Source of the DNA: a virus
Strand: one strand, 5' to 3'
Virus record (IMG/VR): IMGVR_UViG_3300021090_000013
Coordinates: 1-64,000 of that record
DNA: 64,000 nt
Shown: positions 1 to 64,000 of the stretch, piece after piece
Layout of the letters: each line of letters opens with the position of its first letter
Numbering within the stretch: position 1 is the first letter of the stretch
The notes under the pieces: model-generated
Databases searched by the model: none
What the model saw: the letters and a program-made list of their open reading frames with translations, nothing else
What the model was told of the DNA's origin: nothing
Program-made: the position numbers and the translations under genes

Positions 1-102
1 GCCTTCTCGTCGCGAGCCCGAAATGGTTGCGATCCAAAGTTCTGGAGTGACGCTACGGAGCGCCGGATCCAAGCCGCCGGATCGCTCTGGTGGGGCTTAA
101 GG

Positions 103-519
103 ATGGCGCGCCCACGCAAGCCGACCGCCCTACGAGTGCTGACCGGAAAAGCCGGCCATCGCCCGCTCCCGAAGAATGAGCCGAAGCCTGAGTTAGGCGC
201 CGTGCCGCCGCCGTGGATGACGGCGCCGGGGGCCGTGGCTGAGTGGGACAGGATGGCTCCGCGCCTGCTCAAGCTGGGGCTGCTCACAGAGGTGGATGGC
301 GAGGCGCTGGCGTTGCTCTGCGGCCACCTGGCAGACGCTGGCGAGCAAATGCGCATGGCCCGGCCGGTGGACCCGCGGTTGACATCGGAGATCCGTCAGT
401 TCCTCGGGCAGTTCGGGCTCACGCCAGCATCACGGGCCAAGGTGACGAGCGCGAATCCGAAGGAAGACGTTGACCCGTTCGCAGCATGGAAGGTCCCGAG
501 TGGCGGCAAGAAAGGCTGA
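103..519 (+). CDS. terS: terminase small subunit, P27 family
   Basis: N-terminal RPRKPTALRVLTGKAGHRPL and C-terminal FGLTPASRAKV are typical of P27-family TerS; lies directly before TerL. Confidence 0.9.
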   Translation: MARPRKPTALRVLTGKAGHRPLPKNEPKPELGAVPPPWMTAPGAVAEWDRMAPRLLKLGLLTEVDGEALALLCGHLADAGEQMRMARPVDPRLTSEIRQFLGQFGLTPASRAKVTSANPKEDVDPFAAWKVPSGGKKG

Positions 520-2263
520 CCAGACTACCGCCTACGCCCGTGGCGTGATCGCCGGGAAGATCCCCGCTGGCCGGTTGGTGATCCTCGCCTGCAAGCGCCA
601 CATCCGCGACCTCAAGGACGGGAAGCGGCGAGGGCTCGTGTGGGACCCTGGGGCGGCAGAGCGTGACATCGGGTTCTTTGCGAAGCTCTGTCACTACAAG
701 GGAGAGTGGGCGGGGAAGCCGCTGATCCTCTCTCCGTGGCAAGCGTTCATTGTCGGAAGCATCTTCGGCTGGAAGAACCGAGACGGGCTGCGCCGTTTCC
801 GAGAAGCCTATGAGGAGGTGCCGCGCAAGAACGGTAAGAGCACGAAGGACGCCGGCTTGGGAATCCGCCTCGCCTTCTTCGACGGCGAGCAAGGGGCCGA
901 GTGCTACTGCGCCGCGACCAAGAAGGACCAGGCGCGGATCATCTGGGGAGACGCGAAGCAGATGGTGCTTCGCACCCCGGCCCTTCGGAAGATGCTGCGC
1001 GTGTTCACCGGCAACCTATCATCCGAGGCGCTTGCGTCGAAGCTCGAGCCGCTTGGGGCCGACGAGGACACCATGGACGGTCTCAACGTGCATGCTGCGA
1101 TGATTGACGAGCTGCACGCGCACAAGACCTCGGGCGTTGTGGACGTGCTCAAGACCGCGACCGGATCGAGGCGCCAGCCACTCATCAAGTACGTCACGAC
1201 GGCCGGATACAACCGGGAGTCCATCTGTTGGAAGCTCCGAGACTACTCGGTCAAGGTGCTCGAGGGCTCGGTGGTAGATGACACCTTCTTTGCCTACATC
1301 GCCTGTGCCGACGAGGGCGACGACTACCGCGACCCGAAGACGTGGGCGAAAGCGAATCCAAATCTAGATGTATCCGTGAGCCGCACCGACCTCGCGCGCA
1401 AGGCAAAGCAGGCGGAGCACATGCCGGCGGCCCTCAACGCATTCTTGAGGCTGCACCTGAACGTCTGGACCGAACAAGCCGACCGCTGGGTAGATATGGA
1501 GGTATGGGACGGTTGCTCGGGTGCGGTCGACGAAGCCGCGCTCAGGGATCGTCACGCAGAGTGCTTCGGTGGCCTCGACATGGCGTCGGTGCGCGACCTG
1601 TCGGCGTTCGCTCTTGTCTTCCCCGACGAGGATGACGGCTTTGACGTGATCTGGAAGTTTTGGATTCCTCGCGAGAGCCTCGAACCAGGCAAGACTCACC
1701 GTAGCGAGCGGGAGAGATTACTCCTCCTGGGATGGGCGACACAGGGGTTCATCACGGTAACCGAGGGCAACGTCACCGACTACGACCTTGTCGAGCGCGA
1801 CATTTTCGAGGCGGCCGAGAGCTACCGAGTTCTAGAGATCGCGCATGACCGCTGGAACATCACTCAGCTCATCACGCATCTGCAAAACGAGTTCGGCACC
1901 GACGAGGATTCAGTGCCTCGCGTCATCGGGTTCGGTCAGGGCTTCCAGAGCATGAGCGCGCCGACCAAGGAGCTGGAGAAGCTACTCCTCGGTCGAAAGA
2001 TCCGGCACGGCGGGAACCCGGTAGCTCGATGGATGGCGGCCAACGTGGTCGTGCGCCAAGACCCGGCTGGCAACATGAAGCCCGACAAGGAGCGCTCAGC
2101 CGAGAAGATCGACGGCATCGTGGCGCTGGTGATGGCCCTGGGTCGTGCGATCACGCGGCCCACTGATGGCGAATCGGTCTATGACCAGCGCTTCACAGCG
2201 AATCGGGACCTCACGGAGAAAGGAAAGCAGGGGCCACCGCAGCCCCTAATCGACGCATGGTGA
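500..2263 (+). CDS. terL: terminase large subunit (Terminase_1 type)
   Basis: Walker A VPRKNGKS, Walker B MIDELHAH, TTAG, nuclease motifs GLDMAS and KIDGIVALVMA; GTG start at 500 inferred. Confidence 0.95.
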   Translation: MAARKADQTTAYARGVIAGKIPAGRLVILACKRHIRDLKDGKRRGLVWDPGAAERDIGFFAKLCHYKGEWAGKPLILSPWQAFIVGSIFGWKNRDGLRRFREAYEEVPRKNGKSTKDAGLGIRLAFFDGEQGAECYCAATKKDQARIIWGDAKQMVLRTPALRKMLRVFTGNLSSEALASKLEPLGADEDTMDGLNVHAAMIDELHAHKTSGVVDVLKTATGSRRQPLIKYVTTAGYNRESICWKLRDYSVKVLEGSVVDDTFFAYIACADEGDDYRDPKTWAKANPNLDVSVSRTDLARKAKQAEHMPAALNAFLRLHLNVWTEQADRWVDMEVWDGCSGAVDEAALRDRHAECFGGLDMASVRDLSAFALVFPDEDDGFDVIWKFWIPRESLEPGKTHRSERERLLLLGWATQGFITVTEGNVTDYDLVERDIFEAAESYRVLEIAHDRWNITQLITHLQNEFGTDEDSVPRVIGFGQGFQSMSAPTKELEKLLLGRKIRHGGNPVARWMAANVVVRQDPAGNMKPDKERSAEKIDGIVALVMALGRAITRPTDGESVYDQRFTANRDLTEKGKQGPPQPLIDAW

Positions 2264-2412
2264 GACTCCAAGCCTCGGTTGTCGACCGTCTTGCCGTCCT
2301 CGCCGGTGCGGGGCTCGTCCTCTATGGCGTGTCCATGTGGTCACGACCAGCAGCCGTCATCCTCGCCGGGCTGTTCCTGTTGGCCGGCGCTCTATGGAGG
2401 ACTCGCCAGTGA
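2257..2412 (+). CDS. small two-TM membrane protein between terminase and portal
   Basis: Hand-translated MVRLQASVVDRLAVLAGAGLVLYGVSMWSRPAAVILAGLFLLAGALWRTRQ; overlaps both neighbours; usual position in HK97-like phages; below the ORF-track cutoff. Confidence 0.7.
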   Translation: MVRLQASVVDRLAVLAGAGLVLYGVSMWSRPAAVILAGLFLLAGALWRTRQ

Positions 2413-3986
2413 CCAGCATGGTTTCGTGGCTTCTCGGTGTGCCGAAGGCGGGTGCTCTCGATGCGCTGGATGACCGGTACTATGAGCCGGCGAGTAGCCT
2501 CTCTCGTGCAGGCGTTCGGGTCTCCGCCGATTCGGCGATGAAGTCGTCTGCCGTTTACCGCTGCGTCTCGATCCTCGCGAACGTGCTGGCGATGTTTCCG
2601 AAGGCAATGTATGAGCACCTTGACCGAGGGCGTCGGCCGGCTCCAGACCATCCGCTCGACGAGATCATCAGCTTCCGCCCGAATCGCCGCCAGAACGCTT
2701 TCGTGTTCTGGCGCCAGGTCTGCTACCACCTGATGCTGCGCCAGAACGCGTTCGTCCAGATCATCCCCGGCGCCTCTGGCCGTGGTTGGGTTGGCGGGCT
2801 CGTCCCCCTGCACCCGGATCGCATCCGGGGACCAGAGGAGCTTCCAGACGGCTCCTTACGCTACCTATACCAGCGCCCGAACGGAGGACCTGCGGTTCCC
2901 ATGATCGGCGGAATCGACATCTGGCACCTACACGGCCTGAGTTCAGACGGGCTCAAGGGCCTGTCGATGCTCGACGTAGCCGACGACTCTATCGGTCTGT
3001 CCCTTGCGGCTGAGCGTCACGCGGCTCGGTTCTTCCAGCGCGGGGTGAAGCCGACCGGGATCTTGCAGCACGAGAAGACGCTCAAGGCCGAGACCGCGCG
3101 GGAGATGAGCGAATCGTTCGGGCGCGTCTACGGCGGCGAAGAGGGGACCGGTAAGGTTCCGGTCCTCTGGGAGGGGATGAAGTTCAACCCCATCTCGATG
3201 ACCTTGAAAGACGCCGAGTTCTTGGACTCGCGGAAGTTCTCGGTGTCTGAGATCGCTCGGTGGTTCGGCGTGCCGCCCCACATGGTTGGCGATGTCGAGC
3301 GCAGCACGTCTTGGGGAACCGGGATTGAGCAACAGGGGCTCCACTTCCTGATCTACTCTCTCCTGCCCTGGATCGAGTTGATCGAGCAGTCCATCCGGTT
3401 CACGCTCGTGGTGCAGCCCGACAAGTTCTACCCGAAGTTCAACGTCAACGCGATCTTGCGGATGGACGCGAAGGCGCAGGCCGACGTGTTCGCGATCTTG
3501 GTCGACAAGGGCATCCTCAACCCTAACGAGTGCCGCGAGCTGCTGGAGCGCAACCCGCGCAAGGGCGGCGACGAGTACGCGAAGCCAGGCGCCGCGCAAC
3601 CGCCTCCGGCGCCGTCCTTGCCCGATGCGATGCGTCCAATGGAGCCGGACTCTGACGAGGTTGACGCAGCCCGGGCCCTCGCAACCGCCAGCGCGATCGC
3701 GCACGCGCGGGCCCTGGAGCTACTCGACGAGGAGCGCCAGTCCCTCTCCCGGCTCGCCAAGGAGCACGCCAAGCAGGGCGAGGCGTTCCGGGCGGCAGCC
3801 GCTCGCTTCTACGGCCACTTTTCGGGCCGCGTCTCGGTGGCTATGGCCTGCGACAAGACCTCGGCCAAGGGCTGGTGTGAGACCAGGCGCGGCCTTGTGC
3901 TCTCGGATGGGATTGCCGGACTGACGGACCAGAACCAGGCGGCAGCGGCGCTCGTCGCCATTGCCCTGAATGGAGGGCCCGCATGA
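2409..3986 (+). CDS. portal protein, HK97 family
   Basis: SAVYRCVSILA, LVPLHPDRI, DAEFLDSRKFSVSEIARWFGVPPH, GILNPNECR motifs; has a C-terminal extension. Confidence 0.95.
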   Translation: MTSMVSWLLGVPKAGALDALDDRYYEPASSLSRAGVRVSADSAMKSSAVYRCVSILANVLAMFPKAMYEHLDRGRRPAPDHPLDEIISFRPNRRQNAFVFWRQVCYHLMLRQNAFVQIIPGASGRGWVGGLVPLHPDRIRGPEELPDGSLRYLYQRPNGGPAVPMIGGIDIWHLHGLSSDGLKGLSMLDVADDSIGLSLAAERHAARFFQRGVKPTGILQHEKTLKAETAREMSESFGRVYGGEEGTGKVPVLWEGMKFNPISMTLKDAEFLDSRKFSVSEIARWFGVPPHMVGDVERSTSWGTGIEQQGLHFLIYSLLPWIELIEQSIRFTLVVQPDKFYPKFNVNAILRMDAKAQADVFAILVDKGILNPNECRELLERNPRKGGDEYAKPGAAQPPPAPSLPDAMRPMEPDSDEVDAARALATASAIAHARALELLDEERQSLSRLAKEHAKQGEAFRAAAARFYGHFSGRVSVAMACDKTSAKGWCETRRGLVLSDGIAGLTDQNQAAAALVAIALNGGPA

Positions 3987-4276
3987 ACGAGCGGATGACT
4001 GAGGCAGAGCTGTTGGAGGCCGAAGAGATAGTCAGGGCGGCCGAACATGATGCCGCTCCTCTCCGTCTGGAAATCCTTGATGTTGCAAAACAAGCGGTCG
4101 CCGAGGTGCGCCGGCTGCGGGGCCTACTCAAGCCTTTCTCCGGAAACGTAGGCTATGACACCTGCTGCATTGGCTGCGGCGACGCCATGCATGCAATGGG
4201 CGAGCCGGGACATAGCCCTGAGTGCCCATGGATACCACTGGAAGCCGAGGCGAGCGCGATCCGCGCTGAGGAGTGA
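3983..4276 (+). CDS. hypothetical protein
   Basis: ATGA overlap with portal stop; CCIGC and HSPECPW motifs. Confidence 0.55.
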   Translation: MNERMTEAELLEAEEIVRAAEHDAAPLRLEILDVAKQAVAEVRRLRGLLKPFSGNVGYDTCCIGCGDAMHAMGEPGHSPECPWIPLEAEASAIRAEE

Positions 4277-4280
4277 CGCC

Positions 4281-5258
4281 ATGTTGAGCCTGCTTCATGC
4301 CGTAGCTGGTCGCCCCTGGGCGATCCAGGCCGAGATAGCGTTCCACATCCGGGGCTTGCTGGCCAAGGAGGGGATCGCCGGCCTACGCCATCTCGCGGAG
4401 CTCAAGAGCGGCGTCCACGCCTTCGACGAGGACCGACCGCGCGCCGCCAGTCGCCAAGCGTTCATGGACACGGGCGGCACCGTGGCGGTCATCCCGGTCA
4501 TCGGTACGCTGACCCAGCGCGGAGACATGATCGGCAGCGCCCAGACGCGGTCGACCGCCGAGATCGCTGCCGAGGTGCGGGCGGCCGCTGCCGAGCCATC
4601 AGTCGACGGCATCTTGCTTGAGATCGACTCCCCGGGCGGGGAAGTGTTCGGCATCCCCGAAGCGTGGGCTTCGATACGCGAGTCCGGCCGGATGAAGCCG
4701 GTCGTAGCGCACGCGAACAGCATCGCGGCTTCAGCGGCTCTCTACCTGGCGAGCGCGGCCAATGAGTTCTGGATCACGCCCAGCGGCGAGGCGGGTAGCG
4801 TGGGCGTCTACGCGCTCCACGTGGACATGGGCAAGGCTCTGGAGAGCATGGGTGAAGCCTGGGACTTCATCGTGGCCTCCAAGAGCCCCTACAAGATCGA
4901 GGGCAACCCATCAGGCCCGCTCACCGACGAAGCCAGGGGATACCTCCAGCGGAACATCGACCGCTATATGGGCATGTTCCTGCGCGACCTCGCCCGCGGC
5001 CGCGGCGTGTCGGAGAAGCGCGTTGAAGCGGACTTCGGGGGCGGCCGGATGCTGAATCCAGCCCAGGCTGTCGCTGTGGGGATGGCTGATGGGGTGGCCA
5101 GCTTCGATCAAGCCGTCAGGCGATCGGCAGACCTCGGGCGCCATCGCGGAGGCGGCCCCCGGGCGGACCTTGCAGGGCCAGAACCGGTCGCGGAAGATCC
5201 TGCCGCTCTTGCGGCCTGGGCAGCTCTTGCCGGCGTGAAATTGGAGGGACTCGAATGA
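4281..5258 (+). CDS. S49 family prohead protease
   Basis: LEIDSPGGEV, AASAALYLASAA, AGSVGVY motifs; between portal and capsid. Confidence 0.9.
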   Translation: MLSLLHAVAGRPWAIQAEIAFHIRGLLAKEGIAGLRHLAELKSGVHAFDEDRPRAASRQAFMDTGGTVAVIPVIGTLTQRGDMIGSAQTRSTAEIAAEVRAAAAEPSVDGILLEIDSPGGEVFGIPEAWASIRESGRMKPVVAHANSIAASAALYLASAANEFWITPSGEAGSVGVYALHVDMGKALESMGEAWDFIVASKSPYKIEGNPSGPLTDEARGYLQRNIDRYMGMFLRDLARGRGVSEKRVEADFGGGRMLNPAQAVAVGMADGVASFDQAVRRSADLGRHRGGGPRADLAGPEPVAEDPAALAAWAALAGVKLEGLE

Positions 5259-5647
5259 GCGTACTTGTGGCAACCCCGCTTGAGGCCGCCGGTGTCAATC
5301 TCTGCACGACGCTGACCGGTAACGTCGACTCCACGAACACGATGGACCGCGGCTACACCCTCGGGGGCCCGTCCCTCCTGCGGGTAACCTCGACCATCGG
5401 GGCGGGGCCGACCGTGAAGTTCGACATCCAGGGCTCGATGGATGGTGTCGTGTTCTTCAACGTCCCCTATAGCCTGATCGCCACGCCGGAGACCTGGGTG
5501 GTGGCGCAGATCACGATCACGACGGCGGTCACTGCCTACTACGTCCTCAAGGGCAATGTGCCCTGGAAGTACCTCAAGACAGTGATGAGCCTGAACACGA
5601 ACGTGACTCTCACCGTGGACGCCTGGCCCACGTATTACAAGGGCTAA
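5255..5647 (+). CDS. hypothetical head-region protein (beta-rich)
   Basis: Coupled to protease stop; phage-like codon usage. Confidence 0.65.
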   Translation: MSVLVATPLEAAGVNLCTTLTGNVDSTNTMDRGYTLGGPSLLRVTSTIGAGPTVKFDIQGSMDGVVFFNVPYSLIATPETWVVAQITITTAVTAYYVLKGNVPWKYLKTVMSLNTNVTLTVDAWPTYYKG

Positions 5648-5659
5648 GAATGGGGGGGC

Positions 5660-5679
5660 TTGACAGCCTATGGTATAAT
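5660..5679 (+). promoter_or_regulatory. putative late promoter: TTGACA-N8-TATAAT (extended -10 TGnTATAAT)
   Basis: TTGACA gcctatgg TATAAT in the intergenic gap before the capsid gene. Confidence 0.6.
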
Positions 5680-5757
5680 CCTCAGTGACGTAGAAAGGGC
5701 TCCGGTCGCCTCAGCCTTCGGGCCTCTCCGACCGACCATCGCAGCACCGCGCCACTG

Positions 5758-5819
5758 GCGCCCCTGCTGTTTCGGCATCTGACGTTTTTCAGGTGCCGGC
5801 CAGGGGCGCTTTTGCTTTT
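5758..5819 (+). terminator. intrinsic terminator-like hairpin in capsid gene leader
   Basis: GCGCCCCTG/CAGGGGCGC outer stem and CGGCATCTGA/TCAGGTGCCG inner stem, followed by TTTTGCTTTT. Confidence 0.65.
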
Positions 5820-5844
5820 CCGGGCCGGCGCATCAGGAGCTGCG

Positions 5845-7227
5845 ATGGAACGACTAAAGGAACTCGAAGTCGATCGCGAGGATCGGCGCGCCCAGGTGAA
5901 GGAGATCCTGACCGCGGCCGGCAAGGACAAGCGGACCTTGTCCGAGGACGAGCGGCAGAAGGCCGCGACCCTCACCAAGGAACTCGAGCAGATCGAAGCG
6001 ACGATCAAGCTCGAGGAGCAGACGCTCGACTGGAACCGGACCTCAGCCGTTGCGGTCGATCGCCCCGCCGGCGAGGTGACCAAGCCGTTCAAGCCCTACG
6101 CTGCGGGTCTCGGGGGTGCCAAGAACCCCTGGGGAGATTGCAGCAACGAACGCGGGCTGCAGATGGCATTCGGCAGCTTCTTGCAGGCCGTGGCGTCGTG
6201 CGCCAAGGGTGGCCCATCAGACCCCCGCCTCTCCATGATGCCGATGGCTGCCGCCAGCGGCCTCAACACGTCGGTGGGCTCCGAGGGCGGCTTCCTCGTC
6301 CGCACCGACTTCTCGACTGCGCTACTGGCGCGGGCGATGGGGGAATCAGTCCTAGCCAATCGCTGCACCACGATCGACATAGGGGACGGTTCGGATGGCA
6401 TCGAACTGCCCTACATCGACGAGACCAGCCGGGCGACCGGCTCTCGCTGGGGCGGCGTCCAGGTCTACCGGCGCGCCGAGGCGGACACCGTCACCGCGTC
6501 CAAGCCGAAGCTCGGAATGCTGGAGATTCGGCTGGAAGACCTGATGGGAATCTGCTACGCGACCGACCGCTCCCTGCGTGACGCGACCAGCCTCGGTCAG
6601 ATCATCCAGACGGCGTTCTCGTCCGAGTTCGCCTTCCGCGTCGACGACGAGATCATCCGTGGTTCTGGCGCCGGGCAGTGCCAGGGCCTGCTGTCCTCGG
6701 GGGCCCTCGTGAGCCAGGCAAAGGAAACGGTCCCCGCCCAGCTCGCGGACACGTTCATCACCGAGAACGCGCTGAAGATGCGTTCGAGGATGCCCGCCAG
6801 GCTCCGCAGCGACGGCGCATGGTACATCAACATGGAGTTGGAACCGCAACTCCCGATGATGACCGTCAAGGTTCTCAACGTGGCTGGCACCGAGTGGGTC
6901 GGCGGAGGCGCTCCGATCTACATGCCGGCGAACGGTCTCGCTGGCCAGCAGCACGACACGCTCTTTGGGAAGCCGATCATTCCCATCGAGCAGTGCGCGG
7001 CCATCGGAGACAAGGGTGACGTCTTCTTCCTCGCCCTCCGCGAATATCTGCTCATCCGCAAGGGTGCGCTGGAGACGGCGGAATCCATCCACGTGCGCTT
7101 TCTCTACGGGGAGAACACGTTCCGCTTCACCTATCGAATCAACGGGGCTCCGGCCTGGAAGACCAGCCTGGCTCCCTACAAGGGCACGCTGGCCCTCAGC
7201 CCCTTCGTCACACTCGACGCGCGGTAA
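5845..7227 (+). CDS. major capsid protein, HK97 fold with N-terminal delta domain
   Basis: AGGAG RBS; coiled-coil N-terminus; EGGFLV, TLFGKPII, and SPFVTL at the C-terminus. Confidence 0.95.
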   Translation: MERLKELEVDREDRRAQVKEILTAAGKDKRTLSEDERQKAATLTKELEQIEATIKLEEQTLDWNRTSAVAVDRPAGEVTKPFKPYAAGLGGAKNPWGDCSNERGLQMAFGSFLQAVASCAKGGPSDPRLSMMPMAAASGLNTSVGSEGGFLVRTDFSTALLARAMGESVLANRCTTIDIGDGSDGIELPYIDETSRATGSRWGGVQVYRRAEADTVTASKPKLGMLEIRLEDLMGICYATDRSLRDATSLGQIIQTAFSSEFAFRVDDEIIRGSGAGQCQGLLSSGALVSQAKETVPAQLADTFITENALKMRSRMPARLRSDGAWYINMELEPQLPMMTVKVLNVAGTEWVGGGAPIYMPANGLAGQQHDTLFGKPIIPIEQCAAIGDKGDVFFLALREYLLIRKGALETAESIHVRFLYGENTFRFTYRINGAPAWKTSLAPYKGTLALSPFVTLDAR

Positions 7228-7239
7228 GGAGCAAAGGTC

Positions 7240-7728
7240 ATGTCCCATCTCTGCATTCCACAGGACGCCGTACCGTTCTCGCTCCTCCCGCCGGCAGCCG
7301 ATGCCGCTGGGCGGACCTCGGTCTACAAGAGCCTCAAGGGCGCTGTCAAGGCGTGGATCGTCGTCTATATCAACCAGGGGGCCGCGAACACCGTCCTCCT
7401 GAGCCCGATGCAGGCGCTGAACGTGTCCGCCGGTTCAGCCATTGCCTGCCGGGCCTGCCGCATCTACTCGAAGCTCACTGCGGCGACGGTGGACTTCACG
7501 CAGGACACCGAGGCCACCACCTACACCACGGACGCCGGAACCGACGCCAAGGTGATCATCTTCGAGATCGACCCGAACAAGAGCCTGACCCCCGAACACG
7601 CCACCGGCGTCTACGACTGCGTCGCTGTGTCGACTGGAGCCAGCGCCGCCGCCAACATCACCTCGGCGATGCTCTGGATTCAGCCGAAGCACCAGGGCAC
7701 CGGGATCACCAACGTTCTGGCTGACTAG
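7240..7728 (+). CDS. putative capsid-associated protein
   Basis: Strong RBS; immediately after the capsid gene; Ala/Thr beta-rich. Confidence 0.6.
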   Translation: MSHLCIPQDAVPFSLLPPAADAAGRTSVYKSLKGAVKAWIVVYINQGAANTVLLSPMQALNVSAGSAIACRACRIYSKLTAATVDFTQDTEATTYTTDAGTDAKVIIFEIDPNKSLTPEHATGVYDCVAVSTGASAAANITSAMLWIQPKHQGTGITNVLAD

Positions 7729-7807
7729 GCGGGGGTTCGTGACAAGGCGCTCCCGCGCGTGGGTTAAGGCTCTCGCGCGGGGGCGGCATCGCAAGAGGAG
7801 ATGAGCG

Positions 7808-8032
7808 ATGAAGGTTCGGATTCTGAGCGGTAGTCAGGCCGGTGCCGTCGTCGAGCAAGAGCAGACCGAGGCCGAGTCCAACATCTCGACCGGATTCGCC
7901 GAGGCCGTGACGGACGGCTTCGTCGAGTGGGGACCTGGCCCTGGGCTCCCGGTGCTGCTCCATCAGGACCAGGTCATTCCAGCCGAAGCAGAGCCCGAGA
8001 AGAAGCCCGAGAAGGCGAAGCACGGACGGTAG
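7808..8032 (+). CDS. hypothetical protein
   Basis: GAGGAG RBS; small gene at the usual position before the connector. Confidence 0.55.
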   Translation: MKVRILSGSQAGAVVEQEQTEAESNISTGFAEAVTDGFVEWGPGPGLPVLLHQDQVIPAEAEPEKKPEKAKHGR

Positions 8033-8034
8033 CT

Positions 8035-8598
8035 GTGGACTCGAACCTCTATCTCGTCACTGCTCCAGCTACGGAGCCGGTGAGTCTCGACGAGGTGAGA
8101 GCGCAGGCTCGGGCCGGCGTCGAAGAGGACACCTACCTTGCCACCCTGGGCAAGGCTGCCCGGGAGTGGGCGGAGGCGTTCACGGCCAGGGCGTTCATCA
8201 CTCAGACGTGGGAACTCAAGCTCCACTGTTTCCCGGATGGCGCGATCGAGCTGCCGAAACCTCCGCTGGTTTCGGTCACCTCGGTCACGTATCTCGACAC
8301 GTCTAACGTCGAGCAGACGTGGCACGTCAGCCAATACATCGTGACCGGGATCGCCGCCGAGACCGCCCGCGGAAAGATTCAGCCGGAGTGGGGGATCGTT
8401 TATCCCTCCACCCTTCGCGTTCCCGATGCGGTGCGGGTCGTGTTCGTAGCCGGATATGGAGCGGCTTCCTTGGTTCCGCAGGGGATCAAGAACGCACTCC
8501 TACTCCACGCGGCCGAGGCGTTCCAGAACCGAGAGCGGCCGGACTTCTCGCTCGCCGAGAACACCATCTGGCCATGGGTTCAGACGAGGTTCGACTGA
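8035..8598 (+). CDS. head-tail connector (gp6-like / phiE125 gp8 type)
   Basis: LVTAPATEPVSLDEVR, FTARAFITQTW, FVAGYG, VPQGIKNALL motifs. Confidence 0.9.
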   Translation: MDSNLYLVTAPATEPVSLDEVRAQARAGVEEDTYLATLGKAAREWAEAFTARAFITQTWELKLHCFPDGAIELPKPPLVSVTSVTYLDTSNVEQTWHVSQYIVTGIAAETARGKIQPEWGIVYPSTLRVPDAVRVVFVAGYGAASLVPQGIKNALLLHAAEAFQNRERPDFSLAENTIWPWVQTRFD

Positions 8599-8933
8599 TG
8601 CTCTCATCGGGACCGCGTGACCGCCGGGTGCGATTCGAGCAGGCGCAAGAGGTTGTGTCCGAGAGCGGGGAGAAGACGCTGGTGTGGCTTCCCTTCTTCA
8701 CCACCTGGGCCGAGCGCACGCCGCTGAGCGGGACCGAACTCTACCAGGCCCAGCAGCTAGCGGCCAAGGTCGACACGCGGTTCCGGATTCTCTGGGGCTC
8801 GGCGCCTTCGGAAGTCACCCCGACTTCGACCTATCGCCTCGTGTGCGAGGGCCGGACCTACGACATCACGCACGTGTCTGAAGTCGGACGCCGCGGCGGC
8901 CTGGAGCTCCTGGCCACTGCGAGGACCGAGTGA
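8598..8933 (+). CDS. head closure protein (SPP1 gp16-like)
   Basis: GPRDRRVRFEQ, TWAERTPLSGTE, GRTYDITHV; synteny. Confidence 0.85.
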   Translation: MLSSGPRDRRVRFEQAQEVVSESGEKTLVWLPFFTTWAERTPLSGTELYQAQQLAAKVDTRFRILWGSAPSEVTPTSTYRLVCEGRTYDITHVSEVGRRGGLELLATARTE

Positions 8934-9346
8934 GCAACAAGGCTGGCGTCACGGTGACAGGCTTCGCGGAGCTGGAACGGGCGCTCAAGGCGCTGCCCCG
9001 CGCGGTCGAGTTGCGCGTCGCGCGCGCGACCTTGCGCGACCTGGCCGAGCCGCTACGGGCCGGGATGGCGCAGCGGGCCCCGCGCTCGCGCTTCGCGAAG
9101 TGGCACCTGGCCGACTCCATCGTGGTCAAGCCGGTGAAGGAAGAGAACACGACGGTGAGCATCGCGGTCGGCCCCGAGCGGTACTTCTTCTACGGGCGCT
9201 TCGTTGAGTGGGGCGCGTCGCGCCGCCCCGCTCACCCGTTCATGCGCCCCGCCTGGGACGAGTTCAAGCCCTACGCGCTCGAGGCTTTGGGCGCCGCGCT
9301 CTGGGCGCGCATCACCGCCGCCGCGCGAAGGCTGGCCAAGCGATGA
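8930..9346 (+). CDS. HK97 gp10 family tail completion protein
   Basis: VTGFAELERALKAL and FYGRFVEWGASRRPAHPFMRPAWD. Confidence 0.9.
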   Translation: MSNKAGVTVTGFAELERALKALPRAVELRVARATLRDLAEPLRAGMAQRAPRSRFAKWHLADSIVVKPVKEENTTVSIAVGPERYFFYGRFVEWGASRRPAHPFMRPAWDEFKPYALEALGAALWARITAAARRLAKR

Positions 9347-9738
9347 CGCCCGTCGAGACCGCGCTCCGCACGCGACTGCTGGCGGATCCGGTTGTGGCCG
9401 GGCTCGTGCTCGACCGCATCGCCCCCTCGCCACTCGCCCAGGCGTCGGTGTTGCCGGCGATCACCTACCAGCGCGTCAGTGGTGCCCGTGGCGAGACGTT
9501 CTCCGGCCCCTCGGGGTTGGCGTGGCCGCGCATCCAGTTCGACTGCTGGGCGGGCTCCCACGCCGCGGCGCGGGGCCTGTTCGACGCCCTCCGCGTCTCG
9601 CTCAACGGGGCGGCGTTCATCGCATCCGGGGTAGTGGTCCAGAAAGCCCAGGTCATCAGCGAGACGGACTTCTATGAGTCGGACGTCAAGCTTCACCGCG
9701 TTTCCGCCGACCTCATGGTCTGGCACGAAGAGGAGTAG
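9343..9738 (+). CDS. tail terminator (DUF3168-like)
   Basis: LPAITYQRVSG and PRIQFDCWA motifs; synteny. Confidence 0.85.
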   Translation: MTPVETALRTRLLADPVVAGLVLDRIAPSPLAQASVLPAITYQRVSGARGETFSGPSGLAWPRIQFDCWAGSHAAARGLFDALRVSLNGAAFIASGVVVQKAQVISETDFYESDVKLHRVSADLMVWHEEE

Positions 9739-9741
9739 CAC

Positions 9742-10242
9742 ATGGCTTTGACCGCACGTCTCGTAATCGACCTCCAGAGCGACCAGACCAGCGCGCTCGA
9801 CCTGGAGACCGTGTCCAGCCCGCTCAGCTACCGCAAGGTCTACGACATCACGAACGGTACGGGCGCGCTCCAGGCTACCAAGCGCTTCACCGACACACGC
9901 ACCCTCGCAGCCTCCGGGACCGAGGACATCGACCTGTCCGGCGTGCTGGTCGACGGCTTCGGCACCACGCTGCTGTTCACCCGCATCGTGGCGATCATCA
10001 TCGAGGCGGCGGCTGCGAACACCAACAACGTCCTTGTGATCTGCCCCGTTGCCAATGGGTTCATCACGCCCTTTGCCGCAGCGTCCGACACGCTGACCGT
10101 GCGGCCTGGCGGCGTCGCCCTCCTGGTCGCGCCCAACGCGACAGCCTTCGCGGTCACGGCCGCCACCGGGGACTTGCTCACCATCACGAACAGCGCGGGC
10201 ACCACGGGCGTCACCTACAACATCATCATCCTCGGCTCGTGA
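9742..10242 (+). CDS. putative virion structural protein
   Basis: AGGAG RBS; Thr/Ala beta-rich; inside the tail operon. Confidence 0.7.
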   Translation: MALTARLVIDLQSDQTSALDLETVSSPLSYRKVYDITNGTGALQATKRFTDTRTLAASGTEDIDLSGVLVDGFGTTLLFTRIVAIIIEAAAANTNNVLVICPVANGFITPFAAASDTLTVRPGGVALLVAPNATAFAVTAATGDLLTITNSAGTTGVTYNIIILGS

Positions 10243-10271
10243 TCTGGAACCGGAAAGAGAAGGAGTGATCC

Positions 10272-10709
10272 ATGGCTGAACACGCAACCATCGCCCGCAT
10301 CGGGTATCTGAGCCAGTTCCAGCGGGGGAACGGAGACGGGCCGCCCGAGACGTTCACGAACGTGAACGAGGTCATCTCGTTCGAGCCGCCCGATGCCCAG
10401 GCCGACGACATCGAGGTGACGCACTTCGAGAGCCCGGGAGGCTACAAGGAGTACGTCCGCGGCCTGCTCGACGGCGGAGAGGTGTCCTTCTCGGTCAACT
10501 GGGACCCGGCCAACCGCGCGAGCCATGCCCAGATCCGCACCGACAAGATCTCGGGGCTCACCCACAACTACCGCTTCGTCCTCCCGGGCTCCATCGAGAC
10601 CATCACCTTCCCCGGCTACGTCAAGGGGCTGAAGCGCAACGTCGAGCCCAACACCCAGATCACCGCCGACGTCACGCTCAAGGTCTGCGGCGCCCCGACC
10701 GAGGTCTAA
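10272..10709 (+). CDS. major tail tube protein
   Basis: DDIEVTHFESPGGYKEYVRGLLDGGEVSF motif. Confidence 0.9.
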   Translation: MAEHATIARIGYLSQFQRGNGDGPPETFTNVNEVISFEPPDAQADDIEVTHFESPGGYKEYVRGLLDGGEVSFSVNWDPANRASHAQIRTDKISGLTHNYRFVLPGSIETITFPGYVKGLKRNVEPNTQITADVTLKVCGAPTEV

Positions 10710-10712
10710 CGC

Positions 10713-11111
10713 ATGGCCAACAAGTTCAAGGGTGAGGTCGACTTCGAGGCGCAGGGCAAGAATTGGGTCTTGCGCCTCGGCATGAACGACCTGATCGAGC
10801 TACAGGAGAAGCTGGGCATCGAGGAGGACGATCTGGCCAAGTTCTTCTTTCAGCTTGCCCGCTCCATGGGCCGGAGCATGAAGAAGACCAGAACGGCTAT
10901 CACCGTGGCCCTGAAGGGCAACCAGCCCGAGACCACCGAGGAAACAGCCGGCGAAATCATCACGGAGTTGGGCTTCAAGCGAACCGGCGACCTCCTGGCA
11001 GAAGCGATCAAGTGGGCGATGCCCGACCCTCCCGAGGGAGGAGAGAAGGACAAGGGAAAAGGACGCTCTCCTGGCGCGAGTACATCCACGACGCAGCCCG
11101 CGCTGGACTAA
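10713..11111 (+). CDS. tail assembly chaperone (G-like; GTA gp10-like N-terminus)
   Basis: MANKFKGEVDF start; between tube and tape measure genes; contains a slippery site. Confidence 0.85.
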   Translation: MANKFKGEVDFEAQGKNWVLRLGMNDLIELQEKLGIEEDDLAKFFFQLARSMGRSMKKTRTAITVALKGNQPETTEETAGEIITELGFKRTGDLLAEAIKWAMPDPPEGGEKDKGKGRSPGASTSTTQPALD

Positions 11112-11386
11112 GCCCAGACGAGTTCTGGCGGTACACGCCGCGCGAAATATCGTACGTCCTCCAGGGGGCCCGATGGCGCCAGGAGCAGGCAACACGGCTG
11201 GCGGTCACGGAGGCTTGGACAGTGGCGGCCCTGAGCAGGGCGAAGCGGCTACCGCGGCTCAAGAGCCTCCTGCGCACGACTGGCGAACGGGAGCGTCAGA
11301 CACCCGAGCAGCAGGAGTCCATCCTCCGCGACTGGGCCGAATCGGCTGGCCTGAAGATCGAGCGTCATGAGCACCCGGTGATGTGA
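11054..11386 (+). CDS. tail assembly chaperone -1 frameshift extension (GT-like)
   Basis: G GGA AAA heptamer at 11054-11060 in the correct phase; -1 frame reads [15 protein letters not shown], typical of T extensions. Confidence 0.8.
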
Positions 11387-14300
11387 TGGCAGAGCCTATC
11401 GGAGCCCTCCGCGCGATCCTGAGCCTCGACTGGGCATCGTTCGAGGACGCGTGCGGGCGCGCGGCCAAGGCGACTAACAACTTCGGGAAGACCTTCAAGT
11501 CCCTCGACAAGGACATGAAGGCGAGCGCCCGGGCGATCACCGAGATCGCTACGCCCATCGCTGCCGCCATGGCCGCAGTAGGCGGCGCAATCCTGCTCGC
11601 CACGACCAAGTGGGTGCAGTACGCGGATGGGCTCGACACCATGGCCGCGAAGAGCGGCCACACCATCGACTGGCTGCAAGCGACGGCGTTCGCCGCCTCG
11701 CAGTCAGGGACCGATATCGAGGCCGTCGTAGCCGGGACGGGAAGGCTTCAGCGTGCGCTGGTCGAGGGGTCCGCCGAGACTGTCGCGTCTGTTCGTGCGC
11801 TCGGGCTGTCCTTCGGCGAGCTGCGCCGGTCCTCGCCAGACGAGCAGATGCAAAAGGTGCTCGTCGCCCTCGGAAAGGTCAAGAACGAGAGCGAAAGGAC
11901 CGCGCTGGCGACCCGCTTGCTTGGCAAGTCTGGGGCCGACCTGATTCCGCTCGCCGGCAACATGGAGGCGCTGCAACGGCGAGCCCGCGAGCTGGGCCTG
12001 ATCATGTCCACCGAGGACGTGCGGGCGGCCGCTCAGCTCGGGAACGAAGTCAAGGCCCTGGGCTCCAGCTTCACCGGGCTGACGCAGACTCTCGTCGCAG
12101 CGATCACGAGCAACCAGAGCCTCCACACGATGGTCACGGGGCTGACCGACATCTTCGGCAAGCTGTCCACGGCTGTCAGTGGCAACCGCTCGGAGATGAC
12201 GAACCTCGTCTCCCAGGGTGTGGTCAAGCTCGCGGAAGGTATGGTGCTTGTCGCCCGCGCCGGCGGCGTCGCGAACACTGTCTATTCTGCGCTGGCGCTG
12301 ACGTGGGCATCAGCAAGGAACATCGCCCTACAACTCGCGCTAGCCGCCCAACGAATGAACATGCCTTCCGCCGGCAACGCCGCGCGGGACGCCGCCTCCG
12401 CAGCGAAGCGCGCAGAGCGGCTTGAGAATATCAGGCTCATCGAGGCCGAGATCACGGCTAATGCGCGAGCGGCCGGAGAGACCGAGGAGGCTTACACAAA
12501 GCGGGCCAACGCCATCGATGGCGTGGTCAAGGAACTGGAGGGGCTCAAGAAGAGCATCGAGTCCGTAGCCGGGCAGGAAGTCAAGGGCGGCAAGGACATC
12601 AAGAAGACCACGGGGGAGATCAACCTCCAGACCGCGGCGGCAAAGAAGGCGCAGGAGGAGCTCGAGAAGTGGCAGAAGAAGCTCGATCAGTTGAGCTTCG
12701 AGCGCTGGCTGTCCGCGACCGAGGCCAGGATGGACGCGCAGGAGGAAGCCGAGCAAGACGCCTTCGATCTCTGGCTCGCTCGGACCCAGGACCAGATGCG
12801 GCTGGAGGATGAACTCGACCAAATAGGATTCGAGCGCTGGCTGGGCATCCAGGAGCAACGGGAAGAAGTCGCCGAACGGGCGCACAGGGCCGAACAGGAA
12901 CGCTTGCAGGACTTGGAATCCGGGATGCAAGGGCTCTCCGACCTGTTCGCCCACTTCAGCGCACCAGACTCGTTTGGTGCTTCGCTAGCCGGCACGCTCG
13001 AACGGGCGGGCTCCCTGATGCAGGAGTTCAATCGCTACACCCAGGACGGGATCATTTCCTGGGGCGAGCTGGCGGGCATGATCGCTTCCGGTGCGTCTGC
13101 CATGGAGCAGGCGACCGACAGCGCCAGCCAGTGGGAAAACACCCTCGGGGGTGCCTCCACAGGCGCTGCGATGGGATCGGCATTCGGTCCCTATGGGATG
13201 GCCTTCGGCGCCATCATCGGTGGCCTCGCCGGAGCGACAAGCAACCCCGACTGGGTGCGGATCATGGAACACGTGGGCGAGACCTGGGGAATCGCGATCA
13301 GTGAGGGTCTCGCCCGGAAGATCGCCCTCGATCAGGATCGGATCGGTAGCGCCACCGGGGCCATCGCCCTGCACCTCGCGGAGATTTGGGCCGAGGCGGG
13401 CGGCGTCATGGCCGTGGGGCTTGACCAAGCCTACATCGGCATGAACAACCTGCTCACCCTGATGGACGAGGGCGTGATATCTGCCGTTGACGGAGCGGAA
13501 GCATTCAACACGGCATTCGGAGTCCTGCTCCCTGCATCCATCGACAGAACGACTGGCCTGATCTCCCTACAGACCGCGCAATTCATCCGCCACGCGCAGG
13601 CCCTCGGGATCGACTCGCAGGCCCTGACCGACTTCATGGCGCAGCAGTCATCCGCTGCTACGGCTGGGCTCAACGCGATGGCCGCAGGCTTGGTTGTCAC
13701 CGAGTACACAGCGGAGGGTGTGGGCGCCGCGATCGCTGCACAGTTCCAGTCCCTCCGCGACTCGGGCATGACGATTGGCCAGGCGCTCCAAGAGCTACAG
13801 CCTGCGATAGACGCATTCGCGGCCAAGTTCGCGGAGCTTGGGGTGTCCGGCGGTGCCGCCTTCGCCCAAGTCGGAGCCATGGCCGCCTTGGCTGGCGACG
13901 AGGTGGCCGGCCCCATGATCGAGGCGATCAACGGGGCTGGGGACACGCTGGCTGCGCTCTCGAATCAGGGCATCCTCACGCAGGAGATGTTCACCGGGCT
14001 GAGCACCAGCATGGCCGACACCTACGCGGCTCTGGTGGAGCAAGGCTACGGCGGAGCCACAGCGATGGCCATGATCGCCCCCGACCTACAAACGGTGTGG
14101 GAGCTACAGCAACGGTACGGCTACGAGGTCGACGCCACCACTCAGGCCCTACTCGACGAGGCTCTCGCCTCCGGCGCGGTGGGTGAGGCGCACATGTCCG
14201 CGCAGGAGCGCATCGCGACCGCCACGGAGCACTTGGCGAGCACGGTAGACCTGCTCGCCGAAGCCTTCGGTGTGAAACTGCCACGCGAGGCAGAACGGGG

Positions 14301-14622
14301 CGCTCGCGGCATCGAGGACGCGCTTAACGGGATCAGTGTCAAGCCGGTAAAGGTCCCGGTCGAGGTCGAGTGGCCAGACGGAAAAAACCCCAACGCTCCG
14401 GCAGTCCCCAGCTTCGCGTCAGGCGGGATCGGCGACTTCGGCTCGGGCACGCTGGCGATGCTGCACGACTACGAGGCGATCGTGCCCCTCGACAAGGGCG
14501 GGCCCGGGCTCGCGGACCCGGCGATGCTGTCGGAGCTGCGCGGCATGAACGGCATGCTGCGCCGGTACATCCAGGCCCAGCCGACAGCGCTTCGAGACGC
14601 GGTGCTGATGGGGCGGGCGTAA
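11386..14622 (+). CDS. tail tape measure protein (module 1)
   Basis: 1078 aa, Ala-rich helical; [12 protein letters not shown]-terminus; FASGG...EAIVP C-terminus. Confidence 0.92.
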
Positions 14623-14633
14623 AGGAGAGAGAA

Positions 14634-15197
14634 ATGGCGATCCAGACCTTCCAAGAAGTCCTCGTAAACAGCGTCACCGATGGCCCGACGCTGACCGCTG
14701 CGGCGCGGGCCTCGTGCATCCCGACCGCAGACCGGATCGTCCTGCCGAGTCACTACTTCAACCCGGGCAAGGCGCTGGAGTTCACGCTCGGCGGCCGGAT
14801 CTCGAACGCGGTCACTACTCCCGGGACGGTGCGCTTCGACATCTGCATGGGCGCCGCAGGCACCACCATCGTGTTCGACACGGGCGCGCTGAATCTCAAC
14901 ATCGTGGCCAAGACTACGGTTCCTTGGTGGCTCAGGGTGGTGCTCAACTGCCGTGCGGTAGGCGCCAGCACGCTGACCACGTTCTTTCCCGAGGGCATCT
15001 TTCAGAGCGAGGCGGTCGTGGGCTCGCCGTTGCCCACCGTGGGCGGGAACGGATCGCTGCTGGTCCCTGTCGGAACGCCTGGAGTAGGCGCAGGGATGGA
15101 CAACACGGCCGCGTCGATCTTGGACGTTTTCCACACGCAAACCGTAGCCACCGGCCAGCTGATCGTCTCGCAATTCCGCGTGGTTGCCCTCAACTGA
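14634..15197 (+). CDS. putative tail/virion protein
   Basis: AAGGAG RBS; beta-rich; directly after tape measure. Confidence 0.7.
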   Translation: MAIQTFQEVLVNSVTDGPTLTAAARASCIPTADRIVLPSHYFNPGKALEFTLGGRISNAVTTPGTVRFDICMGAAGTTIVFDTGALNLNIVAKTTVPWWLRVVLNCRAVGASTLTTFFPEGIFQSEAVVGSPLPTVGGNGSLLVPVGTPGVGAGMDNTAASILDVFHTQTVATGQLIVSQFRVVALN

Positions 15198-15231
15198 GCC
15201 GGAACTGGACCCGGGGTGTAGACTCGGTGGC

Positions 15232-17850
15232 ATGGAACACACACGCAGGACGATAGGTATTCTGGCCATGGCTTTAGGGATCGCGGCGGGCGCTTCGGGG
15301 CCACTCGGTGGGCCTCGTGCGCTGCGCCCTACCGTCCTGGCCGCGCCGACCACAACCGCGGCCTTGAACGTGTCCGACCGGACGTCAGGGACGCCCGTGC
15401 GGTGGCAGAACGCGGTAGGCGTCTCCGTCGCGCAGAACAGCTTGACGAAGACGGCGGCGGGTGGGGCCTTCGATGCGGGCGCGTCATCGGTGCAGACGCT
15501 CTGGTCTGGTGATGGCTACGTCGAATTCACCACGCTGGAGAACGACAAGCGCAAGGTGGCCGGGCTCAGCAATGGGGACCCGGGCCAGACCGATACTGAG
15601 ATCGACTTCGGGATGAGGCTCGGAAACAACGGCACCGTCCAAGTTGAGGAGAGCGGCGTAATCGTCGCTCAGGGCCTCGGCGCCTACGTCGCCGGTGACG
15701 TGTTCCGCGTGGCCATCGAAAGCGGCGTCCTCGTCTACCGCCAGAATGGGACGCTGCTCTGGGTGAGCTCCGCGACGCCCACGTACCCGCTGCTGGCGGA
15801 TACCAGCTTCTTCCATCTCGGCGGCACCATCACCAATGCGCGCATCTCCGCGCCCCCGCTGTACCCGGTGCGGTGGACCGAGGCGTCAGGCGTCGAGGTG
15901 CGCGGGAACCGGATTAGGCAGACGATAATCCAGGCCGGTGGCAGTGCTGGCGCTCTTTCGGCACAGCGCTTAACCTCTGGCGACGGCTACGTCGAAGTGC
16001 TAGCTCCAGCGTTCGGTAATGCTTTCATGTTCGCATTGACCACGGTCGGTGAAGCGCACACGTTTAACCGCTATGAAATTCTCGACTTCGCGCTTTACCA
16101 TCCACCAACCGTGAACGCCACACTACGGGTGTATGAAAACGGACTCGACTATGCAATCGGTGCGACGATTCAGCCCGGCGACATTCTCCGTATTGGAGTA
16201 GAAGCCGGACAAGTCGTCTACAGGCAGAATGGAGTTCTCGTCTACCGAAGCCTCACGCTGCCGATGTACCCGCTACAGGTAGATTGCGCTCTCTTTCTGC
16301 AGGACACTACCTTTCGCGCCCGCGTCTCCGGCATGCGCGTCCACACCATGCACGAGTGGGACGCCGACCTGGGCGAGTGGGGATGGAGCCCGCTAACGCC
16401 AGACGTGCGGACCGACCCACCCGCGACCTTCGATCTAGGCATCCCCGGAACCGGCCCGCTCGACTTCGCGGCCGGCACTGGTCGGGCATCGTGGACGATG
16501 GACAACAGCACGTCCAACAGCGAGGGCACGCTTGGGCTCTACTCCCCGCAGCACGCCGACCACCGGGACGCCTGGGCGCTCGGCATCGGTATTCGCTACA
16601 GCTACCGTGACGACGCTGACGCCGAGCCCATCGAGAAGTTCCACGGGCGGCTGAAGTACGCCAGCGCCGAGCCGGGGCGCTACGGCAAGCGGCACGTCCT
16701 GTGCTCGGCCGTCGACTGGATGGACGAGGCGGCGTCGACAAAGGTCAACATCCCCATCCAGGTCGGAAAGCGCACCGACGAAGTGCTGACCACCGTGAAG
16801 GATGCCGTTCGTAGGCAGCCCCTAGGCGTGGCCTTCGACGTCGCGGACAGCACCTTCCCCTACGTGATCGGCGACGGCGACAGCACGGCGATGACGTTCA
16901 TTCAACGCCTGTGCCAGAGCGAGCTAGGCTACTGCGTGATGCGCCGGGGCGTCCTGACGTTCTACAAGAGGACTTCTCGCCTTGCCCCGCTGCCGGTCGC
17001 CACGTTCGCCGGCACGATGCGCTGGCTTGACGCCCCGGTAGACGCGGCGAAGGTCAAGAACCGGGCGCGGGTGACCGTGCATCCAAAGCGTGTCGACGCT
17101 GCGGCCACTACGGTCCTCTTCGCGAAGCCAGACGAGAGCAATCCCGCGATAGACGTTGCTCAGACCATCACCATCACCGGGCGCTACACCGACCCCGCCC
17201 AGCTTGCGGCCCGCGTCGGCGGGATGGACATGGTCACGCCAGCCGCAACCACCGACTACCTGATGAACGCGCAGGAAGACGGGCTCGGCGCCGACCTAAC
17301 GGCAAACTGCGCAGTGGTGGCCGTCTATGGCGCCAACCAGGTCGAGTACAGCATCACCAACAATGACGCGGTGGTGGGCTATCTGATCAAGCTCCAGGCC
17401 CGCGGGAGAGGCGTCTACGACTACGACCCCATCGACGCCATCGCGCTCGACCAGGCGAGCATCGACGCCGTGGGCGAGGGCATTATCGCGCTGGACATGG
17501 TCTACCAGAGCGACCTCAGCATCGCCGGCCCGGTCGCTGACTACCTGGTGGCGACGTGGGTAGCCGAAGGCGCGAGCGAGGCCAACGTCGAGTACATCCC
17601 CAAGACCGCCGCGGCTCTGTCGGAAGCGATGGGCATCGAGCCCGGGGACGCGATTGTGGCGAGCGAATCCGTCACCGGCGTGAATAACGCCTTCTGGGTG
17701 CAGCACGTCTCGGCTGAAATCTCCGGCAACGGTCCGGGGTTCACGTCGTTCCAGTGGGCGCTACAGAGGACGCTGGTGGCGGCATACTGGCAAGTCGGGA
17801 TCGCCGGCTACTCTGAAGTCGGGATCACCACGGTGGTTGGACCGCTCTGA
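15232..17850 (+). CDS. tail tip/hub protein with two tandem N-terminal beta-rich domains
   Basis: C-terminal about 500 aa visibly homologous to 58781..60373; repeated SGDGYVE...VYRQNG...YPL domain at the N-terminus. Confidence 0.8.
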   Translation: MEHTRRTIGILAMALGIAAGASGPLGGPRALRPTVLAAPTTTAALNVSDRTSGTPVRWQNAVGVSVAQNSLTKTAAGGAFDAGASSVQTLWSGDGYVEFTTLENDKRKVAGLSNGDPGQTDTEIDFGMRLGNNGTVQVEESGVIVAQGLGAYVAGDVFRVAIESGVLVYRQNGTLLWVSSATPTYPLLADTSFFHLGGTITNARISAPPLYPVRWTEASGVEVRGNRIRQTIIQAGGSAGALSAQRLTSGDGYVEVLAPAFGNAFMFALTTVGEAHTFNRYEILDFALYHPPTVNATLRVYENGLDYAIGATIQPGDILRIGVEAGQVVYRQNGVLVYRSLTLPMYPLQVDCALFLQDTTFRARVSGMRVHTMHEWDADLGEWGWSPLTPDVRTDPPATFDLGIPGTGPLDFAAGTGRASWTMDNSTSNSEGTLGLYSPQHADHRDAWALGIGIRYSYRDDADAEPIEKFHGRLKYASAEPGRYGKRHVLCSAVDWMDEAASTKVNIPIQVGKRTDEVLTTVKDAVRRQPLGVAFDVADSTFPYVIGDGDSTAMTFIQRLCQSELGYCVMRRGVLTFYKRTSRLAPLPVATFAGTMRWLDAPVDAAKVKNRARVTVHPKRVDAAATTVLFAKPDESNPAIDVAQTITITGRYTDPAQLAARVGGMDMVTPAATTDYLMNAQEDGLGADLTANCAVVAVYGANQVEYSITNNDAVVGYLIKLQARGRGVYDYDPIDAIALDQASIDAVGEGIIALDMVYQSDLSIAGPVADYLVATWVAEGASEANVEYIPKTAAALSEAMGIEPGDAIVASESVTGVNNAFWVQHVSAEISGNGPGFTSFQWALQRTLVAAYWQVGIAGYSEVGITTVVGPL

Positions 17851-17859
17851 GGTGATTGG

Positions 17860-18231
17860 ATGGCGATGCTGACGGCGGGCAGCAAGAGTGCGGCGAGACG
17901 GCTCCTACACTGGGACGTAGCCCGGGTGGTCGCTCTCGCCGCGGCGGGGCACGATGTCTCGCTGTACCAGGCCCGCCAGCGCGCTGCGGAGACGGCGATC
18001 GATGCCGACGTAGCGTCTTGGTCGGAAGAGGTGCGCAGCCTCTTCCTGGCCGTGCTGGAGGTGACCAGGACGCCCACTCCGGTCGTACAGCTAGGTATCG
18101 GCAGACTCCAGCATCCAATCCAGCGAATGACCAGGGATGAGCAGATCGCCAGCCGTGAACTGGCCCGCGAGATCGGCGTCCTCGGCAAGCTCCAAGAAGT
18201 CGCGCCCGTGCACTGGGCCGAGGGGGACTGA
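17860..18231 (+). CDS. hypothetical protein
   Basis: GAGGTG RBS; coupled to the next gene. Confidence 0.55.
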   Translation: MAMLTAGSKSAARRLLHWDVARVVALAAAGHDVSLYQARQRAAETAIDADVASWSEEVRSLFLAVLEVTRTPTPVVQLGIGRLQHPIQRMTRDEQIASRELAREIGVLGKLQEVAPVHWAEGD

Positions 18232-18686
18232 TGGCTGTACCTCACACCTGGGTGACCGGGGAACTGGCCACGGCCTCGCTGCTCAACGGCTTGCGCGATG
18301 GCCTGATCGCGCTGGCTGCTGCGAAGCCGCTGGTCATGTCGTTTGGTGATCCTGGCGGGGCCGTACTCACTGCCGGGGTCAAGCGCTGCATCTACGTCAA
18401 GAACGGCATTCGCGCCGGCGGCTGGACGTTGGCGGCTGACGCGGTAGGCTCGGTGGTGCTCGACCTGTGGGTCGCTGCCTACCCCACGATTCCCACGGTG
18501 GCCAACACGATCACCGGGAGCGAGAAGCCAACGCTCGCAGGCGTGAGGGTCAACCAGGACTCGGCGCTCAGCACATGGATCCCGGACATTCCGAGCGGGA
18601 GTTTCCTGGTCGCCAATATCGATAGCGCGGCGACCATTAAGCAGCTCACCGTCAGCCTGGACGGTACGCTGCTAGAGCTGCTCTGA
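18231..18686 (+). CDS. putative minor tail/fibre protein
   Basis: PHTWVTGELATASLLNGLRD N-terminus, similar to 60381 and 60662 products. Confidence 0.7.
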   Translation: MAVPHTWVTGELATASLLNGLRDGLIALAAAKPLVMSFGDPGGAVLTAGVKRCIYVKNGIRAGGWTLAADAVGSVVLDLWVAAYPTIPTVANTITGSEKPTLAGVRVNQDSALSTWIPDIPSGSFLVANIDSAATIKQLTVSLDGTLLELL

Positions 18687-18690
18687 GCCC

Positions 18691-19356
18691 ATGGCCTTCG
18701 CTCCGGTAACTAACGCAGCCACGGGAGTAGCCGAAAGCTCGGCTACGCTCAACGGGAGCTGGACCGGAGCCACAGCCGACGAGTCAGGCTTCAGCGTCGA
18801 CGCCAAATTCCTGTGGGGCTTCAGCGCCTTTGATCATGAGACCAGCGAAATCCCCTATGCCACCGAGAACGGCTCGCACTCGCACAACCTGACGGCCGGC
18901 GATGGGCTGGGCCCGGACCGCATGATCTTCTTCGAGTTCAAGGCCAGGGACCAGGACGGGCCATTCGAGGGCGGGGGACCGCTCAGCTTCAAGACGCTGG
19001 CGGATCTCATGGCGTTCGGGACGCCGCACGTCTCGGCCACGCGCGACACGCAGGCCGACGTGGACATCGACTTCAACCCGAACTGCATCTTCAGTACGGC
19101 GAGCCTGACGGTGGCCTACAAGCTACTGGGTGATGCCTGGCCCGGGACAGACGGCACCACGATCAGCGCGCTCAACGGGACAGAGCTAACGAACCGATCG
19201 TTTACCATCACGGGGCTGCTGGCCAACACCGCCTATTCCTACCGCTTCAGGGGGAATCGCGACACGGTCAACGACACGACCGCCTTCTCTGGAGAGGGAA
19301 GCTTCACGACGTCTGCGGACCCTAGCGCGGTCGGCGACGTGATGATGTTGGGCTAG
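18691..19356 (+). CDS. virion protein with fibronectin type III-like domains
   Basis: ATGVAESSATLNGS and TITGLLANTAYSYRF motifs. Confidence 0.7.
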   Translation: MAFAPVTNAATGVAESSATLNGSWTGATADESGFSVDAKFLWGFSAFDHETSEIPYATENGSHSHNLTAGDGLGPDRMIFFEFKARDQDGPFEGGGPLSFKTLADLMAFGTPHVSATRDTQADVDIDFNPNCIFSTASLTVAYKLLGDAWPGTDGTTISALNGTELTNRSFTITGLLANTAYSYRFRGNRDTVNDTTAFSGEGSFTTSADPSAVGDVMMLG

Positions 19357-19552
19357 GCTTCTCCGACCACTGGAGAAGCGTGATCGCGAGCCCATCAGCC
19401 TTGATTTCCCACCGTGCGCCACAGTGTCGGACGCTCCGAGCTAGTTGCATGCCTTCCCTGAGCACGACACGGCTCTCCTCGCGGCACACGGGACAGCCCA
19501 GCCAGACCGTCGCGATGTCCTCGACCGTGAGCTTGAGGTGCGGGCGCCTCAT
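19322..19552 (-). CDS. small hypothetical CxxC protein
   Basis: ATGA-type coupling in the leftward operon; CPVC motif. Confidence 0.5.
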   Translation of the reverse strand: MRRPHLKLTVEDIATVWLGCPVCREESRVVLREGMQLARSVRHCGARWEIKADGLAITLLQWSEKPSPTSSRRRPR

Positions 19553-19692
19553 GGAGTCCCCTTGCAAACGGTGCCGCGGCAATCGCGATCCCGACACAAC
19601 CTCCACGGCAGGAAGAACTGCCGCCCGCAGCGCTCGCAGAACCAGCGGCGCACCCGAAAGTGATACCGGAAGGCGAGGAGTATCCGTGACAT
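19549..19692 (-). CDS. small Zn-ribbon-like hypothetical protein
   Basis: MSRILLAF...CERCG...CRDRDCRG; coupled to both neighbours. Confidence 0.45.
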   Translation of the reverse strand: MSRILLAFRYHFRVRRWFCERCGRQFFLPWRLCRDRDCRGTVCKGTP

Positions 19693-19985
19693 CAGGGCCA
19701 CCCGGGAATGAAACGCTGACAGGGGCTCGGCTGCGTCATGGGAGACACCACGTCTCCGCAGAGCGTGCAGGCGTAGTGCCCGAGCCGCGGGTAGTCGGAC
19801 TCGGGATTCTCCGGCTCGTCCCACACCCAGACGCACGTAGGCAGCTCGGAATGCTGCCAGGAGCCGACCCACCGATGCTCGTGGCCGGCGGGGTCCGCGT
19901 AGCTCCAGCCCATAGCTGGCTCGTTCATGCTCGTGACTTCGACCATCTCGGCCATCAGCTCATCCTCCTGGCCGGAGTTTGGCAC
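19692..19985 (-). CDS. hypothetical protein
   Basis: Downstream of leftward promoter; CTLCG motif; start uncertain. Confidence 0.55.
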   Translation of the reverse strand: MPNSGQEDELMAEMVEVTSMNEPAMGWSYADPAGHEHRWVGSWQHSELPTCVWVWDEPENPESDYPRLGHYACTLCGDVVSPMTQPSPCQRFIPGWP

Positions 19986-20118
19986 CGCCGGCTCTCCGTG
20001 CCTTCGTCGTGCCTATCGCACCCCACAAGGCATAGCGGTGAGCGGTCGAGGCGGCTCGTAAGTCACTTAGCAGCATCATTCGGCGCGGCTCGCGGACCGA
20101 TGTTTCTTTCACAACCCC

Positions 20119-20147
20119 AATATAGGCTCTTGACATCGTGAATGCAA
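20119..20147 (-). promoter_or_regulatory. leftward sigma70-type promoter TTGCAT-N17-TATATT
   Basis: Reverse complement of ATGCAA (20142-20147) and AATATA (20119-20124), 17-bp spacer. Confidence 0.7.
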
Positions 20148-20158
20148 GCGCCTATATT
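20130..20158 (+). promoter_or_regulatory. rightward sigma70-type promoter TTGACA-N17-TATATT
   Basis: Near-consensus hexamers with exact 17-bp spacer. Confidence 0.85.
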
Positions 20159-20164
20159 GACCTC

Positions 20165-20356
20165 GTGAAGAGGACAGAGATGAGGTCGGCACTCAAGAGG
20201 CTGGGCTGGAAGCAGACCCAGCTTGCCCGATACCTCAAGGTCACTGACGGGGCTGTGAGCATGTGGCTGAGCGGTCAGCGGCCGATACCTGGCCCGGTCG
20301 AATTGGCGGTCAGGGCGGTGGAGCCCATCCAGGGCCAAGACCGGGAGTCGGCGTGA
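20165..20356 (+). CDS. XRE/Cro-like HTH regulator
   Basis: LKRLGWKQTQLARYLKVTDGAVSMWLSGQRPIP; GTG start 7 nt after the -10 (leaderless), or ATG 20180. Confidence 0.88.
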   Translation: MKRTEMRSALKRLGWKQTQLARYLKVTDGAVSMWLSGQRPIPGPVELAVRAVEPIQGQDRESA

Positions 20357-20560
20357 CCGGAGGCTGGCTGGCCTCGAAGCTGGGCGCCGCCGAGGCCAAG
20401 CCGCAGCCCAAGCGCGGGCGGAAGGGCGAGGAGGGCGCTTGAGCATCCGCTCGGTCTGGGCCGCCTTCCGCGAGTGGCGCCGGGAGCCAAAGCGGACCGC
20501 CATCGAACGGCTGCAAGGTGGAGACGTTGACATCGTGGCGCTCGCTCGCGAGGCGAAGAA

Positions 20561-21079
20561 GTGAAGCTCCAGCTCACCGCCATCGAGTTAGACACCTCGA
20601 TTCAATGTCGAGCCGCTATCGACATCGCCGTCGTGAACGAGTACGCGGAGCGCATGGAGCACGGTGACGTCTTCATGCCCATCGACGTGTACGGATCGAA
20701 AACGAAGTGCTGGCTGGCTGATGGCTGGCACCGCGTCCTCGCGGTGAGGCAGAACGGGGGCGAGTCCATCGATGGGCAGCTCCATCCAGGAGGTCGCGTC
20801 GACGCGCTGAAGCACGCCCTCGGGGCGAACGCGCTGCACGGTCACCGACGCACCAACGAAGACAAGAGACGGTGCGTCGAGATCGCGCTCCGGGAGTTCC
20901 CGAAGCTGAGCAGCCGGGCGGTGGCCACCATGTGCGGAGTGGGTCACGAGATGGTTGATGCGGCAAGGCCATTGGCGGAAACCGCCAATGCCACCCGCAC
21001 CACGACGGATGGACGCCAGTACCCGGCCAGCAGGAGGGTCGTCCCCACCAGGGCCACGTCAGTCCAGCAGGGCCTGTAA
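20561..21079 (+). CDS. ParB/Srx-like N-terminal domain protein
   Basis: IQCRAAID...VNEYAERM, WLADGWHRVLA, AN..HG...T..DKRR motifs. Confidence 0.8.
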   Translation: MKLQLTAIELDTSIQCRAAIDIAVVNEYAERMEHGDVFMPIDVYGSKTKCWLADGWHRVLAVRQNGGESIDGQLHPGGRVDALKHALGANALHGHRRTNEDKRRCVEIALREFPKLSSRAVATMCGVGHEMVDAARPLAETANATRTTTDGRQYPASRRVVPTRATSVQQGL

Positions 21080-21391
21080 GTGAGCGAGCCATTGCGCGCC
21101 AAACTCCACGCCGCCGCGGACGCGATCGCCGCCGCGGTCGAGGACGAGCTCGCCGCGCACCCGAGTGGGGAGCGCCTGCTCACCCTCGCGCAGACAGCCG
21201 AGCGCCTCGGCCGCCACGAGTCGACCGTGAGGCGCGGGCTGCGGGACGGCACGCTGGACCTGCCGGTGGTGCTGCTCGACGGCGACCCGCGGGTGAGGCA
21301 GGCGGACCTCGACGTGTTCATTCGCGGGCTGGCCTACCGGCGGAGGCTGCAAGAGGCGGTAGGCGCGGTTTGCGCAAGGAGGACAGCGTGA
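21080..21391 (+). CDS. excisionase-like HTH (HTH_17) DNA-binding protein
   Basis: LLTLAQTAERLGRHESTVRR. Confidence 0.75.
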   Translation: MSEPLRAKLHAAADAIAAAVEDELAAHPSGERLLTLAQTAERLGRHESTVRRGLRDGTLDLPVVLLDGDPRVRQADLDVFIRGLAYRRRLQEAVGAVCARRTA

Positions 21392-21972
21392 TCGAGTTCG
21401 CGGAGTTCCCCAAGATCGCAAGACTCAGCCGGCAATGTGTCATCACCGAGAAGATCGACGGCACCAATGCCTCGGTCTACGTGCCCGAAGACGCCGGGCC
21501 GCTCCTGTTTGGCTCGCGTACCCGGTGGATCACGCCCGAGACCGACAACTACGGTTTCGCGCGGTGGGCCACGGCGCGCGCGGAGGAACTGCGGCAGCTT
21601 GGGCCCGGGCACCACTTCGGAGAGTGGTGGGGCTCTGGCTGCCAGCGTGGCTATGGGCTGTCGAAAGGTGAGAAGCGGTTCTCTCTGCTCAACACCGGCC
21701 GCTGGCTCGACGCACACCACGGAGACGATCCGGCGTTCTTGGCCGGGAAGCAGCGGTACGCCCCGTTGTGCTGCCACGTCGTGCCCGTGCTCTTCGCCGG
21801 CATCTTCCACTCCGACGAGGTGACCAGGTACCTCAACCTTCTGCGTGAGTCGGGCTCGCGCGCCGCGCCCGGTTTCATGCAGCCCGAGGGCGTGGTGATC
21901 TGGCACGAGGGCGCGCGGATCTATTTCAAGAAGACGCTGGAGAAGGATGAACAGCCGAAGGGGACAGCGTGA
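21388..21972 (+). CDS. RNA ligase family nucleotidyltransferase
   Basis: FPKIARL, ITEKIDGTNA (KxDG), GEWWG, PEGVVI motifs. Confidence 0.85.
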   Translation: MIEFAEFPKIARLSRQCVITEKIDGTNASVYVPEDAGPLLFGSRTRWITPETDNYGFARWATARAEELRQLGPGHHFGEWWGSGCQRGYGLSKGEKRFSLLNTGRWLDAHHGDDPAFLAGKQRYAPLCCHVVPVLFAGIFHSDEVTRYLNLLRESGSRAAPGFMQPEGVVIWHEGARIYFKKTLEKDEQPKGTA

Positions 21973-22388
21973 GCGACGTCCATCGCCTCGTCTGCGGCTG
22001 CTCGTACATCCGCGTGCCTGGCCAGTACGTGGGCACAGCGGTGCCGACCGTAGACGTGCTGTCCGTGTGCCACGACCACGGGCCGAACAAGACACCAAAG
22101 AGGGGGGGCGTGGGCGCGCCTGCGGCCTCCCGCCCTGAAGCCGTACCCGGCAGCCGGCGCCCGGGAGACGTAGCGCCGGCATTGCAGCACCGGGACACCG
22201 GCGCCGGTGACGCTGAGTCGTGCCCCTGCCCTTCCCGGGGGCTGGGGCCCATCCCCGCCCGGGTTGCGATCCCCGGCTCAACGCCCACCACCACGCTACC
22301 GCAGCACACCACTGCATTCGCCTGGCCCTCCAGCGAGGGGGCCGGGCCCTCCTTGGTGGACGATTACTACGACGCGGGGGGCGCATGA
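21969..22388 (+). CDS. hypothetical protein
   Basis: Overlapping start/stop coupling on both sides; low complexity. Confidence 0.4.
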   Translation: MSDVHRLVCGCSYIRVPGQYVGTAVPTVDVLSVCHDHGPNKTPKRGGVGAPAASRPEAVPGSRRPGDVAPALQHRDTGAGDAESCPCPSRGLGPIPARVAIPGSTPTTTLPQHTTAFAWPSSEGAGPSLVDDYYDAGGA

Positions 22389-23338
22389 GCACCGCCCCCG
22401 CCATCGTCCTGTCGCCCCGGGATCGCTGGCTGGCGGAGCGCCGAACGCTGTTGACCGCGTCCGACTGCGCGGCGGTGCTCGGGGCGGATCCGCACCGGGG
22501 CCCTCTTGCGGTCTACGCCTCCAAGGTCGCGGACGTCGAGACGGAGGAGACGTTGCCCATGCGCCGCGGCCGGCGGTGGGAGACGGTCATCGCGGAGGAG
22601 TACGCCGAGCAGACCGGGCGACAGGTGGCAGACCTCGGCACCTATCTCATTCAGCGGCATCCCGACGTTTCGTGGCTCGGCGCGACGCTCGACCGCGTGA
22701 CATGCGGGAGCGCCCTGATGGCGGCCCCGGTAGGCGATTCGGCGCCGGAGTGTGGTCCTCGCGCGTGCGGGACGCCGCTCCAGATCAAGATGGCGCTCGG
22801 CTCCCCGGCCGCCTGGAAGGATGGCCCGCCCCTCGGGTTCCTCGTGCAGGTGCAGGTCGAGATCGCATGCTACGGCGCAAGCTGGGGCGCCCTGGCTGGC
22901 CTCGTCGGCCCTGGCCCGCTCGACGTGAGCGACCACCCGCGGAACGAGTCGTTCCTCGCCGCGGCGCTGCCGAAGCTTGAGGAGTTCTGGTTCCGCGTGC
23001 AACGCCGCCAGCCGCCGCCGGCTGACGGCCTCCCAGGCACCACGGCGGCGATCAAGAAGCTCTGGAGCGATGAAGACGGGACCACGGTCGCGCTCGACAT
23101 GGAGACGCAGGCGATGGTCCTGTATCTGGAGTTGGCCAGGGACGCGGCGAGGAAGAGCGCGGCGCGCACGGAGGGTATCGAGAACGAGCTGCGGCGCCGG
23201 CTCGGTTCTGCATCGTTCGGCGCCTTGGCGGACGGGTCGTTTCTGACGGCTCGGAAGACGACCCGGAGCGGCTACACGGTCGAGCCGACCACCTACCGGG
23301 CGCTCCGCAGGTGGTGGCCGCGGCTCAAGAGGAGGTAA
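22385..23338 (+). CDS. YqaJ-like viral recombination exonuclease
   Basis: WLAERR..LTASD.AAVLG, G.RWE, GATLDR, QIK, QVQ motifs. Confidence 0.85.
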   Translation: MSTAPAIVLSPRDRWLAERRTLLTASDCAAVLGADPHRGPLAVYASKVADVETEETLPMRRGRRWETVIAEEYAEQTGRQVADLGTYLIQRHPDVSWLGATLDRVTCGSALMAAPVGDSAPECGPRACGTPLQIKMALGSPAAWKDGPPLGFLVQVQVEIACYGASWGALAGLVGPGPLDVSDHPRNESFLAAALPKLEEFWFRVQRRQPPPADGLPGTTAAIKKLWSDEDGTTVALDMETQAMVLYLELARDAARKSAARTEGIENELRRRLGSASFGALADGSFLTARKTTRSGYTVEPTTYRALRRWWPRLKRR

Positions 23339-23342
23339 GGGA

Positions 23343-24479
23343 ATGGCGACAGAGACAGCGATGGCGACGCCGGCGCCTGGGACGATAGCCCGGCAGGAGT
23401 TCTCCGCGCAGCAGCTCGAGGTCTCAGGCGAGACCGCGGGCACGGCGCTTGCGGCCCAGGCCCGGGCGATGGTGGAGGCTCGGTTCATCGTGGCCATGCG
23501 GCGGCCGCGGGACTGGGACGACGTCCGAACCAAGCTCCTCCGCGCCTGCGAGCGCCCCGGGTTCGCCGGATCGGCAGAAGAGAAGACCTGGGGCGCCGCC
23601 TGGTACCGGAAGCCGGTGGGCGAAGGTGTGGAGGGCTTCTCGATCCGCTTCGCCGAAGAAGCCGCCCGGGCGATGGGGAACATCGATATCCAGGTGGTGC
23701 CCGTCTACGACGACGCGACGCGACGGATCATCACCGTCACCGTGCTGGACCTGGAGAGCAACCTCGGCTTCCCGACGTCCATCGCCTTCGAGAAGACGGT
23801 CGAGCGACGATTCCTGAAAAAGGGGGAGACGGCCCTGAGCGTGAGGGTGAACAGCAAGGGCCAGCCGACCTACCTCATGCCGGCGACCGACGACGACATC
23901 GCGGCGAAGCAGGCATCCCTGGCGTCAAAGGCAATCCGCAACGGACTCTTGCGGGTGCTGCCTGGGGACATCGCTGCACAGTGCCGCGCACGCATCCTGG
24001 AGATCCGCAACGGCGCCGCGGCCAAGGACCCCGACAAGGCGCGCCGAGAGATCGCCGACGGGTTCGCGGCACTCAACGTGATCCCGTCGATGCTCAAGGA
24101 TTACCTGGGCCATGAGCTCGCCACGGCGACCCCCGCCGAGCTGACGGACCTGCGCGAGCTGTGGCACGGGCTGAAGGAGGGGAAGACGACCTGGCCCGAG
24201 GTCATGGACGAGGTGCGGGCCGAGCGCGGAGAGGAGGGCGCCCCAAAGGCCGAGCCGAAGCCGGGGCTGGATGGCCTGGCGGAGAAGCTGAAGGCCGAGG
24301 CGCCGGTCCACGCCGCCCCCGAGGAGGTCCCGACCGAGTCCTGCAAGCACCCGACGTGCCCGCCATCGCGGATCGCGGCGCTCGCCCCGGGCCAAACGCT
24401 CGTGTGCCCGTGCGGCGAGGAGTGGACCGCCGAGGCCCCGGCGGCGAGGAAGCCCAAACAGACGCGCCTGGAGGAGTAG
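23343..24479 (+). CDS. putative single-strand annealing/recombination protein
   Basis: Follows YqaJ; RRPRD, YRKPVG, EGFSIRFAEEAARAMGNI; function inferred from synteny. Confidence 0.6.
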   Translation: MATETAMATPAPGTIARQEFSAQQLEVSGETAGTALAAQARAMVEARFIVAMRRPRDWDDVRTKLLRACERPGFAGSAEEKTWGAAWYRKPVGEGVEGFSIRFAEEAARAMGNIDIQVVPVYDDATRRIITVTVLDLESNLGFPTSIAFEKTVERRFLKKGETALSVRVNSKGQPTYLMPATDDDIAAKQASLASKAIRNGLLRVLPGDIAAQCRARILEIRNGAAAKDPDKARREIADGFAALNVIPSMLKDYLGHELATATPAELTDLRELWHGLKEGKTTWPEVMDEVRAERGEEGAPKAEPKPGLDGLAEKLKAEAPVHAAPEEVPTESCKHPTCPPSRIAALAPGQTLVCPCGEEWTAEAPAARKPKQTRLEE

Positions 24480-24482
24480 GGA

Positions 24483-24761
24483 ATGAAGATCGAGCTTGGA
24501 GACATCGCACGCGACCGCCTGACCGGTTTCGAGGGCGTGGTCGTCGCGTCGACGGAGTGGCTCTATGGCTGCCGTCGCCTGACGATTCAGCCGCAGACGT
24601 TGAAGGACGGGAAGCCACTCGACCATTCCACCTTCGACGAGCCTCAGGTCGAGTTGGTCGGGGAGAAGTTCGAGCGCTACGCGGACGAGAACGCCACGGC
24701 CCCGGCCAATAAGGCAGCCACGTCCGGCGGTCCCAGGCCGGAACCGGAGCGCGGTCGGTGA
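24483..24761 (+). CDS. conserved phage hypothetical protein
   Basis: LGDIARDRLTGFEGVVVA..EWLYGC.R..IQP pattern. Confidence 0.7.
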   Translation: MKIELGDIARDRLTGFEGVVVASTEWLYGCRRLTIQPQTLKDGKPLDHSTFDEPQVELVGEKFERYADENATAPANKAATSGGPRPEPERGR

Positions 24762-26308
24762 GCACCAAGAAGGCCGGCCAGCTCCACATAGCGCGCCTAC
24801 GTCTCGCAAACGTCCTCGGGGTCGAGGACTCGGTCATCGACCTGGACACCATCACCGAGCTGGCGGGGGGCAACGCCAGGGGCAAGAGCACCCACCTCTC
24901 GGCGATCCGCGCCTGTCTGGGCATTGATCGGACGTCTCTGGCCCGGCTGGTGCGTCTCGAGGACGGCCAGCCGGTGGAGGGGAAGCCGGAGGTCGAGGTC
25001 CTGCTCGTCGGTGACGACTGCGAGGCCAGGGTCACCCGCAAGGGAGACGGCTCCCCAGAGGTCAAGCTCCGCATCGGGGAGACCTGGACGGTGCCGCCGC
25101 GGCCAGGGGATTGGCTGCGCGACCTCATCGGCTCGGGCGCTAATCCCGCCCGGTGGCTGGCCATGCCCGACGAGGAGAAGGCCACCGAGGTCCTGGCGGC
25201 GATGCGGCTGCCGAACTACAGCCGGGCTGCAGCGCTCTCGGCCGCAAGCCTGCCGGACTTCCGCCTACCGGCCATCCCCGACGGGCTGCACCCCCTGGAG
25301 GACCTCGAGCTGGTGGAAGCGGCCATCTTCTCCTCGCGCACCCAGGTGAACGCCGAGGAGCGCCGCGAGAAGGACGCCGCGACGAAGCTACTGGCTGGCC
25401 TGCCCGCCGCGGCGCCGGCCGACGTCGCCGAAGAGTTGGGCGCCATCGAGGCCAGCGCCCAGGCCATGGCCTCGGAGTTGGCCGCCAAGGAGGTGGCGGT
25501 GCTGGCCGAGGAGCGCCGCGTCAGGCAAGAAACCGAGGCCACGCACGACGCAGGCGCGGAGAAGATCAAGGCCGACTTCAAGGGGAAGTCCGCCAAGCTC
25601 CGGGCAGAGCATCAGGCCCAGGCGGCCGCAATCCGGGCCGAGGCGGAGTGCCGCATCGCCGACCTGGCCGTCGAGACAGAGGGCCAGGTGGGCGTCATGC
25701 GGTCGGCCGACGAGGCCGCCCTCGACGTCATCGGTGCGACCTTTGCCCAAGCCCAGGATTCGGCACGCCTCAACCGAGAAGGGATCGTGGCGACGCTGGC
25801 CAAGAGCGCCGAGTCGCTGGCCCAGGCCCGCGAGCGGATCGCCTCCCTCCGGGAGAGGCACACCAACAACCAGGCGGACAGGAGGCTACGGGAGACCGCG
25901 GCAGAGGCGCAGGCGCAGGCGGCGCGCCACGCCGAGCAGTCCGACAAACTCACGGCCGGATTGAACGGCCTGAAACGGTACCGCCTGGAGCTGGCTTCCG
26001 CCTTGCCAATCTCGGGGCTCGCTGTGAAGTTCGACGAGAAGGGCAAGAAGAGCTTGACGCTCGACGGGGTGCCGCTCTCCCAGATCAATGGTGCGCGGCG
26101 GGCCACCCTGGCGGTGGAGGTCTCGTTGCTCGGAGCCTCCGTGCCCGAGGACGGGAGGCCAAGCCTGCCGCTGGTGCTACTCGACGACGCCGAGAAGCTC
26201 GACGACGAGACCCGCGCCGCGCTCTACCGTGAGGTGGCGTCTCGCGGGTCTCAGATCATCGCGGCCGTGGTGAGCAAGGGGCCGTTCCGGGTGTTGACCC
26301 AAAAATGA
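24758..26308 (+). CDS. SMC/SbcC-like coiled-coil ATPase
   Basis: Walker A GGNARGKS at the N-terminus, long coiled coil, Walker B VLLDDAEKLD at the C-terminus. Confidence 0.8.
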   Translation: MSTKKAGQLHIARLRLANVLGVEDSVIDLDTITELAGGNARGKSTHLSAIRACLGIDRTSLARLVRLEDGQPVEGKPEVEVLLVGDDCEARVTRKGDGSPEVKLRIGETWTVPPRPGDWLRDLIGSGANPARWLAMPDEEKATEVLAAMRLPNYSRAAALSAASLPDFRLPAIPDGLHPLEDLELVEAAIFSSRTQVNAEERREKDAATKLLAGLPAAAPADVAEELGAIEASAQAMASELAAKEVAVLAEERRVRQETEATHDAGAEKIKADFKGKSAKLRAEHQAQAAAIRAEAECRIADLAVETEGQVGVMRSADEAALDVIGATFAQAQDSARLNREGIVATLAKSAESLAQARERIASLRERHTNNQADRRLRETAAEAQAQAARHAEQSDKLTAGLNGLKRYRLELASALPISGLAVKFDEKGKKSLTLDGVPLSQINGARRATLAVEVSLLGASVPEDGRPSLPLVLLDDAEKLDDETRAALYREVASRGSQIIAAVVSKGPFRVLTQK

Positions 26309-26514
26309 CTCGCCGAGATGAGTTCGCGGCCGAGCGCCGCGCGCGACTCCGCGCCCTCCAGACGCGCGCCCCCGAGCCGTTCGACTGGCGCGGGCTGGCC
26401 CGCCTCCTGCGCGACGTGGTGCTGTGGATCGTTGTCGGGGGGCTCGCCGTCCTCGCCTTCGCGTGGGTGCTCGGGGCCGGGTTCGACTGGCTCGAACGGG
26501 TGCTTGGCCAGTGA
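26305..26514 (+). CDS. small membrane protein
   Basis: Single hydrophobic helix; coupled. Confidence 0.6.
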   Translation: MTRRDEFAAERRARLRALQTRAPEPFDWRGLARLLRDVVLWIVVGGLAVLAFAWVLGAGFDWLERVLGQ

Positions 26515-26741
26515 TCTCAGAAACGGTAGGCGTCGGAACGCGATGGACGCCTCGCGTTCACGGGCGCAGACAGGGCTGCAGCGCCGGCCTCCTGACCGAT
26601 GCGACCGGCGAGGGCTGCACCTGCCCCGCCGACTACAAGCTGCTCACCGACCTGGCGCTTACCGGCCAGCCGCTCGATTCGAGAGATCGAGACCGGATCA
26701 AGGACGCAATCCAGTGGGCGCGGGCGGAGGTCGTCGAATGA
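26511..26741 (+). CDS. hypothetical protein
   Basis: GTGA/ATGA coupling on both sides. Confidence 0.5.
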   Translation: MISETVGVGTRWTPRVHGRRQGCSAGLLTDATGEGCTCPADYKLLTDLALTGQPLDSRDRDRIKDAIQWARAEVVE

Positions 26742-27046
26742 CCGTGATCATGGGACCGGAGGGCGTCGGCCCCTGGATCTGCCCTGCTTGCCGGGACGAG
26801 GGCTTGATCCCGCCGCTTCCGGCAGGGACGTGCGCGGAGCGGCTGTGTCTCCGCCATGCGGACGCTGCGGGGGTGGCTCTGCGGCCAGAGTTCATACGCG
26901 ACATGGCAGCGCTGCGGCGACGGCACGCCGCAGTGAAGAGGCGGGCCGTGATGCGCGCTGCTGCGCGTGACGGCCTCGTGGCCATCGTGGCGGGCATCGT
27001 CGGGGGGCTCGTCGCCCTCTCCGGTTTCCTACTGTTGGCGAGGTGA
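26738..27046 (+). CDS. Zn-finger-like protein with C-terminal TM helix
   Basis: CPAC...CLRH; hydrophobic C-terminus. Confidence 0.55.
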   Translation: MTVIMGPEGVGPWICPACRDEGLIPPLPAGTCAERLCLRHADAAGVALRPEFIRDMAALRRRHAAVKRRAVMRAAARDGLVAIVAGIVGGLVALSGFLLLAR

Positions 27047-27229
27047 TTGCTTGTGACCTGGCTGGACAGAAACACGAAGTGGATGTTGCTCGGACTGGCG
27101 ACGGCCCTCCTTGGATCGTACGTCGCCCTGCGGTTCGCGGAACGCGCCGACCATCGCGCGGCGTGCACCGAGGCGCTGCGAAGTTCTACGGTGGGTGATC
27201 TCGCGCGTCACCTCGTGTGCTCCCAATGA
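27047..27229 (+). CDS. small membrane protein
   Basis: GAGGTG RBS; TM helix. Confidence 0.5.
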   Translation: MLVTWLDRNTKWMLLGLATALLGSYVALRFAERADHRAACTEALRSSTVGDLARHLVCSQ

Positions 27230-27459
27230 GGCGCGCAGTAATCGGCTTCGGCCTCGGCCTCGTCTTCGGCGTGCTGCTGGTCCTCGGCCCAGGCGCTCCG
27301 ACCGAATCGCCGTGGCCAGCGCCTACGCCCAGCCCCACGATGGCCGAGACCGAGCAGACGGTGGAGCGGCTCACCTGCGAGGCGCTGGTCCAGTGGGCGG
27401 TGCTGCGCACGCACCTGCGCGACACCTGCAAGCCGCACCCGCCCGAGTGCGTGCCATGA
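27226..27459 (+). CDS. small exported/membrane protein
   Basis: Hydrophobic N-terminus; ATGA coupling. Confidence 0.5.
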   Translation: MRRAVIGFGLGLVFGVLLVLGPGAPTESPWPAPTPSPTMAETEQTVERLTCEALVQWAVLRTHLRDTCKPHPPECVP

Positions 27460-27740
27460 GCGATTCAAAGTACCGCTCCGGCGTGATCCAGGGCATCGCC
27501 CTGAGCCGACACCACGGAGTATTCCCTCCGGAGGTCGCCGGCCTGGGAGCCATGCGCGGCGGACAGCCGTGCGGGCGCTGCGTGTTCTGCCCCAAGGACA
27601 CGCACCTGCAATTCTCGCTGACCTGGGTGACCTACGGCGGCTTCCTCGTTTGTGGCGCGTGCGCTCGGCGCCTGCACGAGAACAAGGCCATCCCTGAGGT
27701 GCAGGCGTTGATCGCCCGGGCCCTGAAGGATCTTACATGA
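27456..27740 (+). CDS. Zn-finger hypothetical protein, paralog A
   Basis: SGVIQGIALSRHHGVFP...CVFCP...TWVTYG...CGAC; paralog of 31529..31807. Confidence 0.75.
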   Translation: MSDSKYRSGVIQGIALSRHHGVFPPEVAGLGAMRGGQPCGRCVFCPKDTHLQFSLTWVTYGGFLVCGACARRLHENKAIPEVQALIARALKDLT

Positions 27741-27895
27741 GCCTACTCGCGCGCATCCTGCGCTGGCTGTACCGCCGCGACTACGTGAGCGAGGTCACGC
27801 GCCGGAGCCTCGACCGAGACATGGAGCAGGACGCAGGCGCCGACGATGACGCGCTGACAGTCGCGCTTTCGCACCCACCAGAGGACGGGCGATGA
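27737..27895 (+). CDS. small hypothetical protein
   Basis: Hand-translated MSLLARILRWLYRRDYVSE...; ATGA overlaps at both ends. Confidence 0.45.
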   Translation: MSLLARILRWLYRRDYVSEVTRRSLDRDMEQDAGADDDALTVALSHPPEDGR

Positions 27896-28934
27896 GGGTG
27901 CTCTCACTCTTCTCGGGGGTGGGTGGTCTCGACCTAGGCCTGGAGTGGGCCGGGATGCAGACGGTCGGGCAGTGCGAGATAGACCCGGCGTGCCGCTTCT
28001 GGCTGGAGCAGCACTGGCCCGGCTTGCAGCGGTGGTCAGACGTGCGAGAGGTGACGGGCGATGCGGTTGAAGCGGCGTGCGGAGCAGTCGAGCTTATGGC
28101 CGGGGGCCCGCCCTGTCAGCCCGCCTCGCTGGCTGGACGACGGCAAGGTAGTGCTGACGTGCGATGGCTCTGGCCTGAGTTCCTCCGCGTTGTACGAGAG
28201 GTTGGCCCCCGTTGGGTCCTGGCAGAGAACCCTCTCGGAATCGCTAGCCTTGAGCCTCACGGGCTCGACTGGGTGTGCCGTGAGCTTGAAGGTGCGGGCT
28301 ACGAAGTCTGGCCGGTCGTTGTTGGTGCCGAGCATGTCGGGGCTCCGCACCGCAGACACCGCGTGTGGATTGTCGGTCGGCTCGGACTGGCCGACACCGT
28401 GGGCGGGGACGGCCGGCGGGAACCGGGGAGGAGGCGGAGGCCGCGTCGGGCCCTACCGTCCGGGATTGGCGGGGATCGCTCGTCTGTGGCCCACGGCACG
28501 AGCGGAGGACAGCGAGTCTGCCGGTGCCCACGTCACGAGGGGGACTGCGGAGACGCTCACGGCTGCGGCGAGGCTCTGGCCGACAAAGGAGAGACCGTTT
28601 CAGAACGGCAAGAAGCAACCGCTCTTTGCCATGGTGCGGGCCGCTGGCCTGCTCGACCAGGAGAACCACAGCACGAGTGGGAAGCCCCACGCCTGGCCCA
28701 CAGCGCGCGCAGAGCGACGCGGAGCACCGGACAGCCACGGGAAGGCACCGATCAGAGGCAGTCTCTCTCCGGCGTGGGTCAGTCAGCTGATGGGGTTGCC
28801 GACTACGTGGCTGGCCGCATCGCCTCCCGTCACCGGAGGGAAGCGCTAAAGGCGTTAGGTAATGCGGTCGTCCCCGCCTGCGCCCAGGTACTCGGGCGCG
28901 CCATCATCGTGTGCGAATCCCACCCACCAGAGGA
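27872..28934 (+). repeat. 14-bp direct repeat CACCCACCAGAGGA bounding the methyltransferase (27872-27885; 28921-28934)
   Basis: Exact match read from the sequence. Confidence 0.8.
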
Positions 28935-28938
28935 GTGA
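27892..28938 (+). CDS. DNA cytosine-C5 methyltransferase
   Basis: Motif I LFSGVGG, IV GGPPCQ, VI ENP, VIII HRRHRVWIVG, X ALGNAVVP. Confidence 0.92.
   Translation: MRVLSLFSGVGGLDLGLEWAGMQTVGQCEIDPACRFWLEQHWPGLQRWSDVREVTGDAVEAACGAVELMAGGPPCQPASLAGRRQGSADVRWLWPEFLRVVREVGPRWVLAENPLGIASLEPHGLDWVCRELEGAGYEVWPVVVGAEHVGAPHRRHRVWIVGRLGLADTVGGDGRREPGRRRRPRRALPSGIGGDRSSVAHGTSGGQRVCRCPRHEGDCGDAHGCGEALADKGETVSERQEATALCHGAGRWPARPGEPQHEWEAPRLAHSARRATRSTGQPREGTDQRQSLSGVGQSADGVADYVAGRIASRHRREALKALGNAVVPACAQVLGRAIIVCESHPPEE
28061..28849 (+). CDS. nested alternative-frame ORF, putative MTase beta-like polypeptide
   Basis: +1 frame; WPT repeats and LSPAWVSQLMGLPTTW motif; true start uncertain. Confidence 0.55.
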   Translation: MRLKRRAEQSSLWPGARPVSPPRWLDDGKVVLTCDGSGLSSSALYERLAPVGSWQRTLSESLALSLTGSTGCAVSLKVRATKSGRSLLVPSMSGLRTADTACGLSVGSDWPTPWAGTAGGNRGGGGGRVGPYRPGLAGIARLWPTARAEDSESAGAHVTRGTAETLTAAARLWPTKERPFQNGKKQPLFAMVRAAGLLDQENHSTSGKPHAWPTARAERRGAPDSHGKAPIRGSLSPAWVSQLMGLPTTWLAASPPVTGGKR

Positions 28939-28942
28939 GCAT

Positions 28943-29410
28943 GTGATCATCGACATGTCCAATTGGCTTAAGGCTGAGCGCGAGCCTCCCACAGCCGAGG
29001 GGGCCGAGGCCGAGCATGAGGGATCTGCGCCCCTGCGCGCCGCCTTGGAAAAGCAGGCATTCCCGGGCTGTCGTCATCTTCAGATGACCATCGACGATAA
29101 ACAGCGGACGGTGAAGTGTACCGATTGCAAGATGTGGCTAGATCCGGTTTGGTGCTTGCGTGAGCTGTTTCGATACTATGAGACGCGAGTGGACCAACGA
29201 CTAACGACGCTCAAGGAATTGGAGGACCGATACAACAAGCGCCAGGCGCGCTCCAAGGAAAGGAAGGCCAAGACGAGAGAACAAAGGGCCGCGACCATGG
29301 CGGAGGAGCTGAAGCGAGCCGCCTACAACGAATACCGGGCGAAGGTTCTCGCGGCTACGGCTCTCCGGCAACGTCTCCGGGCCGACAAGATCGAGGCGGA
29401 ACTCTCATGA
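28943..29410 (+). CDS. Zn-ribbon hypothetical protein
   Basis: CRH...VKCTDC; coiled-coil tail; lower GC. Confidence 0.6.
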   Translation: MIIDMSNWLKAEREPPTAEGAEAEHEGSAPLRAALEKQAFPGCRHLQMTIDDKQRTVKCTDCKMWLDPVWCLRELFRYYETRVDQRLTTLKELEDRYNKRQARSKERKAKTREQRAATMAEELKRAAYNEYRAKVLAATALRQRLRADKIEAELS

Positions 29411-29787
29411 GGACCATGCGCCTTGAGCCGCCGACTGGAACCGGAACCTGCGGATACGAGGCGTACCGCGGCAGATTGTACATCGTGCTCGTGCGGAATG
29501 GCGAGCGGCTGACGTGCGAGATACCGCTAGGCGAGATGGCGAGCCTCTGCCAGCTCAGCGCGAAGGTGCTTGACGCAGCACGGGCCAGGTGGGAGGCGGC
29601 GAACCTCACGAAGCCTGAGCGCCGGGAGCGCTCGGCTGCGACCAAGGAGAAGGACAAGCTGCGCGACCGCGAGCACAAGCGGGCCAAGCGCCACGGGGTG
29701 CGCGGCGCTCCGGTCGAGCCTCCCGAGGAGGCGGCTGTGCTGGTCACCGCAGCGCCAAAGCTTGCGCACCCGGAGGTCCGACCGTGA
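29407..29787 (+). CDS. hypothetical protein
   Basis: Coupled on both sides. Confidence 0.5.
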   Translation: MRTMRLEPPTGTGTCGYEAYRGRLYIVLVRNGERLTCEIPLGEMASLCQLSAKVLDAARARWEAANLTKPERRERSAATKEKDKLRDREHKRAKRHGVRGAPVEPPEEAAVLVTAAPKLAHPEVRP

Positions 29788-31532
29788 AGCGCCTGCAGAT
29801 CGGCACCGACGGCTTCACGCTCGCCCAGGGCGTGGTGGAGGACGTCGTCGCCATCCTCGGTCGCCGCGGACGGGGAAAGACCACCACTGGCGTCGTCATC
29901 GTCGAGGAGCTGTACAAGGCGGGGGCCCGCTTCTGCGTGGCCGACCCCACCGACGTCTGGCACGGCCTCAAGAGCAGTCGCGACGGGAAGCGCCCAGGGA
30001 TCCCCTGCGTCGTCATGGGGGGCGAGCGAGGCGACGTCCCGCTGTCTCCCGACGGGGGCGAGATCATCGCCGACTTCGTGGCCGACCCGACGAGCCCCTC
30101 CTGCGTCCTCGAGCTGAAGCAGTTCACCCAAGGCGAGCTCGTGCGGTTCATGACCGCCTTTCTGGCCAGGCTCTACCACAAGAACAGCTACCCTCTGCAC
30201 CTGGTGCTCGACGAGGCCGACCAATTCGCCCCGCAGAGGCCGATGCCGGGCGAGCAGGCGATGCTCGGGGCCGCTCAGCGGGTGACGAAGATGGGCCGGT
30301 CCAAGGGCCTACACCCGCTCCTCATCACCCAGCGCCCGGCCACGCTCTCGAAGAACGTCCTCACGCAGGCGGGCCTGCTCGTGTCTCACGCCATCACGGG
30401 CCCCCAGGACCGGAACGCCGTCGACGACTGGATCAAGGCCAACGCCGAAGAGGGCGAGCGGGAGCAGTTCCTGTCCTCCCTTCCCGGACTGCCCCGGGGA
30501 ACGGCCTGGTTCTGGAGCCCGGACGTCCCGCTCTTCCGCCAGGTCGGGGTCCGAGACCGCGAGACCTTCGACTCCTCGGCCACACCGAAGCAGGGTGAGC
30601 GGATCCAGCCGAAGGCGCTGGCCGAGGTGGACCTCGAGGCCCTGAAGGTCCGCATCGCCGCCACCATCGAGAAGGCCAAGGCCGAGGACCCGCGAGAGCT
30701 TCGGAAGACCATCGCCGGGCTGGAAAGGGAGCTGCGGGCCAAACTTGACAAAAAGGCCGTATCGCCGATTCCCCCCTCCAAGCGCGTCGAGGTGCCGATC
30801 CTGAAGGACGCGCACGTGAAGCGCCTGGAGGCGGCCGTCGAGAAGCTCCTGGCCGAGATGGCAAACGTAGCAGTCCAAGTCGCTCATCGGCAGCAGGTTG
30901 TCGTCGCCGTCGCGGGAAATATAACCGACCAGATCAAGGCGGCCCTGGCCGCGACGACCGCGAAGATGGGCCCGGATCATTCACAAACTATTCAGACAGC
31001 TCCGCCACGTGCCCTTCGTAGAAACCCGACCTCAAATGAGGAGGCGAAACTACGAAGGCCTGCCGGAGACGCCCGCCTAGGCTCCGGCGAGCGGGCCATC
31101 CTCACGGCGATCGCCCAGCACGGCGACGACGGCGTCACCCGCGAGCAGCTCTCGATCCTCGCCGGCTACAAGCGCAGCTCCAGGGACACGTATCTCCAGA
31201 GGCTACGCGCTGGTGGGCTCGTCGAAGCGGTCGACGATCGGATCGTCGCGACTGACGCCGCGCGCTCGCAGCTCGGCCCCGACTTTGAACCACTCCCAAC
31301 CGGTGAGGCGCTGCGCCGGCACTGGCTGGGACGGCTGCCCGAGGGTGAGCGCCGCATCTTCGAGATCGTCGTCAACGCTTACCCGCGGGCGGTGGAGCGG
31401 TTGGCGATCGACGAGGCGACCGGTTATCAGCGGTCGTCGCGTGACACCTACCTGCAGCGCCTGTCCGCGCGGCGCCTGGTCCGACCAGTTGGCCGCGGTG
31501 AGGTCATGGCGGCGGAGGGGCTCTTCGGATGA
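29784..31532 (+). CDS. HerA/FtsK-like (DUF87-type) ATPase with duplicated C-terminal wHTH-like domain
   Basis: GRRGRGKT, LVLDEAD, ITQRPA; repeated GER.I...GY.RSSRDTYLQRL. Confidence 0.85.
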   Translation: MKRLQIGTDGFTLAQGVVEDVVAILGRRGRGKTTTGVVIVEELYKAGARFCVADPTDVWHGLKSSRDGKRPGIPCVVMGGERGDVPLSPDGGEIIADFVADPTSPSCVLELKQFTQGELVRFMTAFLARLYHKNSYPLHLVLDEADQFAPQRPMPGEQAMLGAAQRVTKMGRSKGLHPLLITQRPATLSKNVLTQAGLLVSHAITGPQDRNAVDDWIKANAEEGEREQFLSSLPGLPRGTAWFWSPDVPLFRQVGVRDRETFDSSATPKQGERIQPKALAEVDLEALKVRIAATIEKAKAEDPRELRKTIAGLERELRAKLDKKAVSPIPPSKRVEVPILKDAHVKRLEAAVEKLLAEMANVAVQVAHRQQVVVAVAGNITDQIKAALAATTAKMGPDHSQTIQTAPPRALRRNPTSNEEAKLRRPAGDARLGSGERAILTAIAQHGDDGVTREQLSILAGYKRSSRDTYLQRLRAGGLVEAVDDRIVATDAARSQLGPDFEPLPTGEALRRHWLGRLPEGERRIFEIVVNAYPRAVERLAIDEATGYQRSSRDTYLQRLSARRLVRPVGRGEVMAAEGLFG

Positions 31533-31807
31533 GCGACCCCCGCTACCACTCCGGTGTCATCCAGGGGATCGCCCTCAGCCGCCACCACGGCGTGTTCCCC
31601 GGGGAGATTCCAGGCCTCGGGGGGCGTCGAGGCGCGCAGCCGGGTGGGCTGTGCGCCTTTTGCCCTCGGGGGACGCACCCGCAGTTCTCATACACCTGGG
31701 TGACGTACGGGGACCGCCATGTGTGCGGCCGCTGCGCTCGGAAACTCGCGAACGAAGGCGACCCCGAGGTCGAGCAGATGCTCGCGCGCGCGAAGGGAGC
31801 GGCATGA
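31529..31807 (+). CDS. Zn-finger hypothetical protein, paralog B
   Basis: Paralog of 27456..27740. Confidence 0.75.
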   Translation: MSDPRYHSGVIQGIALSRHHGVFPGEIPGLGGRRGAQPGGLCAFCPRGTHPQFSYTWVTYGDRHVCGRCARKLANEGDPEVEQMLARAKGAA

Positions 31808-31830
31808 GGGCTCGCGTGCCCGGAGGAGTG

Positions 31831-32529
31831 GTGAGCGCGCGTCCGATCATCTTCGGGGCCGACTCAGTCCGCGCGATTTTTGCCTGCACCAAGACGCAGA
31901 CGCGGCGGATCGTGACGGACGCCACAAGTCAAGGCAACTGGAGGGCTTCCGATCTTGACCTGTCGCGCGCGTGGGTAGATGCCGGGCCTTCTCCGGCGGG
32001 TAATCCGGGCCCTTACCTACATGCTCCTCCCACGGCCAAAGCCCTGGAGCGGCGCGGGCATCCGGCCGATGACGCTGTGGTGGATCGCCTGTACCCGCGA
32101 TGGTTCCCAGGCGACCGGCTGTGGGTGCGCGAGGCCTTCCGCCAGAGCGATGGCAGCATGTCGGTCCACTACCGGGCCGACCTCGACGAGGTGAGCGGGG
32201 GACCGTGGCGACCCTCAATCCACATGCCGCGCTGGGCCTCACGCCTGACGCTTGAGATCACAGAGGTGCGCGCCCAACGACTCCAGGAGATCACCGAGGA
32301 GGACGCGCGTGCGGAAGGGGCGCGCTACTACGCCGACATCCCCGCAGGCCCCTACGGGGACAGCGGCACGCGCTGGTCGATGCACGACGACCATCCACCG
32401 AACACGGACCACTGCTTCAGCAACGCGCGCCTTGCCTTCGGCCGGGCCTGGAACGGGATCAACGTCAAGCGGGCGCCCTGGGCCAACAACCCTTGGGTCT
32501 GGGCCTTGACCTTCGAAAGGATGGCCTGA
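31831..32529 (+). CDS. ASCH/PUA-like conserved phage protein
   Basis: RPIIF...KTQTRR, GDRLWVRE, WRPSIHMPRWASRLTLEIT, NPWVW motifs. Confidence 0.85.
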   Translation: MSARPIIFGADSVRAIFACTKTQTRRIVTDATSQGNWRASDLDLSRAWVDAGPSPAGNPGPYLHAPPTAKALERRGHPADDAVVDRLYPRWFPGDRLWVREAFRQSDGSMSVHYRADLDEVSGGPWRPSIHMPRWASRLTLEITEVRAQRLQEITEEDARAEGARYYADIPAGPYGDSGTRWSMHDDHPPNTDHCFSNARLAFGRAWNGINVKRAPWANNPWVWALTFERMA

Positions 32530-33410
32530 TGCGAGACGGGCAGTCCCCCCTGCACCTGTGGAGCCGATGGAGCCCGGCCGATTACCTGAACGATGAGGTG
32601 GTACGGCTTTGCGCTGCGAGGGGCAACATGGTGGCCCTTGCCGTCTACTTCCATGTCCTCCAGGTGTCGCGCCAGGCGGGGGGGGATGTACCGGCAGACA
32701 TAGAGGGGCTGTCCGCGGTGCTCGGCATGCCGCGCAAGCTCGTGGCCAGAGGGTTGGGTCTCTGGGTACAGGCAGGCAAGCTGCAAATCGAGGGCGGGCG
32801 CCTGTTCCATCCTCGCGTAAGGCGAGAAGTCGAACACGATCTAGCATTTAGAGAGGCTGCTAGAATCAGCGGTACTGCTGGTGGTCAACGGTCCGCTTCG
32901 ATCATCAGGAAGGGTACCGTCAAGGGTACCGTCAAGGGTACCGTCAAGGCACCCTCAACCTATCCGGAGCCTTATCCAGATCCTGTTCCGGAGCCTGTTC
33001 CGGAAGTAGTGCTGGCGGCTGCAGAGGGGGAGTCTGAGGGGGAGACCCAACGGACGCCCGCCAGCCCGCCCAGCTCCTTGGATGAGCCAGGCATTCCGGT
33101 CAGTTTGCCAAAAAGGCCAGACCAGCGATTCGTCCTCTGGATCGACCACGATCCCGAGGACCACGACCAAGCCGCCCTGGTGGCGAGGGTCCTGGAGCTG
33201 GAGGCGGTCGACGCCGAGATCGACGGAAGGCCCCCCAGCCGGGAGGGCGCCTTGAACATCCTGGCGGCCGTGAGCGGGACCAGGGGAGGGAAGTCCATCG
33301 ACTGGAGCCTGCGCCAGGTGACGCGGGAGTGGCTGGTGGCGAGCCTCGCGACGTGCGAAACGCTCGCCGAGGAAAACGATCTGACAAGCGGCACTGCCGC
33401 AGGAGGGTGA
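32529..33410 (+). CDS. putative replication initiator (YdaU/DUF1376-like N-terminus)
   Basis: WSPADYLND...GGDVPAD...LFHPRV; internal tandem repeats. Confidence 0.7.
   Translation: MRDGQSPLHLWSRWSPADYLNDEVVRLCAARGNMVALAVYFHVLQVSRQAGGDVPADIEGLSAVLGMPRKLVARGLGLWVQAGKLQIEGGRLFHPRVRREVEHDLAFREAARISGTAGGQRSASIIRKGTVKGTVKGTVKAPSTYPEPYPDPVPEPVPEVVLAAAEGESEGETQRTPASPPSSLDEPGIPVSLPKRPDQRFVLWIDHDPEDHDQAALVARVLELEAVDAEIDGRPPSREGALNILAAVSGTRGGKSIDWSLRQVTREWLVASLATCETLAEENDLTSGTAAGG
32910..32957 (+). repeat. 12-bp tandem repeat AAGGGTACCGTC x3 plus a degenerate copy; putative origin iterons
   Basis: Exact repeats within the initiator gene, as in lambda O. Confidence 0.7.
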
Positions 33411-33411
33411 G

Positions 33412-33810
33412 ATGGGAATGTTGCTGCCGGTGGAGTTGACGCAGGACGAGTTACTCGCGCGCGGTCGGGAGCTGGCCAGCGTGAAGGACGAGCACACCCA
33501 GGCCCAGGCCGACCTCGAGGCGGCTACCGAGGGTTGGAAGGACTCGAAGAAGGCGATGCAGGAGCGCATCGAGGACCACGAGTCGGAGATGCGGCGCATA
33601 GCGCGTGCGATCCGATCCGGACGCGAGGACCGGGACGTCGATGTGCGAGAAGAGCCCGACTTCGAGACTGGCATCATGCGCACGGTCCGTGCTGACACCG
33701 GCGATCTGGTGCAGAGCCGAGGGCTCACCGAGGCAGAGCGTCAGCGGTCCCTCTTCGCAGCTCCGGAACGCGCTGCCGCAGCCGAGGCGGCCGGTCAAGT
33801 CCGCGCCTGA
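33412..33810 (+). CDS. hypothetical protein
   Basis: GGAGG RBS; LPVELTQDEL...RADTGDLV pattern. Confidence 0.7.
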   Translation: MGMLLPVELTQDELLARGRELASVKDEHTQAQADLEAATEGWKDSKKAMQERIEDHESEMRRIARAIRSGREDRDVDVREEPDFETGIMRTVRADTGDLVQSRGLTEAERQRSLFAAPERAAAAEAAGQVRA

Positions 33811-33841
33811 TAATCACCGCTAACGAATCGGAGGTGACGGC

Positions 33842-34369
33842 ATGATCTTCGTGGGAATTGACCCGGGCTTGAAAGGCGCGATCGCGTTCCTGGGGGATGG
33901 CGCGGAGCCAGCTTTGGTGTCCATGCCGGTGATCAAGCGGCTCCGCGGCCAGGGACGGGACCAGATCGACATGGTCGGCCTACGGGACTTGCTGCAGAGC
34001 TGGCTCCCGCTCCGCTTCGGCTGTTTCGTGACCGTCGAGCGCGGTCAGGCCCTGCCGCCCGGGATGGGTGGCGGGGTCGCCAACTTCGCTCGTGGCTACA
34101 ACCGCGGGATCCTGGAGGGCCTACTGGTGGCTCTGCGCATCCCCTACCAGCTCGTGCCGCCGCAGGCCTGGCAGAAGGCCATGCACGGGGGATCTCCCGC
34201 CGGCGAGAAGAAGCAGCTCTCGATCCTGGTGGCCCAGCGGCTCTTCCCGGAAGTCAATCTCCAGCGCACACCGCGGTGCTCGACGCTCTCTGACGGCCTC
34301 GCGGAGGCGTTGCTGCTGGCCGAGTACGGGCGCCGCACCCACCAGGGGGAGCATGCCCAGCGCGCCTGA
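33842..34369 (+). CDS. RuvC-like Holliday junction resolvase
   Basis: IFVGIDPGLKGAIA, VER, PQAWQK, DGLAEALLLAEY. Confidence 0.85.
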   Translation: MIFVGIDPGLKGAIAFLGDGAEPALVSMPVIKRLRGQGRDQIDMVGLRDLLQSWLPLRFGCFVTVERGQALPPGMGGGVANFARGYNRGILEGLLVALRIPYQLVPPQAWQKAMHGGSPAGEKKQLSILVAQRLFPEVNLQRTPRCSTLSDGLAEALLLAEYGRRTHQGEHAQRA

Positions 34370-34559
34370 CCACGACCTACTTTCCCGGCTGGAGGCACTC
34401 TACGGGCGGGCCTTCCTACGGCGCTTGGTCGTCTCCGGGGAGGAGGCGATGCGGGTAGCCGCGCGAGGTGGCGAGCCCCCGCCGGAGATCATCGCCCGGG
34501 TCAAGTTGCGCGATGGGCGGGCGGTCCTGGCCACGGTCGAGGCGTGGCGGCCGATCTAG
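34353..34559 (+). CDS. hypothetical protein (last early gene)
   Basis: GGGGAG RBS; overlaps the resolvase end. Confidence 0.45.
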   Translation: MPSAPDHDLLSRLEALYGRAFLRRLVVSGEEAMRVAARGGEPPPEIIARVKLRDGRAVLATVEAWRPI

Positions 34560-34564
34560 AACCC

Positions 34565-34584
34565 TTGACACGGTAGCGTACACT
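34565..34584 (+). promoter_or_regulatory. putative late promoter: TTGACA-N8-TACACT
   Basis: Same geometry as 5660-5679; upstream of the lysis cassette. Confidence 0.55.
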
Positions 34585-34654
34585 TGCCATAGACGTACCC
34601 CCGGAGCAAGAGGGGTCGCTCAGGCCGGGTTCGGAGCCTCGGCCGTTCGTAGAG

Positions 34655-34700
34655 AGCCTCAAGATTCCATGTTCGGAGCCATGGAGCCTTGGGGCTTTTT
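34655..34700 (+). terminator. intrinsic terminator-like hairpin in endolysin leader
   Basis: AGCCTCAAG/CTTGGGGCT and TCCATG/CATGGA stems followed by a T run. Confidence 0.7.
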
Positions 34701-34732
34701 CGTTAGGTGGAGGAAAGCGTGGAGCAGCTAGG

Positions 34733-35242
34733 TTGACGCCGGCCCACCAAACGCTGAGTCACGGCCTGTTCATCACCCGCGCTTTGGCCGCAGCTCGCCA
34801 CGCGCTCGAGCTCGGCGCCCCTATCGTCCCAGCCATCGCCGCGGCACAGGCGGCACTTGAGAGCCGGTACGGGATGAGCCGGCTGGCCAAGGAAGCCAAC
34901 AACCTCTTCGGCGTCAAGGCCGGCCGCCGCTGGCTACAGCCAGTGCTCGAGTTGCCGACGCGAGAGTGGCGCCTCGGGCGCTTCGTCACGGTTCTGGCGC
35001 GCTGGCGCAAGTACGCCTCGTGGGAGGAGTGCTTCGCGGATTACGGCGCGATCATCGGGCGGCTGTCGTGGTACGCCGATGCGGTCGCGGCCGCCAAACG
35101 TGGGGACGCGCGCGGGTTCCTGGCCGGCCTGTTGGCGCAGTCGCACGGTCCCGGGCCCGCCGATGATGAGCCTGGCTGGGCCAGCGATCCTGAGTACTCG
35201 GCCAAGGTGCTGGCGGTCGCGATGCAGTGGGGCCTGCTGTGA
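34733..35242 (+). CDS. endolysin, GH73 glucosaminidase (FlgJ-like)
   Basis: AQAALESRYG, NNLFGVKA, RKYASWEE, WASDPEY motifs. Confidence 0.9.
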   Translation: MTPAHQTLSHGLFITRALAAARHALELGAPIVPAIAAAQAALESRYGMSRLAKEANNLFGVKAGRRWLQPVLELPTREWRLGRFVTVLARWRKYASWEECFADYGAIIGRLSWYADAVAAAKRGDARGFLAGLLAQSHGPGPADDEPGWASDPEYSAKVLAVAMQWGLL

Positions 35243-35512
35243 TGCTCCCCTGCGATTGGCTAGAGACGGGATTCACGCTGGCGGTCTTGGCCGGTATCGC
35301 CTGGGCTGTGTGGCGCATGTTCAAGGAGCGCTGATGGCCCGCGTCTACGGTGGGCTCCGGGGGGGCAAGCTGCCGCCCCCGGTCTCGATGGCCAGCACCC
35401 AACGACGCGCGAGCCGTCGCTGGCCCTCGACGGCGCGGCTGCTGGAGATGCTGGCAAGGCTCCAGGAAGGTCGTCCCGCGGGCGTCGTCCCGCAATCGGA
35501 GGAGGCGTCGTT

Positions 35513-36022
35513 ATGAAAAAGTTGAATCTGACGGTTGCCGTTTCAGCGCTGCTCGCGTTCGGGCTGCTCGCTCTCGTGAGCCTCGGGTGCAACCCGACGC
35601 CAAACGACCCCAGTACGATCTACATCAGCAACGTCAACACCAACACCCAGGGAGGTCAGCCGTCGCCGCCCGCGGATGCCAGCGGCGCCCTGCCGGCCGG
35701 GTCCGTGGTCAAGATCGAGATCTTCGGGGCGAGCTGCCCGAGTGGCGCCAACCCGCGGCCGAACCCGGGAGAGCTGAAGCTGGGTTGCTCCCTCGCCGTG
35801 ACCGCCACGCCCAAGGGGCCTGACGGCGCGAACCTACCCGCGAATGTACACGGCCCCAACTGCGCCTGGGCGGTCCCTGTCGGATCCACGTCCCTGCGCG
35901 TGGTCGAGGACGGCTCGCAGCCCTTCAACGCCACCGTTCTCGCCACCGCCATCGGCCAGGGCGTGGTATCCGCGGTGGTCAAGGGCACCACGGGGACGCT
36001 CCTGATCACCGTCGTGCCGTAG
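35513..36022 (+). CDS. lipoprotein
   Basis: MKK + hydrophobic stretch + LVSLGC lipobox; GGAGG RBS. Confidence 0.8.
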   Translation: MKKLNLTVAVSALLAFGLLALVSLGCNPTPNDPSTIYISNVNTNTQGGQPSPPADASGALPAGSVVKIEIFGASCPSGANPRPNPGELKLGCSLAVTATPKGPDGANLPANVHGPNCAWAVPVGSTSLRVVEDGSQPFNATVLATAIGQGVVSAVVKGTTGTLLITVVP

Positions 36023-36031
36023 GGGTTCGCC

Positions 36032-36922
36032 ATGCGCGCTCTCTGGCGTACCGCAAAGGCGCTCTTCCGTCGCCATCCGACGATCCACTACTGGCCGACA
36101 GGCGGCGCCTCGCTCCAGGTGGGAGACCAGCTCGTCCCGCTTGCCCGAGCCCCGGCCGGCTGGCGTGTAGCCGGCATCTTCGCCCTGATCCTGCTGCCCG
36201 CCCTCGCCCAGGCCCAGGTGCCGCTCCAGCCCGACTGGAGCAACCCCGGCCACGTCTACGGCCCCGTGGACGGCGTCGCCCCGCTGTGGTCTCAGGCGCC
36301 CGCGGCCGTCGAGCCTGAGCCGCCTCCGCCCAACCTGCGCCTCTCCATTCTCGGAGGAGGCCTCGCCTCGCTCAGCGCCGACGCCTCTGGAGTGGTGCCC
36401 TTCGCGCGCATCGGGGCCGAGGCGCGGCTGACCAAGACCGAGAGGGGCCCGTCCCTCCATGTGGTGGTGGACCTGACTGCCGAACCAGGAGACTCGGTAA
36501 CCATCGAGGATCCGCAGACCTACAGGGGGATCGAGTTCTCGGCCGGGGTGAGCCAGCCACTTGGAGGCCCGCTGCTGTTCAGCACGTACGCCGAGATCGG
36601 CTTCGTCTCGCGGCTGCCCTCCGATCCGGCGCCGCGGGACCGCACTGCGAAGTGGGTCTCGGCGGGCCTGCTCTTCCAGACCAAGGGCCGCGAGCATCGC
36701 CTCGCGCTCGGGCTCGGCCGCGACCAGCGGCTCAACGGAAGCTGGGTTACTGCGGTCCAGGTGAGCGGCCAGGTGAAGCTGCGCGAGTCCAAGGGGATCT
36801 CGGTCTACCTCGTGGGCTCGGCCGTGCTGTCCCTCGAGGTTCCGCTACCGGCGGGGTCCACCTTCGCCGGCTACTCGCCGCCGCGCGACAGCGTGCGCTG
36901 CGGCATCGCCTTGGGGGTGTGA
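36032..36922 (+). CDS. exported, possibly outer-membrane beta-strand protein
   Basis: Signal-like IFALILLPALAQA; amphipathic strands; ends RCGIALGV. Confidence 0.55.
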   Translation: MRALWRTAKALFRRHPTIHYWPTGGASLQVGDQLVPLARAPAGWRVAGIFALILLPALAQAQVPLQPDWSNPGHVYGPVDGVAPLWSQAPAAVEPEPPPPNLRLSILGGGLASLSADASGVVPFARIGAEARLTKTERGPSLHVVVDLTAEPGDSVTIEDPQTYRGIEFSAGVSQPLGGPLLFSTYAEIGFVSRLPSDPAPRDRTAKWVSAGLLFQTKGREHRLALGLGRDQRLNGSWVTAVQVSGQVKLRESKGISVYLVGSAVLSLEVPLPAGSTFAGYSPPRDSVRCGIALGV

Positions 36923-36923
36923 C

Positions 36924-37415
36924 ATGAAAGGCAAGCTCATCGAGTGCGCCATCCGTTGGCTGGCTGGCGGGATCATGCGCGAGGTCGCGGACGGTCGACG
37001 GGGGCCGAGGGCCTTGGCCGCCTACCAGTTCATGTTGGGCAAGAAGACCGCAACGGGGTGGATCCTTGCCGTGGTACTGGCCGCCACCGCGGCGTTCGAC
37101 CCCCAGCTCGCCCTGAAGATCGCCCCCGTCCTTGCCACGGCATCGGGGCTATTCATGGCCTGGGGCTTCCTGGACCGCGACTGGCGCACCAGTGAGCCGC
37201 CCGCCTGGGTCGGAGAGGGCTTCCACACCCTGGTGAGCCTAGGCCCCGTCCTGGCGCTCATCACCGACCTTCTCGTCCGCTACCTGTCCGGCGCTGGCTG
37301 CGCTGGCTGTGGGGAGTGGGCCCATCGCATAGACCTGGCCGCGGGCTCGGTGGCCATGGCAACGGCGTGGCTCGCGACCCGCTTGGCGCGGCCGCCGCTC
37401 CAGCTCGAACCCTGA
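36924..37415 (+). CDS. multi-TM holin-like protein
   Basis: Four hydrophobic segments; in the lysis cassette. Confidence 0.6.
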   Translation: MKGKLIECAIRWLAGGIMREVADGRRGPRALAAYQFMLGKKTATGWILAVVLAATAAFDPQLALKIAPVLATASGLFMAWGFLDRDWRTSEPPAWVGEGFHTLVSLGPVLALITDLLVRYLSGAGCAGCGEWAHRIDLAAGSVAMATAWLATRLARPPLQLEP

Positions 37416-37442
37416 ACGGGGAGACGCGAGAAGGAAACACCC

Positions 37443-37835
37443 ATGTCCTTTGAATTTGGGGCGCTGCTTCAGGGCTGCATTGCCATGCTGTCGATAGGAA
37501 TCGCCTGGGGGCTGCTCAAAGGCAAGGTGGAAAAGCTCGGAGACAAGATCGAGACCGGCCACGCCGACGCGCTGCGCGTGGCGAGCGAGGCGGGTCGCTC
37601 TTCGCTGCGGTCTCACACTCGGCTCGACGATCATTCGGGCCGGCTGACCAAGATCGAAACCGGCTGCATCTTCCACGAACGGCGGCTCGACGAGAGCATA
37701 GGCTTTGTGCGCAGCGAAGTGTCGGGCCTACGCGAAGCGCTGGACAAGCATGTGGATGCGATGGGCGAACGCCTCGACGCCCTCGCCGACAAGATCGATG
37801 CCCTGCGAGCCGGACAAAGGGGTGTGGCGCCATGA
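37443..37835 (+). CDS. TM plus coiled-coil protein (lysis-associated)
   Basis: N-terminal TM helix and heptad-rich remainder. Confidence 0.65.
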   Translation: MSFEFGALLQGCIAMLSIGIAWGLLKGKVEKLGDKIETGHADALRVASEAGRSSLRSHTRLDDHSGRLTKIETGCIFHERRLDESIGFVRSEVSGLREALDKHVDAMGERLDALADKIDALRAGQRGVAP

Positions 37836-38455
37836 CAGCCAAGCTCGTAGGCGGAGGCTCGGCCGCGCTGATGCCGGTGTACTTCGTCGGGCGCACCGGT
37901 AGGCGATGGTGGCGTGACGGCTCCGCCATCGTGTCCGACTTACGAGAGGTGATCAAGGAGGTCAAGCCCAACAAGGGCGCGAGCCTGCGCGACGCCGTGG
38001 ACCGAGTAGAGCGCCTGGTGGCGGAGAGCGCCCTACTCGGTAGCCAGCGCTGGAGGGCGATCAACGACCAGGCCACCCTCGGCTACGCAGAGAGCGATCA
38101 GGAGGGCGGGATCGTCTGGGCAAATCGCACGTTGCGGGACATGATCGGTCGCGACGCGCAGGACATGAGCGGCTGTGGCTGGCTCAACGCGGTGACGTCC
38201 TCGATGCGCGACTGGGTGCGCGACTCCTGGGCAGAAGCCATCACCGAGGCCAGGGACTACGAGGAGAGCGTAGTCTTCGAGCGCCACGATGGTACGCGCG
38301 TCTGCTGCAAGGTCAAGGCCGCGCGCACCACGCGCCTCGATGGCTCGCTCAGCGGGCACGTCCTCACCGTGGCGCTATGCGCAGAGATGATCGCGGGGAA
38401 GCCGTGCGGGGAGTGCTACACCGCGCACCGGTTCGGGATCCCGTCAGAGCTATAG
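37832..38455 (+). CDS. PAS domain protein
   Basis: YAESDQEGGIVWANRTLRDMIG...GWLNAV...W.EAI pattern typical of PAS/PAC. Confidence 0.75.
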   Translation: MTAKLVGGGSAALMPVYFVGRTGRRWWRDGSAIVSDLREVIKEVKPNKGASLRDAVDRVERLVAESALLGSQRWRAINDQATLGYAESDQEGGIVWANRTLRDMIGRDAQDMSGCGWLNAVTSSMRDWVRDSWAEAITEARDYEESVVFERHDGTRVCCKVKAARTTRLDGSLSGHVLTVALCAEMIAGKPCGECYTAHRFGIPSEL

Positions 38456-38456
38456 A

Positions 38457-40250
38457 TTGGCAATCGGACTTCGAGGCGTTGCGACTCAGACGGCATGGTC
38501 GAGCGCGACCCCTTCGCCCACGCTCAACTTCCCAGCCGGCGTAGCCCAGGGAGACCTCCTCCTCGCGTTCTTCACGACGAACAGTGCGCATAACGGAGCC
38601 GCCTCGATCGTCTCCGGCTCCTGGACGTGGACTAAGATCGTCGAAGTAGACGACGGCGGGGCGGACAGCACCAGCTCTCTCTACTGGGCCATCGCGCCGG
38701 CAACTCCTGGCACGTCCTTCGCGTTCACGAGCGTGTTCGACGCGACCGAGACCGGCATGGGCGTCATCGTCGCCCTGACCGGACTCTTCGGCGCGACTAG
38801 CATCCACAAGTTCTCGGGGATTGAGCGGACCGTCGCAGCAGCTGGTCTCGCGACGAGCACGGCGACGGTCCAGACGGTCGACAACTGCCTGATCATTCAG
38901 TTCATCGGGTCAGACCCCGGGACGGGAGCGTACTCCTCGACGCCCGACGCGAGCCCGGTGGGCACCGAGACATTCGATGCGAAGGAAAGCACCGGCGGGT
39001 CGCTCGCGTATACGTACATTCAGCGCTACCAGCAGACGACGGCCGCCTCTCTTGCTCTCGATGCGACGATGGCGACGGCGGACGAGTACCAAGTCATCCA
39101 GGTTGCCATCTGTGAGCAGGCGACCGTCTACACCGAGACGGGCCTGGCCATCGCCGCAGCGGCGACGGTCACCCTCAGCGACCTGGAGCGCTACAAGGAC
39201 CTCGCGCTGGCCGTGGGGGCGGTGGGCGTGGTGTCCGTGGCTGACGTCGAGCACTATCGGCAGATCGGGCTCGCCGTGCCCGTCTCCGCGCTCGTGACCG
39301 CGGCCGCGGCGCAGCACTTCCTGGACACGGGCCTACCGATCCCCGTCACCGGCACGATCAGCGGGAGCGACGCCAAGAAGTACGCCGAGCAAGGGCTCCA
39401 GATCACAGCCGTGGGCACCGTCGCGGAGGCCGACCTCCAGCACTTCAGGGACGCGGGCCTGGCAGTGAGCGCAGCCGGTACGGTGTCTCTGACGGACGCG
39501 CTCCACGCTCTCGACCTCGGGCTGCCCGTCACCATCGTCGGCACCGCGAGCGTCTCCGACAAGGAGCATTACCAGGACCTGGCCCTGGCCGTGCCCGCCG
39601 CCGCCGTCCTCTCCGCGGCTGTCGCGCAGCACTACCAGGAGTTGGGCCTGCCGATCACGGCGGCAGTGACAGCGGCCTTGACAGACGTCGAGCACTATAA
39701 GGACACGGCCCTCGGGGTGAGCGTCGCGGCTGTGGTGAGCCTGGCCTCTGAGGTCTTCCACGGCTCGTACCCGCAGGAGTTCGTCGCCCTGACCGCGGTC
39801 GCATCGACCGCCGTGACCGACCTCCAGCACTACCTGGAGGCGAGCCTACCGGTGAGCGCGCAGGCGGTCTTGGCGGCCGTGGACAAGGAGCACTACCAGG
39901 ATGCGATGCAGGTCCTGATCGCAGCCACCCTTGGCGCGTCGGACGCCCAGCACTGGGGGGAGGCCCTCGAAGCGCTGGCGACTGGCCAGGTGCTGCTGAC
40001 CGACGCGCAGCGCTACAAGGAGGTCGGGCTCCTCGTCTCCGCGGTGGCAACCATCGGCGTCGTGGACGTGAAGCGCCTGGCACGGCTCGGCCTGCCCATG
40101 GTGATCTTCACCACGCCTCCCGTTGAGCGCACCTTCCAGGCGCCATCCGTTCCGGCGTTCGACTGTTCGAGCGTCGAGCGAGTCTTTCTAGCGCCGAAGG
40201 CACACCGGACGTTCGATGCTCCCGCCGTGCAAAGAGTCTTTGGAGGTTGA
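38457..40250 (+). CDS. putative fibre protein with about 15 21-aa repeats
   Basis: N-terminal PAGVAQGDLLLAF domain, then [EQ]HY.D.GL.V...D repeats; TTG start. Confidence 0.7.
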   Translation: MAIGLRGVATQTAWSSATPSPTLNFPAGVAQGDLLLAFFTTNSAHNGAASIVSGSWTWTKIVEVDDGGADSTSSLYWAIAPATPGTSFAFTSVFDATETGMGVIVALTGLFGATSIHKFSGIERTVAAAGLATSTATVQTVDNCLIIQFIGSDPGTGAYSSTPDASPVGTETFDAKESTGGSLAYTYIQRYQQTTAASLALDATMATADEYQVIQVAICEQATVYTETGLAIAAAATVTLSDLERYKDLALAVGAVGVVSVADVEHYRQIGLAVPVSALVTAAAAQHFLDTGLPIPVTGTISGSDAKKYAEQGLQITAVGTVAEADLQHFRDAGLAVSAAGTVSLTDALHALDLGLPVTIVGTASVSDKEHYQDLALAVPAAAVLSAAVAQHYQELGLPITAAVTAALTDVEHYKDTALGVSVAAVVSLASEVFHGSYPQEFVALTAVASTAVTDLQHYLEASLPVSAQAVLAAVDKEHYQDAMQVLIAATLGASDAQHWGEALEALATGQVLLTDAQRYKEVGLLVSAVATIGVVDVKRLARLGLPMVIFTTPPVERTFQAPSVPAFDCSSVERVFLAPKAHRTFDAPAVQRVFGG

Positions 40251-40251
40251 G

Positions 40252-40986
40252 ATGACCAAGATGCAGAAGGGGATCGCCGCCGTAATCGCCGGCCTAGGCC
40301 TGATCCTGGGCGGCGCTGGCCTCGTGAAGTGGGGGGTTGGCACGATCCGGGAGGAGCTTCGCACCAAGGCGAAGGCCTACACCATCGGGCACGACAAGCA
40401 GAGCGATGTGGCCCGTCCGGTGCAGCTCGCATCGGTGCAGGAGACCGGCATCTGGACCCTCACCTGGCGTGACGCCCAGGGCCACGTCAAGGCCACCGAG
40501 GTCCTGCACAACACGCTCAGCCGAGTCGCCGACCAGAGGATGCTGGAGCTTCAGTTCAGGGGAGGGGCGGCCCCGGGGGCCAGCTACTATATCGGCCTGG
40601 CCGATGCTTCGAACCCGTGCTCCATCACCAAGGTGGACAGCACCGCGACCGCCTGGACAGGTGAGCCCGTTGCGAACGGCTATGCCCGCGTGGCGGTGAG
40701 CAAGGATTCGACCGGCTTCCCCACTTCGGCGGCCTCCTCGAACGACTGGCACCTCATCAGCAAGGTGGTGACCTTCACGAGCACGGGAACGATAGGTCCG
40801 GTGAACTGCGCCCTCTTGAGCGACCAGGCGAGCGGTACGGCGGGGGACTGGCACGCCTGGGTTGCCCTCAGCCAGGCGAGGACAATGGCCAACGGGGAGA
40901 GCCTCGACGTCTCGATGGACATCACCCTGGCCTACCTGGGGCTCGACCAGCTCGACACGTACGCGCTGCTGCTGCCGCCCCAGTAG
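40252..40986 (+). CDS. putative fibre-associated structural protein
   Basis: YIGL...EP..NGYARVAV...VTF pattern; N-terminal hydrophobic helix. Confidence 0.7.
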   Translation: MTKMQKGIAAVIAGLGLILGGAGLVKWGVGTIREELRTKAKAYTIGHDKQSDVARPVQLASVQETGIWTLTWRDAQGHVKATEVLHNTLSRVADQRMLELQFRGGAAPGASYYIGLADASNPCSITKVDSTATAWTGEPVANGYARVAVSKDSTGFPTSAASSNDWHLISKVVTFTSTGTIGPVNCALLSDQASGTAGDWHAWVALSQARTMANGESLDVSMDITLAYLGLDQLDTYALLLPPQ

Positions 40987-40998
40987 CAGGAGGGATCT

Positions 40999-41313
40999 AT
41001 GGCTCTGGCAGCCAAGCCCGACTTCTCGATGGCCAAGCGCTCAATAGAGAGCGTGCGTCGCGCCATCGACTTCACGCGCGTGCTGGAGTCGGGGGATTCG
41101 CTGGCGAGCGTGAGCGTCACGGCCACAGACGAGGCTGGAGCAGACGTGTCTACCGACCTGGTTGCGTCCCCCAATCCCACGGGAACCAAGGCGGTCTGGA
41201 CCCTCCTCGGCTGGGGCACGCTGGGCGCCAGCTACGACGTGCTGATCGTCGCGACAACGGACCAAGGCGACGTGCTGCCAAGGGTGGTGCGGGTGAGGAT
41301 CGAGGGCCTGTGA
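40999..41313 (+). CDS. fibre-tail adaptor-like protein
   Basis: K...E....IDF...L.SGDSL.S...G.SY.V...ATT.QG pattern. Confidence 0.65.
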   Translation: MALAAKPDFSMAKRSIESVRRAIDFTRVLESGDSLASVSVTATDEAGADVSTDLVASPNPTGTKAVWTLLGWGTLGASYDVLIVATTDQGDVLPRVVRVRIEGL

Positions 41314-41549
41314 TGGCGAGGCGGTACCCCGGAGCGTGCGGTCGTTGTCGACTTAGGCCGCCCATGAGGCAGGGGGGCGAGAGGGCAAAGCCCACCGGGG
41401 TGGAGGGGGGGCACGACAACAAAACGCGTTTGCTCTTATCTTCTCGTCGCCGCCTAACGTCGGAGGCTCCTGGCTTCCACCGCCAAAGGGCGGGTCAAAC
41501 GGGCGCGATTCCTCCCTCCCTTTCGTCCAACCCCTAGGGGGTCAAGGCT

Positions 41550-42125
41550 TTGCGAGGAGCCCCCAAACGGCAGAAGCGCTCGCCCACCGCCAAGGCGAAG
41601 CGCAAGCCAGCGCGGCGGAAGGGCCGGGGGCTCAAGGCCGGCCAACCTGCAGGCCTGGTGACGCGTGCCGAGGCTGCGGCCGCGCTTGGCGTGGAGCCGA
41701 ACCGGATCAACAAGTGGGCGGCTGACGGCGCTCCCATAGCCAAGCGCGGGAGCCGTGGGCATTCGGCCTACTACGACCTCGACGCCCTGCGGGCCTGGCG
41801 GGACGCACGACAGCCCCCCAATCGTGATCCAGGCCTGAGTTTGGGCGCGGCGCGGGCCCGTGCGGCTGAAGCCCAGGCCGTCAAATGGGAGCGCGAGAAC
41901 GAGCTGCGCGCTGGCCAACTCCTCGAGCGCGCTGCGGTGGTGGCGGAGGGGCAAGCGATCCTGGCGGCGCTCAAGTCTCGGCTGCTGTCGCTGCCGCGGC
42001 AGGCCGTGATGCGCGGGGTGATTCAGCGAGAGACGGAGCCGGCCCTCCATGCCTTGGTGGTCGAGGCGCTCAGAGAGCTGAGGCGCTGGACGGTAGGCGG
42101 GGAGCCGATGGAGGCCTCCGCGTGA
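41550..42125 (+). CDS. terS: terminase small subunit, Nu1-like
   Basis: wHTH VTRAEAAAALGVEPNRINKWAADGAP...YDL plus coiled coil; precedes GpA; start uncertain. Confidence 0.85.
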   Translation: MRGAPKRQKRSPTAKAKRKPARRKGRGLKAGQPAGLVTRAEAAAALGVEPNRINKWAADGAPIAKRGSRGHSAYYDLDALRAWRDARQPPNRDPGLSLGAARARAAEAQAVKWERENELRAGQLLERAAVVAEGQAILAALKSRLLSLPRQAVMRGVIQRETEPALHALVVEALRELRRWTVGGEPMEASA

Positions 42126-44023
42126 GCACGCCCGCGCTCGCCGCCGACTGGTTGTCTGCCCTCGAACCGCCGCCCAACCTCAAGGTCAGCGAGTGGGCCG
42201 AAAAATACCGGATGCTTCCGGAAGCGAGTGCGGCCCGGGGCGGGAAGTGGGCGAACGAGACGGCGCCGTACCTCGTCGGGATCATGGATGCCGCGCGCGA
42301 GCCGGGGGTCCGCAAGATTGCCGTGATGAAGGGCGTCCAGACGGGCGGCTCGGAGGCACTGAACAACATCATCGGCTACCACATCCACCACGACCCTTGT
42401 CCGATGCTCGTCATCCACCCGGCCGTCGACGTCGCCGAGCAGTACTCGAAGGAACGGCTGTCCGACATGATCCGCTCCACCCCGGAGCTCGCCGCGGTCG
42501 TCCGTGACAAGGCGCAACCGAGGACGGTCGCCCAGCAATCAGAGAGCACCTTGACGATGAAGATGTTCCCAGGCGGCTTCATCATCCTGGGTGGGGCCAA
42601 TAGCCCGAACCCGTTCGCCCGCAGCTCCGTCCGCATCGGCCTTGGGGATGACGTCGATCGCTGGCCCGCAGTGGTCGGAGTCGAGGGAGACCCCGTCGAC
42701 CTTCTGAGCAACCGGGGCACGAGCTTCTATGACGCGGTGACGATCTACGTCTCCACGCCCACGCTCAAGGGCGGGCGGATTGACACGCTCTACTCCATGA
42801 GTGATCGCCGTCGCTACTTCGTACCCTGCCCGCACTGCGGACGATGGGATTGGATGACCTGGAATGCCCCCGACCACCTCAGGGTGAGCTACGAAGGCGA
42901 GGATGCGGACAGCGCTCGGCTTGAGTGCCCCAGCGCGGACCACGGCGGCTGTGGGGGCCAGATGCTCGAGCCGGAGCGCAGGGCGATGGTCGCCCGAGGC
43001 GAGTGGCGCGCTACGGCCCAGGCCCAGGAGCCGGGCCTCGCTGGGTTCCATCTTCCGGCCATGGTCTCGACCCTGGGGGACGTCACGCTCCCTGGCCTTG
43101 TCTCGAAGTGGTTGTCGGCCAGGTCGCGCGGCAAGGAAGCGCTGCGTGTCTTCATCAACACCAGCCTCGCGGAAGGGTGGGAGCATCGAGGGGCCACGCT
43201 CGATTCGCATACGTTGTTGAATCGGCGCGAACCGTACGGCGAGGGGGTCGAGGTCCCAGCGGCAGTGCCCTGCCTGACAGCGGGAGTCGACGTCCAGATC
43301 GATCGCTACGAACTCCAGGTCGTGGGCTGGGGCCTCTTCGGAGAGCGGTGGGTAGTCGACACTGGGGTAGTGCCCGGCAACCCGAAGGCCCCCGAGACCC
43401 AGGCCGGGCTTCTGGAGGCCCTGAGCCGTCGGTATCACCACGCCTCCGGCCACTGGCTGCCCATTCACGCCGTCTGCATCGACTCGGGCTGGCTGCCGGA
43501 GCACGTCTATGCCTTCGCCGCGCGTCATCGCCACCGGCACTTCTATGCGACGAAAGGGATCGGCGGCAAGCGCGGAGAGCCTATCTTGCTGAACGCCATC
43601 ACCAAGGTCCCGATCAACGTGAACGCCGACGGCGCCAAGGCAGACATCATGAGCAGCATCGGCTTGGTGGCGCCCGGGCCCGGCTACATGCACTTCCCTG
43701 AACGGGTCGACGAGGAATACTTCGCCCAGCTCTGCTCGGAGCATTCAGAGACGAGGAAGAACAAGGCGGGCGTCGTCACCGAGGAAATCTGGATCCAGGA
43801 CCGGACCAGGAACGAGGCTCTCGATACCGCCGTCCTGGCCCTCGCGGCCTTCCGGATTCTAGCCAAGGGGAAGGAAAACGATTTCCTGAGGAACATGCTG
43901 GCCATCCTGGCATCGACTCCGCCGGCCCCCGGTGGTGACGGTCAGGTACCACCGCCGCAGGCGGCCCCCCAGCCAGCAGGACAGCAACGGCGAGTCGGGA
44001 GGTCTTCCTACCTTGGGCGCTGA
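42122..44023 (+). CDS. terL: terminase large subunit, lambda GpA family
   Basis: PPPNLKVSEWAEKYR, MKGVQTGGSE, STPT, PCPHCG, AGVDVQ, IDSG, RNEALD motifs. Confidence 0.95.
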   Translation: MSTPALAADWLSALEPPPNLKVSEWAEKYRMLPEASAARGGKWANETAPYLVGIMDAAREPGVRKIAVMKGVQTGGSEALNNIIGYHIHHDPCPMLVIHPAVDVAEQYSKERLSDMIRSTPELAAVVRDKAQPRTVAQQSESTLTMKMFPGGFIILGGANSPNPFARSSVRIGLGDDVDRWPAVVGVEGDPVDLLSNRGTSFYDAVTIYVSTPTLKGGRIDTLYSMSDRRRYFVPCPHCGRWDWMTWNAPDHLRVSYEGEDADSARLECPSADHGGCGGQMLEPERRAMVARGEWRATAQAQEPGLAGFHLPAMVSTLGDVTLPGLVSKWLSARSRGKEALRVFINTSLAEGWEHRGATLDSHTLLNRREPYGEGVEVPAAVPCLTAGVDVQIDRYELQVVGWGLFGERWVVDTGVVPGNPKAPETQAGLLEALSRRYHHASGHWLPIHAVCIDSGWLPEHVYAFAARHRHRHFYATKGIGGKRGEPILLNAITKVPINVNADGAKADIMSSIGLVAPGPGYMHFPERVDEEYFAQLCSEHSETRKNKAGVVTEEIWIQDRTRNEALDTAVLALAAFRILAKGKENDFLRNMLAILASTPPAPGGDGQVPPPQAAPQPAGQQRRVGRSSYLGR

Positions 44024-44699
44024 GATCGCCCTCGTGACGGCGAACATGGGCGGCCTCGACCCGCTCTTCGCCCTGCCGCCACACCCGGGCGTCGACGCCT
44101 TCTACTACACCGACCGGCCAGATGCGGTGCCAAGCGGATGGACCGGGTCCTTTGTGGTGGGAGATGGAAACCCGCGACTGCTCGCCAAGCGCTTCAAGTG
44201 CCAGGCCCACCGGCTCGCCGAGGTTCAGGGCTGCCGCTGGCTGGCGTGGGCGGACGCCAGCTTCGAGTTCCGCTCGCTCGACTTCCTGCATGCGTGGGCC
44301 GCGCTCGCAGGCGACGAGGGCGCTTGCGCCGTGTTAGTCCCGCACCCGGACCGGGGGACGGTGGCGGAAGAGTACGCCTACGTGCTGCGGCAGATCGCGG
44401 GTGGGAATAAGTACCTGAGCAGCCGGTACTCAGCGGAGGTGCTCAGGTGCGAACGCGCGCACTTCAGCCGTACGCACGAGCTCGAGAAGCTCCGGCTGTG
44501 GGCCGGCGGGATGTGGCTCTTCGCCAACGTGCCGCGCACGCACGAGTTCCTCAACTCTTGGTGGGACTGCGTGCTGCGGTTCTCGATCCTCGACCAGACG
44601 TCTATGTCGCCTCTGCTGGCAGATCACGGGATCGAGCCGGTCGCCTTCAGCGGGAACCTCTACGACAACCAGCACTGGGTGAGGCACCCGCACCCATGA
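44013..44699 (+). CDS. glycosyltransferase-like protein (DUF616/TOD1-MUCI70-like)
   Basis: VTANMGGLD, YTD, NPRLLAKRFK, WADAS, HPDR, DQTS motifs; GGAGG RBS before TTG. Confidence 0.75.
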   Translation: MGAEIALVTANMGGLDPLFALPPHPGVDAFYYTDRPDAVPSGWTGSFVVGDGNPRLLAKRFKCQAHRLAEVQGCRWLAWADASFEFRSLDFLHAWAALAGDEGACAVLVPHPDRGTVAEEYAYVLRQIAGGNKYLSSRYSAEVLRCERAHFSRTHELEKLRLWAGGMWLFANVPRTHEFLNSWWDCVLRFSILDQTSMSPLLADHGIEPVAFSGNLYDNQHWVRHPHP

Positions 44700-45238
44700 A
44701 CAAGCTTCTACTTTGTGCAGGTCCCACGCGCCCCGCAGGGTTCGTGCGACTGGACTCCAACCCCGCGCACGAGCCGGACATCCTCGCAGAGATCCCGCCG
44801 CTACCGGAGGAGGTGCGGGCCACCAGGTGGGACGTCGTCGAGCTGGTACATGGGATCGAACACTTCTGGCCATGGGATGCTGGGCCGCTCCTCCAGGAGA
44901 TTCACGAGGCGCTGCGCCCGGGAGGGGTGCTGGTGCTGGAGCAACCCAACGCCATCGTCGGAGCGCGAGCCCTGCTCGGATTCCAGGAGATGCCCGGTGC
45001 CCCTCGCGCGGACGGCCCCACCACCCTCACGGGAGTCGACAACTCCGAGGGCATGTGGTCCCTCTACGGAGATCCCAATCACCGCGACCCTGGCTATATG
45101 CACCGTTGGACATACAGCCCCGTGTCCCTCACGGCCTTGCTCCGCAGCGTCGCGCCCTGGTCCTCGATCGAGGCTCGCCCGCAGCAGTACCACACGTACG
45201 CCCGCGGCCGGGACTTCCGGCTGGAGGCCGTCCGGTGA
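44696..45238 (+). CDS. class I SAM-dependent methyltransferase
   Basis: HGIEH...EIHEALRPGGVLVLEQPN; degenerate motif I. Confidence 0.75.
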   Translation: MNKLLLCAGPTRPAGFVRLDSNPAHEPDILAEIPPLPEEVRATRWDVVELVHGIEHFWPWDAGPLLQEIHEALRPGGVLVLEQPNAIVGARALLGFQEMPGAPRADGPTTLTGVDNSEGMWSLYGDPNHRDPGYMHRWTYSPVSLTALLRSVAPWSSIEARPQQYHTYARGRDFRLEAVR

Positions 45239-45888
45239 TCCTTACGGCTGTGCCTTACGCCGACGACATGAACCTCGGTCAAGCCTACAACGAGACCTTC
45301 GACCTCGTGGGGCCGGATGACTGGGTGGCGCTTCTCGATCACGATCTATTCTTCACGACCCCGGTGTGGCACCGGCAGCTCCGGGAGGCGGCTGCGGCCG
45401 AGCCGGAGGGGTGCTTCACCGCCATCACCAACCGCATGGCGAACCGGTGGCAGGTCGCACCGGAGGCGGCCGGGGCGGTCGTTCGTGCTGCGAACGGGTC
45501 CATTTCCAGGAGGGGCGAGGACAGCGTCGCCCACCACAGGAGGGTGGGTACGGAGCGGTTGAAGACGCGCACCCTGTTGGACGTGACGGAGACGCAGGGC
45601 TGGGGAGGCGTGCTGATGCTGATCAGCAAGCGGGCCTGGCTGGATGCTGGCGGCTTCGTCGACGGCCTCTTGTGCGTGGATCATGTTTTTCACTACGCGT
45701 TACGCGCTGCCGGCCGGAAGGTCTGGCTCATCGAAGGGCTCTATGTCTTCCACTGGCGTGGGACAAGCGGAGGGCCGCGCCCGCCGGGCCCAGAGATCCC
45801 GCGTGCTAGCGACCCACGGACCGGAAACGGCTGCCCCTGCCGGACGATCCCGCACGGCGATCCGAAGGTGCGGAGGCGGCTGCCGTGA
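45235..45888 (+). CDS. GT-A fold glycosyltransferase, paralog 1
   Basis: NLGQAYN, WVALLDHD (DxD), GGF, GLYVFHW. Confidence 0.75.
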   Translation: MILTAVPYADDMNLGQAYNETFDLVGPDDWVALLDHDLFFTTPVWHRQLREAAAAEPEGCFTAITNRMANRWQVAPEAAGAVVRAANGSISRRGEDSVAHHRRVGTERLKTRTLLDVTETQGWGGVLMLISKRAWLDAGGFVDGLLCVDHVFHYALRAAGRKVWLIEGLYVFHWRGTSGGPRPPGPEIPRASDPRTGNGCPCRTIPHGDPKVRRRLP

Positions 45889-46727
45889 TCCTTTGCGCCG
45901 TCCCGTTTGCCGGAGAGGTCTACTTCCTGGCGGATCCGCGCGCTCCGAACGCGCCGCGGTATGTCGGTAAGACTTCTCGCGGCCTGACCCGGAGACTTTA
46001 CGGGCACCTTGCGAGCGCTCGTCATGGCGGAAGGGCCCATCGGGATCGTTGGGTTAGCTCGCTCCTGTTGGTCGGACTGTCTCCGGCGATCTGCCGTTTG
46101 TCGGTGGCATGGACCGAGGAGCAACTTAATACACAGGAGCGCGCTTGGATTGACGGATATCGCGCGGCCGGCGTCCTCCTTTGCAATCTCACCGACGGGG
46201 GAGATGGAACCCTTGGCCATTCTCCATCTCCTGAGGCACGGGCCAAGAAGTCCGCCGCGCTGATTGGGCGGAAACGTCCACCAGAAGTGTGCTCGAAAAT
46301 CGGAGATTCCAAGCGCGGCCGAGTCCTTTCGCCTGAGCACCGAGCCAAATTGAGCGTTGCCGGTCGCGGGCGGACGAGGACGTTTTCTCTGGGGCACCGA
46401 GCGAAGTTGAGCGCTCGCCAGACCGGCCGCAGCCTTTCCGCCGAGCATCGAGCGAACATCGGAGCGGGCCTTAGGCAGGCGTGGGCTCGGCCAGAAGTGA
46501 AAGCGAACCGTATCGCCGCACAACGCGCGACGGACCCAGAGGCGAGAAGGCGCAGCGCTTTGATTGCAGCAGCGGCATCTAACCAACCTGAGGCGCGCGC
46601 TCGCCGGGCCATGGCCATAAGGGTCGCGCTGGCCGACCCGGACGTGAGGCTGCGACGGAACGCCTTGACAAGTCTGGCCCTCAAGGCGGCGTGGGCCCGG
46701 CGAAAGGCCGCGGGTACTGCGTCGTGA
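45885..46727 (+). CDS. GIY-YIG/NUMOD3 homing endonuclease
   Basis: VYFL.DPR...RYVGKT...RL..H, NLTDGGDG, repeated SPEHRAKLS NUMOD3-like units; lower GC. Confidence 0.85.
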   Translation: MILCAVPFAGEVYFLADPRAPNAPRYVGKTSRGLTRRLYGHLASARHGGRAHRDRWVSSLLLVGLSPAICRLSVAWTEEQLNTQERAWIDGYRAAGVLLCNLTDGGDGTLGHSPSPEARAKKSAALIGRKRPPEVCSKIGDSKRGRVLSPEHRAKLSVAGRGRTRTFSLGHRAKLSARQTGRSLSAEHRANIGAGLRQAWARPEVKANRIAAQRATDPEARRRSALIAAAASNQPEARARRAMAIRVALADPDVRLRRNALTSLALKAAWARRKAAGTAS

Positions 46728-47308
46728 TCTTTACGATGACGCCTTTCGCAATAGACATGAACTACGGGAGAGCCTGCAACGAGTTCATGGGGCTACTTCC
46801 AGACGATGGGTGGGGCTGCATAATCGATCACGACGCGATGTTCACGACGCGGGCCTGGTTCCGCCAGATCGAGGAAGCGATCGACTTCCGTCCCGACGCC
46901 GGCGCCTTCACGGCGGTGAGCAACCGGATCGCCCGCCGTTGGCAGCAGGCCGGGAACAAGGACAGCCACGACATTGTGCAGCACCGTCGCTTCGGTGCGG
47001 CCCGCCTCAAGACCCGCACGCTGCTCGACATCACCAACACGCACGGGTTCGGCGGCGTCGTGATCGTGATCAGCAAGAAGGCGTGGCGCCAGGTCGGGGG
47101 CTTCGTCGACGGGATGCTCTGCGTTGACCATCGGATGCACTTCGCGCTCCGCGAGGCCGGGCGCCGCGTTTGGCTGATCGAGGGTCTTTTCGTCTACCAC
47201 TGGCGGCGGGCCCAGGGCGACGGCCCGCCGGCGAATGCGCCACGCGCGGCCGGGTGCCCCTGTCGCGGTACCGAGAGCATGCCCACCGTGAGGGTGGCCC
47301 TTCCATGA
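46724..47308 (+). CDS. GT-A fold glycosyltransferase, paralog 2
   Basis: NYGRACN, IIDHD, RLKTRTLLD, GGFVDG.LCVDH shared with paralog 1. Confidence 0.75.
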   Translation: MIFTMTPFAIDMNYGRACNEFMGLLPDDGWGCIIDHDAMFTTRAWFRQIEEAIDFRPDAGAFTAVSNRIARRWQQAGNKDSHDIVQHRRFGAARLKTRTLLDITNTHGFGGVVIVISKKAWRQVGGFVDGMLCVDHRMHFALREAGRRVWLIEGLFVYHWRRAQGDGPPANAPRAAGCPCRGTESMPTVRVALP

Positions 47309-48045
47309 CGCGCCTCGTCTCCTGCTACTTTGGCGGCGAGGATTGGAACCGCATGGCCAGGGTGCTGGAGTTCGGCGCGCGCCGTCACTGCCCAGGATGG
47401 GACGTCGACGTTCGCAGGATCGACCCGCCTCGGCCGACCCACTCCCTGTCCGCGAACAAGGTCGGCAACACCCGCAAGCTCGACTGGTGGGCCGAGCAGG
47501 TGCAGGCGGCGTCGGACGGCGCGCAGCTCCTGCTCATCGACACCGACACCATGATCCTCGGCCCCCTCGATGCCGCCTGGGGCGAGAGCTTCGATCTTGC
47601 CTACACCTTCCGGGACGGCCAGGTGACCGGGCGGTTTCCTCTGAACGCGGGCGTCATCTTCCTGCGCGTATCGGATCGTGTGCGGGCCTTCATGGGCCGC
47701 TGGCGCGAGGAGAACCGGCTGATGCTGGCGGATCCTCGGCGGCACGCGCCTTGGTATAGGCGTTTCGGTGGAATGAACCAGTCGGCCCTGGGGAAGCTCC
47801 TCACCGAGGGCGCGGACAGGGCGCTTGGAGTCCAACTCGGACGCCTACCTTGTTCCAGGTGGAACGCCGAGAACACGACCTGGGAGCGATTCGACCCCGC
47901 GACGACGCGGATCGTCCACCTCAAGAACGGCTTGCGCCTGGCCGCGCTGGCGAAGGCTGCCAACGCCCCCAGGTTCAAGCCGCTGGTCCGACTCTGGCGC
48001 GGCCTGGAGCGGGAGGCGCTTGCCGCCCAGGGGTCCACCGCGTGA
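47305..48045 (+). CDS. nucleotide-diphospho-sugar transferase-like protein
   Basis: LLIDTD (DxD), NAGVIFLR, NQ.AL, LPC..WN, IVHLK motifs. Confidence 0.75.
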   Translation: MTRLVSCYFGGEDWNRMARVLEFGARRHCPGWDVDVRRIDPPRPTHSLSANKVGNTRKLDWWAEQVQAASDGAQLLLIDTDTMILGPLDAAWGESFDLAYTFRDGQVTGRFPLNAGVIFLRVSDRVRAFMGRWREENRLMLADPRRHAPWYRRFGGMNQSALGKLLTEGADRALGVQLGRLPCSRWNAENTTWERFDPATTRIVHLKNGLRLAALAKAANAPRFKPLVRLWRGLEREALAAQGSTA

Positions 48046-48308
48046 GCGCGAAGCTCTGGTTCACGGTCCACGAGGTCGCCCTGCTGCTACACATCGCCAG
48101 ACGGACAGTCCGCCGGCTGATCGAGCCGCATCGCGAGCGCTGCCACCTGGCACGCCAGGGACGCCATCCAAGACTCGTGCTGTGGGTTCCGTCTTCGGTT
48201 GTGGGGGAGCTGCGCCGGGAGCGGCGGGCCATGTGGCGGGGGCGGTTCGTCAGTCCCGCAGATCAACTCGCTCTACAGGAAACCCCTGTCAAGCCCTTTT
48301 CACCGTAG
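48042..48308 (+). CDS. HTH DNA-binding protein (possible late activator)
   Basis: FTVHEVALLLHIARRTVRR. Confidence 0.7.
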   Translation: MSAKLWFTVHEVALLLHIARRTVRRLIEPHRERCHLARQGRHPRLVLWVPSSVVGELRRERRAMWRGRFVSPADQLALQETPVKPFSP

Positions 48309-48336
48309 CCTCTCACCGTGGCCTCTCACCATGGCC
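48298..48336 (+). repeat. three tandem 13-bp repeats T[CT]TCACCRTRGCC
   Basis: TTTCACCGTAGCC / TCTCACCGTGGCC / TCTCACCATGGCC. Confidence 0.8.
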
Positions 48337-48380
48337 ACCACGGCAAGCCCACCAAAAACCGACCGTAACCTGTAGCTGCG

Positions 48381-48629
48381 ATGGCGTTGAGCCTGGAGCA
48401 GTTGCAGGCAGACCGAGACGCGATCAGTCGGACGATCGCCCGGGGCGAGCTGTCGGTCACCTTCTCCGACAGAACCACGATGTACAGGTCCGTTTCGGAT
48501 TTGAAGCTGGCGCGGGACATCATCGACGGAGACATCGCCCGCCTTGCCGGTCGCCCAAGGCAGACCGTCATCACCGGCCGCAAGGGCTTCACCCCGTTCG
48601 GCGGCGGAGCCGGGATCGGGAGCTTCTGA
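48381..48629 (+). CDS. head-tail joining protein, gpW-like
   Basis: IARGELSVTFSDRTTMYRSVSDL; precedes lambda portal. Confidence 0.85.
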   Translation: MALSLEQLQADRDAISRTIARGELSVTFSDRTTMYRSVSDLKLARDIIDGDIARLAGRPRQTVITGRKGFTPFGGGAGIGSF

Positions 48630-50203
48630 TGGGCGGCCAGCAGCTAGCGCTTCCGCTCGGCTCCCCGCGGGCAGCCCTCGCGCCGAAGATCCGAAACTCC
48701 ACCAACGCCGCCGTCTACGAGGCCGGGAGCTTCAACGCGCGCACGATGGGCTGGCGCGCGCCCACGGTCAGCCCGAACAGCGCGATCCTCTACAGCCTCG
48801 CGGCGCTGCGCGATCGTTCGCGACAGGCCGTCCGAAACAACGGCTTCGCCAAGGGGATCATCGACAAGCTCGTCACCAACATCGTTGGGACCGGCATCAA
48901 GCCCCTTTCGAAGGCCGCGGACGCCGATTTCCGGAAGGCCGTCCAGGCGCTCTGGCTACAGTGGACCGACTTCTCTGATGCGGACGGAGTCCTCGACTGG
49001 TACGGCCAGCAGGCGCAGGCGGTCCGGTGCTGGCTGGAGGCCGGCGAGGTCTTCGTTCGGTTGCGGCAGCGACTCCCCGAGGATGGCCTGCCCGTCCCAC
49101 TGCAGGTCCAGGTCCTCGAGCCAGAGATGTGCCCCTACACCTACAACGGCACGAGGGGCGCCAACAAGATTCGCGCGGGGATCGAGTTCGACCCGGTCGG
49201 GCGCCGCGCGGCCTACTACTTCTACGCCTCGCAGCCGGGCGCCCTGCTCGACTGGAATGTCACCGACCTCCGTCGGATTCCGGCCGAGTCTGTCATCCAC
49301 TTGTTCGACCCCTTGCGCGCCGGCCAGATCCGTGGGCTTCCCCACCTCACCCAGGCCCTGATCAAGCTCTACGAGCTGGACAAGTTCGACGACGCGGCGT
49401 TGCTGCGTCAGCAGATCGCCAATCTCTTCGCAGGATTTGTGAAGCGGCCCGCCGATGGAGGCTCCGATGTCCATCCGCTCACCGGCCTGGCCGCCGACGC
49501 CACCACAGCCGAAGGCCGTCCCGTGCTGAGCCTCGAGCCGGGGATCTTCCAGGAACTTTCGCCGGGCGAGGAGGTGGAGTTCTCGGACCCTCCCGATCCG
49601 CCCTCGACCTACCCGAGCTTCATGCGGCAGCAGCTCATGAGCATCTCGGCCGCGACGGGCGTCCCCTACGAGGTCCTGACCGGCGACATGGCGGGGCTGA
49701 ACGACCGGGTGATGAGGGTCGTCCTGCACGAGTTCCGCCGGATGATCATCTCCCGGCAGCACCACATCGTGGCCTTCCAGCTTTGCCGGACCGTCTGGGG
49801 CGCCTGGCTGGACCGCGTGGTCCTCAGCGGAGCGCTGCCGATTCCGGCCGCCGCCTACGCTGTGGACCCGCGGCCATGGTCCGCCGTCAAGTGGATGCCG
49901 CAGGGGTGGCCCTACATCCACCCGGTGCAGGACGTGACCGCGACCAAGGATGCGATTCGAGCCGGGTTCACGTCGCGCTCGGCCGCCGTCTCCGAGCAGG
50001 GCGAGGACTCCGAGGTCATCGACGCCGAGCAGGCCGCGGACAACGAGCGTGCCGACGAGCTTGGACTGATCTACGAATCAGATGGTCGGCAAGCGGCCAA
50101 GGCGCCGGCGAGCGGTCCTCCAGTGCCCATGGCCGAGCCAGACGATCCGGCCACGAACCCCGACGATCCGCCGGCGGACCCCGCCGCTGCAGCAGGAGCA
50201 TAA
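48629..50203 (+). CDS. portal protein, lambda family
   Basis: LRDRSRQAVRNN, NIVGTGI, GIEFD..GR, RAGQIRG, YEVLTGD, YIHPVQDV. Confidence 0.95.
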   Translation: MGGQQLALPLGSPRAALAPKIRNSTNAAVYEAGSFNARTMGWRAPTVSPNSAILYSLAALRDRSRQAVRNNGFAKGIIDKLVTNIVGTGIKPLSKAADADFRKAVQALWLQWTDFSDADGVLDWYGQQAQAVRCWLEAGEVFVRLRQRLPEDGLPVPLQVQVLEPEMCPYTYNGTRGANKIRAGIEFDPVGRRAAYYFYASQPGALLDWNVTDLRRIPAESVIHLFDPLRAGQIRGLPHLTQALIKLYELDKFDDAALLRQQIANLFAGFVKRPADGGSDVHPLTGLAADATTAEGRPVLSLEPGIFQELSPGEEVEFSDPPDPPSTYPSFMRQQLMSISAATGVPYEVLTGDMAGLNDRVMRVVLHEFRRMIISRQHHIVAFQLCRTVWGAWLDRVVLSGALPIPAAAYAVDPRPWSAVKWMPQGWPYIHPVQDVTATKDAIRAGFTSRSAAVSEQGEDSEVIDAEQAADNERADELGLIYESDGRQAAKAPASGPPVPMAEPDDPATNPDDPPADPAAAAGA

Positions 50204-50207
50204 CGAC

Positions 50208-51548
50208 ATGCGCGAATGGTTCAAGGTGAAGCTCCAAGCGGATCCGGCGGTCGCCGAGATCCACATCATCGACTACATCGGTGGCTGGATCGACCAGACG
50301 CTGAACGAGATGTTCGGCGAGACCGTGACGGTCACGGCCAAGGCATTCGTACAGGCGCTCGCCGAGATCCCCGAAGCGGTCAAGACGCTGCGGGTGCATG
50401 TGAACTCGCCCGGTGGCGACCTCTTCGGAGCGGTCAACATCGCGAACGCCTTGCGGGCCTGGGCCACGAAGGGCCGCAAGGTCGAGACGATCGTGGATGG
50501 GATGGCCGCGAGCGCCGCCTCCCTGGTGGTGATGGCTGGCGACCCCGTGCGGATCTCCGACAACGGCCTCCTGATGATCCACAACCCTTGGACGGTGGCC
50601 ATGGGCAACGCCGCCGAGATGCGCCAGGCGGCCGACGAACTGGACAAGTTCCGCTCCGGCAACATCATCCCGACCTACCAGTGGCACACGGAACTCAGCG
50701 CCGAAGAGATCGCGGCGTTGATGGACGCGACCACGTGGATGGACGCCAAAGAGGCGGTCGCGATGGGGTTCGCGGATGAGGTGGTCCAGGGGCTGCGGGC
50801 CGCGGCGAGCATCGACCCGCGGACCCTGGCCAAGCTCACGATCCCAGAAAAGTACGCCGACCGCGTGAAGGCCTTGCTCGCCCCGAAGGCCGAACCCACA
50901 GCAGCGGAGGCGAAAGGAGAGCCCATGAAGGTAGCGGCCGCGATGTGTTGCACGTGTTGCGAAGGTGGCCAGTGTTGCTCTTGCTGCCGCGGTGGCGGCG
51001 GCACGGGGTGCGCCTGCGAGGACACCGGCGCCGACTGCGCTTGCTGCAAGTCTGGCGAGTGCTGCGCCTGCTGCAAGGGTGACCAGTGCTGCCCCGACTG
51101 CATGTCCTCCGCGATGGCCGCGGCCTCCGCCCGGGCCGCCATCATTCCGGCCGCCGATGCCGAGATCGTGAAGGCCTGCGGAGAGGCGGGGCTTGATCTC
51201 GCCTTCGCCCAGGTCCTCATCGGCGAGCACGTCGCGTCCGACGCGCTGCCCGAGCGGATCGCCTCGGAGAAGCAGGCGCGGGCAACCGCCAAGGCGCGCG
51301 AGACCGAGATCCGCGCCCTCTGCGCGAAGGCGAAGCAGCCCGACCTGGCCGACGGCTACGTCGCCGGCGGCATGAAGATCGAGCAGGTGCGCCAGCAGCT
51401 CACCCTCATCACGGCCAAGCTCGACAAGGTCGAGATCGATGGCGGGCTCGAACCGGACCACGGCTCCCGCCGCAACCAGATCATCGACATCGCGGCGGTC
51501 TACGCCGAACGTAACAGGCTGGGCGATCCGGCCAAACGGAAGGAGTAA
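50208..51548 (+). CDS. ClpP-like head maturation protease fused to scaffold
   Basis: VNSPGGD, GMAASAAS, MIHNPW, TWMDAKEAV.MGFAD; Cys-rich linker; internal AAAGGAG-ATG at 50925. Confidence 0.92.
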   Translation: MREWFKVKLQADPAVAEIHIIDYIGGWIDQTLNEMFGETVTVTAKAFVQALAEIPEAVKTLRVHVNSPGGDLFGAVNIANALRAWATKGRKVETIVDGMAASAASLVVMAGDPVRISDNGLLMIHNPWTVAMGNAAEMRQAADELDKFRSGNIIPTYQWHTELSAEEIAALMDATTWMDAKEAVAMGFADEVVQGLRAAASIDPRTLAKLTIPEKYADRVKALLAPKAEPTAAEAKGEPMKVAAAMCCTCCEGGQCCSCCRGGGGTGCACEDTGADCACCKSGECCACCKGDQCCPDCMSSAMAAASARAAIIPAADAEIVKACGEAGLDLAFAQVLIGEHVASDALPERIASEKQARATAKARETEIRALCAKAKQPDLADGYVAGGMKIEQVRQQLTLITAKLDKVEIDGGLEPDHGSRRNQIIDIAAVYAERNRLGDPAKRKE

Positions 51549-51553
51549 GGCAC

Positions 51554-51940
51554 ATGACGGCATTGAACGAAGGGCAGTACACCGGCGAGTTCCTCATCGA
51601 GGAGCCCGCCCCGAGGATCAGCCGGGAGACCGTCACCGTGACGGTCGATACGGCCACCAAGCTGGAGCCGGGCCACGTCATGGCCCAGCTCTCGGCGGAC
51701 AGCAAGTTCGTCGAGTACGACAACTCCGGCACCGACGGCTCCGAGGAGGCAGCGGGGATCCTCTACAACGAGTGCGACAACTCGGCCGGCGAGGCCCCGG
51801 CAGACTTTACAGCGGTCGTCGTGGTCCGTCTCGCGGCCGTCCGCAAGGCCGACCTGCAGTGGAACAGCGGGGTCGACGCGAGCGGCAAGACGGCGGCGTA
51901 CGCCGATCTCAAGGCCCTGATGATCTTGGCGCTCGACTAA
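51554..51940 (+). CDS. head decoration protein (lambda D-like)
   Basis: GEFLI.E...ISRE, DGSEEAAGILY; between protease and capsid. Confidence 0.85.
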   Translation: MTALNEGQYTGEFLIEEPAPRISRETVTVTVDTATKLEPGHVMAQLSADSKFVEYDNSGTDGSEEAAGILYNECDNSAGEAPADFTAVVVVRLAAVRKADLQWNSGVDASGKTAAYADLKALMILALD

Positions 51941-51976
51941 GGGCGCCGCCCCCAAAAGGAGAAGGAGAACAAGCCA

Positions 51977-52975
51977 ATGCCGAACTTGGACGTCTTCCGG
52001 AGCGACGCTTTCAGCCTCGTCTCCCTCACCGCCGCCGTCCTGAAGGCGCCCTACAAGCCCGGCCGGATCGGGGCCTCGGGCCTCTTCCGCGAGCGCGGAA
52101 TCGCGACCACGACCGTCGTCGTGGAGGAGAAGGACGGACGGCTCTCCCTGATTCAGACCTCTCCGCGCGGCGGTCCGCCCACCACGATCGGTCAACAGAA
52201 GCGGACCGCGCGGCCCTTCATCGTGCCCCATCTCGAGCGCATGTCCACGGTGCTCGCCGACGAAGTCCAGAACGTGCGGGCCTTCGGTTCGGAGAACGCC
52301 GAGCAGGCGGTGCAGGAAATCGTGAACGAGAGGCTCGCCGATCTGCGGTCGATGCACGAGGTGACGCTCGAACACATGAGGATCGGAGCCATCAAGGGCG
52401 TGGTCATCGACGCGGACGGTTCGACGCTCTTCGATCTGTTCAGCGAGTTCGGGGTCGAGCAGCAGACGGCCACGCTCGACGTCGGCGACACCGCGGACAT
52501 CAGGAATCAGGCGGTCGCGATCCAGCGCCAGATCGAGTATGCGCTCGGCGCCGAGCCGCTCTCGAGCTTCCGCGCCTACTGCGGAGACGACTTTTTCGAC
52601 GCACTGGTTGGCGCCACCAGCGTCAAGGCCGCCCTCCAGTACCAGGAGTCCGCGCTGTTGCGTGGGAACCTGCGCCAGGGGTTCGAATTCGGCGGCATCA
52701 CCTGGGAAAACTACCGCGGCCGGATGCTCTCCACCTCGACTCCGTTCTTCCCCGACGACGAGGCGTACGTCGTGCCCGAAGGGACGAGCCTCTTCAACAC
52801 CTACTTCGCCCCGGCCGACTTCGTCGAGACGGTCAACACGCTCGGCCTGCCCATCTACGCGAAGCAGGCGCCGGACCCGGAATTCAACCGCTGGGTCAAG
52901 ATCCTGACCCAGAGCAACCCGCTGGCGCTGTGCCTGCGGCCGCGTGCGGTCGTCAAGGTCACCCTCGGGACGTAG
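51977..52975 (+). CDS. major capsid protein E family
   Basis: DAFSLVSLTAA, QNVRAFGSE, FGGITWENY, VNTLGLP.Y, QSNPL..C.RP. Confidence 0.95.
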   Translation: MPNLDVFRSDAFSLVSLTAAVLKAPYKPGRIGASGLFRERGIATTTVVVEEKDGRLSLIQTSPRGGPPTTIGQQKRTARPFIVPHLERMSTVLADEVQNVRAFGSENAEQAVQEIVNERLADLRSMHEVTLEHMRIGAIKGVVIDADGSTLFDLFSEFGVEQQTATLDVGDTADIRNQAVAIQRQIEYALGAEPLSSFRAYCGDDFFDALVGATSVKAALQYQESALLRGNLRQGFEFGGITWENYRGRMLSTSTPFFPDDEAYVVPEGTSLFNTYFAPADFVETVNTLGLPIYAKQAPDPEFNRWVKILTQSNPLALCLRPRAVVKVTLGT

Positions 52976-52982
52976 GCCCACC

Positions 52983-53309
52983 GTGGGCGACCTGAGGCCG
53001 GAGTTCGAAGCCGCGTCGGCTCCATTCGGGGTCGACGCGGTGGTGACTCCGCCCGGCGGATCCCCGGTGGAGACGAGAGTCATCTGGCTACCGCCGATCA
53101 CCGTGGAGCACCCGACCGGCACGGAGCTGCGCCGTGCAGAGCCCAAACGCGTTCTTGCGCTTCCCCTCGACGGCCTCGGCGAGGTGCCGCGCGGGACGAT
53201 CGTGACGGCCCCGGAGTATGAAGGGGCCGAAGCGAGCGACTGGAAGATCGACGAAGCCGAGCGCGTCGACTTCGACCACTACCGGGCCACAGTCTTGCCG
53301 GCGGGGTAG
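52983..53309 (+). CDS. head-tail joining protein (FII-like)
   Basis: Synteny; FGVDAVVTPPGG, RGTIV pattern. Confidence 0.65.
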   Translation: MGDLRPEFEAASAPFGVDAVVTPPGGSPVETRVIWLPPITVEHPTGTELRRAEPKRVLALPLDGLGEVPRGTIVTAPEYEGAEASDWKIDEAERVDFDHYRATVLPAG

Positions 53310-53312
53310 GAC

Positions 53313-53762
53313 ATGCCCAGTACACGCGAAGCGGCGATCAGCGAGCTGAGGGACCGGCTTGAGGCCATCGCCCAAGCCAACGGCTTCGGCACCGACGCCG
53401 GGGCGCTGATCTTCCTCGGCGAGTCCCCGACCCTGGGGCCCGACGATCCGACCGCGGCGATCGCCATCGACGTCCAGGAGGACATCCCCAGCTTTCAGGG
53501 CGAGCACGTAGTAGTCACCGTCCCCGTCGACGTGCAGGCCCTGGTGAAGGCCGACGCTGACGACCCCTGGATGACGGTCGAGGCCATCGTCACGGACATC
53601 AAGACCGCCGTCGAGACCGATCGCGACCTGGGCGGCACCTTGATCGCTCGCGGCCTCATGCGGGGGACCGTGCGCCCGCTCGATCGCGAGCCCGGCAGCC
53701 AGTACGTGGGGGCCGCGGTGCAGTACCGGCTCCTCATGAAAGAGAGCTGGGGGAGCCCGTAA
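53313..53762 (+). CDS. tail terminator (U-like)
   Basis: STRE..I...RL.AI...NGF.TDAG pattern; synteny. Confidence 0.7.
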   Translation: MPSTREAAISELRDRLEAIAQANGFGTDAGALIFLGESPTLGPDDPTAAIAIDVQEDIPSFQGEHVVVTVPVDVQALVKADADDPWMTVEAIVTDIKTAVETDRDLGGTLIARGLMRGTVRPLDREPGSQYVGAAVQYRLLMKESWGSP

Positions 53763-54299
53763 ATGGTCACCATCCGCCTCGACAACGCAGACATCAAGGC
53801 TGGGCTCGCGTCCATGCGCGCGAAGTTTCCCCAGGCTGTCCGGCGTGCGCTCAAGCGCGCCGGCACCAGCGGCCGGGCCGAAATGGCGAGAGTGATCGCC
53901 GCGGACACCGGGCTCCCATCCACTCGCGTGAAGAGGGAGATCACCGTCAGGAGCGACGACGTCTCGATGGCGCTGACGACGGCGGGCTTCCGGATTCCGC
54001 TACTCGACTTCCAAGCGCGGGGGCCGGAGCCGTCCCGTGGGCGCGGCCGGGGCGTGTCGTATCGGGCCAAGTCCGGCCGCGTCCAGCTCCCGCACGCGTT
54101 CATCGCGACGATGGCCAGCGGCCACCGGGGAGTGTTCCAGCGGTCGGAGCTTTCGCTCTCCCACTCGTCCATCAGAGAACTGAAGGGGCCATCCATCGCG
54201 CACGTCTTCGAGGTCCTCGCCCCGCAAGGAATCGCAGCCGCCAGCGAGTCGTTCATGAAGAACGTCAAGAGCGAAATCAAATTCGCCATGACCAGGTAA
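53763..54299 (+). CDS. minor tail protein Z-like
   Basis: Basic protein; RRALKR, AFIATMASGHRGVFQR, I.EL.GPS. Confidence 0.85.
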   Translation: MVTIRLDNADIKAGLASMRAKFPQAVRRALKRAGTSGRAEMARVIAADTGLPSTRVKREITVRSDDVSMALTTAGFRIPLLDFQARGPEPSRGRGRGVSYRAKSGRVQLPHAFIATMASGHRGVFQRSELSLSHSSIRELKGPSIAHVFEVLAPQGIAAASESFMKNVKSEIKFAMTR

Positions 54300-54310
54300 G
54301 GAGGAAGCCC

Positions 54311-54919
54311 GTGCCTCAACCTTTCGAGATCGTTGCTCAGCCCTTCACTTTGTGGGTGGGCGACGTCGGCGACGTCTTCCCCACGATCGACGAGGATCCC
54401 GGCGCGGGGTGGACCAAGATCGGAACCTCCGGCGACCTCAACTACACCGAGGATGGCGTGACGATCACGCACAACCAGACGGTGGAGAAGTTCCGCGCCC
54501 TCGGCAGCACCGGTCCGCGCAAGGCGTTCCGCACGGAAGAGGAGCTGCACATCACCCTCTCTGTCGCTGACGTCTCGCTCGAGCAGTACGCCCAGGCCCT
54601 GAACGACAACACCGTCACCACCGAGCCGCCAGACACCGGGACGGCGGGTTCCAAGAAGCTCGGCCTCTCCCGCGGCCTGAGCGTGGCGCAGCATGCGCTC
54701 CTCATCCGCGGCGCCGCTGCGTCTCCCTACGGCGAGGGGTGGGTCGCGCAGTACGAGGTCCCGGTCGTCGTCCAGGTCGGTGAGCCAGAGGTCGTCTACG
54801 TCAAGGGCGAGCCCGCCGCGCTGGCGCTGGAGTTCGAGGCGCTCGAGGACCCGGACGCCGTGAGCGATGACGAGCGCTTCGGCCGCCTGATCGTGCAGAA
54901 CACCGAGCCCGGGACGTAG
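54311..54919 (+). CDS. major tail tube protein (module 2)
   Basis: AAGGAGG RBS; W..IG...YTEDGVTI, acidic; synteny. Confidence 0.8.
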   Translation: MPQPFEIVAQPFTLWVGDVGDVFPTIDEDPGAGWTKIGTSGDLNYTEDGVTITHNQTVEKFRALGSTGPRKAFRTEEELHITLSVADVSLEQYAQALNDNTVTTEPPDTGTAGSKKLGLSRGLSVAQHALLIRGAAASPYGEGWVAQYEVPVVVQVGEPEVVYVKGEPAALALEFEALEDPDAVSDDERFGRLIVQNTEPGT

Positions 54920-55092
54920 GTGGGGGGCTTGCCCGGCGATCAGGTGGACGCGTTGCGTCGCGAGATCGCGTCGCACAAGTCCGCGATCCGCTGGCACCGG
55001 TCGGCCCTCCAACGTGCCGCCGAAGCGCTGGCCAGGCTCCAGCTCAGCGGCACCGGCATCAAACCAGTCTTCAAAGGCGAAGGGAAAACCCC

Positions 55093-55476
55093 ATGGCCAA
55101 TCTCCTCAACCTCGACACCCTGACCGAACGGAACACCGTCACGGTCGACGGCGTGCCATACGACCTCATCAATCCAGGCCAACTCTCGATCCTGGACCAA
55201 CACCGCGTTTTGAAGTGGGGAGCACGCGTCCAGGAGCTCCACGCAACCGTGGAGAACCTCTCCGATGCGGCGATCACGGAGATGGGGGAACTCCTGGACC
55301 GCTTCTGCCGGCTCGTGCTGCCGGCGCCTCCAGAGGTCCACGACAGGGTCTCCGACAACCAACGGCTGAAGCTGATGTCGGTTTTTACCGAACTCCTGCG
55401 GGGGGAGACTCCGGCGCCCGCGGGGGCAAGCGCCGCGCCGGTCGCCGACGAGACGTCGACTGGGGAGAGCAAATAG
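55093..55476 (+). CDS. tail assembly chaperone (module 2)
   Basis: LNLDTL...VTVDGVPY; position before tape measure. Confidence 0.75.
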   Translation: MANLLNLDTLTERNTVTVDGVPYDLINPGQLSILDQHRVLKWGARVQELHATVENLSDAAITEMGELLDRFCRLVLPAPPEVHDRVSDNQRLKLMSVFTELLRGETPAPAGASAAPVADETSTGESK

Positions 55477-55748
55477 CGCGCCTGGTGCGCTTCTACGGGG
55501 GAAATCCGATGACCTGGCTGGCCGAGACACCGACGTGCGTGGTCAACGCGCACCTTGCGATGCTCGGCCGGCTCACGGCCGAGGACCGACTTGCCGCCGC
55601 CATGGCCTCCGGCGCGGGAAGGTTCATGAAGCCGGCGCCCATCCGCAGCCAGATCGCAGCATGGAACAGGGCCGCGCAACGCGGCGACGGCAGCAAGGGC
55701 GGCTCTGGCGTCCCCCGGGGCACGGGCATCAAGGTCGTGAAGCGGTGA
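55380..55748 (+). CDS. tail assembly chaperone -1 frameshift extension
   Basis: Open -1 frame (LVRFYGGNP..W); candidate slip site G GTT TTT at 55380-55386, or the G-run near 55400. Confidence 0.55.
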   Translation, partial: GFYRTPAGGDSGARGGKRRAGRRRDVDWGEQIARLVRFYGGNPMTWLAETPTCVVNAHLAMLGRLTAEDRLAAAMASGAGRFMKPAPIRSQIAAWNRAAQRGDGSKGGSGVPRGTGIKVVKR

Positions 55749-56356
55749 AGGTCTGCAAGAAACGCGGCCATCAATATTCCGCAGAGCGCAGGCAGTGTCC
55801 TGTTTGCCGGCTACTTTCTCGGCGCACCTCAGAAGCCGGTAGGCGCGAGCAGATCCGCGTCCAGAAACGGACATGGGATGCCAATCGTGAGAAAAGGAAA
55901 GCCTCTGCTCGCAGGAATTACCTCTCCCATCGCGAGGCTTGGGCGGAAAGGACTCGCAACCGGAGATCGGCCAACCTGGAAGCTTATCTGGCAAATTGCC
56001 GCTCCTATCAACAAGCCCATCGAGAACGCCACAACGAGCACGTGGCCAAATACCAGAAGGCCCATCCTGAAAAGCACGCCGAGCGCGAGGCGCGACGGCG
56101 CGCCCGAAAGCGCGCCTCGTTGATCGAACCATTCTCGTGGGTCGAGTGGTGCGCAGTGGTTGACTTCTACGGTGGGCTTTGTGCCTACTGCGCCCAACGT
56201 CCGTGGGAGCACAAAGAGCACGTCGTGCCGCTAGCTCGTGGCGGTGCGCATGCCCTCTGGAACCTCGTCCCATCATGCAAGCGTTGCAACTACCGAAAAC
56301 ACACTAAGACCTGGGCGCCGCTCAAGCGCCATCCAGCGATGGCGGAGGCTGCGTAA
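55745..56356 (+). CDS. HNH endonuclease
   Basis: CAYC...EHVVPLARGGAH...NLVPSCKRCN..K; lower GC. Confidence 0.88.
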   Translation: MKVCKKRGHQYSAERRQCPVCRLLSRRTSEAGRREQIRVQKRTWDANREKRKASARRNYLSHREAWAERTRNRRSANLEAYLANCRSYQQAHRERHNEHVAKYQKAHPEKHAEREARRRARKRASLIEPFSWVEWCAVVDFYGGLCAYCAQRPWEHKEHVVPLARGGAHALWNLVPSCKRCNYRKHTKTWAPLKRHPAMAEAA

Positions 56357-56357
56357 G

Positions 56358-58781
56358 ATGTCCGAACGGCTCGCCCGCGGCGTCATCGAGATCGCGATCG
56401 ACGACAAGGACGTCCGGGCCGGCCTCGCCCGCGTGACCGGCGCCTCCGACAGCGCGGCGCACTCGGTCGCCGGCATCAGCGACGGGATGAGGACCTCCTT
56501 CGGGGCGGTGGCCACCGTCCTGGGCGGAGCGGTCACAGCCATCGCGGGAATCACCACCGGAATCGTGGCCCTGGGCATCCACGGGTCTGACGTTGCCGAC
56601 GTCCAGGAAGCCTTCTCCGGGCTCTCGGAGGGGATGGGCTCCACCGCAGACGTGATGCTGGGCGTGCTTCAGGAAGGGACCCAGGGCACCATCTCGAACT
56701 TCGACCTCATGAAGATGTCGAATGCGGCCCTCGGAAGCGGGCTCATCACCTCTTCCGAGAGCATGGCCACGCTGGCGGCTGGGGCGAAGCTGCTCGCAGA
56801 TAGCACCGGAGGCGATACCGCCGAAGCCTTCGACACCTTGACCACGGCGATGGCAAGTGGCCGCACGGCCGCCCTCAAGCACCTGGGCATCTTCGTCGAC
56901 AGCAAGGTGGCGGTCGAGGACTACCGCAAGTCCACGGGCCACCTCACCGGCGAGCTGACTGACGGCCAGCGTGCGACGGCGCTCAGCGAGGCCGCCCTGC
57001 GGGCGCTCCGAAAGCAGGTCGACGAGAACGGGATCTCCGTAAAGGACTTCTCCGACAACGTCGCCCGCGTCAAGGTCGCCGTCCAAAACTGGACCGACAG
57101 CCTGGCCGTCGCCATTGCCAAGTCCCCAGTCTTGTCCGCCGGGATGGGGGTGCTGGGCACGGCCATCACGAACGCCTTCGGCTCGAACCAGCAAGCGCAA
57201 ACGCAAGCCCTCGCGCGTCATGTCGGGAGCTTCGCCATCGGCATAGTGAACACGGGCATCGTCCTTGGCACGTTCGCCTCGGTAGCCAATGCCGTCTTCT
57301 CCGGGGTCCGGGTCGTCGTGTTGTCCGTCCTCGAAACCTTCGTGGTCCTCGCCACCGGTATCGTCGGAATCATCAATGAGCTTGTCCACGGGGCCAGCAC
57401 AATCCCGGGGTTCAGCCTTGCCCTGGGCGGAGTGGAGGCATCGACTACCGCGGCGACACTCGCGCTGGATGAGATGGCGCACGGGCTGACCGAGCAGATC
57501 GGAGAGGCGGCGAAGGGAGTCGCCGGCAACAACGAGCTCGGCCAGAAGATCACCGCGACCACCGGCACCTTCATGCTCATGCGGGACGCGATGGTCAAGG
57601 CCCAGACCGAGCAGCTCAAGGTGACCGCGACGGCCCCGCACCCGGCGATCAAGAAGGTGGGCGACGAGGCCGGGCTCACGGCCGCGCAGATGCTGGCGCT
57701 GGCCGAGGCCGAGCGCACCGCCACAGATCGCGCCTTTGCGATGAACCAAACGCTTGAGGCCAAGGGACAGGAGCTTCAAGACAACCTGACGGCGTCGACT
57801 CTTAGCGGCGTGGATGCGCGGCTCTTTCAGATCAATCGAGAGCGCGAAGCCGCCCTGGCGAGCCTGGCGCAGTACGCGCGCTCCTACCCGGTGTGGTACG
57901 CGGCGCAAGTCCTCGCGGTGCAACTGACCTACGGCAACATGACGGCGGCCGCGCAGGGCCACTTCACCACCGTGAAACAGGCTGCCGAGGCCGCCGGTTT
58001 CGCGTTGCGATCAACACTCCAGGCCACGTCCGCCAACGCCACGACCCTCTACGCCGACATGCTCGCAAGTGGGCAATTCACCTACGCCCAGCTCGTCGCG
58101 GCCGGCCAGGCATCAGCCAATGCCCAGCAGTTGGCTAACGGCGGGACGGCGCTGACTCATGATGAGCAATTGCGAGAGACGGCCCGAATCGCGGCCGAGG
58201 CATACGCAGCGATCACGAGAGCTGCTGTAGCCTCGGACGCCGAGATCGAGCGGGCCCACAGGGCATCGGCCGACGCCCAAAAGGCGGTGGACGAGGCCGT
58301 GCTCAGGGCCCGACTCGGCCATGCAGCAATGGCCCTCGACGCCGCCTCCTCAATGATCGGCTCCATCTTCTCGCACAACAAGTCGACGGCGATCGCGATG
58401 GCCTTGATCGACACCGCGTCGGCCATCGTCAAAGCCATCGCTGCGACCCCCTTGCCCTGGGGCCTGATCCCGGCCGCGGCGGCCGCTGCCATGGGCGCCG
58501 CCCAGATCGCGACGATTCGGAACACGAACCCGGGCCACGCCCTAGGCACGCCGCGGCTCGACTTCGCCGACTTCGGCTCGGAGTCCTTCCAGCCGCTGCA
58601 CAACCAGGAGGCCGTCATCCCCCGTGGCGGCGGACACCTGTTGGCCGGCGAGATCGCTGACTCCATGGGTGGTAGCGCCGAGCTGGGGGCCAAGCTCGAT
58701 CGAATCGCGGACCTCCTCGAACGACAGCCAGCCGAGATGCGCAAGGCCTACCGCAACGCGTTCCTGCTGGACACGGCCTGA
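56358..58781 (+). CDS. tail tape measure protein (module 2)
   Basis: 807 aa, Ala-rich; ALKHLGI; C-terminal DFG...LH..EAVIP like tape measure 1. Confidence 0.9.
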   Translation: MSERLARGVIEIAIDDKDVRAGLARVTGASDSAAHSVAGISDGMRTSFGAVATVLGGAVTAIAGITTGIVALGIHGSDVADVQEAFSGLSEGMGSTADVMLGVLQEGTQGTISNFDLMKMSNAALGSGLITSSESMATLAAGAKLLADSTGGDTAEAFDTLTTAMASGRTAALKHLGIFVDSKVAVEDYRKSTGHLTGELTDGQRATALSEAALRALRKQVDENGISVKDFSDNVARVKVAVQNWTDSLAVAIAKSPVLSAGMGVLGTAITNAFGSNQQAQTQALARHVGSFAIGIVNTGIVLGTFASVANAVFSGVRVVVLSVLETFVVLATGIVGIINELVHGASTIPGFSLALGGVEASTTAATLALDEMAHGLTEQIGEAAKGVAGNNELGQKITATTGTFMLMRDAMVKAQTEQLKVTATAPHPAIKKVGDEAGLTAAQMLALAEAERTATDRAFAMNQTLEAKGQELQDNLTASTLSGVDARLFQINREREAALASLAQYARSYPVWYAAQVLAVQLTYGNMTAAAQGHFTTVKQAAEAAGFALRSTLQATSANATTLYADMLASGQFTYAQLVAAGQASANAQQLANGGTALTHDEQLRETARIAAEAYAAITRAAVASDAEIERAHRASADAQKAVDEAVLRARLGHAAMALDAASSMIGSIFSHNKSTAIAMALIDTASAIVKAIAATPLPWGLIPAAAAAAMGAAQIATIRNTNPGHALGTPRLDFADFGSESFQPLHNQEAVIPRGGGHLLAGEIADSMGGSAELGAKLDRIADLLERQPAEMRKAYRNAFLLDTA

Positions 58782-60373
58782 TGGGCGAGACCGTCACGAT
58801 CGTTCCGCGCGTGGAGATGATGTTCGGCTCGGACTGGGTTGACGTGTCCGACGACGTCGTGTCCCAGGTCGAGGCCGCGTGGGGCATCCACGGCGCCAAT
58901 CCGAAGCAGCGCATCGCGGACCCTGGCACCATGCGTTTCCAGCTCGACAACTCCAGCCAGAACAGCGGTGGCGTGCGCGGCTATTACACCATCGGGCATC
59001 CCGACGCCCGCGCGGGGTTCGACGTCAAGACGCCGGTCCGATTCGTGCTGCACAACGACCTGCTCGGGGACAAGGTGCGGTGGGTGGGCACCATCGAGGG
59101 CGCGAAGCCGGGCGCCGGAGTCAAGGACCAAACGGTCGACGTGTCCTGCGTCGACTGGCTGGAGGAGGCCGCCCGGGCGAAGATCAGCGGTCTGGGCGTC
59201 CAGGTCGACATCCAATCCGACGTCCTCTTCCAGCTCCTCATCGACGCGGCGGACACGCCTCCGCCAGGCGGCACGCTGGTCGGGACCGGTTCCGACGTCT
59301 ACGAATACGCCCTCGACAACGTCCAGGACGAGACGACGACACTGATCGAGGCCTTGAACAAGCTCCTGCTTAGCGAGTTCGGGCTTTCCTACGTGTCGGC
59401 CGGCGTTGGGGTGTTCGAGGGCCGGCGGCTTCGCAGCGGCGGTGGCGGCGTGCAGCTCGCGCTGGACGAGGACGAGAACCTCATCACTCTGTCCACGGTG
59501 AACGGGAGAGACGAGGTAATCAACCACGTCCTGGTGTCCGTCCACCCGCGCCGCACGGACCCTGTCTATGCGGTCCTCTTCAACCTCGGCTCCTCTCTCG
59601 ATATCGTGCGCGGGACGGAGATCACAATCAGTTGTCCCTACCGCGACCAGAACCAGCAGGCCCAGCGCGTGGGCGGCCTCGACATGCAGGACCCGGATGC
59701 CGGCGAGGGCGACTACTCCTTCAACGCCGCCGAGGACGGGTCGGGGAAGGACCTCACGGAGCAACTGACCGTGACGGCGGTCTTCGGCGGGAACTCCGCA
59801 GCGGTGACCATCGCCAACAACGGGCCCAACGACGGCTTCGTCCCTCCGAACGGGCTGAAGCTGCGCGGGATCGGCCTATACGACTTCGAGCCTGTCATCG
59901 CGGACCGTTCGGACGTCGACAGCATCCTGGCCTACGGAGAGTGCCCGCTGGGCTATGACATGCCCTACCAGAGTTCGCCGACGAACGCGGGCGACCTGGC
60001 GCTCTTCATCCTCGCGCTGAACAAGACGGCTCGCGTGCGCGCCCAGAAGGTGACGTTCATCGCCAACTGGAGCTACACGGAGTGCGAGCAGGCGTTCAAC
60101 CTCGAGATCTCCAACCGCGTGTCTGTGACCTCGGCGCCCTCAGGGCTCGCCGCCGAGCCGTACTTCGTCAACGGCTTCCGGATGGTCGCGCACATGAGCG
60201 GCCTGGTGACCGTGACGTTAGACCTGGCGCCGACGGACACAGCCGAGTATTGGCAGCTCGAGGTGGACGGCAGGACCGAGCTCGACGAGACGACGGTGCT
60301 CGGCTACGGGCTGTTCACCGCCGGCTGGATCCTCAACAGCTCAGAGCTTGGGTCTCAGACGTTTTTGAACTGA
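58781..60373 (+). CDS. tail tip/hub protein
   Basis: Follows tape measure; homologous to the C-terminal part of 15232..17850. Confidence 0.8.
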   Translation: MGETVTIVPRVEMMFGSDWVDVSDDVVSQVEAAWGIHGANPKQRIADPGTMRFQLDNSSQNSGGVRGYYTIGHPDARAGFDVKTPVRFVLHNDLLGDKVRWVGTIEGAKPGAGVKDQTVDVSCVDWLEEAARAKISGLGVQVDIQSDVLFQLLIDAADTPPPGGTLVGTGSDVYEYALDNVQDETTTLIEALNKLLLSEFGLSYVSAGVGVFEGRRLRSGGGGVQLALDEDENLITLSTVNGRDEVINHVLVSVHPRRTDPVYAVLFNLGSSLDIVRGTEITISCPYRDQNQQAQRVGGLDMQDPDAGEGDYSFNAAEDGSGKDLTEQLTVTAVFGGNSAAVTIANNGPNDGFVPPNGLKLRGIGLYDFEPVIADRSDVDSILAYGECPLGYDMPYQSSPTNAGDLALFILALNKTARVRAQKVTFIANWSYTECEQAFNLEISNRVSVTSAPSGLAAEPYFVNGFRMVAHMSGLVTVTLDLAPTDTAEYWQLEVDGRTELDETTVLGYGLFTAGWILNSSELGSQTFLN

Positions 60374-60380
60374 GGGTGCT

Positions 60381-60665
60381 ATGGCTTGGACCGCACCAAG
60401 ATCTTGGGCTCAGGGCCAACTCGTCGAGGCTGCCGATCTGAACGAGCAGGTGCGGGACAACCTCGCACACCTGAAGTTGCTCGTGAACGACGACGGCAAG
60501 ATCCCGATCCTAAGTGACACCTATCTAGCCGATCTCTCGGGAGCGAATCTCACAGGAGTCGCCAAGATCGCCGCGAATAACGACTTCACGGGGGTAAACA
60601 ATTTTGGCTTTGGCATAGGTGCTCGCCTGATCCTTCCGACCGGTTCCGATCGATGGGCGACATGA
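60381..60665 (+). CDS. minor tail protein, short paralog of the HxD protein N-terminus
   Basis: MAWTAPRSW...RDNL..LK...NNDFTG...RLILPTGSD. Confidence 0.75.
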   Translation: MAWTAPRSWAQGQLVEAADLNEQVRDNLAHLKLLVNDDGKIPILSDTYLADLSGANLTGVAKIAANNDFTGVNNFGFGIGARLILPTGSDRWAT

Positions 60666-61606
60666 GCTGGACGACGCCGCGCACATGGGTCGACGGGGAA
60701 GTGACCACGGCGGCTCAGTTCGATGCCCACATTCGCGACAACCTAACGGTGCTGAAGGTCACACGCAACGCCGAGGGGCGGCTGATAGAACTCTCTAGCA
60801 CGACCATTGAGGACCTCACCGCACCCGATAAAGGCATGGCGGGGGTTGGGAGTAACAACAACTTCACGGGCGGGTCGACGAAGTTCAGCGGAGCCGGAAG
60901 GTTGGTTCTTCCCGTCGGTGCGGACAAATACGTGTCATACCCCTTCGGCCTTCGTTCGGGATTCTGGGTCGAGGGTGACTATCTGCACCACGTCCAGAGC
61001 GACCAGACGACAGAATGGCATTATCTCGGCGAGTACGTATCGACGCCAGCGGGCGCAGTGCCAGGCTCTATCTGGGTCGAGGGCAATTACCTCCACTACA
61101 TCGACGCCGACGGCGACGAGCGGCGGTGTCTCTCGGCCGGCGTAACGGGACACGCCGACGCGGCTGCGGTCGGCGGCTCGACATGGGTCGAGACGTTCGT
61201 TCACTGGATCCGTGAAGCCGGGGCCCTGGAATGCCCGGGACATGCCGACGTCGCCCATGCGGACGGGTCCGAGCACAACGACGGTCACGGGGACCTCGCG
61301 CATGCGGACTCGCACGCGGACTCCGGCCATGCGGACTCGCACACGGATGGAGCGCACGCCGACGAGCACTTCGATGTTGCGCACGCCGACGACCATGACG
61401 ACCACGGCGACACGCTCGACACGCCCAACCACGCCGACGAGCACTTCGATGTTGCGCACGGTGACGTGCACGTGGACTACCACTTCGACACGCATGCCGA
61501 CGAACCGCATAGCGACGACCACAACGACTCGCACACCGACTGGCATTTCGACCACGAGGATTATTCCGACTCCCCGACGCTGAACCAGCCAACGGTGGTT
61601 GTGTGA
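60662..61606 (+). CDS. tail-fibre-like protein with C-terminal His-Xaa-Asp repeat array; putative radical SAM substrate
   Basis: MSWTTPRTWVDGE N-terminus, three WVE repeats, 24 HxD triplets. Confidence 0.85.
   Translation: MSWTTPRTWVDGEVTTAAQFDAHIRDNLTVLKVTRNAEGRLIELSSTTIEDLTAPDKGMAGVGSNNNFTGGSTKFSGAGRLVLPVGADKYVSYPFGLRSGFWVEGDYLHHVQSDQTTEWHYLGEYVSTPAGAVPGSIWVEGNYLHYIDADGDERRCLSAGVTGHADAAAVGGSTWVETFVHWIREAGALECPGHADVAHADGSEHNDGHGDLAHADSHADSGHADSHTDGAHADEHFDVAHADDHDDHGDTLDTPNHADEHFDVAHGDVHVDYHFDTHADEPHSDDHNDSHTDWHFDHEDYSDSPTLNQPTVVV
61241..61570 (+). repeat. His-Xaa-Asp coding array with an exact 31-bp internal duplication (61355-61385 = 61430-61460)
   Basis: Counted from translation and DNA. 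Confidence 0.9.
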
Positions 61607-62814
61607 GTGTCGAGGTGAACATCGTTGGGACGCGGTGCAAGATGGCTTGCGCCTATTGCTACCAGTTGCCCGTACGCGTGGCGACGAACAACCGTGCACT
61701 GCGCCTCCTCGACCATTCGGCGATCCGTGCGGCGGTCGTAGCGGCGAACCCCGGCCCTGCCGGCTTCAGCATCTTTGGAGGCGAGCCGCTTCTCGCGGCG
61801 ATCGAGGATCTCGAAAAGCTCTGGACCTTCGGCCTCGAGCGCTACGGGAAGAATGGAGTCCAGACGAGCGGCTCGGAGATCGGGGAGGAGCACCTCGCGC
61901 TGTTCAAGAAGTACCGGGTCCACGTCGGGTTCTCCATCGACGGGCCAGGGGAATTGAACGACGCCCGGCATGCCGGCACGCCAGACCAAACCCGCGCGGC
62001 CACAGCTCATTCCGAGGCGATGCTGAGGCGGTGCCTGGCGGAGAAGGTCGGCGCGTCCCTGATCGTGACCCTACACCGCCTCAACGCAGCGCCCGATCGA
62101 CTCCCGCGCCTTCTCGCCTGGTTCCGCGATCTCGACGCCGTTGGCCTCTCCAGCGTGCGGCTTCACCTCCTGGAGCGAGATGGGCCAGGCGGCGAACGCC
62201 TTGCGCTGACATCGGAGCAGAACACGGCCGCGCTCTTCGCCGCTCGCGACCTGGAGCCGTCTCTCGCTCGACTAAAGTTCGACGTCTTCGCCGACATCGA
62301 GAAGAAGCTCCTCGATCCGACTACGTCGGCGACGTGCGTCTGGAACGGCTGCGATCCCTGGACCACGCCGGCAGTCCAGGGGATCGAGGCCGATGGCTCG
62401 CGGGGCCTATGCCAGCGCGTCCACAAGGACGGGAAGCAGTGGCGTCCGGCGGACCAGCACTCGAACATCCGCCAGGTGGTCCTCTGGAACACGGCGCAAG
62501 AGGACGGCGGCTGCCGCGGCTGCCGGTTCTTCCTGCAGTGCGGCGGACACTGCCCGGGCACTGCGATAGGCGGTGATTGGCGCAACCGCTCAATCGACTG
62601 CCCGACGTGGTTCGCGCTCCTGGAGCGAACGGAGCTGGAGATGGTGGCCCGCGGAGAGCAACCGGCCTCACTCGCCGCCGACCTTGAGGCGCGGATTGAA
62701 CGCTCCCTCGTCGGAGCCGCTGCGCCGAGCGGCCATGGGGACGCACACGGAGACTCTCCACACGGTGACGATCACGGAGACCATACGGACGCGGGCGACG
62801 AGGGGCACGCATGA
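61603..62814 (+). CDS. radical SAM/SPASM domain peptide/protein maturase
   Basis: CKMACAYC (CxxxCxxC), FGGEPLL, SIDGP...ND.R, C-terminal CRGCRFFLQCGGHCP SPASM-like cluster. Confidence 0.92.
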   Translation: MSVEVNIVGTRCKMACAYCYQLPVRVATNNRALRLLDHSAIRAAVVAANPGPAGFSIFGGEPLLAAIEDLEKLWTFGLERYGKNGVQTSGSEIGEEHLALFKKYRVHVGFSIDGPGELNDARHAGTPDQTRAATAHSEAMLRRCLAEKVGASLIVTLHRLNAAPDRLPRLLAWFRDLDAVGLSSVRLHLLERDGPGGERLALTSEQNTAALFAARDLEPSLARLKFDVFADIEKKLLDPTTSATCVWNGCDPWTTPAVQGIEADGSRGLCQRVHKDGKQWRPADQHSNIRQVVLWNTAQEDGGCRGCRFFLQCGGHCPGTAIGGDWRNRSIDCPTWFALLERTELEMVARGEQPASLAADLEARIERSLVGAAAPSGHGDAHGDSPHGDDHGDHTDAGDEGHA

Positions 62815-64000
62815 CCGACCTTCCCCGTGAGTGGTGCCGGCCACCACAGTGGCTCGCTGGCGATTCGCGCGAGGCCTGGGAACCCGTCCTCCGTGCCGCC
62901 CAGGCCGCGTGGTCAGGGCTCGAGCTCGTCTCGATCACCGAGGGCCTGCGCGAATCCGCCATCGTCCATCTCGAGGCTGACGATCTCGCGCGCGCCGGGG
63001 CTGACGTCTCCCGGGTAGGCTTGGCCCTGTCGGTGCTGGAGCACAAGGAAGGCTCCTTTCGTGCGGTCGTGCACCATCCCCGCCTGGCCGCGGCCTGGCA
63101 TGCGGCCTGGGCTGCCGGCGATCACGAAGCGGTCGGCGTGCTGCTCGGCTTTCCGGCCTGCTGCCGCGCCTTCTTCTCCCGCGAGTGGGTCGCCGCCGGC
63201 TCCTACCGCGACCTCACCTTCGCCATGGACACGGTTGATGGCCCGTGGGAGGCGAACACGATGCTGCGCTGGCTCGGCGTCCGGCTGGTGCCCCACCTGC
63301 CCTGCAGCAGCTCGTGCGCCGAGACAGTCGCCCAGGCGCGGGCCTACCTGGAGGCGGGGCGCAGGGCCGGGGTCGACGTTGCGTCCCTGGAGACCGTCCT
63401 CAGGCTGCCAGTGACCCACGATGCGGCCAACGAAGTGGCGATCGTCAGCACGCCGCACTTCCGGTTCCTGGCAGGCGCCGACCGTGGGGCGAAGCGGGCC
63501 GTGGCCCGGAGATCCCAGGAGGAGCCCGGGAGCTGGACCGACAACGGCTTCGCGTCCCACGCGGCCATGGACCAGGCCCACGGGGCAATCCTGAGAGTGG
63601 TCGGCTGGGAGGCGCGGTCCGGGCTCGACCTTGGCTGCGGTGATGGTCGACTCTTATGGAGGGCCGCCCGTCCAGCCAGCGGGCCCTGGGATGGGGTCGA
63701 GTCCGACCCGGGCAGGGCCGAACGCGGGAGCCGCCGCTACGGGCCGCTGGTCACGGTGACCACCGGGAGGATCCAGGACGCCGACCTCTCGGCGGCGACC
63801 TACGACGTCGTCTTCTTGATGCCCGGCCGCCTGGTGGAGATGGACCCGCTGGAGGCCGCCAGGATCCGGGCCGCGCTGCCGGGCCTCGGGCGCCGGCTCG
63901 TCTTGTACGCCTACGGAGACTGGCTCGCAGACGGGCTACCGGCCCTGGCTGAGCGAGCAGGCCTGGGCGTGGTCGGAGACGTCGCCACCTCGCCCGGCAC
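62811..64000 (+). CDS. DUF483-like domain fused to class I SAM methyltransferase (3' truncated by window edge)
   Basis: Hand translation with no stop from ATG 62811: LLGFPACC..FF, RLVPHLPCSSSC, then GLDLGCGDGRLL...GVESD. Confidence 0.8.
   Translation, partial: MTDLPREWCRPPQWLAGDSREAWEPVLRAAQAAWSGLELVSITEGLRESAIVHLEADDLARAGADVSRVGLALSVLEHKEGSFRAVVHHPRLAAAWHAAWAAGDHEAVGVLLGFPACCRAFFSREWVAAGSYRDLTFAMDTVDGPWEANTMLRWLGVRLVPHLPCSSSCAETVAQARAYLEAGRRAGVDVASLETVLRLPVTHDAANEVAIVSTPHFRFLAGADRGAKRAVARRSQEEPGSWTDNGFASHAAMDQAHGAILRVVGWEARSGLDLGCGDGRLLWRAARPASGPWDGVESDPGRAERGSRRYGPLVTVTTGRIQDADLSAATYDVVFLMPGRLVEMDPLEAARIRAALPGLGRRLVLYAYGDWLADGLPALAERAGLGVVGDVATSPG

Follow-up and report, generated by a model that had tools for sequence, protein, structure and literature searches.

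The metagenomic virus record IMGVR_UViG_3300021090_000013 is linear and 73,294 bp long, and the window, i.e., the whole stretch of DNA analyzed here, is its first 64 kb (positions 1–64000). All genes described below lie on the plus strand. The left contig end (1–102), just upstream of the first TerS gene and unique in the record, leads into an intact HK97-type virion module (103–19356). Its packaging and head genes (103–7227, Pfam) encode TerS (103–519, PF05119), TerL (470–2263, PF03354 and PF20441), an HK97-family portal (2337–3986, PF04860, E 3.5e-97), an S49 protease (4155–5258, PF01343) and an HK97-fold major capsid protein (5812–7227, PF05065), and all members of the HK97-type order TerL, portal, protease, capsid (470–7227) score above the Pfam cut-offs. 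The connector and tail genes, small virion proteins included (7240–19356; PF05521, PF04883, PF11367, PF16461; PHROGs 442, 2854 and 10330), specify adaptor, head completion, gp10-like and tail completion proteins (7927–9738), a tail tube (10272–10709), a chaperone pair (10713–11386), a 1079-aa tape measure (11383–14622) and tip proteins up to 19356, one of them 888 aa long. The start of an early region comes next (19380–22384), with genes, again by Pfam and PHROGs, for a cro-like HTH protein (20138–20356), a ParB-like protein (20561–21079), an HTH_17 protein (21080–21391) and an RNA ligase (21370–21972), and a further ORF (21969–22388). The genome to which the arm 1–22411 belongs is hereafter called phage A.

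From 22385 to 35242 runs a backbone of recombination, replication and lysis genes, encoding a RecE/YqaJ-like exonuclease, a phrog_3657 protein, a RecF/SbcC-like ATPase, a C5 DNA methylase, a HerA/FtsK-like ATPase, a RuvC-like resolvase and a glucosaminidase endolysin. The endolysin (34733–35242; Pfam, PHROGs) is present once, in agreement with the initial annotation, which had noted a single lysis cassette. Eight late ORFs close the backbone (35513–41313; PF13426, PF23140, PF23148), including those for a PAS-domain protein, a 597-aa protein, a GP4 podophage fibre gp80-like protein and an adaptor gp77-like protein, and none of the eight matched a PHROG. Searches of the virus collection returned no close relatives of the 597-aa protein or the exonuclease, nor any exact match to 49 bases taken from the start of the backbone, and we give these results little weight. 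As read from the sequence, the interval 41314–41549 is intergenic and joins the end of the backbone to a second TerS gene, and it may well hold the packaging site of the phage whose head genes follow, hereafter phage B.

An intact lambda-type virion module extends from 41550 to 60373 and on. The packaging and head genes of phage B (41550–53309; PF05876 and PF20454, PF05136, PF00574, PF02924, PF03864; PHROGs 57, 21 and 314) encode a TerS-like protein (41550–42125, phrog_57), a gpA terminase (41885–44023, PF05876 and PF20454), a lambda-family portal (within 47825–50203; PF05136, E 5.7e-109), a ClpP-type (gpC-like) protease (50082–51548, PF00574), a gpD decoration protein (51554–51940, PF02924), a gpE capsid protein (51977–52975, PF03864, E 2.4e-99) and an FII-like protein within the same interval; the head set from gpA to gpE (41885–52975) lies above the Pfam cut-offs throughout. 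Glycosyltransferase-like and homing-endonuclease genes (Pfam/PHROGs) form a 3.4-kb insert between terminase and portal. The tail and tip region (53313–64000, on to about 65774 in the record; PF06763, PF14279, PF04055; PHROGs 27 and 117) opens with a Z-like protein from 53313 and continues with a major tail protein (54311–54919), a chaperone and an HNH insert, an 847-aa tape measure (56238–58781) and a 530-aa tip protein (58781–60373), these assignments being by Pfam/PHROGs, followed by radical SAM and methyltransferase-like genes (Pfam).

Pfam and PHROGs thus bear out the initial annotation in its central observation of two full virion modules, HK97-type at 103–19356 and lambda-type from 41550 to 60373 and on. 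The homology it had seen between the tips is likewise real, the 530-aa protein aligning with the C-terminal half of its 888-aa counterpart (30% identity, E 1e-42), whereas its claim of homologous tape measure C-termini shrinks to a single motif of 26 residues (pairwise E 0.005). The tail lengths it derived from tape measures of 1079 and 847 aa, at 0.15 nm per residue (the lambda rule), are right as arithmetic. Both phages are uncultured and high in GC (65–70%), and probably infect Proteobacteria; no third of the window has near-identical DNA among cultured phages, and the terminases share just 30–45% identity with any cultured phage terminase. Composition does not discriminate among arm A, backbone and phage B: GC is 0.654, 0.682 and 0.671, respectively, pooled GC3 is 0.81–0.82 (Mann-Whitney p > 0.78 for all pairs), and tetranucleotide correlations are 0.975–0.986.

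The initial annotation had counted only one early region, a count that does not hold for the whole record. Self-comparison of the record revealed that 69098–73294, outside the window, is collinear with 20089–22538, the early-region start of phage A (19380–22384) having its counterpart in 69098–73141. Nucleotide identity is 89% between 20089–20431 and 69098–69452, 83% between 21080–21391 and 71076–71387, and 98% between 22386–22538 and 73142–73294, and the protein order (cro-like HTH, ParB-like, HTH_17, small ORFs, RecE-like exonuclease) is the same at both starts. A second complete early region downstream is what the initial annotation itself had said would reduce the record to two separate phages, and the start of one is present at 69.1–73.3 kb.

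The collinearity ends in an exact repeat. The last 127 bases of the record (73168–73294) are identical at 127/127 positions to 22412–22538, on the plus strand at the point of entry into the backbone; the base just before the repeat differs between the two sites (22411 versus 73167), and these 127 bases are the longest exact repeat in the record. The largest k-mer size available in SPAdes and metaSPAdes is 127. We infer both the assembler and the k used for this record, taking the length of the terminal repeat to be that k. Since the last 127 bases are those of an internal site, the contig path re-enters sequence already used and then stops. At the other end of the record, positions 1–127 contain no repeat of at least 18 bases found anywhere else in it, so no link from the backbone end to the phage A start is visible. 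Such a link would be needed for a closed phage A circle sharing exactly the same backbone end. An 11-mer common to 3–13 and 41440–41450 was considered as a shared end and rejected, its score being reached by 25 of 300 shuffles, i.e., at chance level. Scanning metagenomes and genomes with the phage A TerL yielded relatives of at most 78% identity, none of them informative on the sequence upstream of phage A TerS.

The assembled public contigs of sequencing runs (X1–X4) were examined over 22000–41900, with depth available as one figure per contig. Run X1, a freshwater-sediment metagenome, contains 0.99 of the sampled words of the record and is probably its source, so evidence from it is not independent. 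Its 340 contigs on this interval (119 at ≥99% identity, 90 at 95–99% and 131 at 90–95%) represent a swarm of 90–99% variants. One X1 contig starts exactly at 22412, and at a loose end at 22386 the X1 assembly continues with 17 letters that equal the phage B flank at 73125–73141. Both left flanks of the 127-base repeat are thus present in the X1 sample (the record itself having the phage A flank), and, because two left flanks enter the backbone in one sample, at least two backbone copies must exist. Along the backbone, X1 also carries a second allele set at about a quarter to a half of the summed depth (28.1/60.1 at 27083, 30.1/59.8 at 28290 and 31.2/58.9 at 30311), with letters that are those found in X2, a run from another study, in which a contig crosses the A-type junction (22283–22612) with one difference. 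At the far end of the backbone, an X1 contig crosses 40918–41569 into phage B TerS with zero differences.

Depth in the exact X1 contigs is about 51–52 at 22412–24340 and 23–41 beyond, each contig contributing one figure; the summed depth, which also takes in other variants, falls from about 53 to 27–40 past about 38.6 kb, and the all-contig depth at 22227 is 23.5. This pattern would fit a backbone shared over part of its length, a reading that we set aside given that the figures are per contig and other variants are summed in. Apparent back-joints (e.g., 36987 to 23598) were treated as noise, with their short sides and placement at 90% likeness. Runs X2 and X4 have almost no cover on 37.3–41.9 kb, and X3 has none on 40.6–41.9 kb, an observation that carries no proof.

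In our view, the record is probably a compound contig that combines phage A (arm 1–22411) and phage B, a mosaic pair in the manner of lambda and HK97. The assembly path would have the shape of a lasso and lead through the genomes of at least two related siphophages present together in a freshwater-sediment metagenome. Of these, phage A would contribute its HK97-type virion module and the start of its own early region, and phage B (41314–73167) a lambda-type head, a tail of its own and a second early-region start, with a homologous recombination, replication and lysis backbone, beginning at 22412, in both. The assembler would have passed from arm A through the backbone into phage B, met the first 127-mer of the backbone again and stopped, which would leave phage B as a closed circle (22412–73167; 50,756 bp). 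The backbone copy in the record is presumably mostly that of phage B, and phage A's own copy would be seen solely as the variant alleles of the sample; the two genomes are probably separate molecules. What is found where such a contig would leave its marks is a terminal repeat of the presumed length k with a diverging flank, the two flanks together in X1, and relatives that hold one part. Two phages joined, or an assembly chimera, were among the options of the initial annotation, and to that extent it stands; its division into a 41.4-kb phage and a second one behind it fits less well than arm A (1–22411) plus a closed phage B circle (22412–73167). Given a shared backbone, both divisions amount to the same.

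In a rival explanation, conservation at the shared end would be short and limited to the beginning of the exonuclease gene, phage B would have a different early region, 1–41313 would be a complete phage A, and the join at 41.3–41.55 kb would be either chimeric or a true adjacency. Positions 1–41313 do hold every module of a complete phage, and the identity of phage B's backbone copy is visible over 127 bases, up to the record end, anything further lying beyond it. However, a k-mer join at 41.3–41.55 kb also requires phage B to share sequence upstream of its TerS, which would make both backbone ends common to the two phages. With the exact X1 contig across this junction, and with homologues of the backbone's RecE-like exonuclease, ATPase and RuvC accompanying a B-type head in the relative described next, we see a slim chance for this explanation.

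The nearest substantial relative (G001, locus L030) is a virus record of 50,270 bp, rated 91% complete by CheckV, with one virion module. Its B-type TerS, gpA, portal, protease, gpD, gpE, FII and Z are 45–75% identical in amino acids to those of phage B, and it also encodes RecE-like (59%), ATPase (61%) and RuvC (41%) homologues. Its circular gene order matches that of the proposed phage B circle (22412–73167, 50,756 bp), and the two sizes agree within 1%. It differs in that its tube and chaperones, placed after the B-type head genes, resemble those of phage A (39–48%) and not those of phage B, in having no 3.4-kb glycosyltransferase-like/homing-endonuclease insert between terminase and portal, and in its remaining early and late genes, which are without recognizable relationship. 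As a set the relatives are remote, G001 being the only close B-type one and the whole A-type records reaching 38–43% TerL identity. Related complete records span 37–52 kb; of those bounded by direct terminal repeats, two have an A-type terminase (39,050 and 37,339 bp) and one a B-type terminase (49,492 bp).

These relatives bear on the first option of the initial annotation, a single phage genome with two alternative virion types around one early and lysis region. Both modules are apparently intact, in the same orientation, and their tip proteins are homologous, as such a phage would have them. The other terminase family is nevertheless absent from all 10 whole related records, both terminase types or both portal types occur together in 0 of 89 related loci (each extending at most about 10 kb to either side; five contigs are counted twice among them), and a genome of at least 73 kb would exceed the relatives of either head type. 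Nor are both modules accompanied by single-copy early functions, the early-region start being present twice and the backbone, entered from two left flanks in one sample, not being single-copy. We give this option next to no credence and regard a single phage with two kinds of particle as very unlikely.

Physical linkage is harder to separate from the compound contig, and we regard it as unlikely. Here, A and B would lie in tandem in one molecule, each with its own backbone copy, and the assembler would have collapsed the copies; such an arrangement could take the form of tandem prophages, a phage-plasmid co-integrate or a heterologous concatemer. The graph signature, two flanks into one collapsed segment, would be identical to that of two molecules, the zero-difference X1 contig joins the backbone to phage B, ParB-like genes occur in both early regions, and the cro-like regions are 89% identical. 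On the other hand, tyrosine and serine recombinases (PF00589, PF00239) are absent across the 73.3-kb record in searches whose controls responded, confirming the missing integrase of the initial annotation, and no tRNA gene lies within the 64-kb window, no host gene is recognizable among the scanned ORFs (Pfam, PHROGs), and self-comparison of the record detects no direct repeat bracketing either unit; integrase, att repeats and host flanks, the marks of tandem integrated prophages, were thus not found. The linked molecule would measure about 92 kb, far over the 37–52 kb of related complete records, and the many 90–99% variants in X1 suggest a population of genomes. A single replicon of that size, running from arm A through a backbone copy and phage B to a second backbone copy, seems quite improbable. 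Were it real, it could be a double prophage that does not integrate, or else a phage-plasmid co-integrate carrying two ParB-like genes; either of the unrelated terminases could then excise and package its own unit, and one cell line could give rise to two particle types with related tail tips.

A compound contig has precedents. Chimeric contigs from co-existing mosaic phages are described for de Bruijn-graph metagenome assemblies by Roux et al. 2017 (PMC5610896) and in the Phables study (Mallawaarachchi et al. 2023, PMC10563150), the latter noting that the unitigs common to mosaic phage variants are left unresolved by assemblers. The present record resembles these cases (PMC5610896, PMC10563150) in its near-identical stretches between co-sampled genomes, its one path through a common segment, its k-length exact terminal repeat of an internal site and its variant alleles along the shared part; it differs from them in that the two genomes are distinguished by whole non-homologous head modules, as opposed to strain-level variation, and in its lasso form (arm plus closed circle), as opposed to a simple end-to-end join. 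Despite its CheckV rating of 100% complete and its filing as a linear virus, it would be wrong to list the record as one 73-kb phage equipped with two capsid systems. Its practical value is that of a clean, checkable case of a compound record in a virus catalogue, recognizable from an internal site that recurs exactly, over one k length, at the contig end and from a gene block whose start is present twice.

Among lambdoid phages, mosaicism is exemplified by lambda and HK97, which have common early, recombination and lysis functions and unrelated head gene sets, an HK97-type capsid and protease versus gpA, a lambda-type portal, a gpC-like protease, gpD and gpE, with tail parts that are partly related. 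Phages A and B likewise combine the same backbone with unrelated head modules and partly related tails, while differing in being uncultured, high in GC, far from cultured phage terminases and without a detected integrase. The two-capsid claim mostly dissolves as biology, and what is left is modest but sound: co-occurring sediment phages with a common backbone and related tail tips carry non-homologous heads, and G001, with its B-type head and A-type tube, is a third relative. This is module exchange as known from lambdoid phages, within one habitat.

The virus record is a single contig of 73,294 bases, of which the window covers the opening 64,000, and is filed as linear with a CheckV completeness of 100% and a GC content of 0.63–0.71 along its length; no tRNA genes were found in the 64,000-base window, nor any near-identical relatives of the record among cultured phages. 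A freshwater-sediment metagenome run (X1) contains 0.99 of the words sampled from positions 36600–46500 and is probably its source, which makes the record a metagenome-assembled sequence rather than an isolate genome.

As the initial annotation held, two virion modules are present and both look intact. The first, HK97-type and attributed here to phage A, comprises TerS (103–519), TerL (470–2263), an HK97-family portal (2337–3986), an S49 protease (4155–5258), a PF05065 capsid (5812–7227), connector genes for adaptor, head completion, gp10-like and tail completion proteins, a lambda-like tube (10272–10709) and a chaperone pair (10713–11386); it runs to 19356 and also includes a tape measure of 1079 aa, a tip protein of 888 aa and small virion proteins. 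The second, lambda-type and attributed to phage B, comprises a TerS-like protein (41550–42125), gpA terminase (41885–44023), a lambda-family portal (within 47825–50203), a ClpP-type protease (50082–51548), gpD (51554–51940), gpE (51977–52975), FII-like and Z-like proteins, a major tail protein (54311–54919), a tape measure of 847 aa and a tip protein of 530 aa. As proposed, the two tip proteins are homologous (30% identity, 491 aligned columns, E 1e-42), and a small virion protein is common to both modules (18231–18686 versus 65253–65774, 46% identity); the likeness claimed for the tape-measure C-termini comes down to one 26-residue C-terminal motif (pairwise E 0.005), with nothing beyond it. 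One endolysin (34733–35242) was recovered, and a search of the record for tyrosine and serine recombinases found none, in keeping with the reported lack of an integrase.

Phage B also carries several inserted or accessory genes. A block of about 3.4 kb (43932–48045) separating its terminase from its portal is missing in the related virus record G001, and encodes two glycosyltransferase-like paralogues (44713–45888 and 46691–47308, 48% amino-acid identity to each other) with a NUMOD3 homing-endonuclease gene (45885–46727) between them. Three further HNH endonuclease genes lie at 55535–56356, 64526–65275 (minus strand) and 68243–68677 (minus strand), one of them inserted between tail chaperone and tape measure. 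The tail-tip gene run includes a radical SAM protein (61603–62814) with a SPASM-like C-terminal part, whose top matches, each far under its family cut-off, are to peptide maturases, including cyclophane-forming ones; it is followed by a methyltransferase-like protein (62811–64028) and a 173-aa ORF, in a gene group extending to 64546. These three genes are flanked by tip proteins and a virion protein, and an enzyme encoded here may modify a tail or fibre protein.

The report of only one early region does not hold, as a second begins after module 2, in the 9.3 kb past the window; a second early region downstream, the outcome that the initial annotation took to speak against its own reading, is thus present as far as that region's start. 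Comparing the record with itself gave three collinear matches between the regions following the two modules: 20089–20431 versus 69098–69452 (89% nucleotide identity), 21080–21391 versus 71076–71387 (83%) and 22386–22538 versus 73142–73294 (98%). Gene order after both modules is also the same, with a tail-end virion protein, a few minus-strand ORFs, a cro-like HTH (20138–20356 and 69147–69380), a ParB-like protein (20561–21079 and 70192–71079), an HTH_17 protein (86% amino-acid identity between copies), small ORFs and the start of a RecE/YqaJ-like exonuclease (22385 and 73141). The first match spans the cro-like gene together with the sequence upstream of it, with differing flanks, and phages A and B may have regulatory or immunity specificity in common.

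The record closes with an exact repeat of 22412–22538: its final 127 bases (73168–73294) are identical to that segment, and the base ahead of each copy differs (73167 against 22411). No longer exact repeat exists in the record. The largest k of SPAdes and metaSPAdes is 127, and the repeat is exactly how a de Bruijn graph path ends on reaching an already-used vertex. Public X1 contigs, assembled separately from what are probably the same reads with a smaller k, agree with re-entry at 22412: one starts precisely there, and the 17 letters of a loose end at 22386 match the phage B flank (73125–73141). The segment from 22412 therefore has two left neighbours in one sample, and cannot be one genome's single-copy early region. 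These two left flanks contradict a single phage with one early region making two virion types, which we consider very improbable.

Most probably, the record instead joins two genomes into a compound contig, the two having one backbone in common (recombination, replication and lysis genes, 22412 to about 41313): phage A would contribute the arm 1–22411 with the HK97-type head, and phage B the lambda-type head, its circle closed via the backbone. Lambda and HK97 likewise have a common backbone. Published benchmarks report precisely such an assembly failure. Assemblers are unable to resolve the unitigs that mosaic variants have in common (PMC10563150).

Across 22000–41900, 340 X1 contigs were found, 119 at at least 99% identity, 90 at 95–99% and 131 at 90–95%, a spread that is that of a population rather than a clone. 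At many backbone positions a second allele takes a large share of the summed X1 depth (28.1 of 60.1 at 27083, 30.1 of 59.8 at 28290, 31.2 of 58.9 at 30311), and these alleles are the letters present in X2, a run from another study in which a contig crosses the A-type junction (22283–22612) with one difference. We infer a second, slightly diverged backbone copy in the sample, probably that of phage A, in which case the copy in the record would be mostly phage B's. An X1 contig covers 40918–41569 with zero differences, so the step from backbone end to phage B TerS is real at read level. Positions 1–127 are unique in the record, and no link from this backbone end to the phage A start is visible; phage A may end at position 1 as linear DNA, or its backbone end may differ. 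Physical linkage of A and B in one molecule with two backbone copies would give the same graph topology as two separate genomes, but that molecule would measure about 92 kb, no att-like repeats, integrase or host genes accompany the modules, and X1 holds a variant swarm; we regard it as unlikely.

The backbone itself contains a diverged duplication (27471–27721 versus 31544–31791, 71.5% nucleotide identity), the C-terminus of a 209-aa ORF (27111–27740) matching a 92-aa ORF (31529–31807) at 66% amino-acid identity. A 582-aa HerA/FtsK-like ATPase of the early region (29784–31532), with weak PF05872 and DUF87 matches, has as nearest PHROGs family phrog_2666, classed under terminase large subunits, and is distinct from both true terminases. 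Among late genes without known function, a 207-aa protein (37832–38455) has a PAS domain (PF13426) at the 27-bit cut-off. For the final two genes ahead of phage B TerS (40216–41313), the Pfam matches are to families founded on proteins of the Ralstonia podophage GP4, namely its fibre protein gp80 (27.8 bits) and its fibre-tail adaptor gp77 (40 bits). Both virion modules, in contrast, are siphovirus-like (tube and tape measure).

Relatives point the same way. G001, the closest substantial one (50,270 bp, CheckV completeness 91%), resembles phage B in TerS, terminase, portal, protease, gpD, gpE, FII and Z (45–75% amino-acid identity) and phage A in the tube and chaperones that follow these B-type head genes (39–48%; record positions 42382–43500 in terminase orientation), with backbone homologues of the RecE-like protein (59%), ATPase (61%) and RuvC (41%). 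The circular order of these genes is that of the inferred phage B circle (22412–73167, 50,756 bp). Whole A-type records, with phage A-like terminase, lacked a gpA-type terminase (0 of 5), and whole B-type records a PF03354-type one (0 of 5); direct-terminal-repeat records among these ten measure 39,050 and 37,339 bp (A-type) and 49,492 bp (B-type). In a set of 89 loci surrounding relatives of one terminase or the other (five contigs counted twice), not one contained both terminase or both portal types. Cross-hits came down to an HNH gene, the A-type tube in G001 and, at some A-type loci, a ClpP-type protease. This absence of mixed types is supporting rather than decisive evidence, because the A-type relatives are distant.

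The initial observation was thus largely right, while the striking two-virion reading is most probably an assembly artefact. G001 is direct evidence that A and B module sets are exchanged in this phage group, and the biology that remains is ordinary though neat head-module mosaicism in uncultured sediment phages.

Follow-up and report, generated by a model that had tools for sequence, protein, structure and literature searches.

A virus-encoded radical SAM maturase, probably of the SPASM type, ends in five His-x-Asp (HxD) triplets. Judged from sequence comparisons, this tail is a selected element with a constrained motif, which obeys the same degenerate rule as the HxD array carried by the fibre-like protein encoded next to the enzyme. 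The tail may be a tethered substrate-type peptide engaged by the active site, and either modified there or held as a pseudo-substrate. We consider this reading quite possible, if somewhat short of probable.

The maturase gene and its neighbours

The DNA analysed, here called the window, is a stretch of 64,000 nucleotides, part of a virus record of 73,294 bases. The features referred to in the text are listed below, along with the evidence on which they are drawn.

60653..61606, + strand: fibre-like protein of 317 aa, presumed main substrate (HxD array, neighbourhood)
61241-61555, + strand: array of 24 HxD triplets, residues 197-301 of the fibre-like protein (spacing nearly all 4 or 5)
61603..62814, + strand: radical SAM/SPASM-type protein maturase (403-aa ORF)
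61636..61659, + strand: CxxxCxxC motif for the SAM-cleaving [4Fe-4S] cluster, C12, C16 and C19 (sequence and conservation)
62335..62601, + strand: Cys-rich, SPASM-like C-terminal region, putative (invariant Cys columns, fold match)
62713..62733, + strand: hypervariable linker, residues 371-377, from the last helix to the tail (pLDDT, unconserved columns)
62734..62811, + strand: HxD tail, residues 378-403, HGD-A-HGD-SP-HGD-D-HGD-HTD followed by AGDEGHA (translation, conservation, motif exclusivity)
62811..64000, + strand: third gene, SAM methyltransferase joined to a weakly DUF483-like Cys-motif domain (Pfam)

The enzyme gene (61603-62814) overlaps its neighbours at both ends: its start with the stop of the array gene, and its stop with the start of the gene that follows. 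The protein is assigned to the radical SAM superfamily, as the first-pass annotation had proposed, because it carries the CxxxCxxC motif and is matched by Pfam Radical_SAM PF04055 above the cut-off (39.5 bits, cut-off 29.5). C12, C16 and C19 are invariant in an alignment of 36 sequences, and at least 90% conserved in one of 110 sequences, from which long enzyme forms were omitted. Residues C245, C250, C270, C304, C307, C313, C317 and C333 are all invariant in both alignments. The SPASM profile TIGR04085 scores 20.5 bits, under its cut-off of 27, and the predicted enzyme model superposes in Foldseek on the SPASM enzymes anSME, ChlB, SuiB and CteB. On its modelled fold the enzyme is classed as a SPASM-type maturase, the SPASM region being putative.

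The nearest families and folds are those of C-beta-acting maturases (AmcB, DynA, YhhB, XyeB, GrrM, HxsB, ChlB, anSME). In NCBIfam the best-matching families are those of cyclophane maturases and anSME, none of which comes near its cut-off; among the cyclophane families the highest score is that of AmcB (57.4 bits vs a cut-off of 425), and the rest are lower. By NCBIfam cut-offs the enzyme is thus related to the named cyclophane families AmcB, DynA, YhhB, XyeB, GrrM/OscB and FxsB, and is a member of none of them. Nor is it an anSME by TIGR03942 (51.1 bits vs a cut-off of 349.45). The HxsB profile gives 30.6 bits vs a cut-off of 370 (E 1.4e-7), and HxsC and HxsD have no match among the four proteins scanned at the locus. 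The nearest solved folds are anSME 4k36 (E 1.6e-14, TM 0.68), which is the top match in both the Foldseek and the PDB-profile searches, and ChlB 9gm3 (E ~1e-14).

Homologous enzymes were counted over 148 distinct loci, after removal of three partial enzyme matches (L023, L149, L156) and of identical duplicate enzymes. Array proteins adjoin the enzyme in 123 of the 148. The array protein of the window retrieved nothing from Pfam, NCBIfam or PHROGs. The product of the third gene is 405 aa at full length, and ends 28 bases past the window. It is matched by Pfam Methyltransf_25 (30 bits), and its resemblance to DUF483 is weak, the Pfam cut-off of 25 being reached neither by the window protein (13.3 bits) nor by Cumys_11 of the Thermus phage Cumys (16.1 bits). 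Homologues of this gene are found beside the enzyme in 137 of 162 sources (161 loci plus the window). HxD clusters were seen in only one of 142 DUF483-like partners, where they probably result from read-through into the array. Within the module, the HxD motif is confined to arrays and enzyme tails.

Sequence of the tail

Positions 62734-62814 of the + strand translate to HGDAHGDSPHGDDHGDHTDAGDEGHA followed by the stop codon, and correspond to the C-terminus of the 403-aa ORF. The triplets (HGD four times, HTD once) start at residues 378, 382, 387, 391 and 394. Their spacing is 4, 5, 4 and 3, close to that found in the array. The earlier description of the enzyme as ending in five HxD triplets spaced in the style of the upstream array is therefore correct on both counts. 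Five HxD are found in the 28 C-terminal residues vs one in the remaining 375, and a sixth tail histidine (GHA) lies outside any triplet. When the 28-residue tail is shuffled, the mean number of HxD is 1.45, and five or more occur with P = 0.001. The tail DNA bears no sign of recent slippage: its sole repeat is a pair of 27-nt units, 70% alike, and His and Gly codons vary from copy to copy.

Conservation and distribution of the tail

The first-pass annotation had made its case depend on whether homologues carry patterned HxD tails, and about half of them do. Tails with at least three HxD occur on 78 of 120 database homologues; counted over distinct loci, they occur in 71 of the 148, Cumys included. 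Tail-bearing enzymes span 34-81% identity and many phyla. In the 28 closest homologues the linker columns show no conservation, against at least 80% for HGDxxHGDxHGDHxD, a pattern indicating that the tail is under purifying selection. The decapeptide HGDxHGDHTD was searched for in viral contigs, where all 36 matches are C-termini of these enzymes, and in metagenomes, where 70 of 75 matches fall on these enzymes, one on an array protein and four on frames without similarity; the search pattern is a narrow one. A phmmer search of 1.84 billion representative proteins with the last 40 residues retrieved none at E <= 0.001, the query being too short and of too low complexity to be informative.

Tails vary in size, and reach the scale of arrays in some enzymes, with 14, 19 and 31 HxD in loci L161, L154 and L076, respectively. 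L171 features a 683-aa form of the enzyme. At least 5 and up to 11 changes of tail state are placed on the tree. Of the 65 enzymes without a tail, 47 are encoded at a locus that has an HxD array; since tail-less enzymes also pair with arrays, the tail appears unneeded for array processing. From its distribution the tail is taken to be dispensable in many lineages, and to be an accessory rather than part of the core mechanism. No stand-alone small ORF with the tail motif, of the kind a split precursor would leave, was found in the 65 tail-less loci; small HxD frames are present in seven of these, and all look like array pieces. Fusions of the enzyme to the DUF483-like protein carry no HxD.

Raw counts link the tail to three other traits. 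Tails are found in 56 of 69 loci with dense arrays in small fibre-like proteins vs 15 of 79 others (56/13 vs 15/64, Fisher p = 1.5e-14, kinship ignored), in 52 of 68 enzymes from viral contigs vs 17 of 78, and in 57 of 88 with a methyltransferase-fused partner vs 9 of 37. In phylogenetically independent pairs the association of tail and dense array is not significant (median p = 0.5, with too few pairs). The strong raw tables for array density, viral origin and partner type are confounded by phylogeny and, because this test had too few contrasts, are not taken as evidence of co-evolution.

Comparison of tail and array motifs

In tails as in arrays, Asp is found at +2 after nearly every His, and the few exceptions mainly have Tyr or Phe in place of the His, or Asn in place of the Asp. 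This supports the earlier proposal that the unit is HxD and not generic His-richness. Arrays obey the rule [H>Y,F]-x-[D>N]; the substitutes found at position 1 are Tyr (106 cases, observed/expected 1.44) and Phe (67 cases, 0.92), other residues being at about 0.1. In some tails, as in that of Cumys, YTD is found in register with the usual HTD.

Tails and arrays differ in the middle residue of the triplet, which is Gly (64%) or Thr (16%) in tails vs Thr (21.5%), Gly (15.8%) or Ser (15.7%) in arrays. Among HxDHxD hexamers, HGDHTD accounts for 53% in tails vs 5.7% in arrays. By these sequence measures the tail has a distinct and far more constrained motif (PHGDxHGDHTD, Gly-rich at x), and does not simply duplicate the array. 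The presence of HxD in both neighbours had been read as independent support for the motif. The triplet is indeed the same; given its distinct and more constrained motif, the tail does not provide independent evidence of the kind that the array does. The fixed sequence of the tail could equally mean specific binding or a metal site.

Structure prediction and docking

The AlphaFold2 model of the enzyme, obtained from 110 sequences, has a pLDDT of 91.7. From residue 371 on pLDDT is 47-56, and no secondary structure is found past helix H361-370, which leaves about 33 disordered residues after the last helix. Linker and tail are predicted to form an intrinsically disordered segment, which would be long enough, in principle, to span to the catalytic cleft. 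In the AlphaFold2 model of the whole enzyme the tail is not docked on the core.

Residues 363-403 were docked onto the core in the presence of SAM and three clusters. The median score was 0.34 (runs 0.02, 0.34 and 0.66), and the best of three controls scored 0.01; in the runs, pLDDT of the partner was at least 40, and at least 45% of the contacts were shared. On calibration, 58 of 80 solved complexes and 2 of 110 mismatches attained the mark; passes at 0.60 or below came from only 7 of the 80 solved complexes and from both mismatches. The docking partner took in eight residues of the last helix, which are contiguous with the core, so a weak pass is ambiguous. Docking lends weak support to an engagement of the tail with the core. 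Structure prediction, which the first-pass annotation had proposed as a check on whether the tail reaches the active site, gave this weak docking pass and, from AlphaFold2, a disordered tail. The three roles suggested earlier for the tail (cis-substrate, autoinhibitory mimic and metal-scavenging segment) are not distinguished by these predictions.

Possible roles of the tail

The array triplet, in the general form aromatic-x-Asp (His-Gly-Asp and His-Thr-Asp in the tail), is presumably the target of the enzyme. As a tethered substrate-type peptide, the tail would be kept close to the catalytic cleft by a flexible stretch of about 30 residues, and would enter the active site of its own or of a neighbouring molecule. 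There it may be cross-linked like the array, a self-modification that, by analogy, might consist in a triceptide-type link from His to the C-beta of Asp. Alternatively, the tail may keep the site occupied pending the arrival of the fibre protein. As Phe is incapable of metal binding, the [H>Y,F]-x-[D>N] rule fits an aromatic-x-Asp enzyme pocket better than chelation, and a copy number rising to array size is what would be expected of a fused substrate. A bolder version, which we place on the unlikely side, holds that the maturase is naturally fused to its own core peptide, as a radical SAM equivalent of the self-modifying borosins, and cross-links HxD both in the PHGDxHGDHTD tail and, by the dozen, in the phage tail-fibre protein. 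Virion proteins would then be RiPP-like, and the modified tail could be a primer, a regulator or a metal site.

As the main alternative, the tail could be a metal-binding segment, with Fe, Zn, Ni or Cu chelated by its His/Asp pairs, before which Pro is often found. It might supply the three Fe-S clusters of the enzyme or, in the manner of a metallochaperone, deliver metal to the HxD array of the fibre. Metallochaperones such as HypB, UreE and SlyD carry His-rich tails. The tail region here, predicted to be disordered, has a His content of 17%, with Asp and Gly at 18% each. An x position fixed as Gly and a Pro that often precedes His would suit a tight chelating turn, variable copy number fits a capacity function, and dispensability fits an accessory supply role. 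Phage fibres, moreover, are known to thread metal through paired histidines, T4 gp37 holding seven iron ions in HxH motifs, as cited in PMC11705849. Against metal binding, no other protein family was seen to carry the exact decapeptide, so that no shared metal module emerges, within the limits of a narrow pattern. Position 1 tolerates Tyr and Phe, and not Cys, Glu or Asp, and His and Asp are near-invariant, which is odd for chelation; generic His-rich tails, in addition, usually have no pattern. Metal binding is regarded as possible, if doubtful.

Distinctly less likely, the tail may be a docking element, either binding the HxD array (by strand pairing or metal bridging, for processivity) or binding, or being modified by, the DUF483-like/methyltransferase partner. 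The raw counts tying tails to dense arrays, viral contigs and methyltransferase-fused partners go in this direction, and the lack of an HxD tail in partner-fused enzymes would be sensible if the tail served association. The counts are, however, confounded by phylogeny and not significant in independent pairs, and many unfused enzymes are tail-less as well. That the tail is a functionless leftover, being either a piece of array taken in when a gene boundary moved or an extension of low complexity, is disfavoured and seems very improbable. Its repeated loss without loss of the module and the existence of long fused arrays could be so explained, but the motif is kept over the whole identity range and the many phyla beside a freely drifting linker, the tail sequence is unlike that of arrays, and its codons have diverged. 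Moreover, the array gene lies upstream of the enzyme in 55 of the 71 tail-bearing loci, so simple read-through fusion does not explain the tail.

Relation to known systems

The Thermus phages Cumys and phiMa carry an 'rSAM module' (Viruses 2024, PMC11437467), which is the same three-gene cassette as in the window, located at the end of the tail/baseplate genes. Both loci are viral and encode, side by side, a radical SAM homologue, a protein resembling DUF483 and one further protein; the window enzyme is 46-47% identical to those of Cumys and phiMa over 93% of its length. The downstream gene of Cumys encodes a DUF483-like protein with the LLG(F/Y)PACCRAFF motif, as in the window. The upstream protein is 343 aa long and has 54 HxD, and the enzyme tail reads HGD/YTD/HGD/HGD/HWD. 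Unlike the Thermus-phage module, the window has a partner with an added methyltransferase domain. In the article text of PMC11437467 two of the three module proteins are called unknown and DNA modification is suggested; the word 'histidine' occurs 0 times in that text, and array and tail are not described in it. No prior description of the HxD tail was found in the literature searched; supplementary lists of triceptide pathways or the supplements of PMC11437467 may name the family. In the N4 phage paper, cyclophane appears solely in a cited reference.

Triceptide synthases (XyeB, GrrM/OscB, FxsB, YhhB, HaaB, HtkB, ChlB) are SPASM-type enzymes acting on many short aromatic-x-x motifs per substrate, as presumed here. 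Cyclophanes from His-C2 to C-beta on HAA, HNR and HTK are described as established in PMC11499958. The window locus shares with these systems a repeated aromatic-x-x array (24 HxD) beside the enzyme. The client differs, being a virion-type protein of about 300 aa or larger with up to dozens of motifs, whereas triceptides derive from a short leader-core peptide. No triceptide synthase is known to end in a tail of its own target motif.

The top structural match, anSME, is a SPASM enzyme that abstracts a C-beta hydrogen on a folded protein client, but has no substrate-like tail, and no sulfatase is present in the neighbourhood of the window enzyme. In the His-Xaa-Ser system, HxsA, with triplets of His, any residue and a small residue, is paired with the SPASM radical SAM enzyme HxsB much as array and enzyme are in the window. 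Those triplets end in Ser and go with HxsB/HxsC/HxsD, whereas the window has Asp, a phage tail module and no HxsC/HxsD match. The clearest precedent is provided by borosin enzymes such as OphMA, which carry their own substrate peptide at the C-terminus and modify it. Borosins are N-methyltransferases of fungi and bacteria, in which the tail is the sole substrate and is released as product. The window enzyme, unlike borosins, has a separate presumed main client, and nothing points to a release of the tail.

Implications

Radical SAM/SPASM maturases are usually seen as enzymes tailoring small secreted peptides. Here, in phages of many phyla, a maturase is encoded within the block of tail genes, adjoining a fibre-like protein built largely of one triplet. 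The only paper found on the module (PMC11437467), in its article text, guessed at DNA modification. Should the C-terminal tail act as tethered substrate or pseudo-substrate, it would represent a new mode of controlling or priming a radical enzyme, and would offer a compact handle on His-x-Asp chemistry. The module is present in culturable Thermus phages, which makes the self-modification reading directly testable. If the tail binds metal, it would connect the maturase with fibres threaded by metal, such as the T4 needles with iron in HxH motifs. Whichever role holds, HGDxHGDHTD offers a sharp decapeptide signature by which to find the module.

Sequence and pattern of the tail

The radical SAM enzyme ends in a run of HxD (His-x-Asp) triplets. 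The five triplets called in the first-pass annotation are read in the translation of 62734-62814, which gives the final 26 residues of the protein, HGDAHGDSPHGDDHGDHTDAGDEGHA.

61603-62814, plus strand, radical SAM enzyme, 403-aa frame

Five of the six His of the tail (residues 378, 382, 387, 391 and 394) head a triplet, at spacings of 4, 5, 4 and 3. The protein encoded upstream (60653-61606) hosts an array of 24 HxD triplets (residues 197-301), nearly always spaced by 4 or 5. When the 28 tail residues are shuffled, the mean is 1.45 triplets and five are reached with P = 0.001; one HxD lies in the rest of the enzyme (375 residues). The sole repeat found in the tail DNA is made of two 27-nt units which are only 70% alike and differ in His and Gly codons, and the pattern is therefore maintained at the protein level, not by recent slippage. 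The last codons (62795-62813), GAC GAG GGG CAC GCA TGA, contain a GAGGGG purine run, and some 8 bases further on lies the ATG of the following gene, overlapped by the stop. Residues past the last triplet may thus be shaped by translational coupling rather than by tail function.

The tail is a motif in its own right. At position x, the 300 triplets of 68 short tails have Gly in 64% of cases and Thr in 16%; 4,090 array triplets have Thr in 21.5%, Gly in 15.8% and Ser in 15.7%. Where two triplets adjoin directly, the pair is HGDHTD in 53% of cases in tails and in 5.7% in arrays. The decapeptide HGDxHGDHTD, a pattern derived from the tail consensus, was back-translated and searched for exactly. 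In 2.9 million viral contigs it occurs in 36 stretches, of which 35 are C-termini of these radical SAM enzymes; the remaining one, in a frame cut at the locus edge, agrees with the C-terminal end of the 683-aa form of the enzyme in locus L171. The 72 stretches (75 frames) found in 241 million metagenome records correspond to 70 enzyme tails, one array protein and four frames without similarity; the two scans are not independent, as many contigs are the same viruses. Tails are expanded to 14, 19 and 31 triplets in loci L161, L154 and L076; in L171, PHGDH(T/V)D units fill about 230 residues. One viral lineage features two adjacent radical SAM paralogues (the L171 683-aa frame; L158, 3943-5991 and 5998-7359), and the extra residues of the first are broken by a hydrophobic stretch resembling a membrane segment.

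Genomic setting

The virus record containing the window spans 73,294 bases, and two separate terminase-portal sets are found inside the window.

470-3986, terminase large subunit and portal, first pair
41885-50203, terminase large subunit and portal, second pair

Two phage genomes or modules may lie in tandem within this single 73-kb record. In the second structural block, a gene of tape-measure size (56238-58781) and two more genes precede the HxD protein, the N-terminus of which resembles the start of the small tail protein preceding it. Stop and start codons overlap across a three-gene run formed by the HxD protein, the enzyme and a 405-aa protein, in which a Cys-motif domain of weak DUF483 likeness (13.3 bits, under cut-off) is fused to a methyltransferase domain. 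Beyond the window end (2026-3775 of locus L163) three more frames follow the methyltransferase gene. One encodes a Cys-rich 173-aa protein, one, on the minus strand, an HNH-like H-H-L-D-H...N motif recognized by eye only, and one a protein opening with the PRTW...RDNL tail-protein motif.

The same organization is found in Thermus phage Cumys, the enzyme of which is 46.7% identical and ends in HGD, YTD, HGD, HGD and HWD; the upstream protein (343 aa) carries 54 HxD, and a DUF483-annotated gene follows the enzyme.

Cumys (L001) 4961-5992, gene 13, HxD-array protein

Three G-S-x-W-V-E-G-x-x-L-x-(Y/H) units precede the array in the window protein (60653-61240) and occur also in Cumys gene 13; they could be the part recognized by the enzyme or by the virion. 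An earlier paper (PMC11437467) reports the three-gene module from prophages and from the Thermus phages Cumys and phiMa; there, two of the proteins are treated as unknown, DNA modification is suggested, and histidine goes unmentioned in the text. A literature search, supplements excepted, retrieved no paper that treats HxD arrays as clients or that describes the enzyme tail.

Enzyme family and predicted fold

The CxxxCxxC motif corresponds to C12, C16 and C19, and Pfam Radical_SAM is passed; eight additional Cys (residues 245-333) are invariant in alignments of 36 and 110 rows. The nearest NCBIfam models are the cyclophane-forming maturases AmcB, DynA, YhhB, XyeB, GrrM/OscB, HxsB and FxsB, as well as anSME, but no NCBIfam cut-off is reached, all nearest families scoring far lower. 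The AlphaFold2 model (110 sequences; pLDDT 91.7, pTM 0.88) has as top matches, by Foldseek and PDB profile search, anSME (4k36) and ChlB (9gm3), the latter named a multiple cyclophane synthase in the reference list of PMC12912966. These results place the enzyme outside every named family, as a probable SPASM-type maturase of proteins or peptides.

Residues 371-403 have no structure in the model (pLDDT 47-56). A complex was predicted between residues 363-403 and the core (1-362), the latter supplied with SAM and three 4Fe-4S clusters. The median score is 0.34 (runs 0.02, 0.34 and 0.66), the best of three controls scoring 0.01, with partner pLDDT of at least 40 and contact agreement between runs of at least 45%. 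On the calibration set, 58 of the 80 solved complexes and 2 of the 110 mismatches attained the mark; passes at 0.60 or below include only 7 of the 80 solved complexes, but both mismatches. The tested partner included 8 residues of the last helix, contiguous with the core, to which the pass may owe something. The prediction lends weak support to tail-core engagement, at a site that it does not specify.

Distribution and probable loss of the tail

At least three HxD are present in the last 70 residues of 78 of the best 120 database homologues (45-100% identical), and HxD is absent from this region in 33. In the 28 closest homologues an HGDxxHGDxHGDHxD core is at least 80% conserved, and the linker preceding the tail is unconserved. 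A locus set was assembled by scanning one-genome-per-species and viral contigs and adding the Cumys record; removal of three partial matches and duplicates left 148 distinct full-length enzymes. Conservation of HxD tails in homologues, proposed as a check in the first-pass annotation, holds for about half of the family: beyond the core, 71 of the 148 enzymes carry a patterned tail of three or more HxD, 12 a single one or a pair, and 65 no HxD. A second short motif, L-x-G-G-E-x-V, lies 5-15 residues past the tail in many homologues (P0010-P0028 and others); it is missing from the window enzyme and its eight closest relatives, and is found in only three locus-set enzymes.

The tail is dispensable. 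Arrays, defined as at least six triplets within 60 residues in a frame other than the enzyme, are present in 123 of the 148 loci, including 47 of the 65 in which the enzyme has no tail triplet; there the array is often part of a 900-2,000-aa protein or follows the partner gene. The array/radical SAM/DUF483-like cassette recurs widely, among viral contigs and across genomes from many phyla (by record title Acidobacteriota, Chloroflexota, Actinomycetota, Myxococcota, cyanobacteria, Planctomycetota and one Nitrososphaeraceae archaeon), and in cellular genomes the array is often within 900-2,000-aa proteins.

On a core-only FastTree, 11 changes of tail state are required, at least five of them being forced by well-supported branches (shuffled-label mean, 49). 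The deep, mostly viral branches are all tail-bearing and tail-less forms are nested inside, which suggests that the tail was lost repeatedly; the tree is rooted by midpoint only. In raw counts the tail goes with dense arrays (present/absent in 56/13 dense-array loci and in 15/64 others), with viral contigs (52 of 68 against 17 of 78) and with methyltransferase-fused partners (57 of 88 against 9 of 37). Co-evolution was set aside, because the phylogenetically independent test had too few contrasts (median p = 0.5).

Role of the tail

Substitutions define the repeat unit. In arrays, Tyr (106, observed/expected 1.44) and Phe (67, 0.92) account for most non-His residues two before Asp, all others being near 0.1; non-Asp residues two after His are mostly Asn (56, 0.42), the rest falling below 0.1. 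The repeat unit can hence be written aromatic-x-Asp, or [H>Y,F]-x-[D>N]. Tails follow the same tendency in fewer cases, a Tyr, Trp or Phe triplet being found in 7 of 141 tail regions. The rule parallels the aromatic-x-x motifs of triceptides, in which His-C2 to C-beta links are proven on HAA, HNR and HTK (PMC11499958). Since Phe cannot bind metal, the rule points to recognition in an enzyme pocket more than to chelation, though both can hold together. A metal-binding tail, perhaps tied to metal-threaded fibres in the manner of the HxH-iron sites of T4 gp37 (cited in PMC11705849), is the main rival, only somewhat less likely than the reading preferred here. We tentatively, and at less than even odds, take the tail for a tethered peptide of substrate type, which would be engaged by the active site as cis or trans substrate, or as place-holder.

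Natural fusions of enzyme and DUF483-like partner (about 690-940 aa; loci L029, L049, L054 and L055, homologues P0057, P0068, P0081, P0096 and P0118) argue that the two act together; HxD is absent from every fusion seen, linker included. That the tail is a docking element for array or partner appears improbable. A functionless leftover is contradicted by the conservation pattern, and is very hard to credit.

We class the enzyme as a SPASM-type maturase bearing a substrate-like tail, fused to it and with a signature of its own, and take the self-modifying borosin enzymes to be the nearest functional precedent.

Follow-up and report, generated by a model that had tools for sequence, protein, structure and literature searches.

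An open frame at the end of a stretch of virus DNA, directly behind a radical SAM (rSAM) gene and a gene for a His-x-Asp (HxD) repeat fibre-like protein, raises the question of whether it is a real gene and, if so, what its product might do in this cluster. The window analysed here, i.e., the whole stretch of DNA examined, is 64,000 nucleotides long and covers positions 1 to 64,000 of IMG/VR record IMGVR_UViG_3300021090_000013. A sequence-only reading had proposed that the frame, said to be missed by the gene track (a point that rests on that reading alone), fuses a Cys-motif, DUF483-like domain to a SAM methyltransferase (MT). It was suggested to be a tailoring enzyme for the array, acting for example by His N-methylation or by Asp methylation leading to isoAsp. 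We find that the frame and its motifs are real, so the observation is confirmed. The interpretation is supported only in part: the domain make-up and the linkage to the rSAM and the arrays hold, while the role in methylating the array remains an inference.

The gene and its two domains

The frame comprises 396 codons within the window, and the full gene of 405 codons ends at record base 64028 (4812..6029 in locus L002). All four motifs named in the sequence-only reading are present: LLGFPACC..FF (aa 111–122), PHLPCSSSC (aa 161–169), WTDNGF (aa 242–247), and LDLGCGDG (aa 272–279). A chance ORF in GC-rich DNA can be rejected because the protein is conserved at the amino acid level, with 211 homologs at E ≤ 0.001, most listed rows covering over 90% of the query, and 717 cluster representatives at E ≤ 1e-10. 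Neither PHROGs nor NCBIfam contained a family for this protein.

Table 1. Features of the gene and its upstream neighbors (window coordinates, all on the plus strand).
Position	Feature	Residues	Remarks
60653..61606	Fibre-like protein with C-terminal His-x-Asp array	317 aa	Presumed substrate of the cassette
61603..62814	rSAM/SPASM enzyme	403 aa	Predicted binding partner; CxxxCxxC at C12/C16/C19, 8 further invariant Cys, C-terminal HxD tail
62811..64000	DUF483-like + class I MT gene	405 codons in all	Last 9 codons and stop at record 64001-64028
62811..62814	ATGA overlap of start codon with rSAM stop codon		Translational coupling
62811..63524	N-terminal DUF483-like domain	aa 1-238	Predicted to fold confidently as a unit of its own (pLDDT 92.9, pTM 0.88)
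62838..62861	N-terminal strand	aa 10-17	Predicted to pair with rSAM residues 278-285; includes W14, near-invariant (conserved in 90% or more)
63159..63164	C117-C118 of the LGFPxCC motif		First half of putative Cys4 metal site
63294..63317	H162-L-P-C165-S-S-S-C169		Second half of putative metal site
63525..64000	Linker and class I SAM MT domain	aa 239-405	Runs to record base 64025
63627..63647	SAM-binding motif I	D273-L-G-C-G-D-G279	

The C-terminal half is an intact class I SAM-dependent MT. It scores 30 bits with Pfam Methyltransf_25 (PF13649; cut-off 27 bits, E 8.4e-7, aa 272–342), and 38 of 43 homologs also hit this model. D273, G275, and G277 of the glycine-rich motif I are invariant in 120 of 120 aligned rows, and motif I was found in 70 of 71 viral ORFs examined. 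In the structural model (pLDDT 94.1), residues 237–405 match SgvM (Z 14.5, rmsd 2.8, 154 residues aligned) and NodS (Z 14.1, rmsd 3.4, 154 aligned), with Foldseek E-values of about 1e-7. Fold searches with the whole protein saw only this domain, and its neighbors are mostly small-molecule O-, N-, and C-methyltransferases which do not point to a protein substrate.

The N-terminal half is a distant relative of DUF483 (PF04467) rather than a member by Pfam's rule, as it scores 12.2 bits (E 0.19) against a gathering cut-off of 25 bits, and 14 bits when the genome DNA is searched (63123–63335). The relationship is nevertheless supported by close relatives: 19 of 43 homologs hit DUF483 at E ≤ 0.01 (best 9.2e-6), and the relative P0276, found with the N-domain profile at E 2.8e-51, passes the cut-off with 29.6 bits. 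In the ESM Atlas the structural neighbors (TM 0.84 and 0.82) are clusters in which 43% and 20% of the members carry DUF483.

In an alignment of 120 rows C117 is conserved in 117, C118 in 118, C165 in 119, and C169 in 120. The only substitute seen at C165 is His, in the one remaining row and also in Thermus phage Cumys. These four near-invariant Cys residues suggest a metal site, although this is inferred from sequence alone. A motif pattern for the Cys residues matched only 53 of 71 ORFs because its spacing was too strict, and we therefore rely on the alignments.

The N-terminal domain has no informative solved relative. A profile search of PDB sequences gave 0 hits at E ≤ 10, Foldseek against the PDB gave nothing at E ≤ 0.001 (the best was 2guk, of unknown function, at E 0.041), and a wide VIA-align search returned 2guk at Z 7.1 (rmsd 3.5, 103 aligned) and nothing else above Z 5.6. 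Viral structures in BFVD also gave nothing at E ≤ 0.001. No RRE, peptidase, or Fe-S fold appeared in these lists, which does not exclude them.

Linkage to an rSAM enzyme and His-x-Asp/Asn arrays

A single-sequence scan of viral contigs found no relatives, whereas an alignment query found 82, of which 80 were kept. Absence of co-occurrence with HxD/rSAM loci elsewhere had been named beforehand as a point against the reading, but of 76 related viral loci 71 have an rSAM/SPASM homolog upstream on the same strand, with an HSP gap of 150 nt or less in 50 of them. The 5 loci without one are truncated, starting within 300 nt of the contig end. Clustering of ORFs over 77 loci revealed only three widely conserved plus-strand families: the MT fusion (77), the rSAM (72), and the fibre/array proteins (70). 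Two minus-strand clusters (64 and 63 loci) overlap the rSAM gene and are read as antisense shadows, and the next cluster reaches 18 loci. In a genome collection a single strict pattern found only one Vicinamibacteria MAG with two copies plus one weak hit, which does not measure the range in cellular genomes.

H-x-D/N arrays lie upstream in 67 loci including the window. They contain 2665 H-x-D and 593 H-x-N among 3653 H-x-X triplets, although the filter required D+N of at least 50%. Asn outnumbers Asp in 6 of the 67 loci, while His is the constant residue, and Asp methylation or isoAsp formation is therefore less likely as the general role. The array proteins vary between 220 and 1476 aa with tens of repeats, and in the loci read they end in H[ST]DQPVL[VI]G-like tails.

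The rSAM scores 39.5 bits with Radical_SAM (cut-off 29.5), and C12, C16, and C19 plus 8 further Cys are invariant in 58 sequences, but the SPASM model TIGR04085 scores only 20.5 bits against 27. Its best NCBIfam hits are cyclophane-forming and other SPASM peptide maturases (AmcB, DynA, YhhB, and XyeB). All are far below their family cut-offs (AmcB, the best, 57.4 bits against 425), and the rSAM thus belongs to none of the named cyclophane-synthase families (AmcB, YhhB, XyeB, FxsB, GrrM). The rSAM family has a conserved C-terminal PHGDxHGDHxD tail. In at least four loci (L022, L032, L036, and L050) an ORF of about 131 aa with two HADHVDETGxY motifs lies between the rSAM and the MT gene.

Complex prediction placed the N-terminal domain on the SPASM region of the rSAM with an ipSAE of 0.83 (runs 0.84, 0.83, and 0.81) against a best control of 0.01. 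Partner pLDDT is at least 86 and the runs agree in at least 40% of contacts. The mark used was reached by 58 of 80 solved complexes and 2 of 110 mismatched pairs, but these counts hold only roughly as our own alignments were used, and the score is a model's confidence rather than a measurement. One relative (P0186) carries an N-terminal PqqD domain (PF05402) at 39.4 bits against a cut-off of 23.4. PqqD is a RiPP recognition element. This fusion is 1 of 120 representatives, the window protein itself gave no PF05402 hit, and no separate PqqD-like ORF was found in the viral loci by phmmer.

A possible role in modification of the fibre

We consider it more likely than not, with moderate confidence, that the gene encodes the constant third component of a three-part phage cassette, together with one or more tail-fibre-like proteins ending in a long His-x-Asp/Asn array and an rSAM/SPASM enzyme of the peptide-maturase type. 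In this view the N-terminal domain, carrying a Cys4 site probably for a metal, would dock through its N-terminal strand and C-terminal sheet onto the SPASM region and make a two-subunit maturase. The fused MT would then use SAM to methylate the same substrate, most plausibly at the imidazole of the invariant His, during or after rSAM modification of the triplets. That modification would, by analogy, be a three-residue His-to-X3 crosslink, as enzymes are known that make His-C2 to X3-C-beta rings on HAA, HNR, and HTK motifs (PMC11499958). What the analysis establishes is the gene, its domains, their conservation, the strict linkage to the rSAM and the arrays, and the position in the tail module. 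The contact with the rSAM is a prediction, whereas metal binding, the crosslink, methyl transfer to the array, and the acceptor atom are inferred, with no chemistry shown for any component. As the N-terminal domain is predicted to bind the rSAM and occurs without any MT in Cumys, the conserved role looks like that of an rSAM partner with the MT as an add-on, rather than a plain tailoring enzyme, and methylation is not essential to the module.

A less likely alternative is that the DUF483-like domain is the whole conserved function, an rSAM accessory subunit acting as scaffold, substrate presenter, or metal/Fe-S carrier, while the MT acts on something else, such as the C-terminal HxD tail of the rSAM, the small HADHVD proteins of some loci, or a small molecule. 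The lack of an MT in Cumys, the existence of stand-alone forms of 242–332 aa, and the small-molecule fold neighbors of the MT fit this view. However, the MT is kept with invariant SAM-binding residues, and the arrays are by far the most abundant conserved H-x-D/N target next to the gene. Modification of phage DNA, as guessed in a preprint on Thermus phages that reports rSAM and DUF483 homologs in cyanobacterial genomes among deazapurine DNA-modification genes (10.1101/2024.08.14.607894), seems improbable; the place next to fibre genes would then be incidental. The arrays form one of only three conserved families, the preprint's unknown protein is itself an HxD array, the rSAM resembles peptide maturases, one relative has the PqqD fusion, and no DNA-binding domain or DNA-metabolism neighbor was seen among the conserved clusters. 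Least likely, the N-terminal domain could be a Cys/His-dependent hydrolase that trims the conserved C-terminal DQPVLVG end of the array proteins, in the way a RiPP leader or follower protease would, with the MT acting separately. E38, D134, R158, and the four Cys are invariant in alignments of 43 and 55 rows and near-invariant in that of 120 rows. Yet no fold or profile match to a peptidase was found, the Cys-to-His swap at C165 fits a metal ligand better than a nucleophile, and H162 is replaced by W, F, or Y in 9 of 218 aligned rows, which argues against a catalytic His.

A bolder possibility, which we hold to be doubtful but not excluded, is that the DUF483 domain is the missing obligate subunit of a maturase that installs tens of His-to-Asp/Asn three-residue rings along a virion fibre, whose ring histidines are then methylated. 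This would be RiPP chemistry applied to a structural virus protein, an unusual case for which the cultured Thermus phage Cumys offers a model, and would give the DUF483 superfamily its first function, as a metal-bearing rSAM/SPASM partner domain. DUF483 is an uncharacterised family, named as a whole word by only one paper and its preprint version in the literature searched. The window and 76 related viral loci now put a large branch of the superfamily into a fixed context and turn an unknown domain into a testable claim, an rSAM partner subunit with a putative metal site plus an optional MT, which also corrects the only printed guess, DNA modification.

Comparison with known systems

The closest system is the rSAM module of Thermus phages Cumys and phiMa, described as an rSAM, a DUF483-domain protein, and an unknown protein (10.1101/2024.08.14.607894). 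We found no description of an HxD-array fibre/rSAM/DUF483 system beyond this preprint in literature searches that did not cover subscription journals. The cultured phage Cumys has the same order after its baseplate and tail-collar-fibre genes: array protein, rSAM, DUF483 protein. A tblastn search with the window protein finds Cumys_11 at E 5e-18, but Cumys_11 has no MT domain. The preprint also mentions DUF483-MT and DUF483-rSAM fusions in InterPro. Here its unknown third protein, Cumys_13, which ends in HADQPVRG, is itself recognised as an HxD array fibre protein, and the N-terminal domain is predicted to bind the rSAM. Compared with the Pfam DUF483 family, the model aligns to aa 105–174 (profile 35–99 of 122), which covers both Cys motifs, but the window protein has about 100 extra N-terminal residues and a fused MT.

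The three-residue cyclophane ("triceptide") rSAM systems acting on His motifs (HaaB, YhhB, and HtkB) share the substrate logic of an aromatic residue, any residue, and then X3, with His in first place. One of their accessory proteins, HtkC, is of unknown role and pulls down with the His-tagged precursor (PMC11499958). Here the presumed substrate is a virion-type protein rather than a short peptide, and the partner is a DUF483-MT protein. With regard to PqqD/PqqE, the window protein has neither a PqqD domain nor an RRE-type match in its fold search. PqqD binds the rSAM-SPASM enzyme PqqE and the precursor peptide, and here too a partner protein is predicted to bind an rSAM/SPASM enzyme, with a real PqqD domain in front of the DUF483-like domain in one relative.

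Gene and domain make-up

The open frame at the end of the window, for which a Cys-motif, DUF483-like domain fused to a SAM methyltransferase (MT) had been proposed from the sequence alone, was confirmed. It is still open at the window edge after 396 codons, and in the full virus record of 73,294 bases, of which the window is the first 64,000, it comprises 405 codons. Its ATG overlaps the TGA of the preceding rSAM gene as ATGA, and the ATG of the next gene overlaps its own stop in the same way. The motifs LLGFPACC..FF, PHLPCSSSC, WTDNGF and LDLGCGDG named by the sequence-only reading are all present. A word-indexed protein search gave 211 proteins at E ≤ 0.001, most of the listed ones covering over 90% of the query with 29–63% identity. 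An exhaustive search of 50%-identity representatives gave 1293 at E ≤ 0.001, 717 at E ≤ 1e-10 and 191 at E ≤ 1e-30, although the weakest of these may match the MT domain alone. An alignment of 43 homologs has 26 invariant columns.

The C-terminal domain matches Pfam Methyltransf_25 at aa 272–342 with 30 bits (cut-off 27), as do 38 of the 43 homologs. The AlphaFold model of the whole protein is confident (mean pLDDT 94.1, pTM 0.69), and residues 237–405 superpose on many class I methyltransferases, the best being SgvM (Z 14.5, rmsd 2.8, 154 aligned) and NodS (Z 14.1, rmsd 3.4, 154 aligned). As the structural neighbors are a mix of small-molecule O-, N- and C-methyltransferases with some protein and RNA enzymes, they say nothing about the acceptor. 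D273, G275 and G277 of motif I are invariant in 120 of 120 aligned rows, H257 is also invariant, and R340, E343, Y366, and Y368 are near-invariant. The domain is therefore under selection to bind SAM.

The resemblance of the N-terminal domain to DUF483 proved right as a lead but weak as a test. PF04467 aligns to aa 105–174, which covers both Cys motifs, yet scores only 12.2 bits against a cut-off of 25, and 14 bits on the DNA. The link holds by transitivity: 19 of the 43 homologs hit DUF483 at E ≤ 0.01, four relatives carry a precomputed PF04467 hit, and the relative P0276, found with the N-domain profile at E 2.8e-51, scores 29.6 bits on DUF483. The ESM Atlas places the domain next to a viral cluster (TM 0.84; DUF483 in 43% of members, together with MT domains) and a bacterial 313-aa cluster (TM 0.82; DUF483 in 20%). 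Folded alone, the domain is confident (pLDDT 92.9, pTM 0.88) but has no informative solved relative. A profile search of PDB sequences gave 0 hits, the best Foldseek match was 2guk, of unknown function, at E 0.041, VIA-align gave 2guk at Z 7.1 (rmsd 3.5, 103 aligned) and nothing else above Z 5.6, and BFVD gave nothing at E ≤ 0.001.

In the 120-row alignment C117 is kept in 117 rows, C118 in 118, C165 in 119 and C169 in 120, while E38 is kept in 112, D134 in 116 and R158 in 118. The single exception at C165 is His, and Thermus phage Cumys also reads PHIPHSLRC there. As a Cys-to-His swap is what a metal ligand allows, we infer, from sequence conservation alone, a Cys4 (or Cys3His) metal site. 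H162 is W, F or Y in some rows and is probably not a ligand.

Conserved genomic context

Lack of co-occurrence with HxD/rSAM loci elsewhere, together with no effect on substrate mass, had been named beforehand as grounds for rejecting a role in this cluster. A profile scan of IMG/VR found 82 relatives, of which 80 loci were kept (loci from all sources are numbered with an L below). Of these, 76 match at E < 1e-10, including near-duplicates (61 distinct identity/score classes), and the other four are weak MT-only matches. In 71 of the 76, tblastn finds a homolog of the window's rSAM (E 1e-63 to 1e-171) upstream on the same strand, with an HSP gap of 150 nt or less in 50, 150–1000 nt in 19 and larger in 2. 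The five loci without an rSAM all have the MT match within 300 nt of the contig start.

All-against-all clustering of every ORF of 70 aa or more around the gene in 77 loci gave three widely conserved plus-strand families: this protein (77 loci), the rSAM (72) and a fibre/array family (70 loci, 129 ORFs) that includes the window's 530-aa, 94-aa, and 317-aa proteins. Two minus-strand clusters (64 and 63 loci) lie over the rSAM gene and are taken for antisense shadows, and the next cluster reaches only 18 loci. The array proteins range from 220 to 1476 aa and carry 20–97 H-x-[DNSE] triplets. Under a filter requiring D+N of at least 50%, 67 loci including the window have arrays, with Asp as third residue in 2665 and Asn in 593 of 3653 triplets. 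Asn outnumbers Asp in 6 of the 67 loci, and His is thus the only constant repeat residue.

In the loci read individually (L022, L032, L036, L046, L050, L055) the array proteins end in a conserved H[ST]DQPVL[VI]G-like tail, and Cumys_13 of Thermus phage Cumys ends HADQPVRG, while the window's protein ends SPTLNQPTVVV. This tail could be a recognition or follower sequence for the maturase. Several loci also have collagen-like Gly-x-Thr proteins among the array genes. The rSAM itself ends in an HxD tail, seen in the window and in L015, L016, L019, L022, L028, L029, L045, L046, L060, L066, and L078. The C-terminal consensus across 58 homologs is HxDxPHGDxHGDHxD, and the tail may be a cis-substrate, a docking tail or a metal-binding tail. 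In a sub-group of loci an ORF of about 131 aa with two HADHVDETGxY motifs lies between the rSAM and the MT gene, and there the rSAM ends PHADHTDxTGKY.

Just beyond the window, the next gene encodes a Cys-rich protein (CGTCG, CWECC, and CAGC motifs) with homologs in only 5 of the 80 loci and no Pfam or PHROG hit. It is followed by an ORF with an HNH-like HHLDHDKKNNDPGNL motif, recognized by eye only, and by a protein starting with the same PRTW..G......N..VRDNLN.L motif as the window's 94-aa and 317-aa fibre proteins. The cassette is therefore embedded in the fibre module. The only cellular genome found by a single strict pattern scan, a Vicinamibacteria MAG, carries two copies of the gene on one contig (L084 and L085), about 2 Mb apart and each 50% identical to the window's protein, which may be two prophages.

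Coordinates of the gene, its neighbors and related features
Feature	Position in window or record	Strand	Position in locus
DUF483-like/MT gene	62811–64028		
rSAM C-terminus with HxD tail	62734–62814		
Cys-rich protein, 173 aa	64026–64547		L002 (locus of this record) 6026–6547
ORF with HNH-like motif, 249 aa	64527–65276	minus	L002 6527–7276
Protein with fibre N-terminal motif, 173 aa	65254–65775		L002 7254–7775
ORF of about 131 aa between rSAM and MT gene			L022 7559–7951
ORF of about 131 aa between rSAM and MT gene			L032 7556–7951
ORF of about 131 aa between rSAM and MT gene			L036 7573–7965
ORF of about 131 aa between rSAM and MT gene			L050 6649–7047
Cumys_13 array protein			L087 (Thermus phage Cumys) 3658–4689

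Predicted partner role of the N-terminal domain

We next modeled the complex of the rSAM and the N domain, using our own alignment of each. The score was 0.83 (runs 0.84, 0.83, and 0.81) against a best control of 0.01, with a partner pLDDT of at least 86 and runs agreeing in at least 40% of contacts. The mark was reached by 58 of 80 solved complexes and 2 of 110 mismatched pairs, counts that hold only roughly here because our own alignments were used. The model supports binding but does not show it. The confident interface joins N-domain residues 2–4, 10–17, 20, 206–209, and 218–228 to rSAM residues 253, 266–303, 325–328, 366, and 369, which lie in the SPASM part. W14 of the N domain and W280 of the rSAM are each conserved in 90% or more of their alignments. 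The Cys site is not among the confident contacts, so it stays free for another role.

One relative (P0186, 627 aa) has a PqqD domain, a RiPP recognition element, in front of the same two domains (39.4 bits, cut-off 23.4), and is the only one of 120 representatives with a long N-terminal extension. Another relative (P0199) has a C-terminal CxxCxxCC metal-chelating domain. The rSAM (403 aa) starts directly with CxxxCxxC and has eight further invariant Cys, and its best NCBIfam hits are cyclophane-forming and other SPASM peptide maturases, all far below their cut-offs.

Together these points favor a protein-modifying system over a nucleic-acid one, in which the DUF483-like domain would be a partner subunit of the rSAM and the MT an added tailoring activity. 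Because the MT is missing in Cumys, methylation would be optional for the module, and because His is the only constant repeat residue, His is the more plausible general acceptor than Asp. The analysis establishes the gene, its domain pair and its place in the cluster, whereas contact with the rSAM is a prediction, and metal binding, methyl transfer and the identity of the acceptor are inferred. The interpretation offered by the sequence-only reading was thus partly supported. Cluster membership and the domain pair are right, but DUF483 holds only at superfamily level, the term tailoring enzyme understates a likely partner role, and the proposed Asp chemistry is the less likely option.

Comparison with known systems

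A tblastn search of GenBank phages found three Thermus phages, Cumys, phiMa, and phiLo. In Cumys the order is baseplate genes, tail collar fibre, Cumys_14, Cumys_13, the rSAM (Cumys_12) and then the DUF483-domain protein (Cumys_11, 312 aa, no MT). Cumys_13 has three GSxWxEG..Y.D repeats like the window's protein, followed by a long HxD array. phiLo (178 kb, L088) has the rSAM (phiLo_142) and a 344-aa putative methyltransferase relative (phiLo_141), but IS605-type transposase genes lie just upstream instead of an obvious array protein, and the 510-aa protein downstream has no HxD array.

The preprint describing Cumys (10.1101/2024.08.14.607894) notes that the rSAM, the DUF483 protein and an "unknown" protein recur in phages and prophages, mentions InterPro fusions of DUF483 with methyltransferase or rSAM domains, and suggests an unknown DNA modification. 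We found no description of the array in the parts of its text examined, figures and supplements excluded, and it was the only paper in our literature search that names DUF483 as a whole word. The fused architecture and the rSAM-DUF483 association are thus already in print at the level of a remark. New here are the identity of the third component as an H-x-D/N array fibre protein across dozens of phages, the predicted contact between the N domain and the SPASM part, the metal-ligand pattern and the PqqD fusion.

Known enzymes of the kind found among the best rSAM hits make His-C2 to X3-C-beta rings on HAA, HNR, and HTK triplets (PMC11499958), and H-x-D/N arrays fit that logic. With these new features, we place the cassette among rSAM/SPASM maturation systems with accessory and tailoring proteins.
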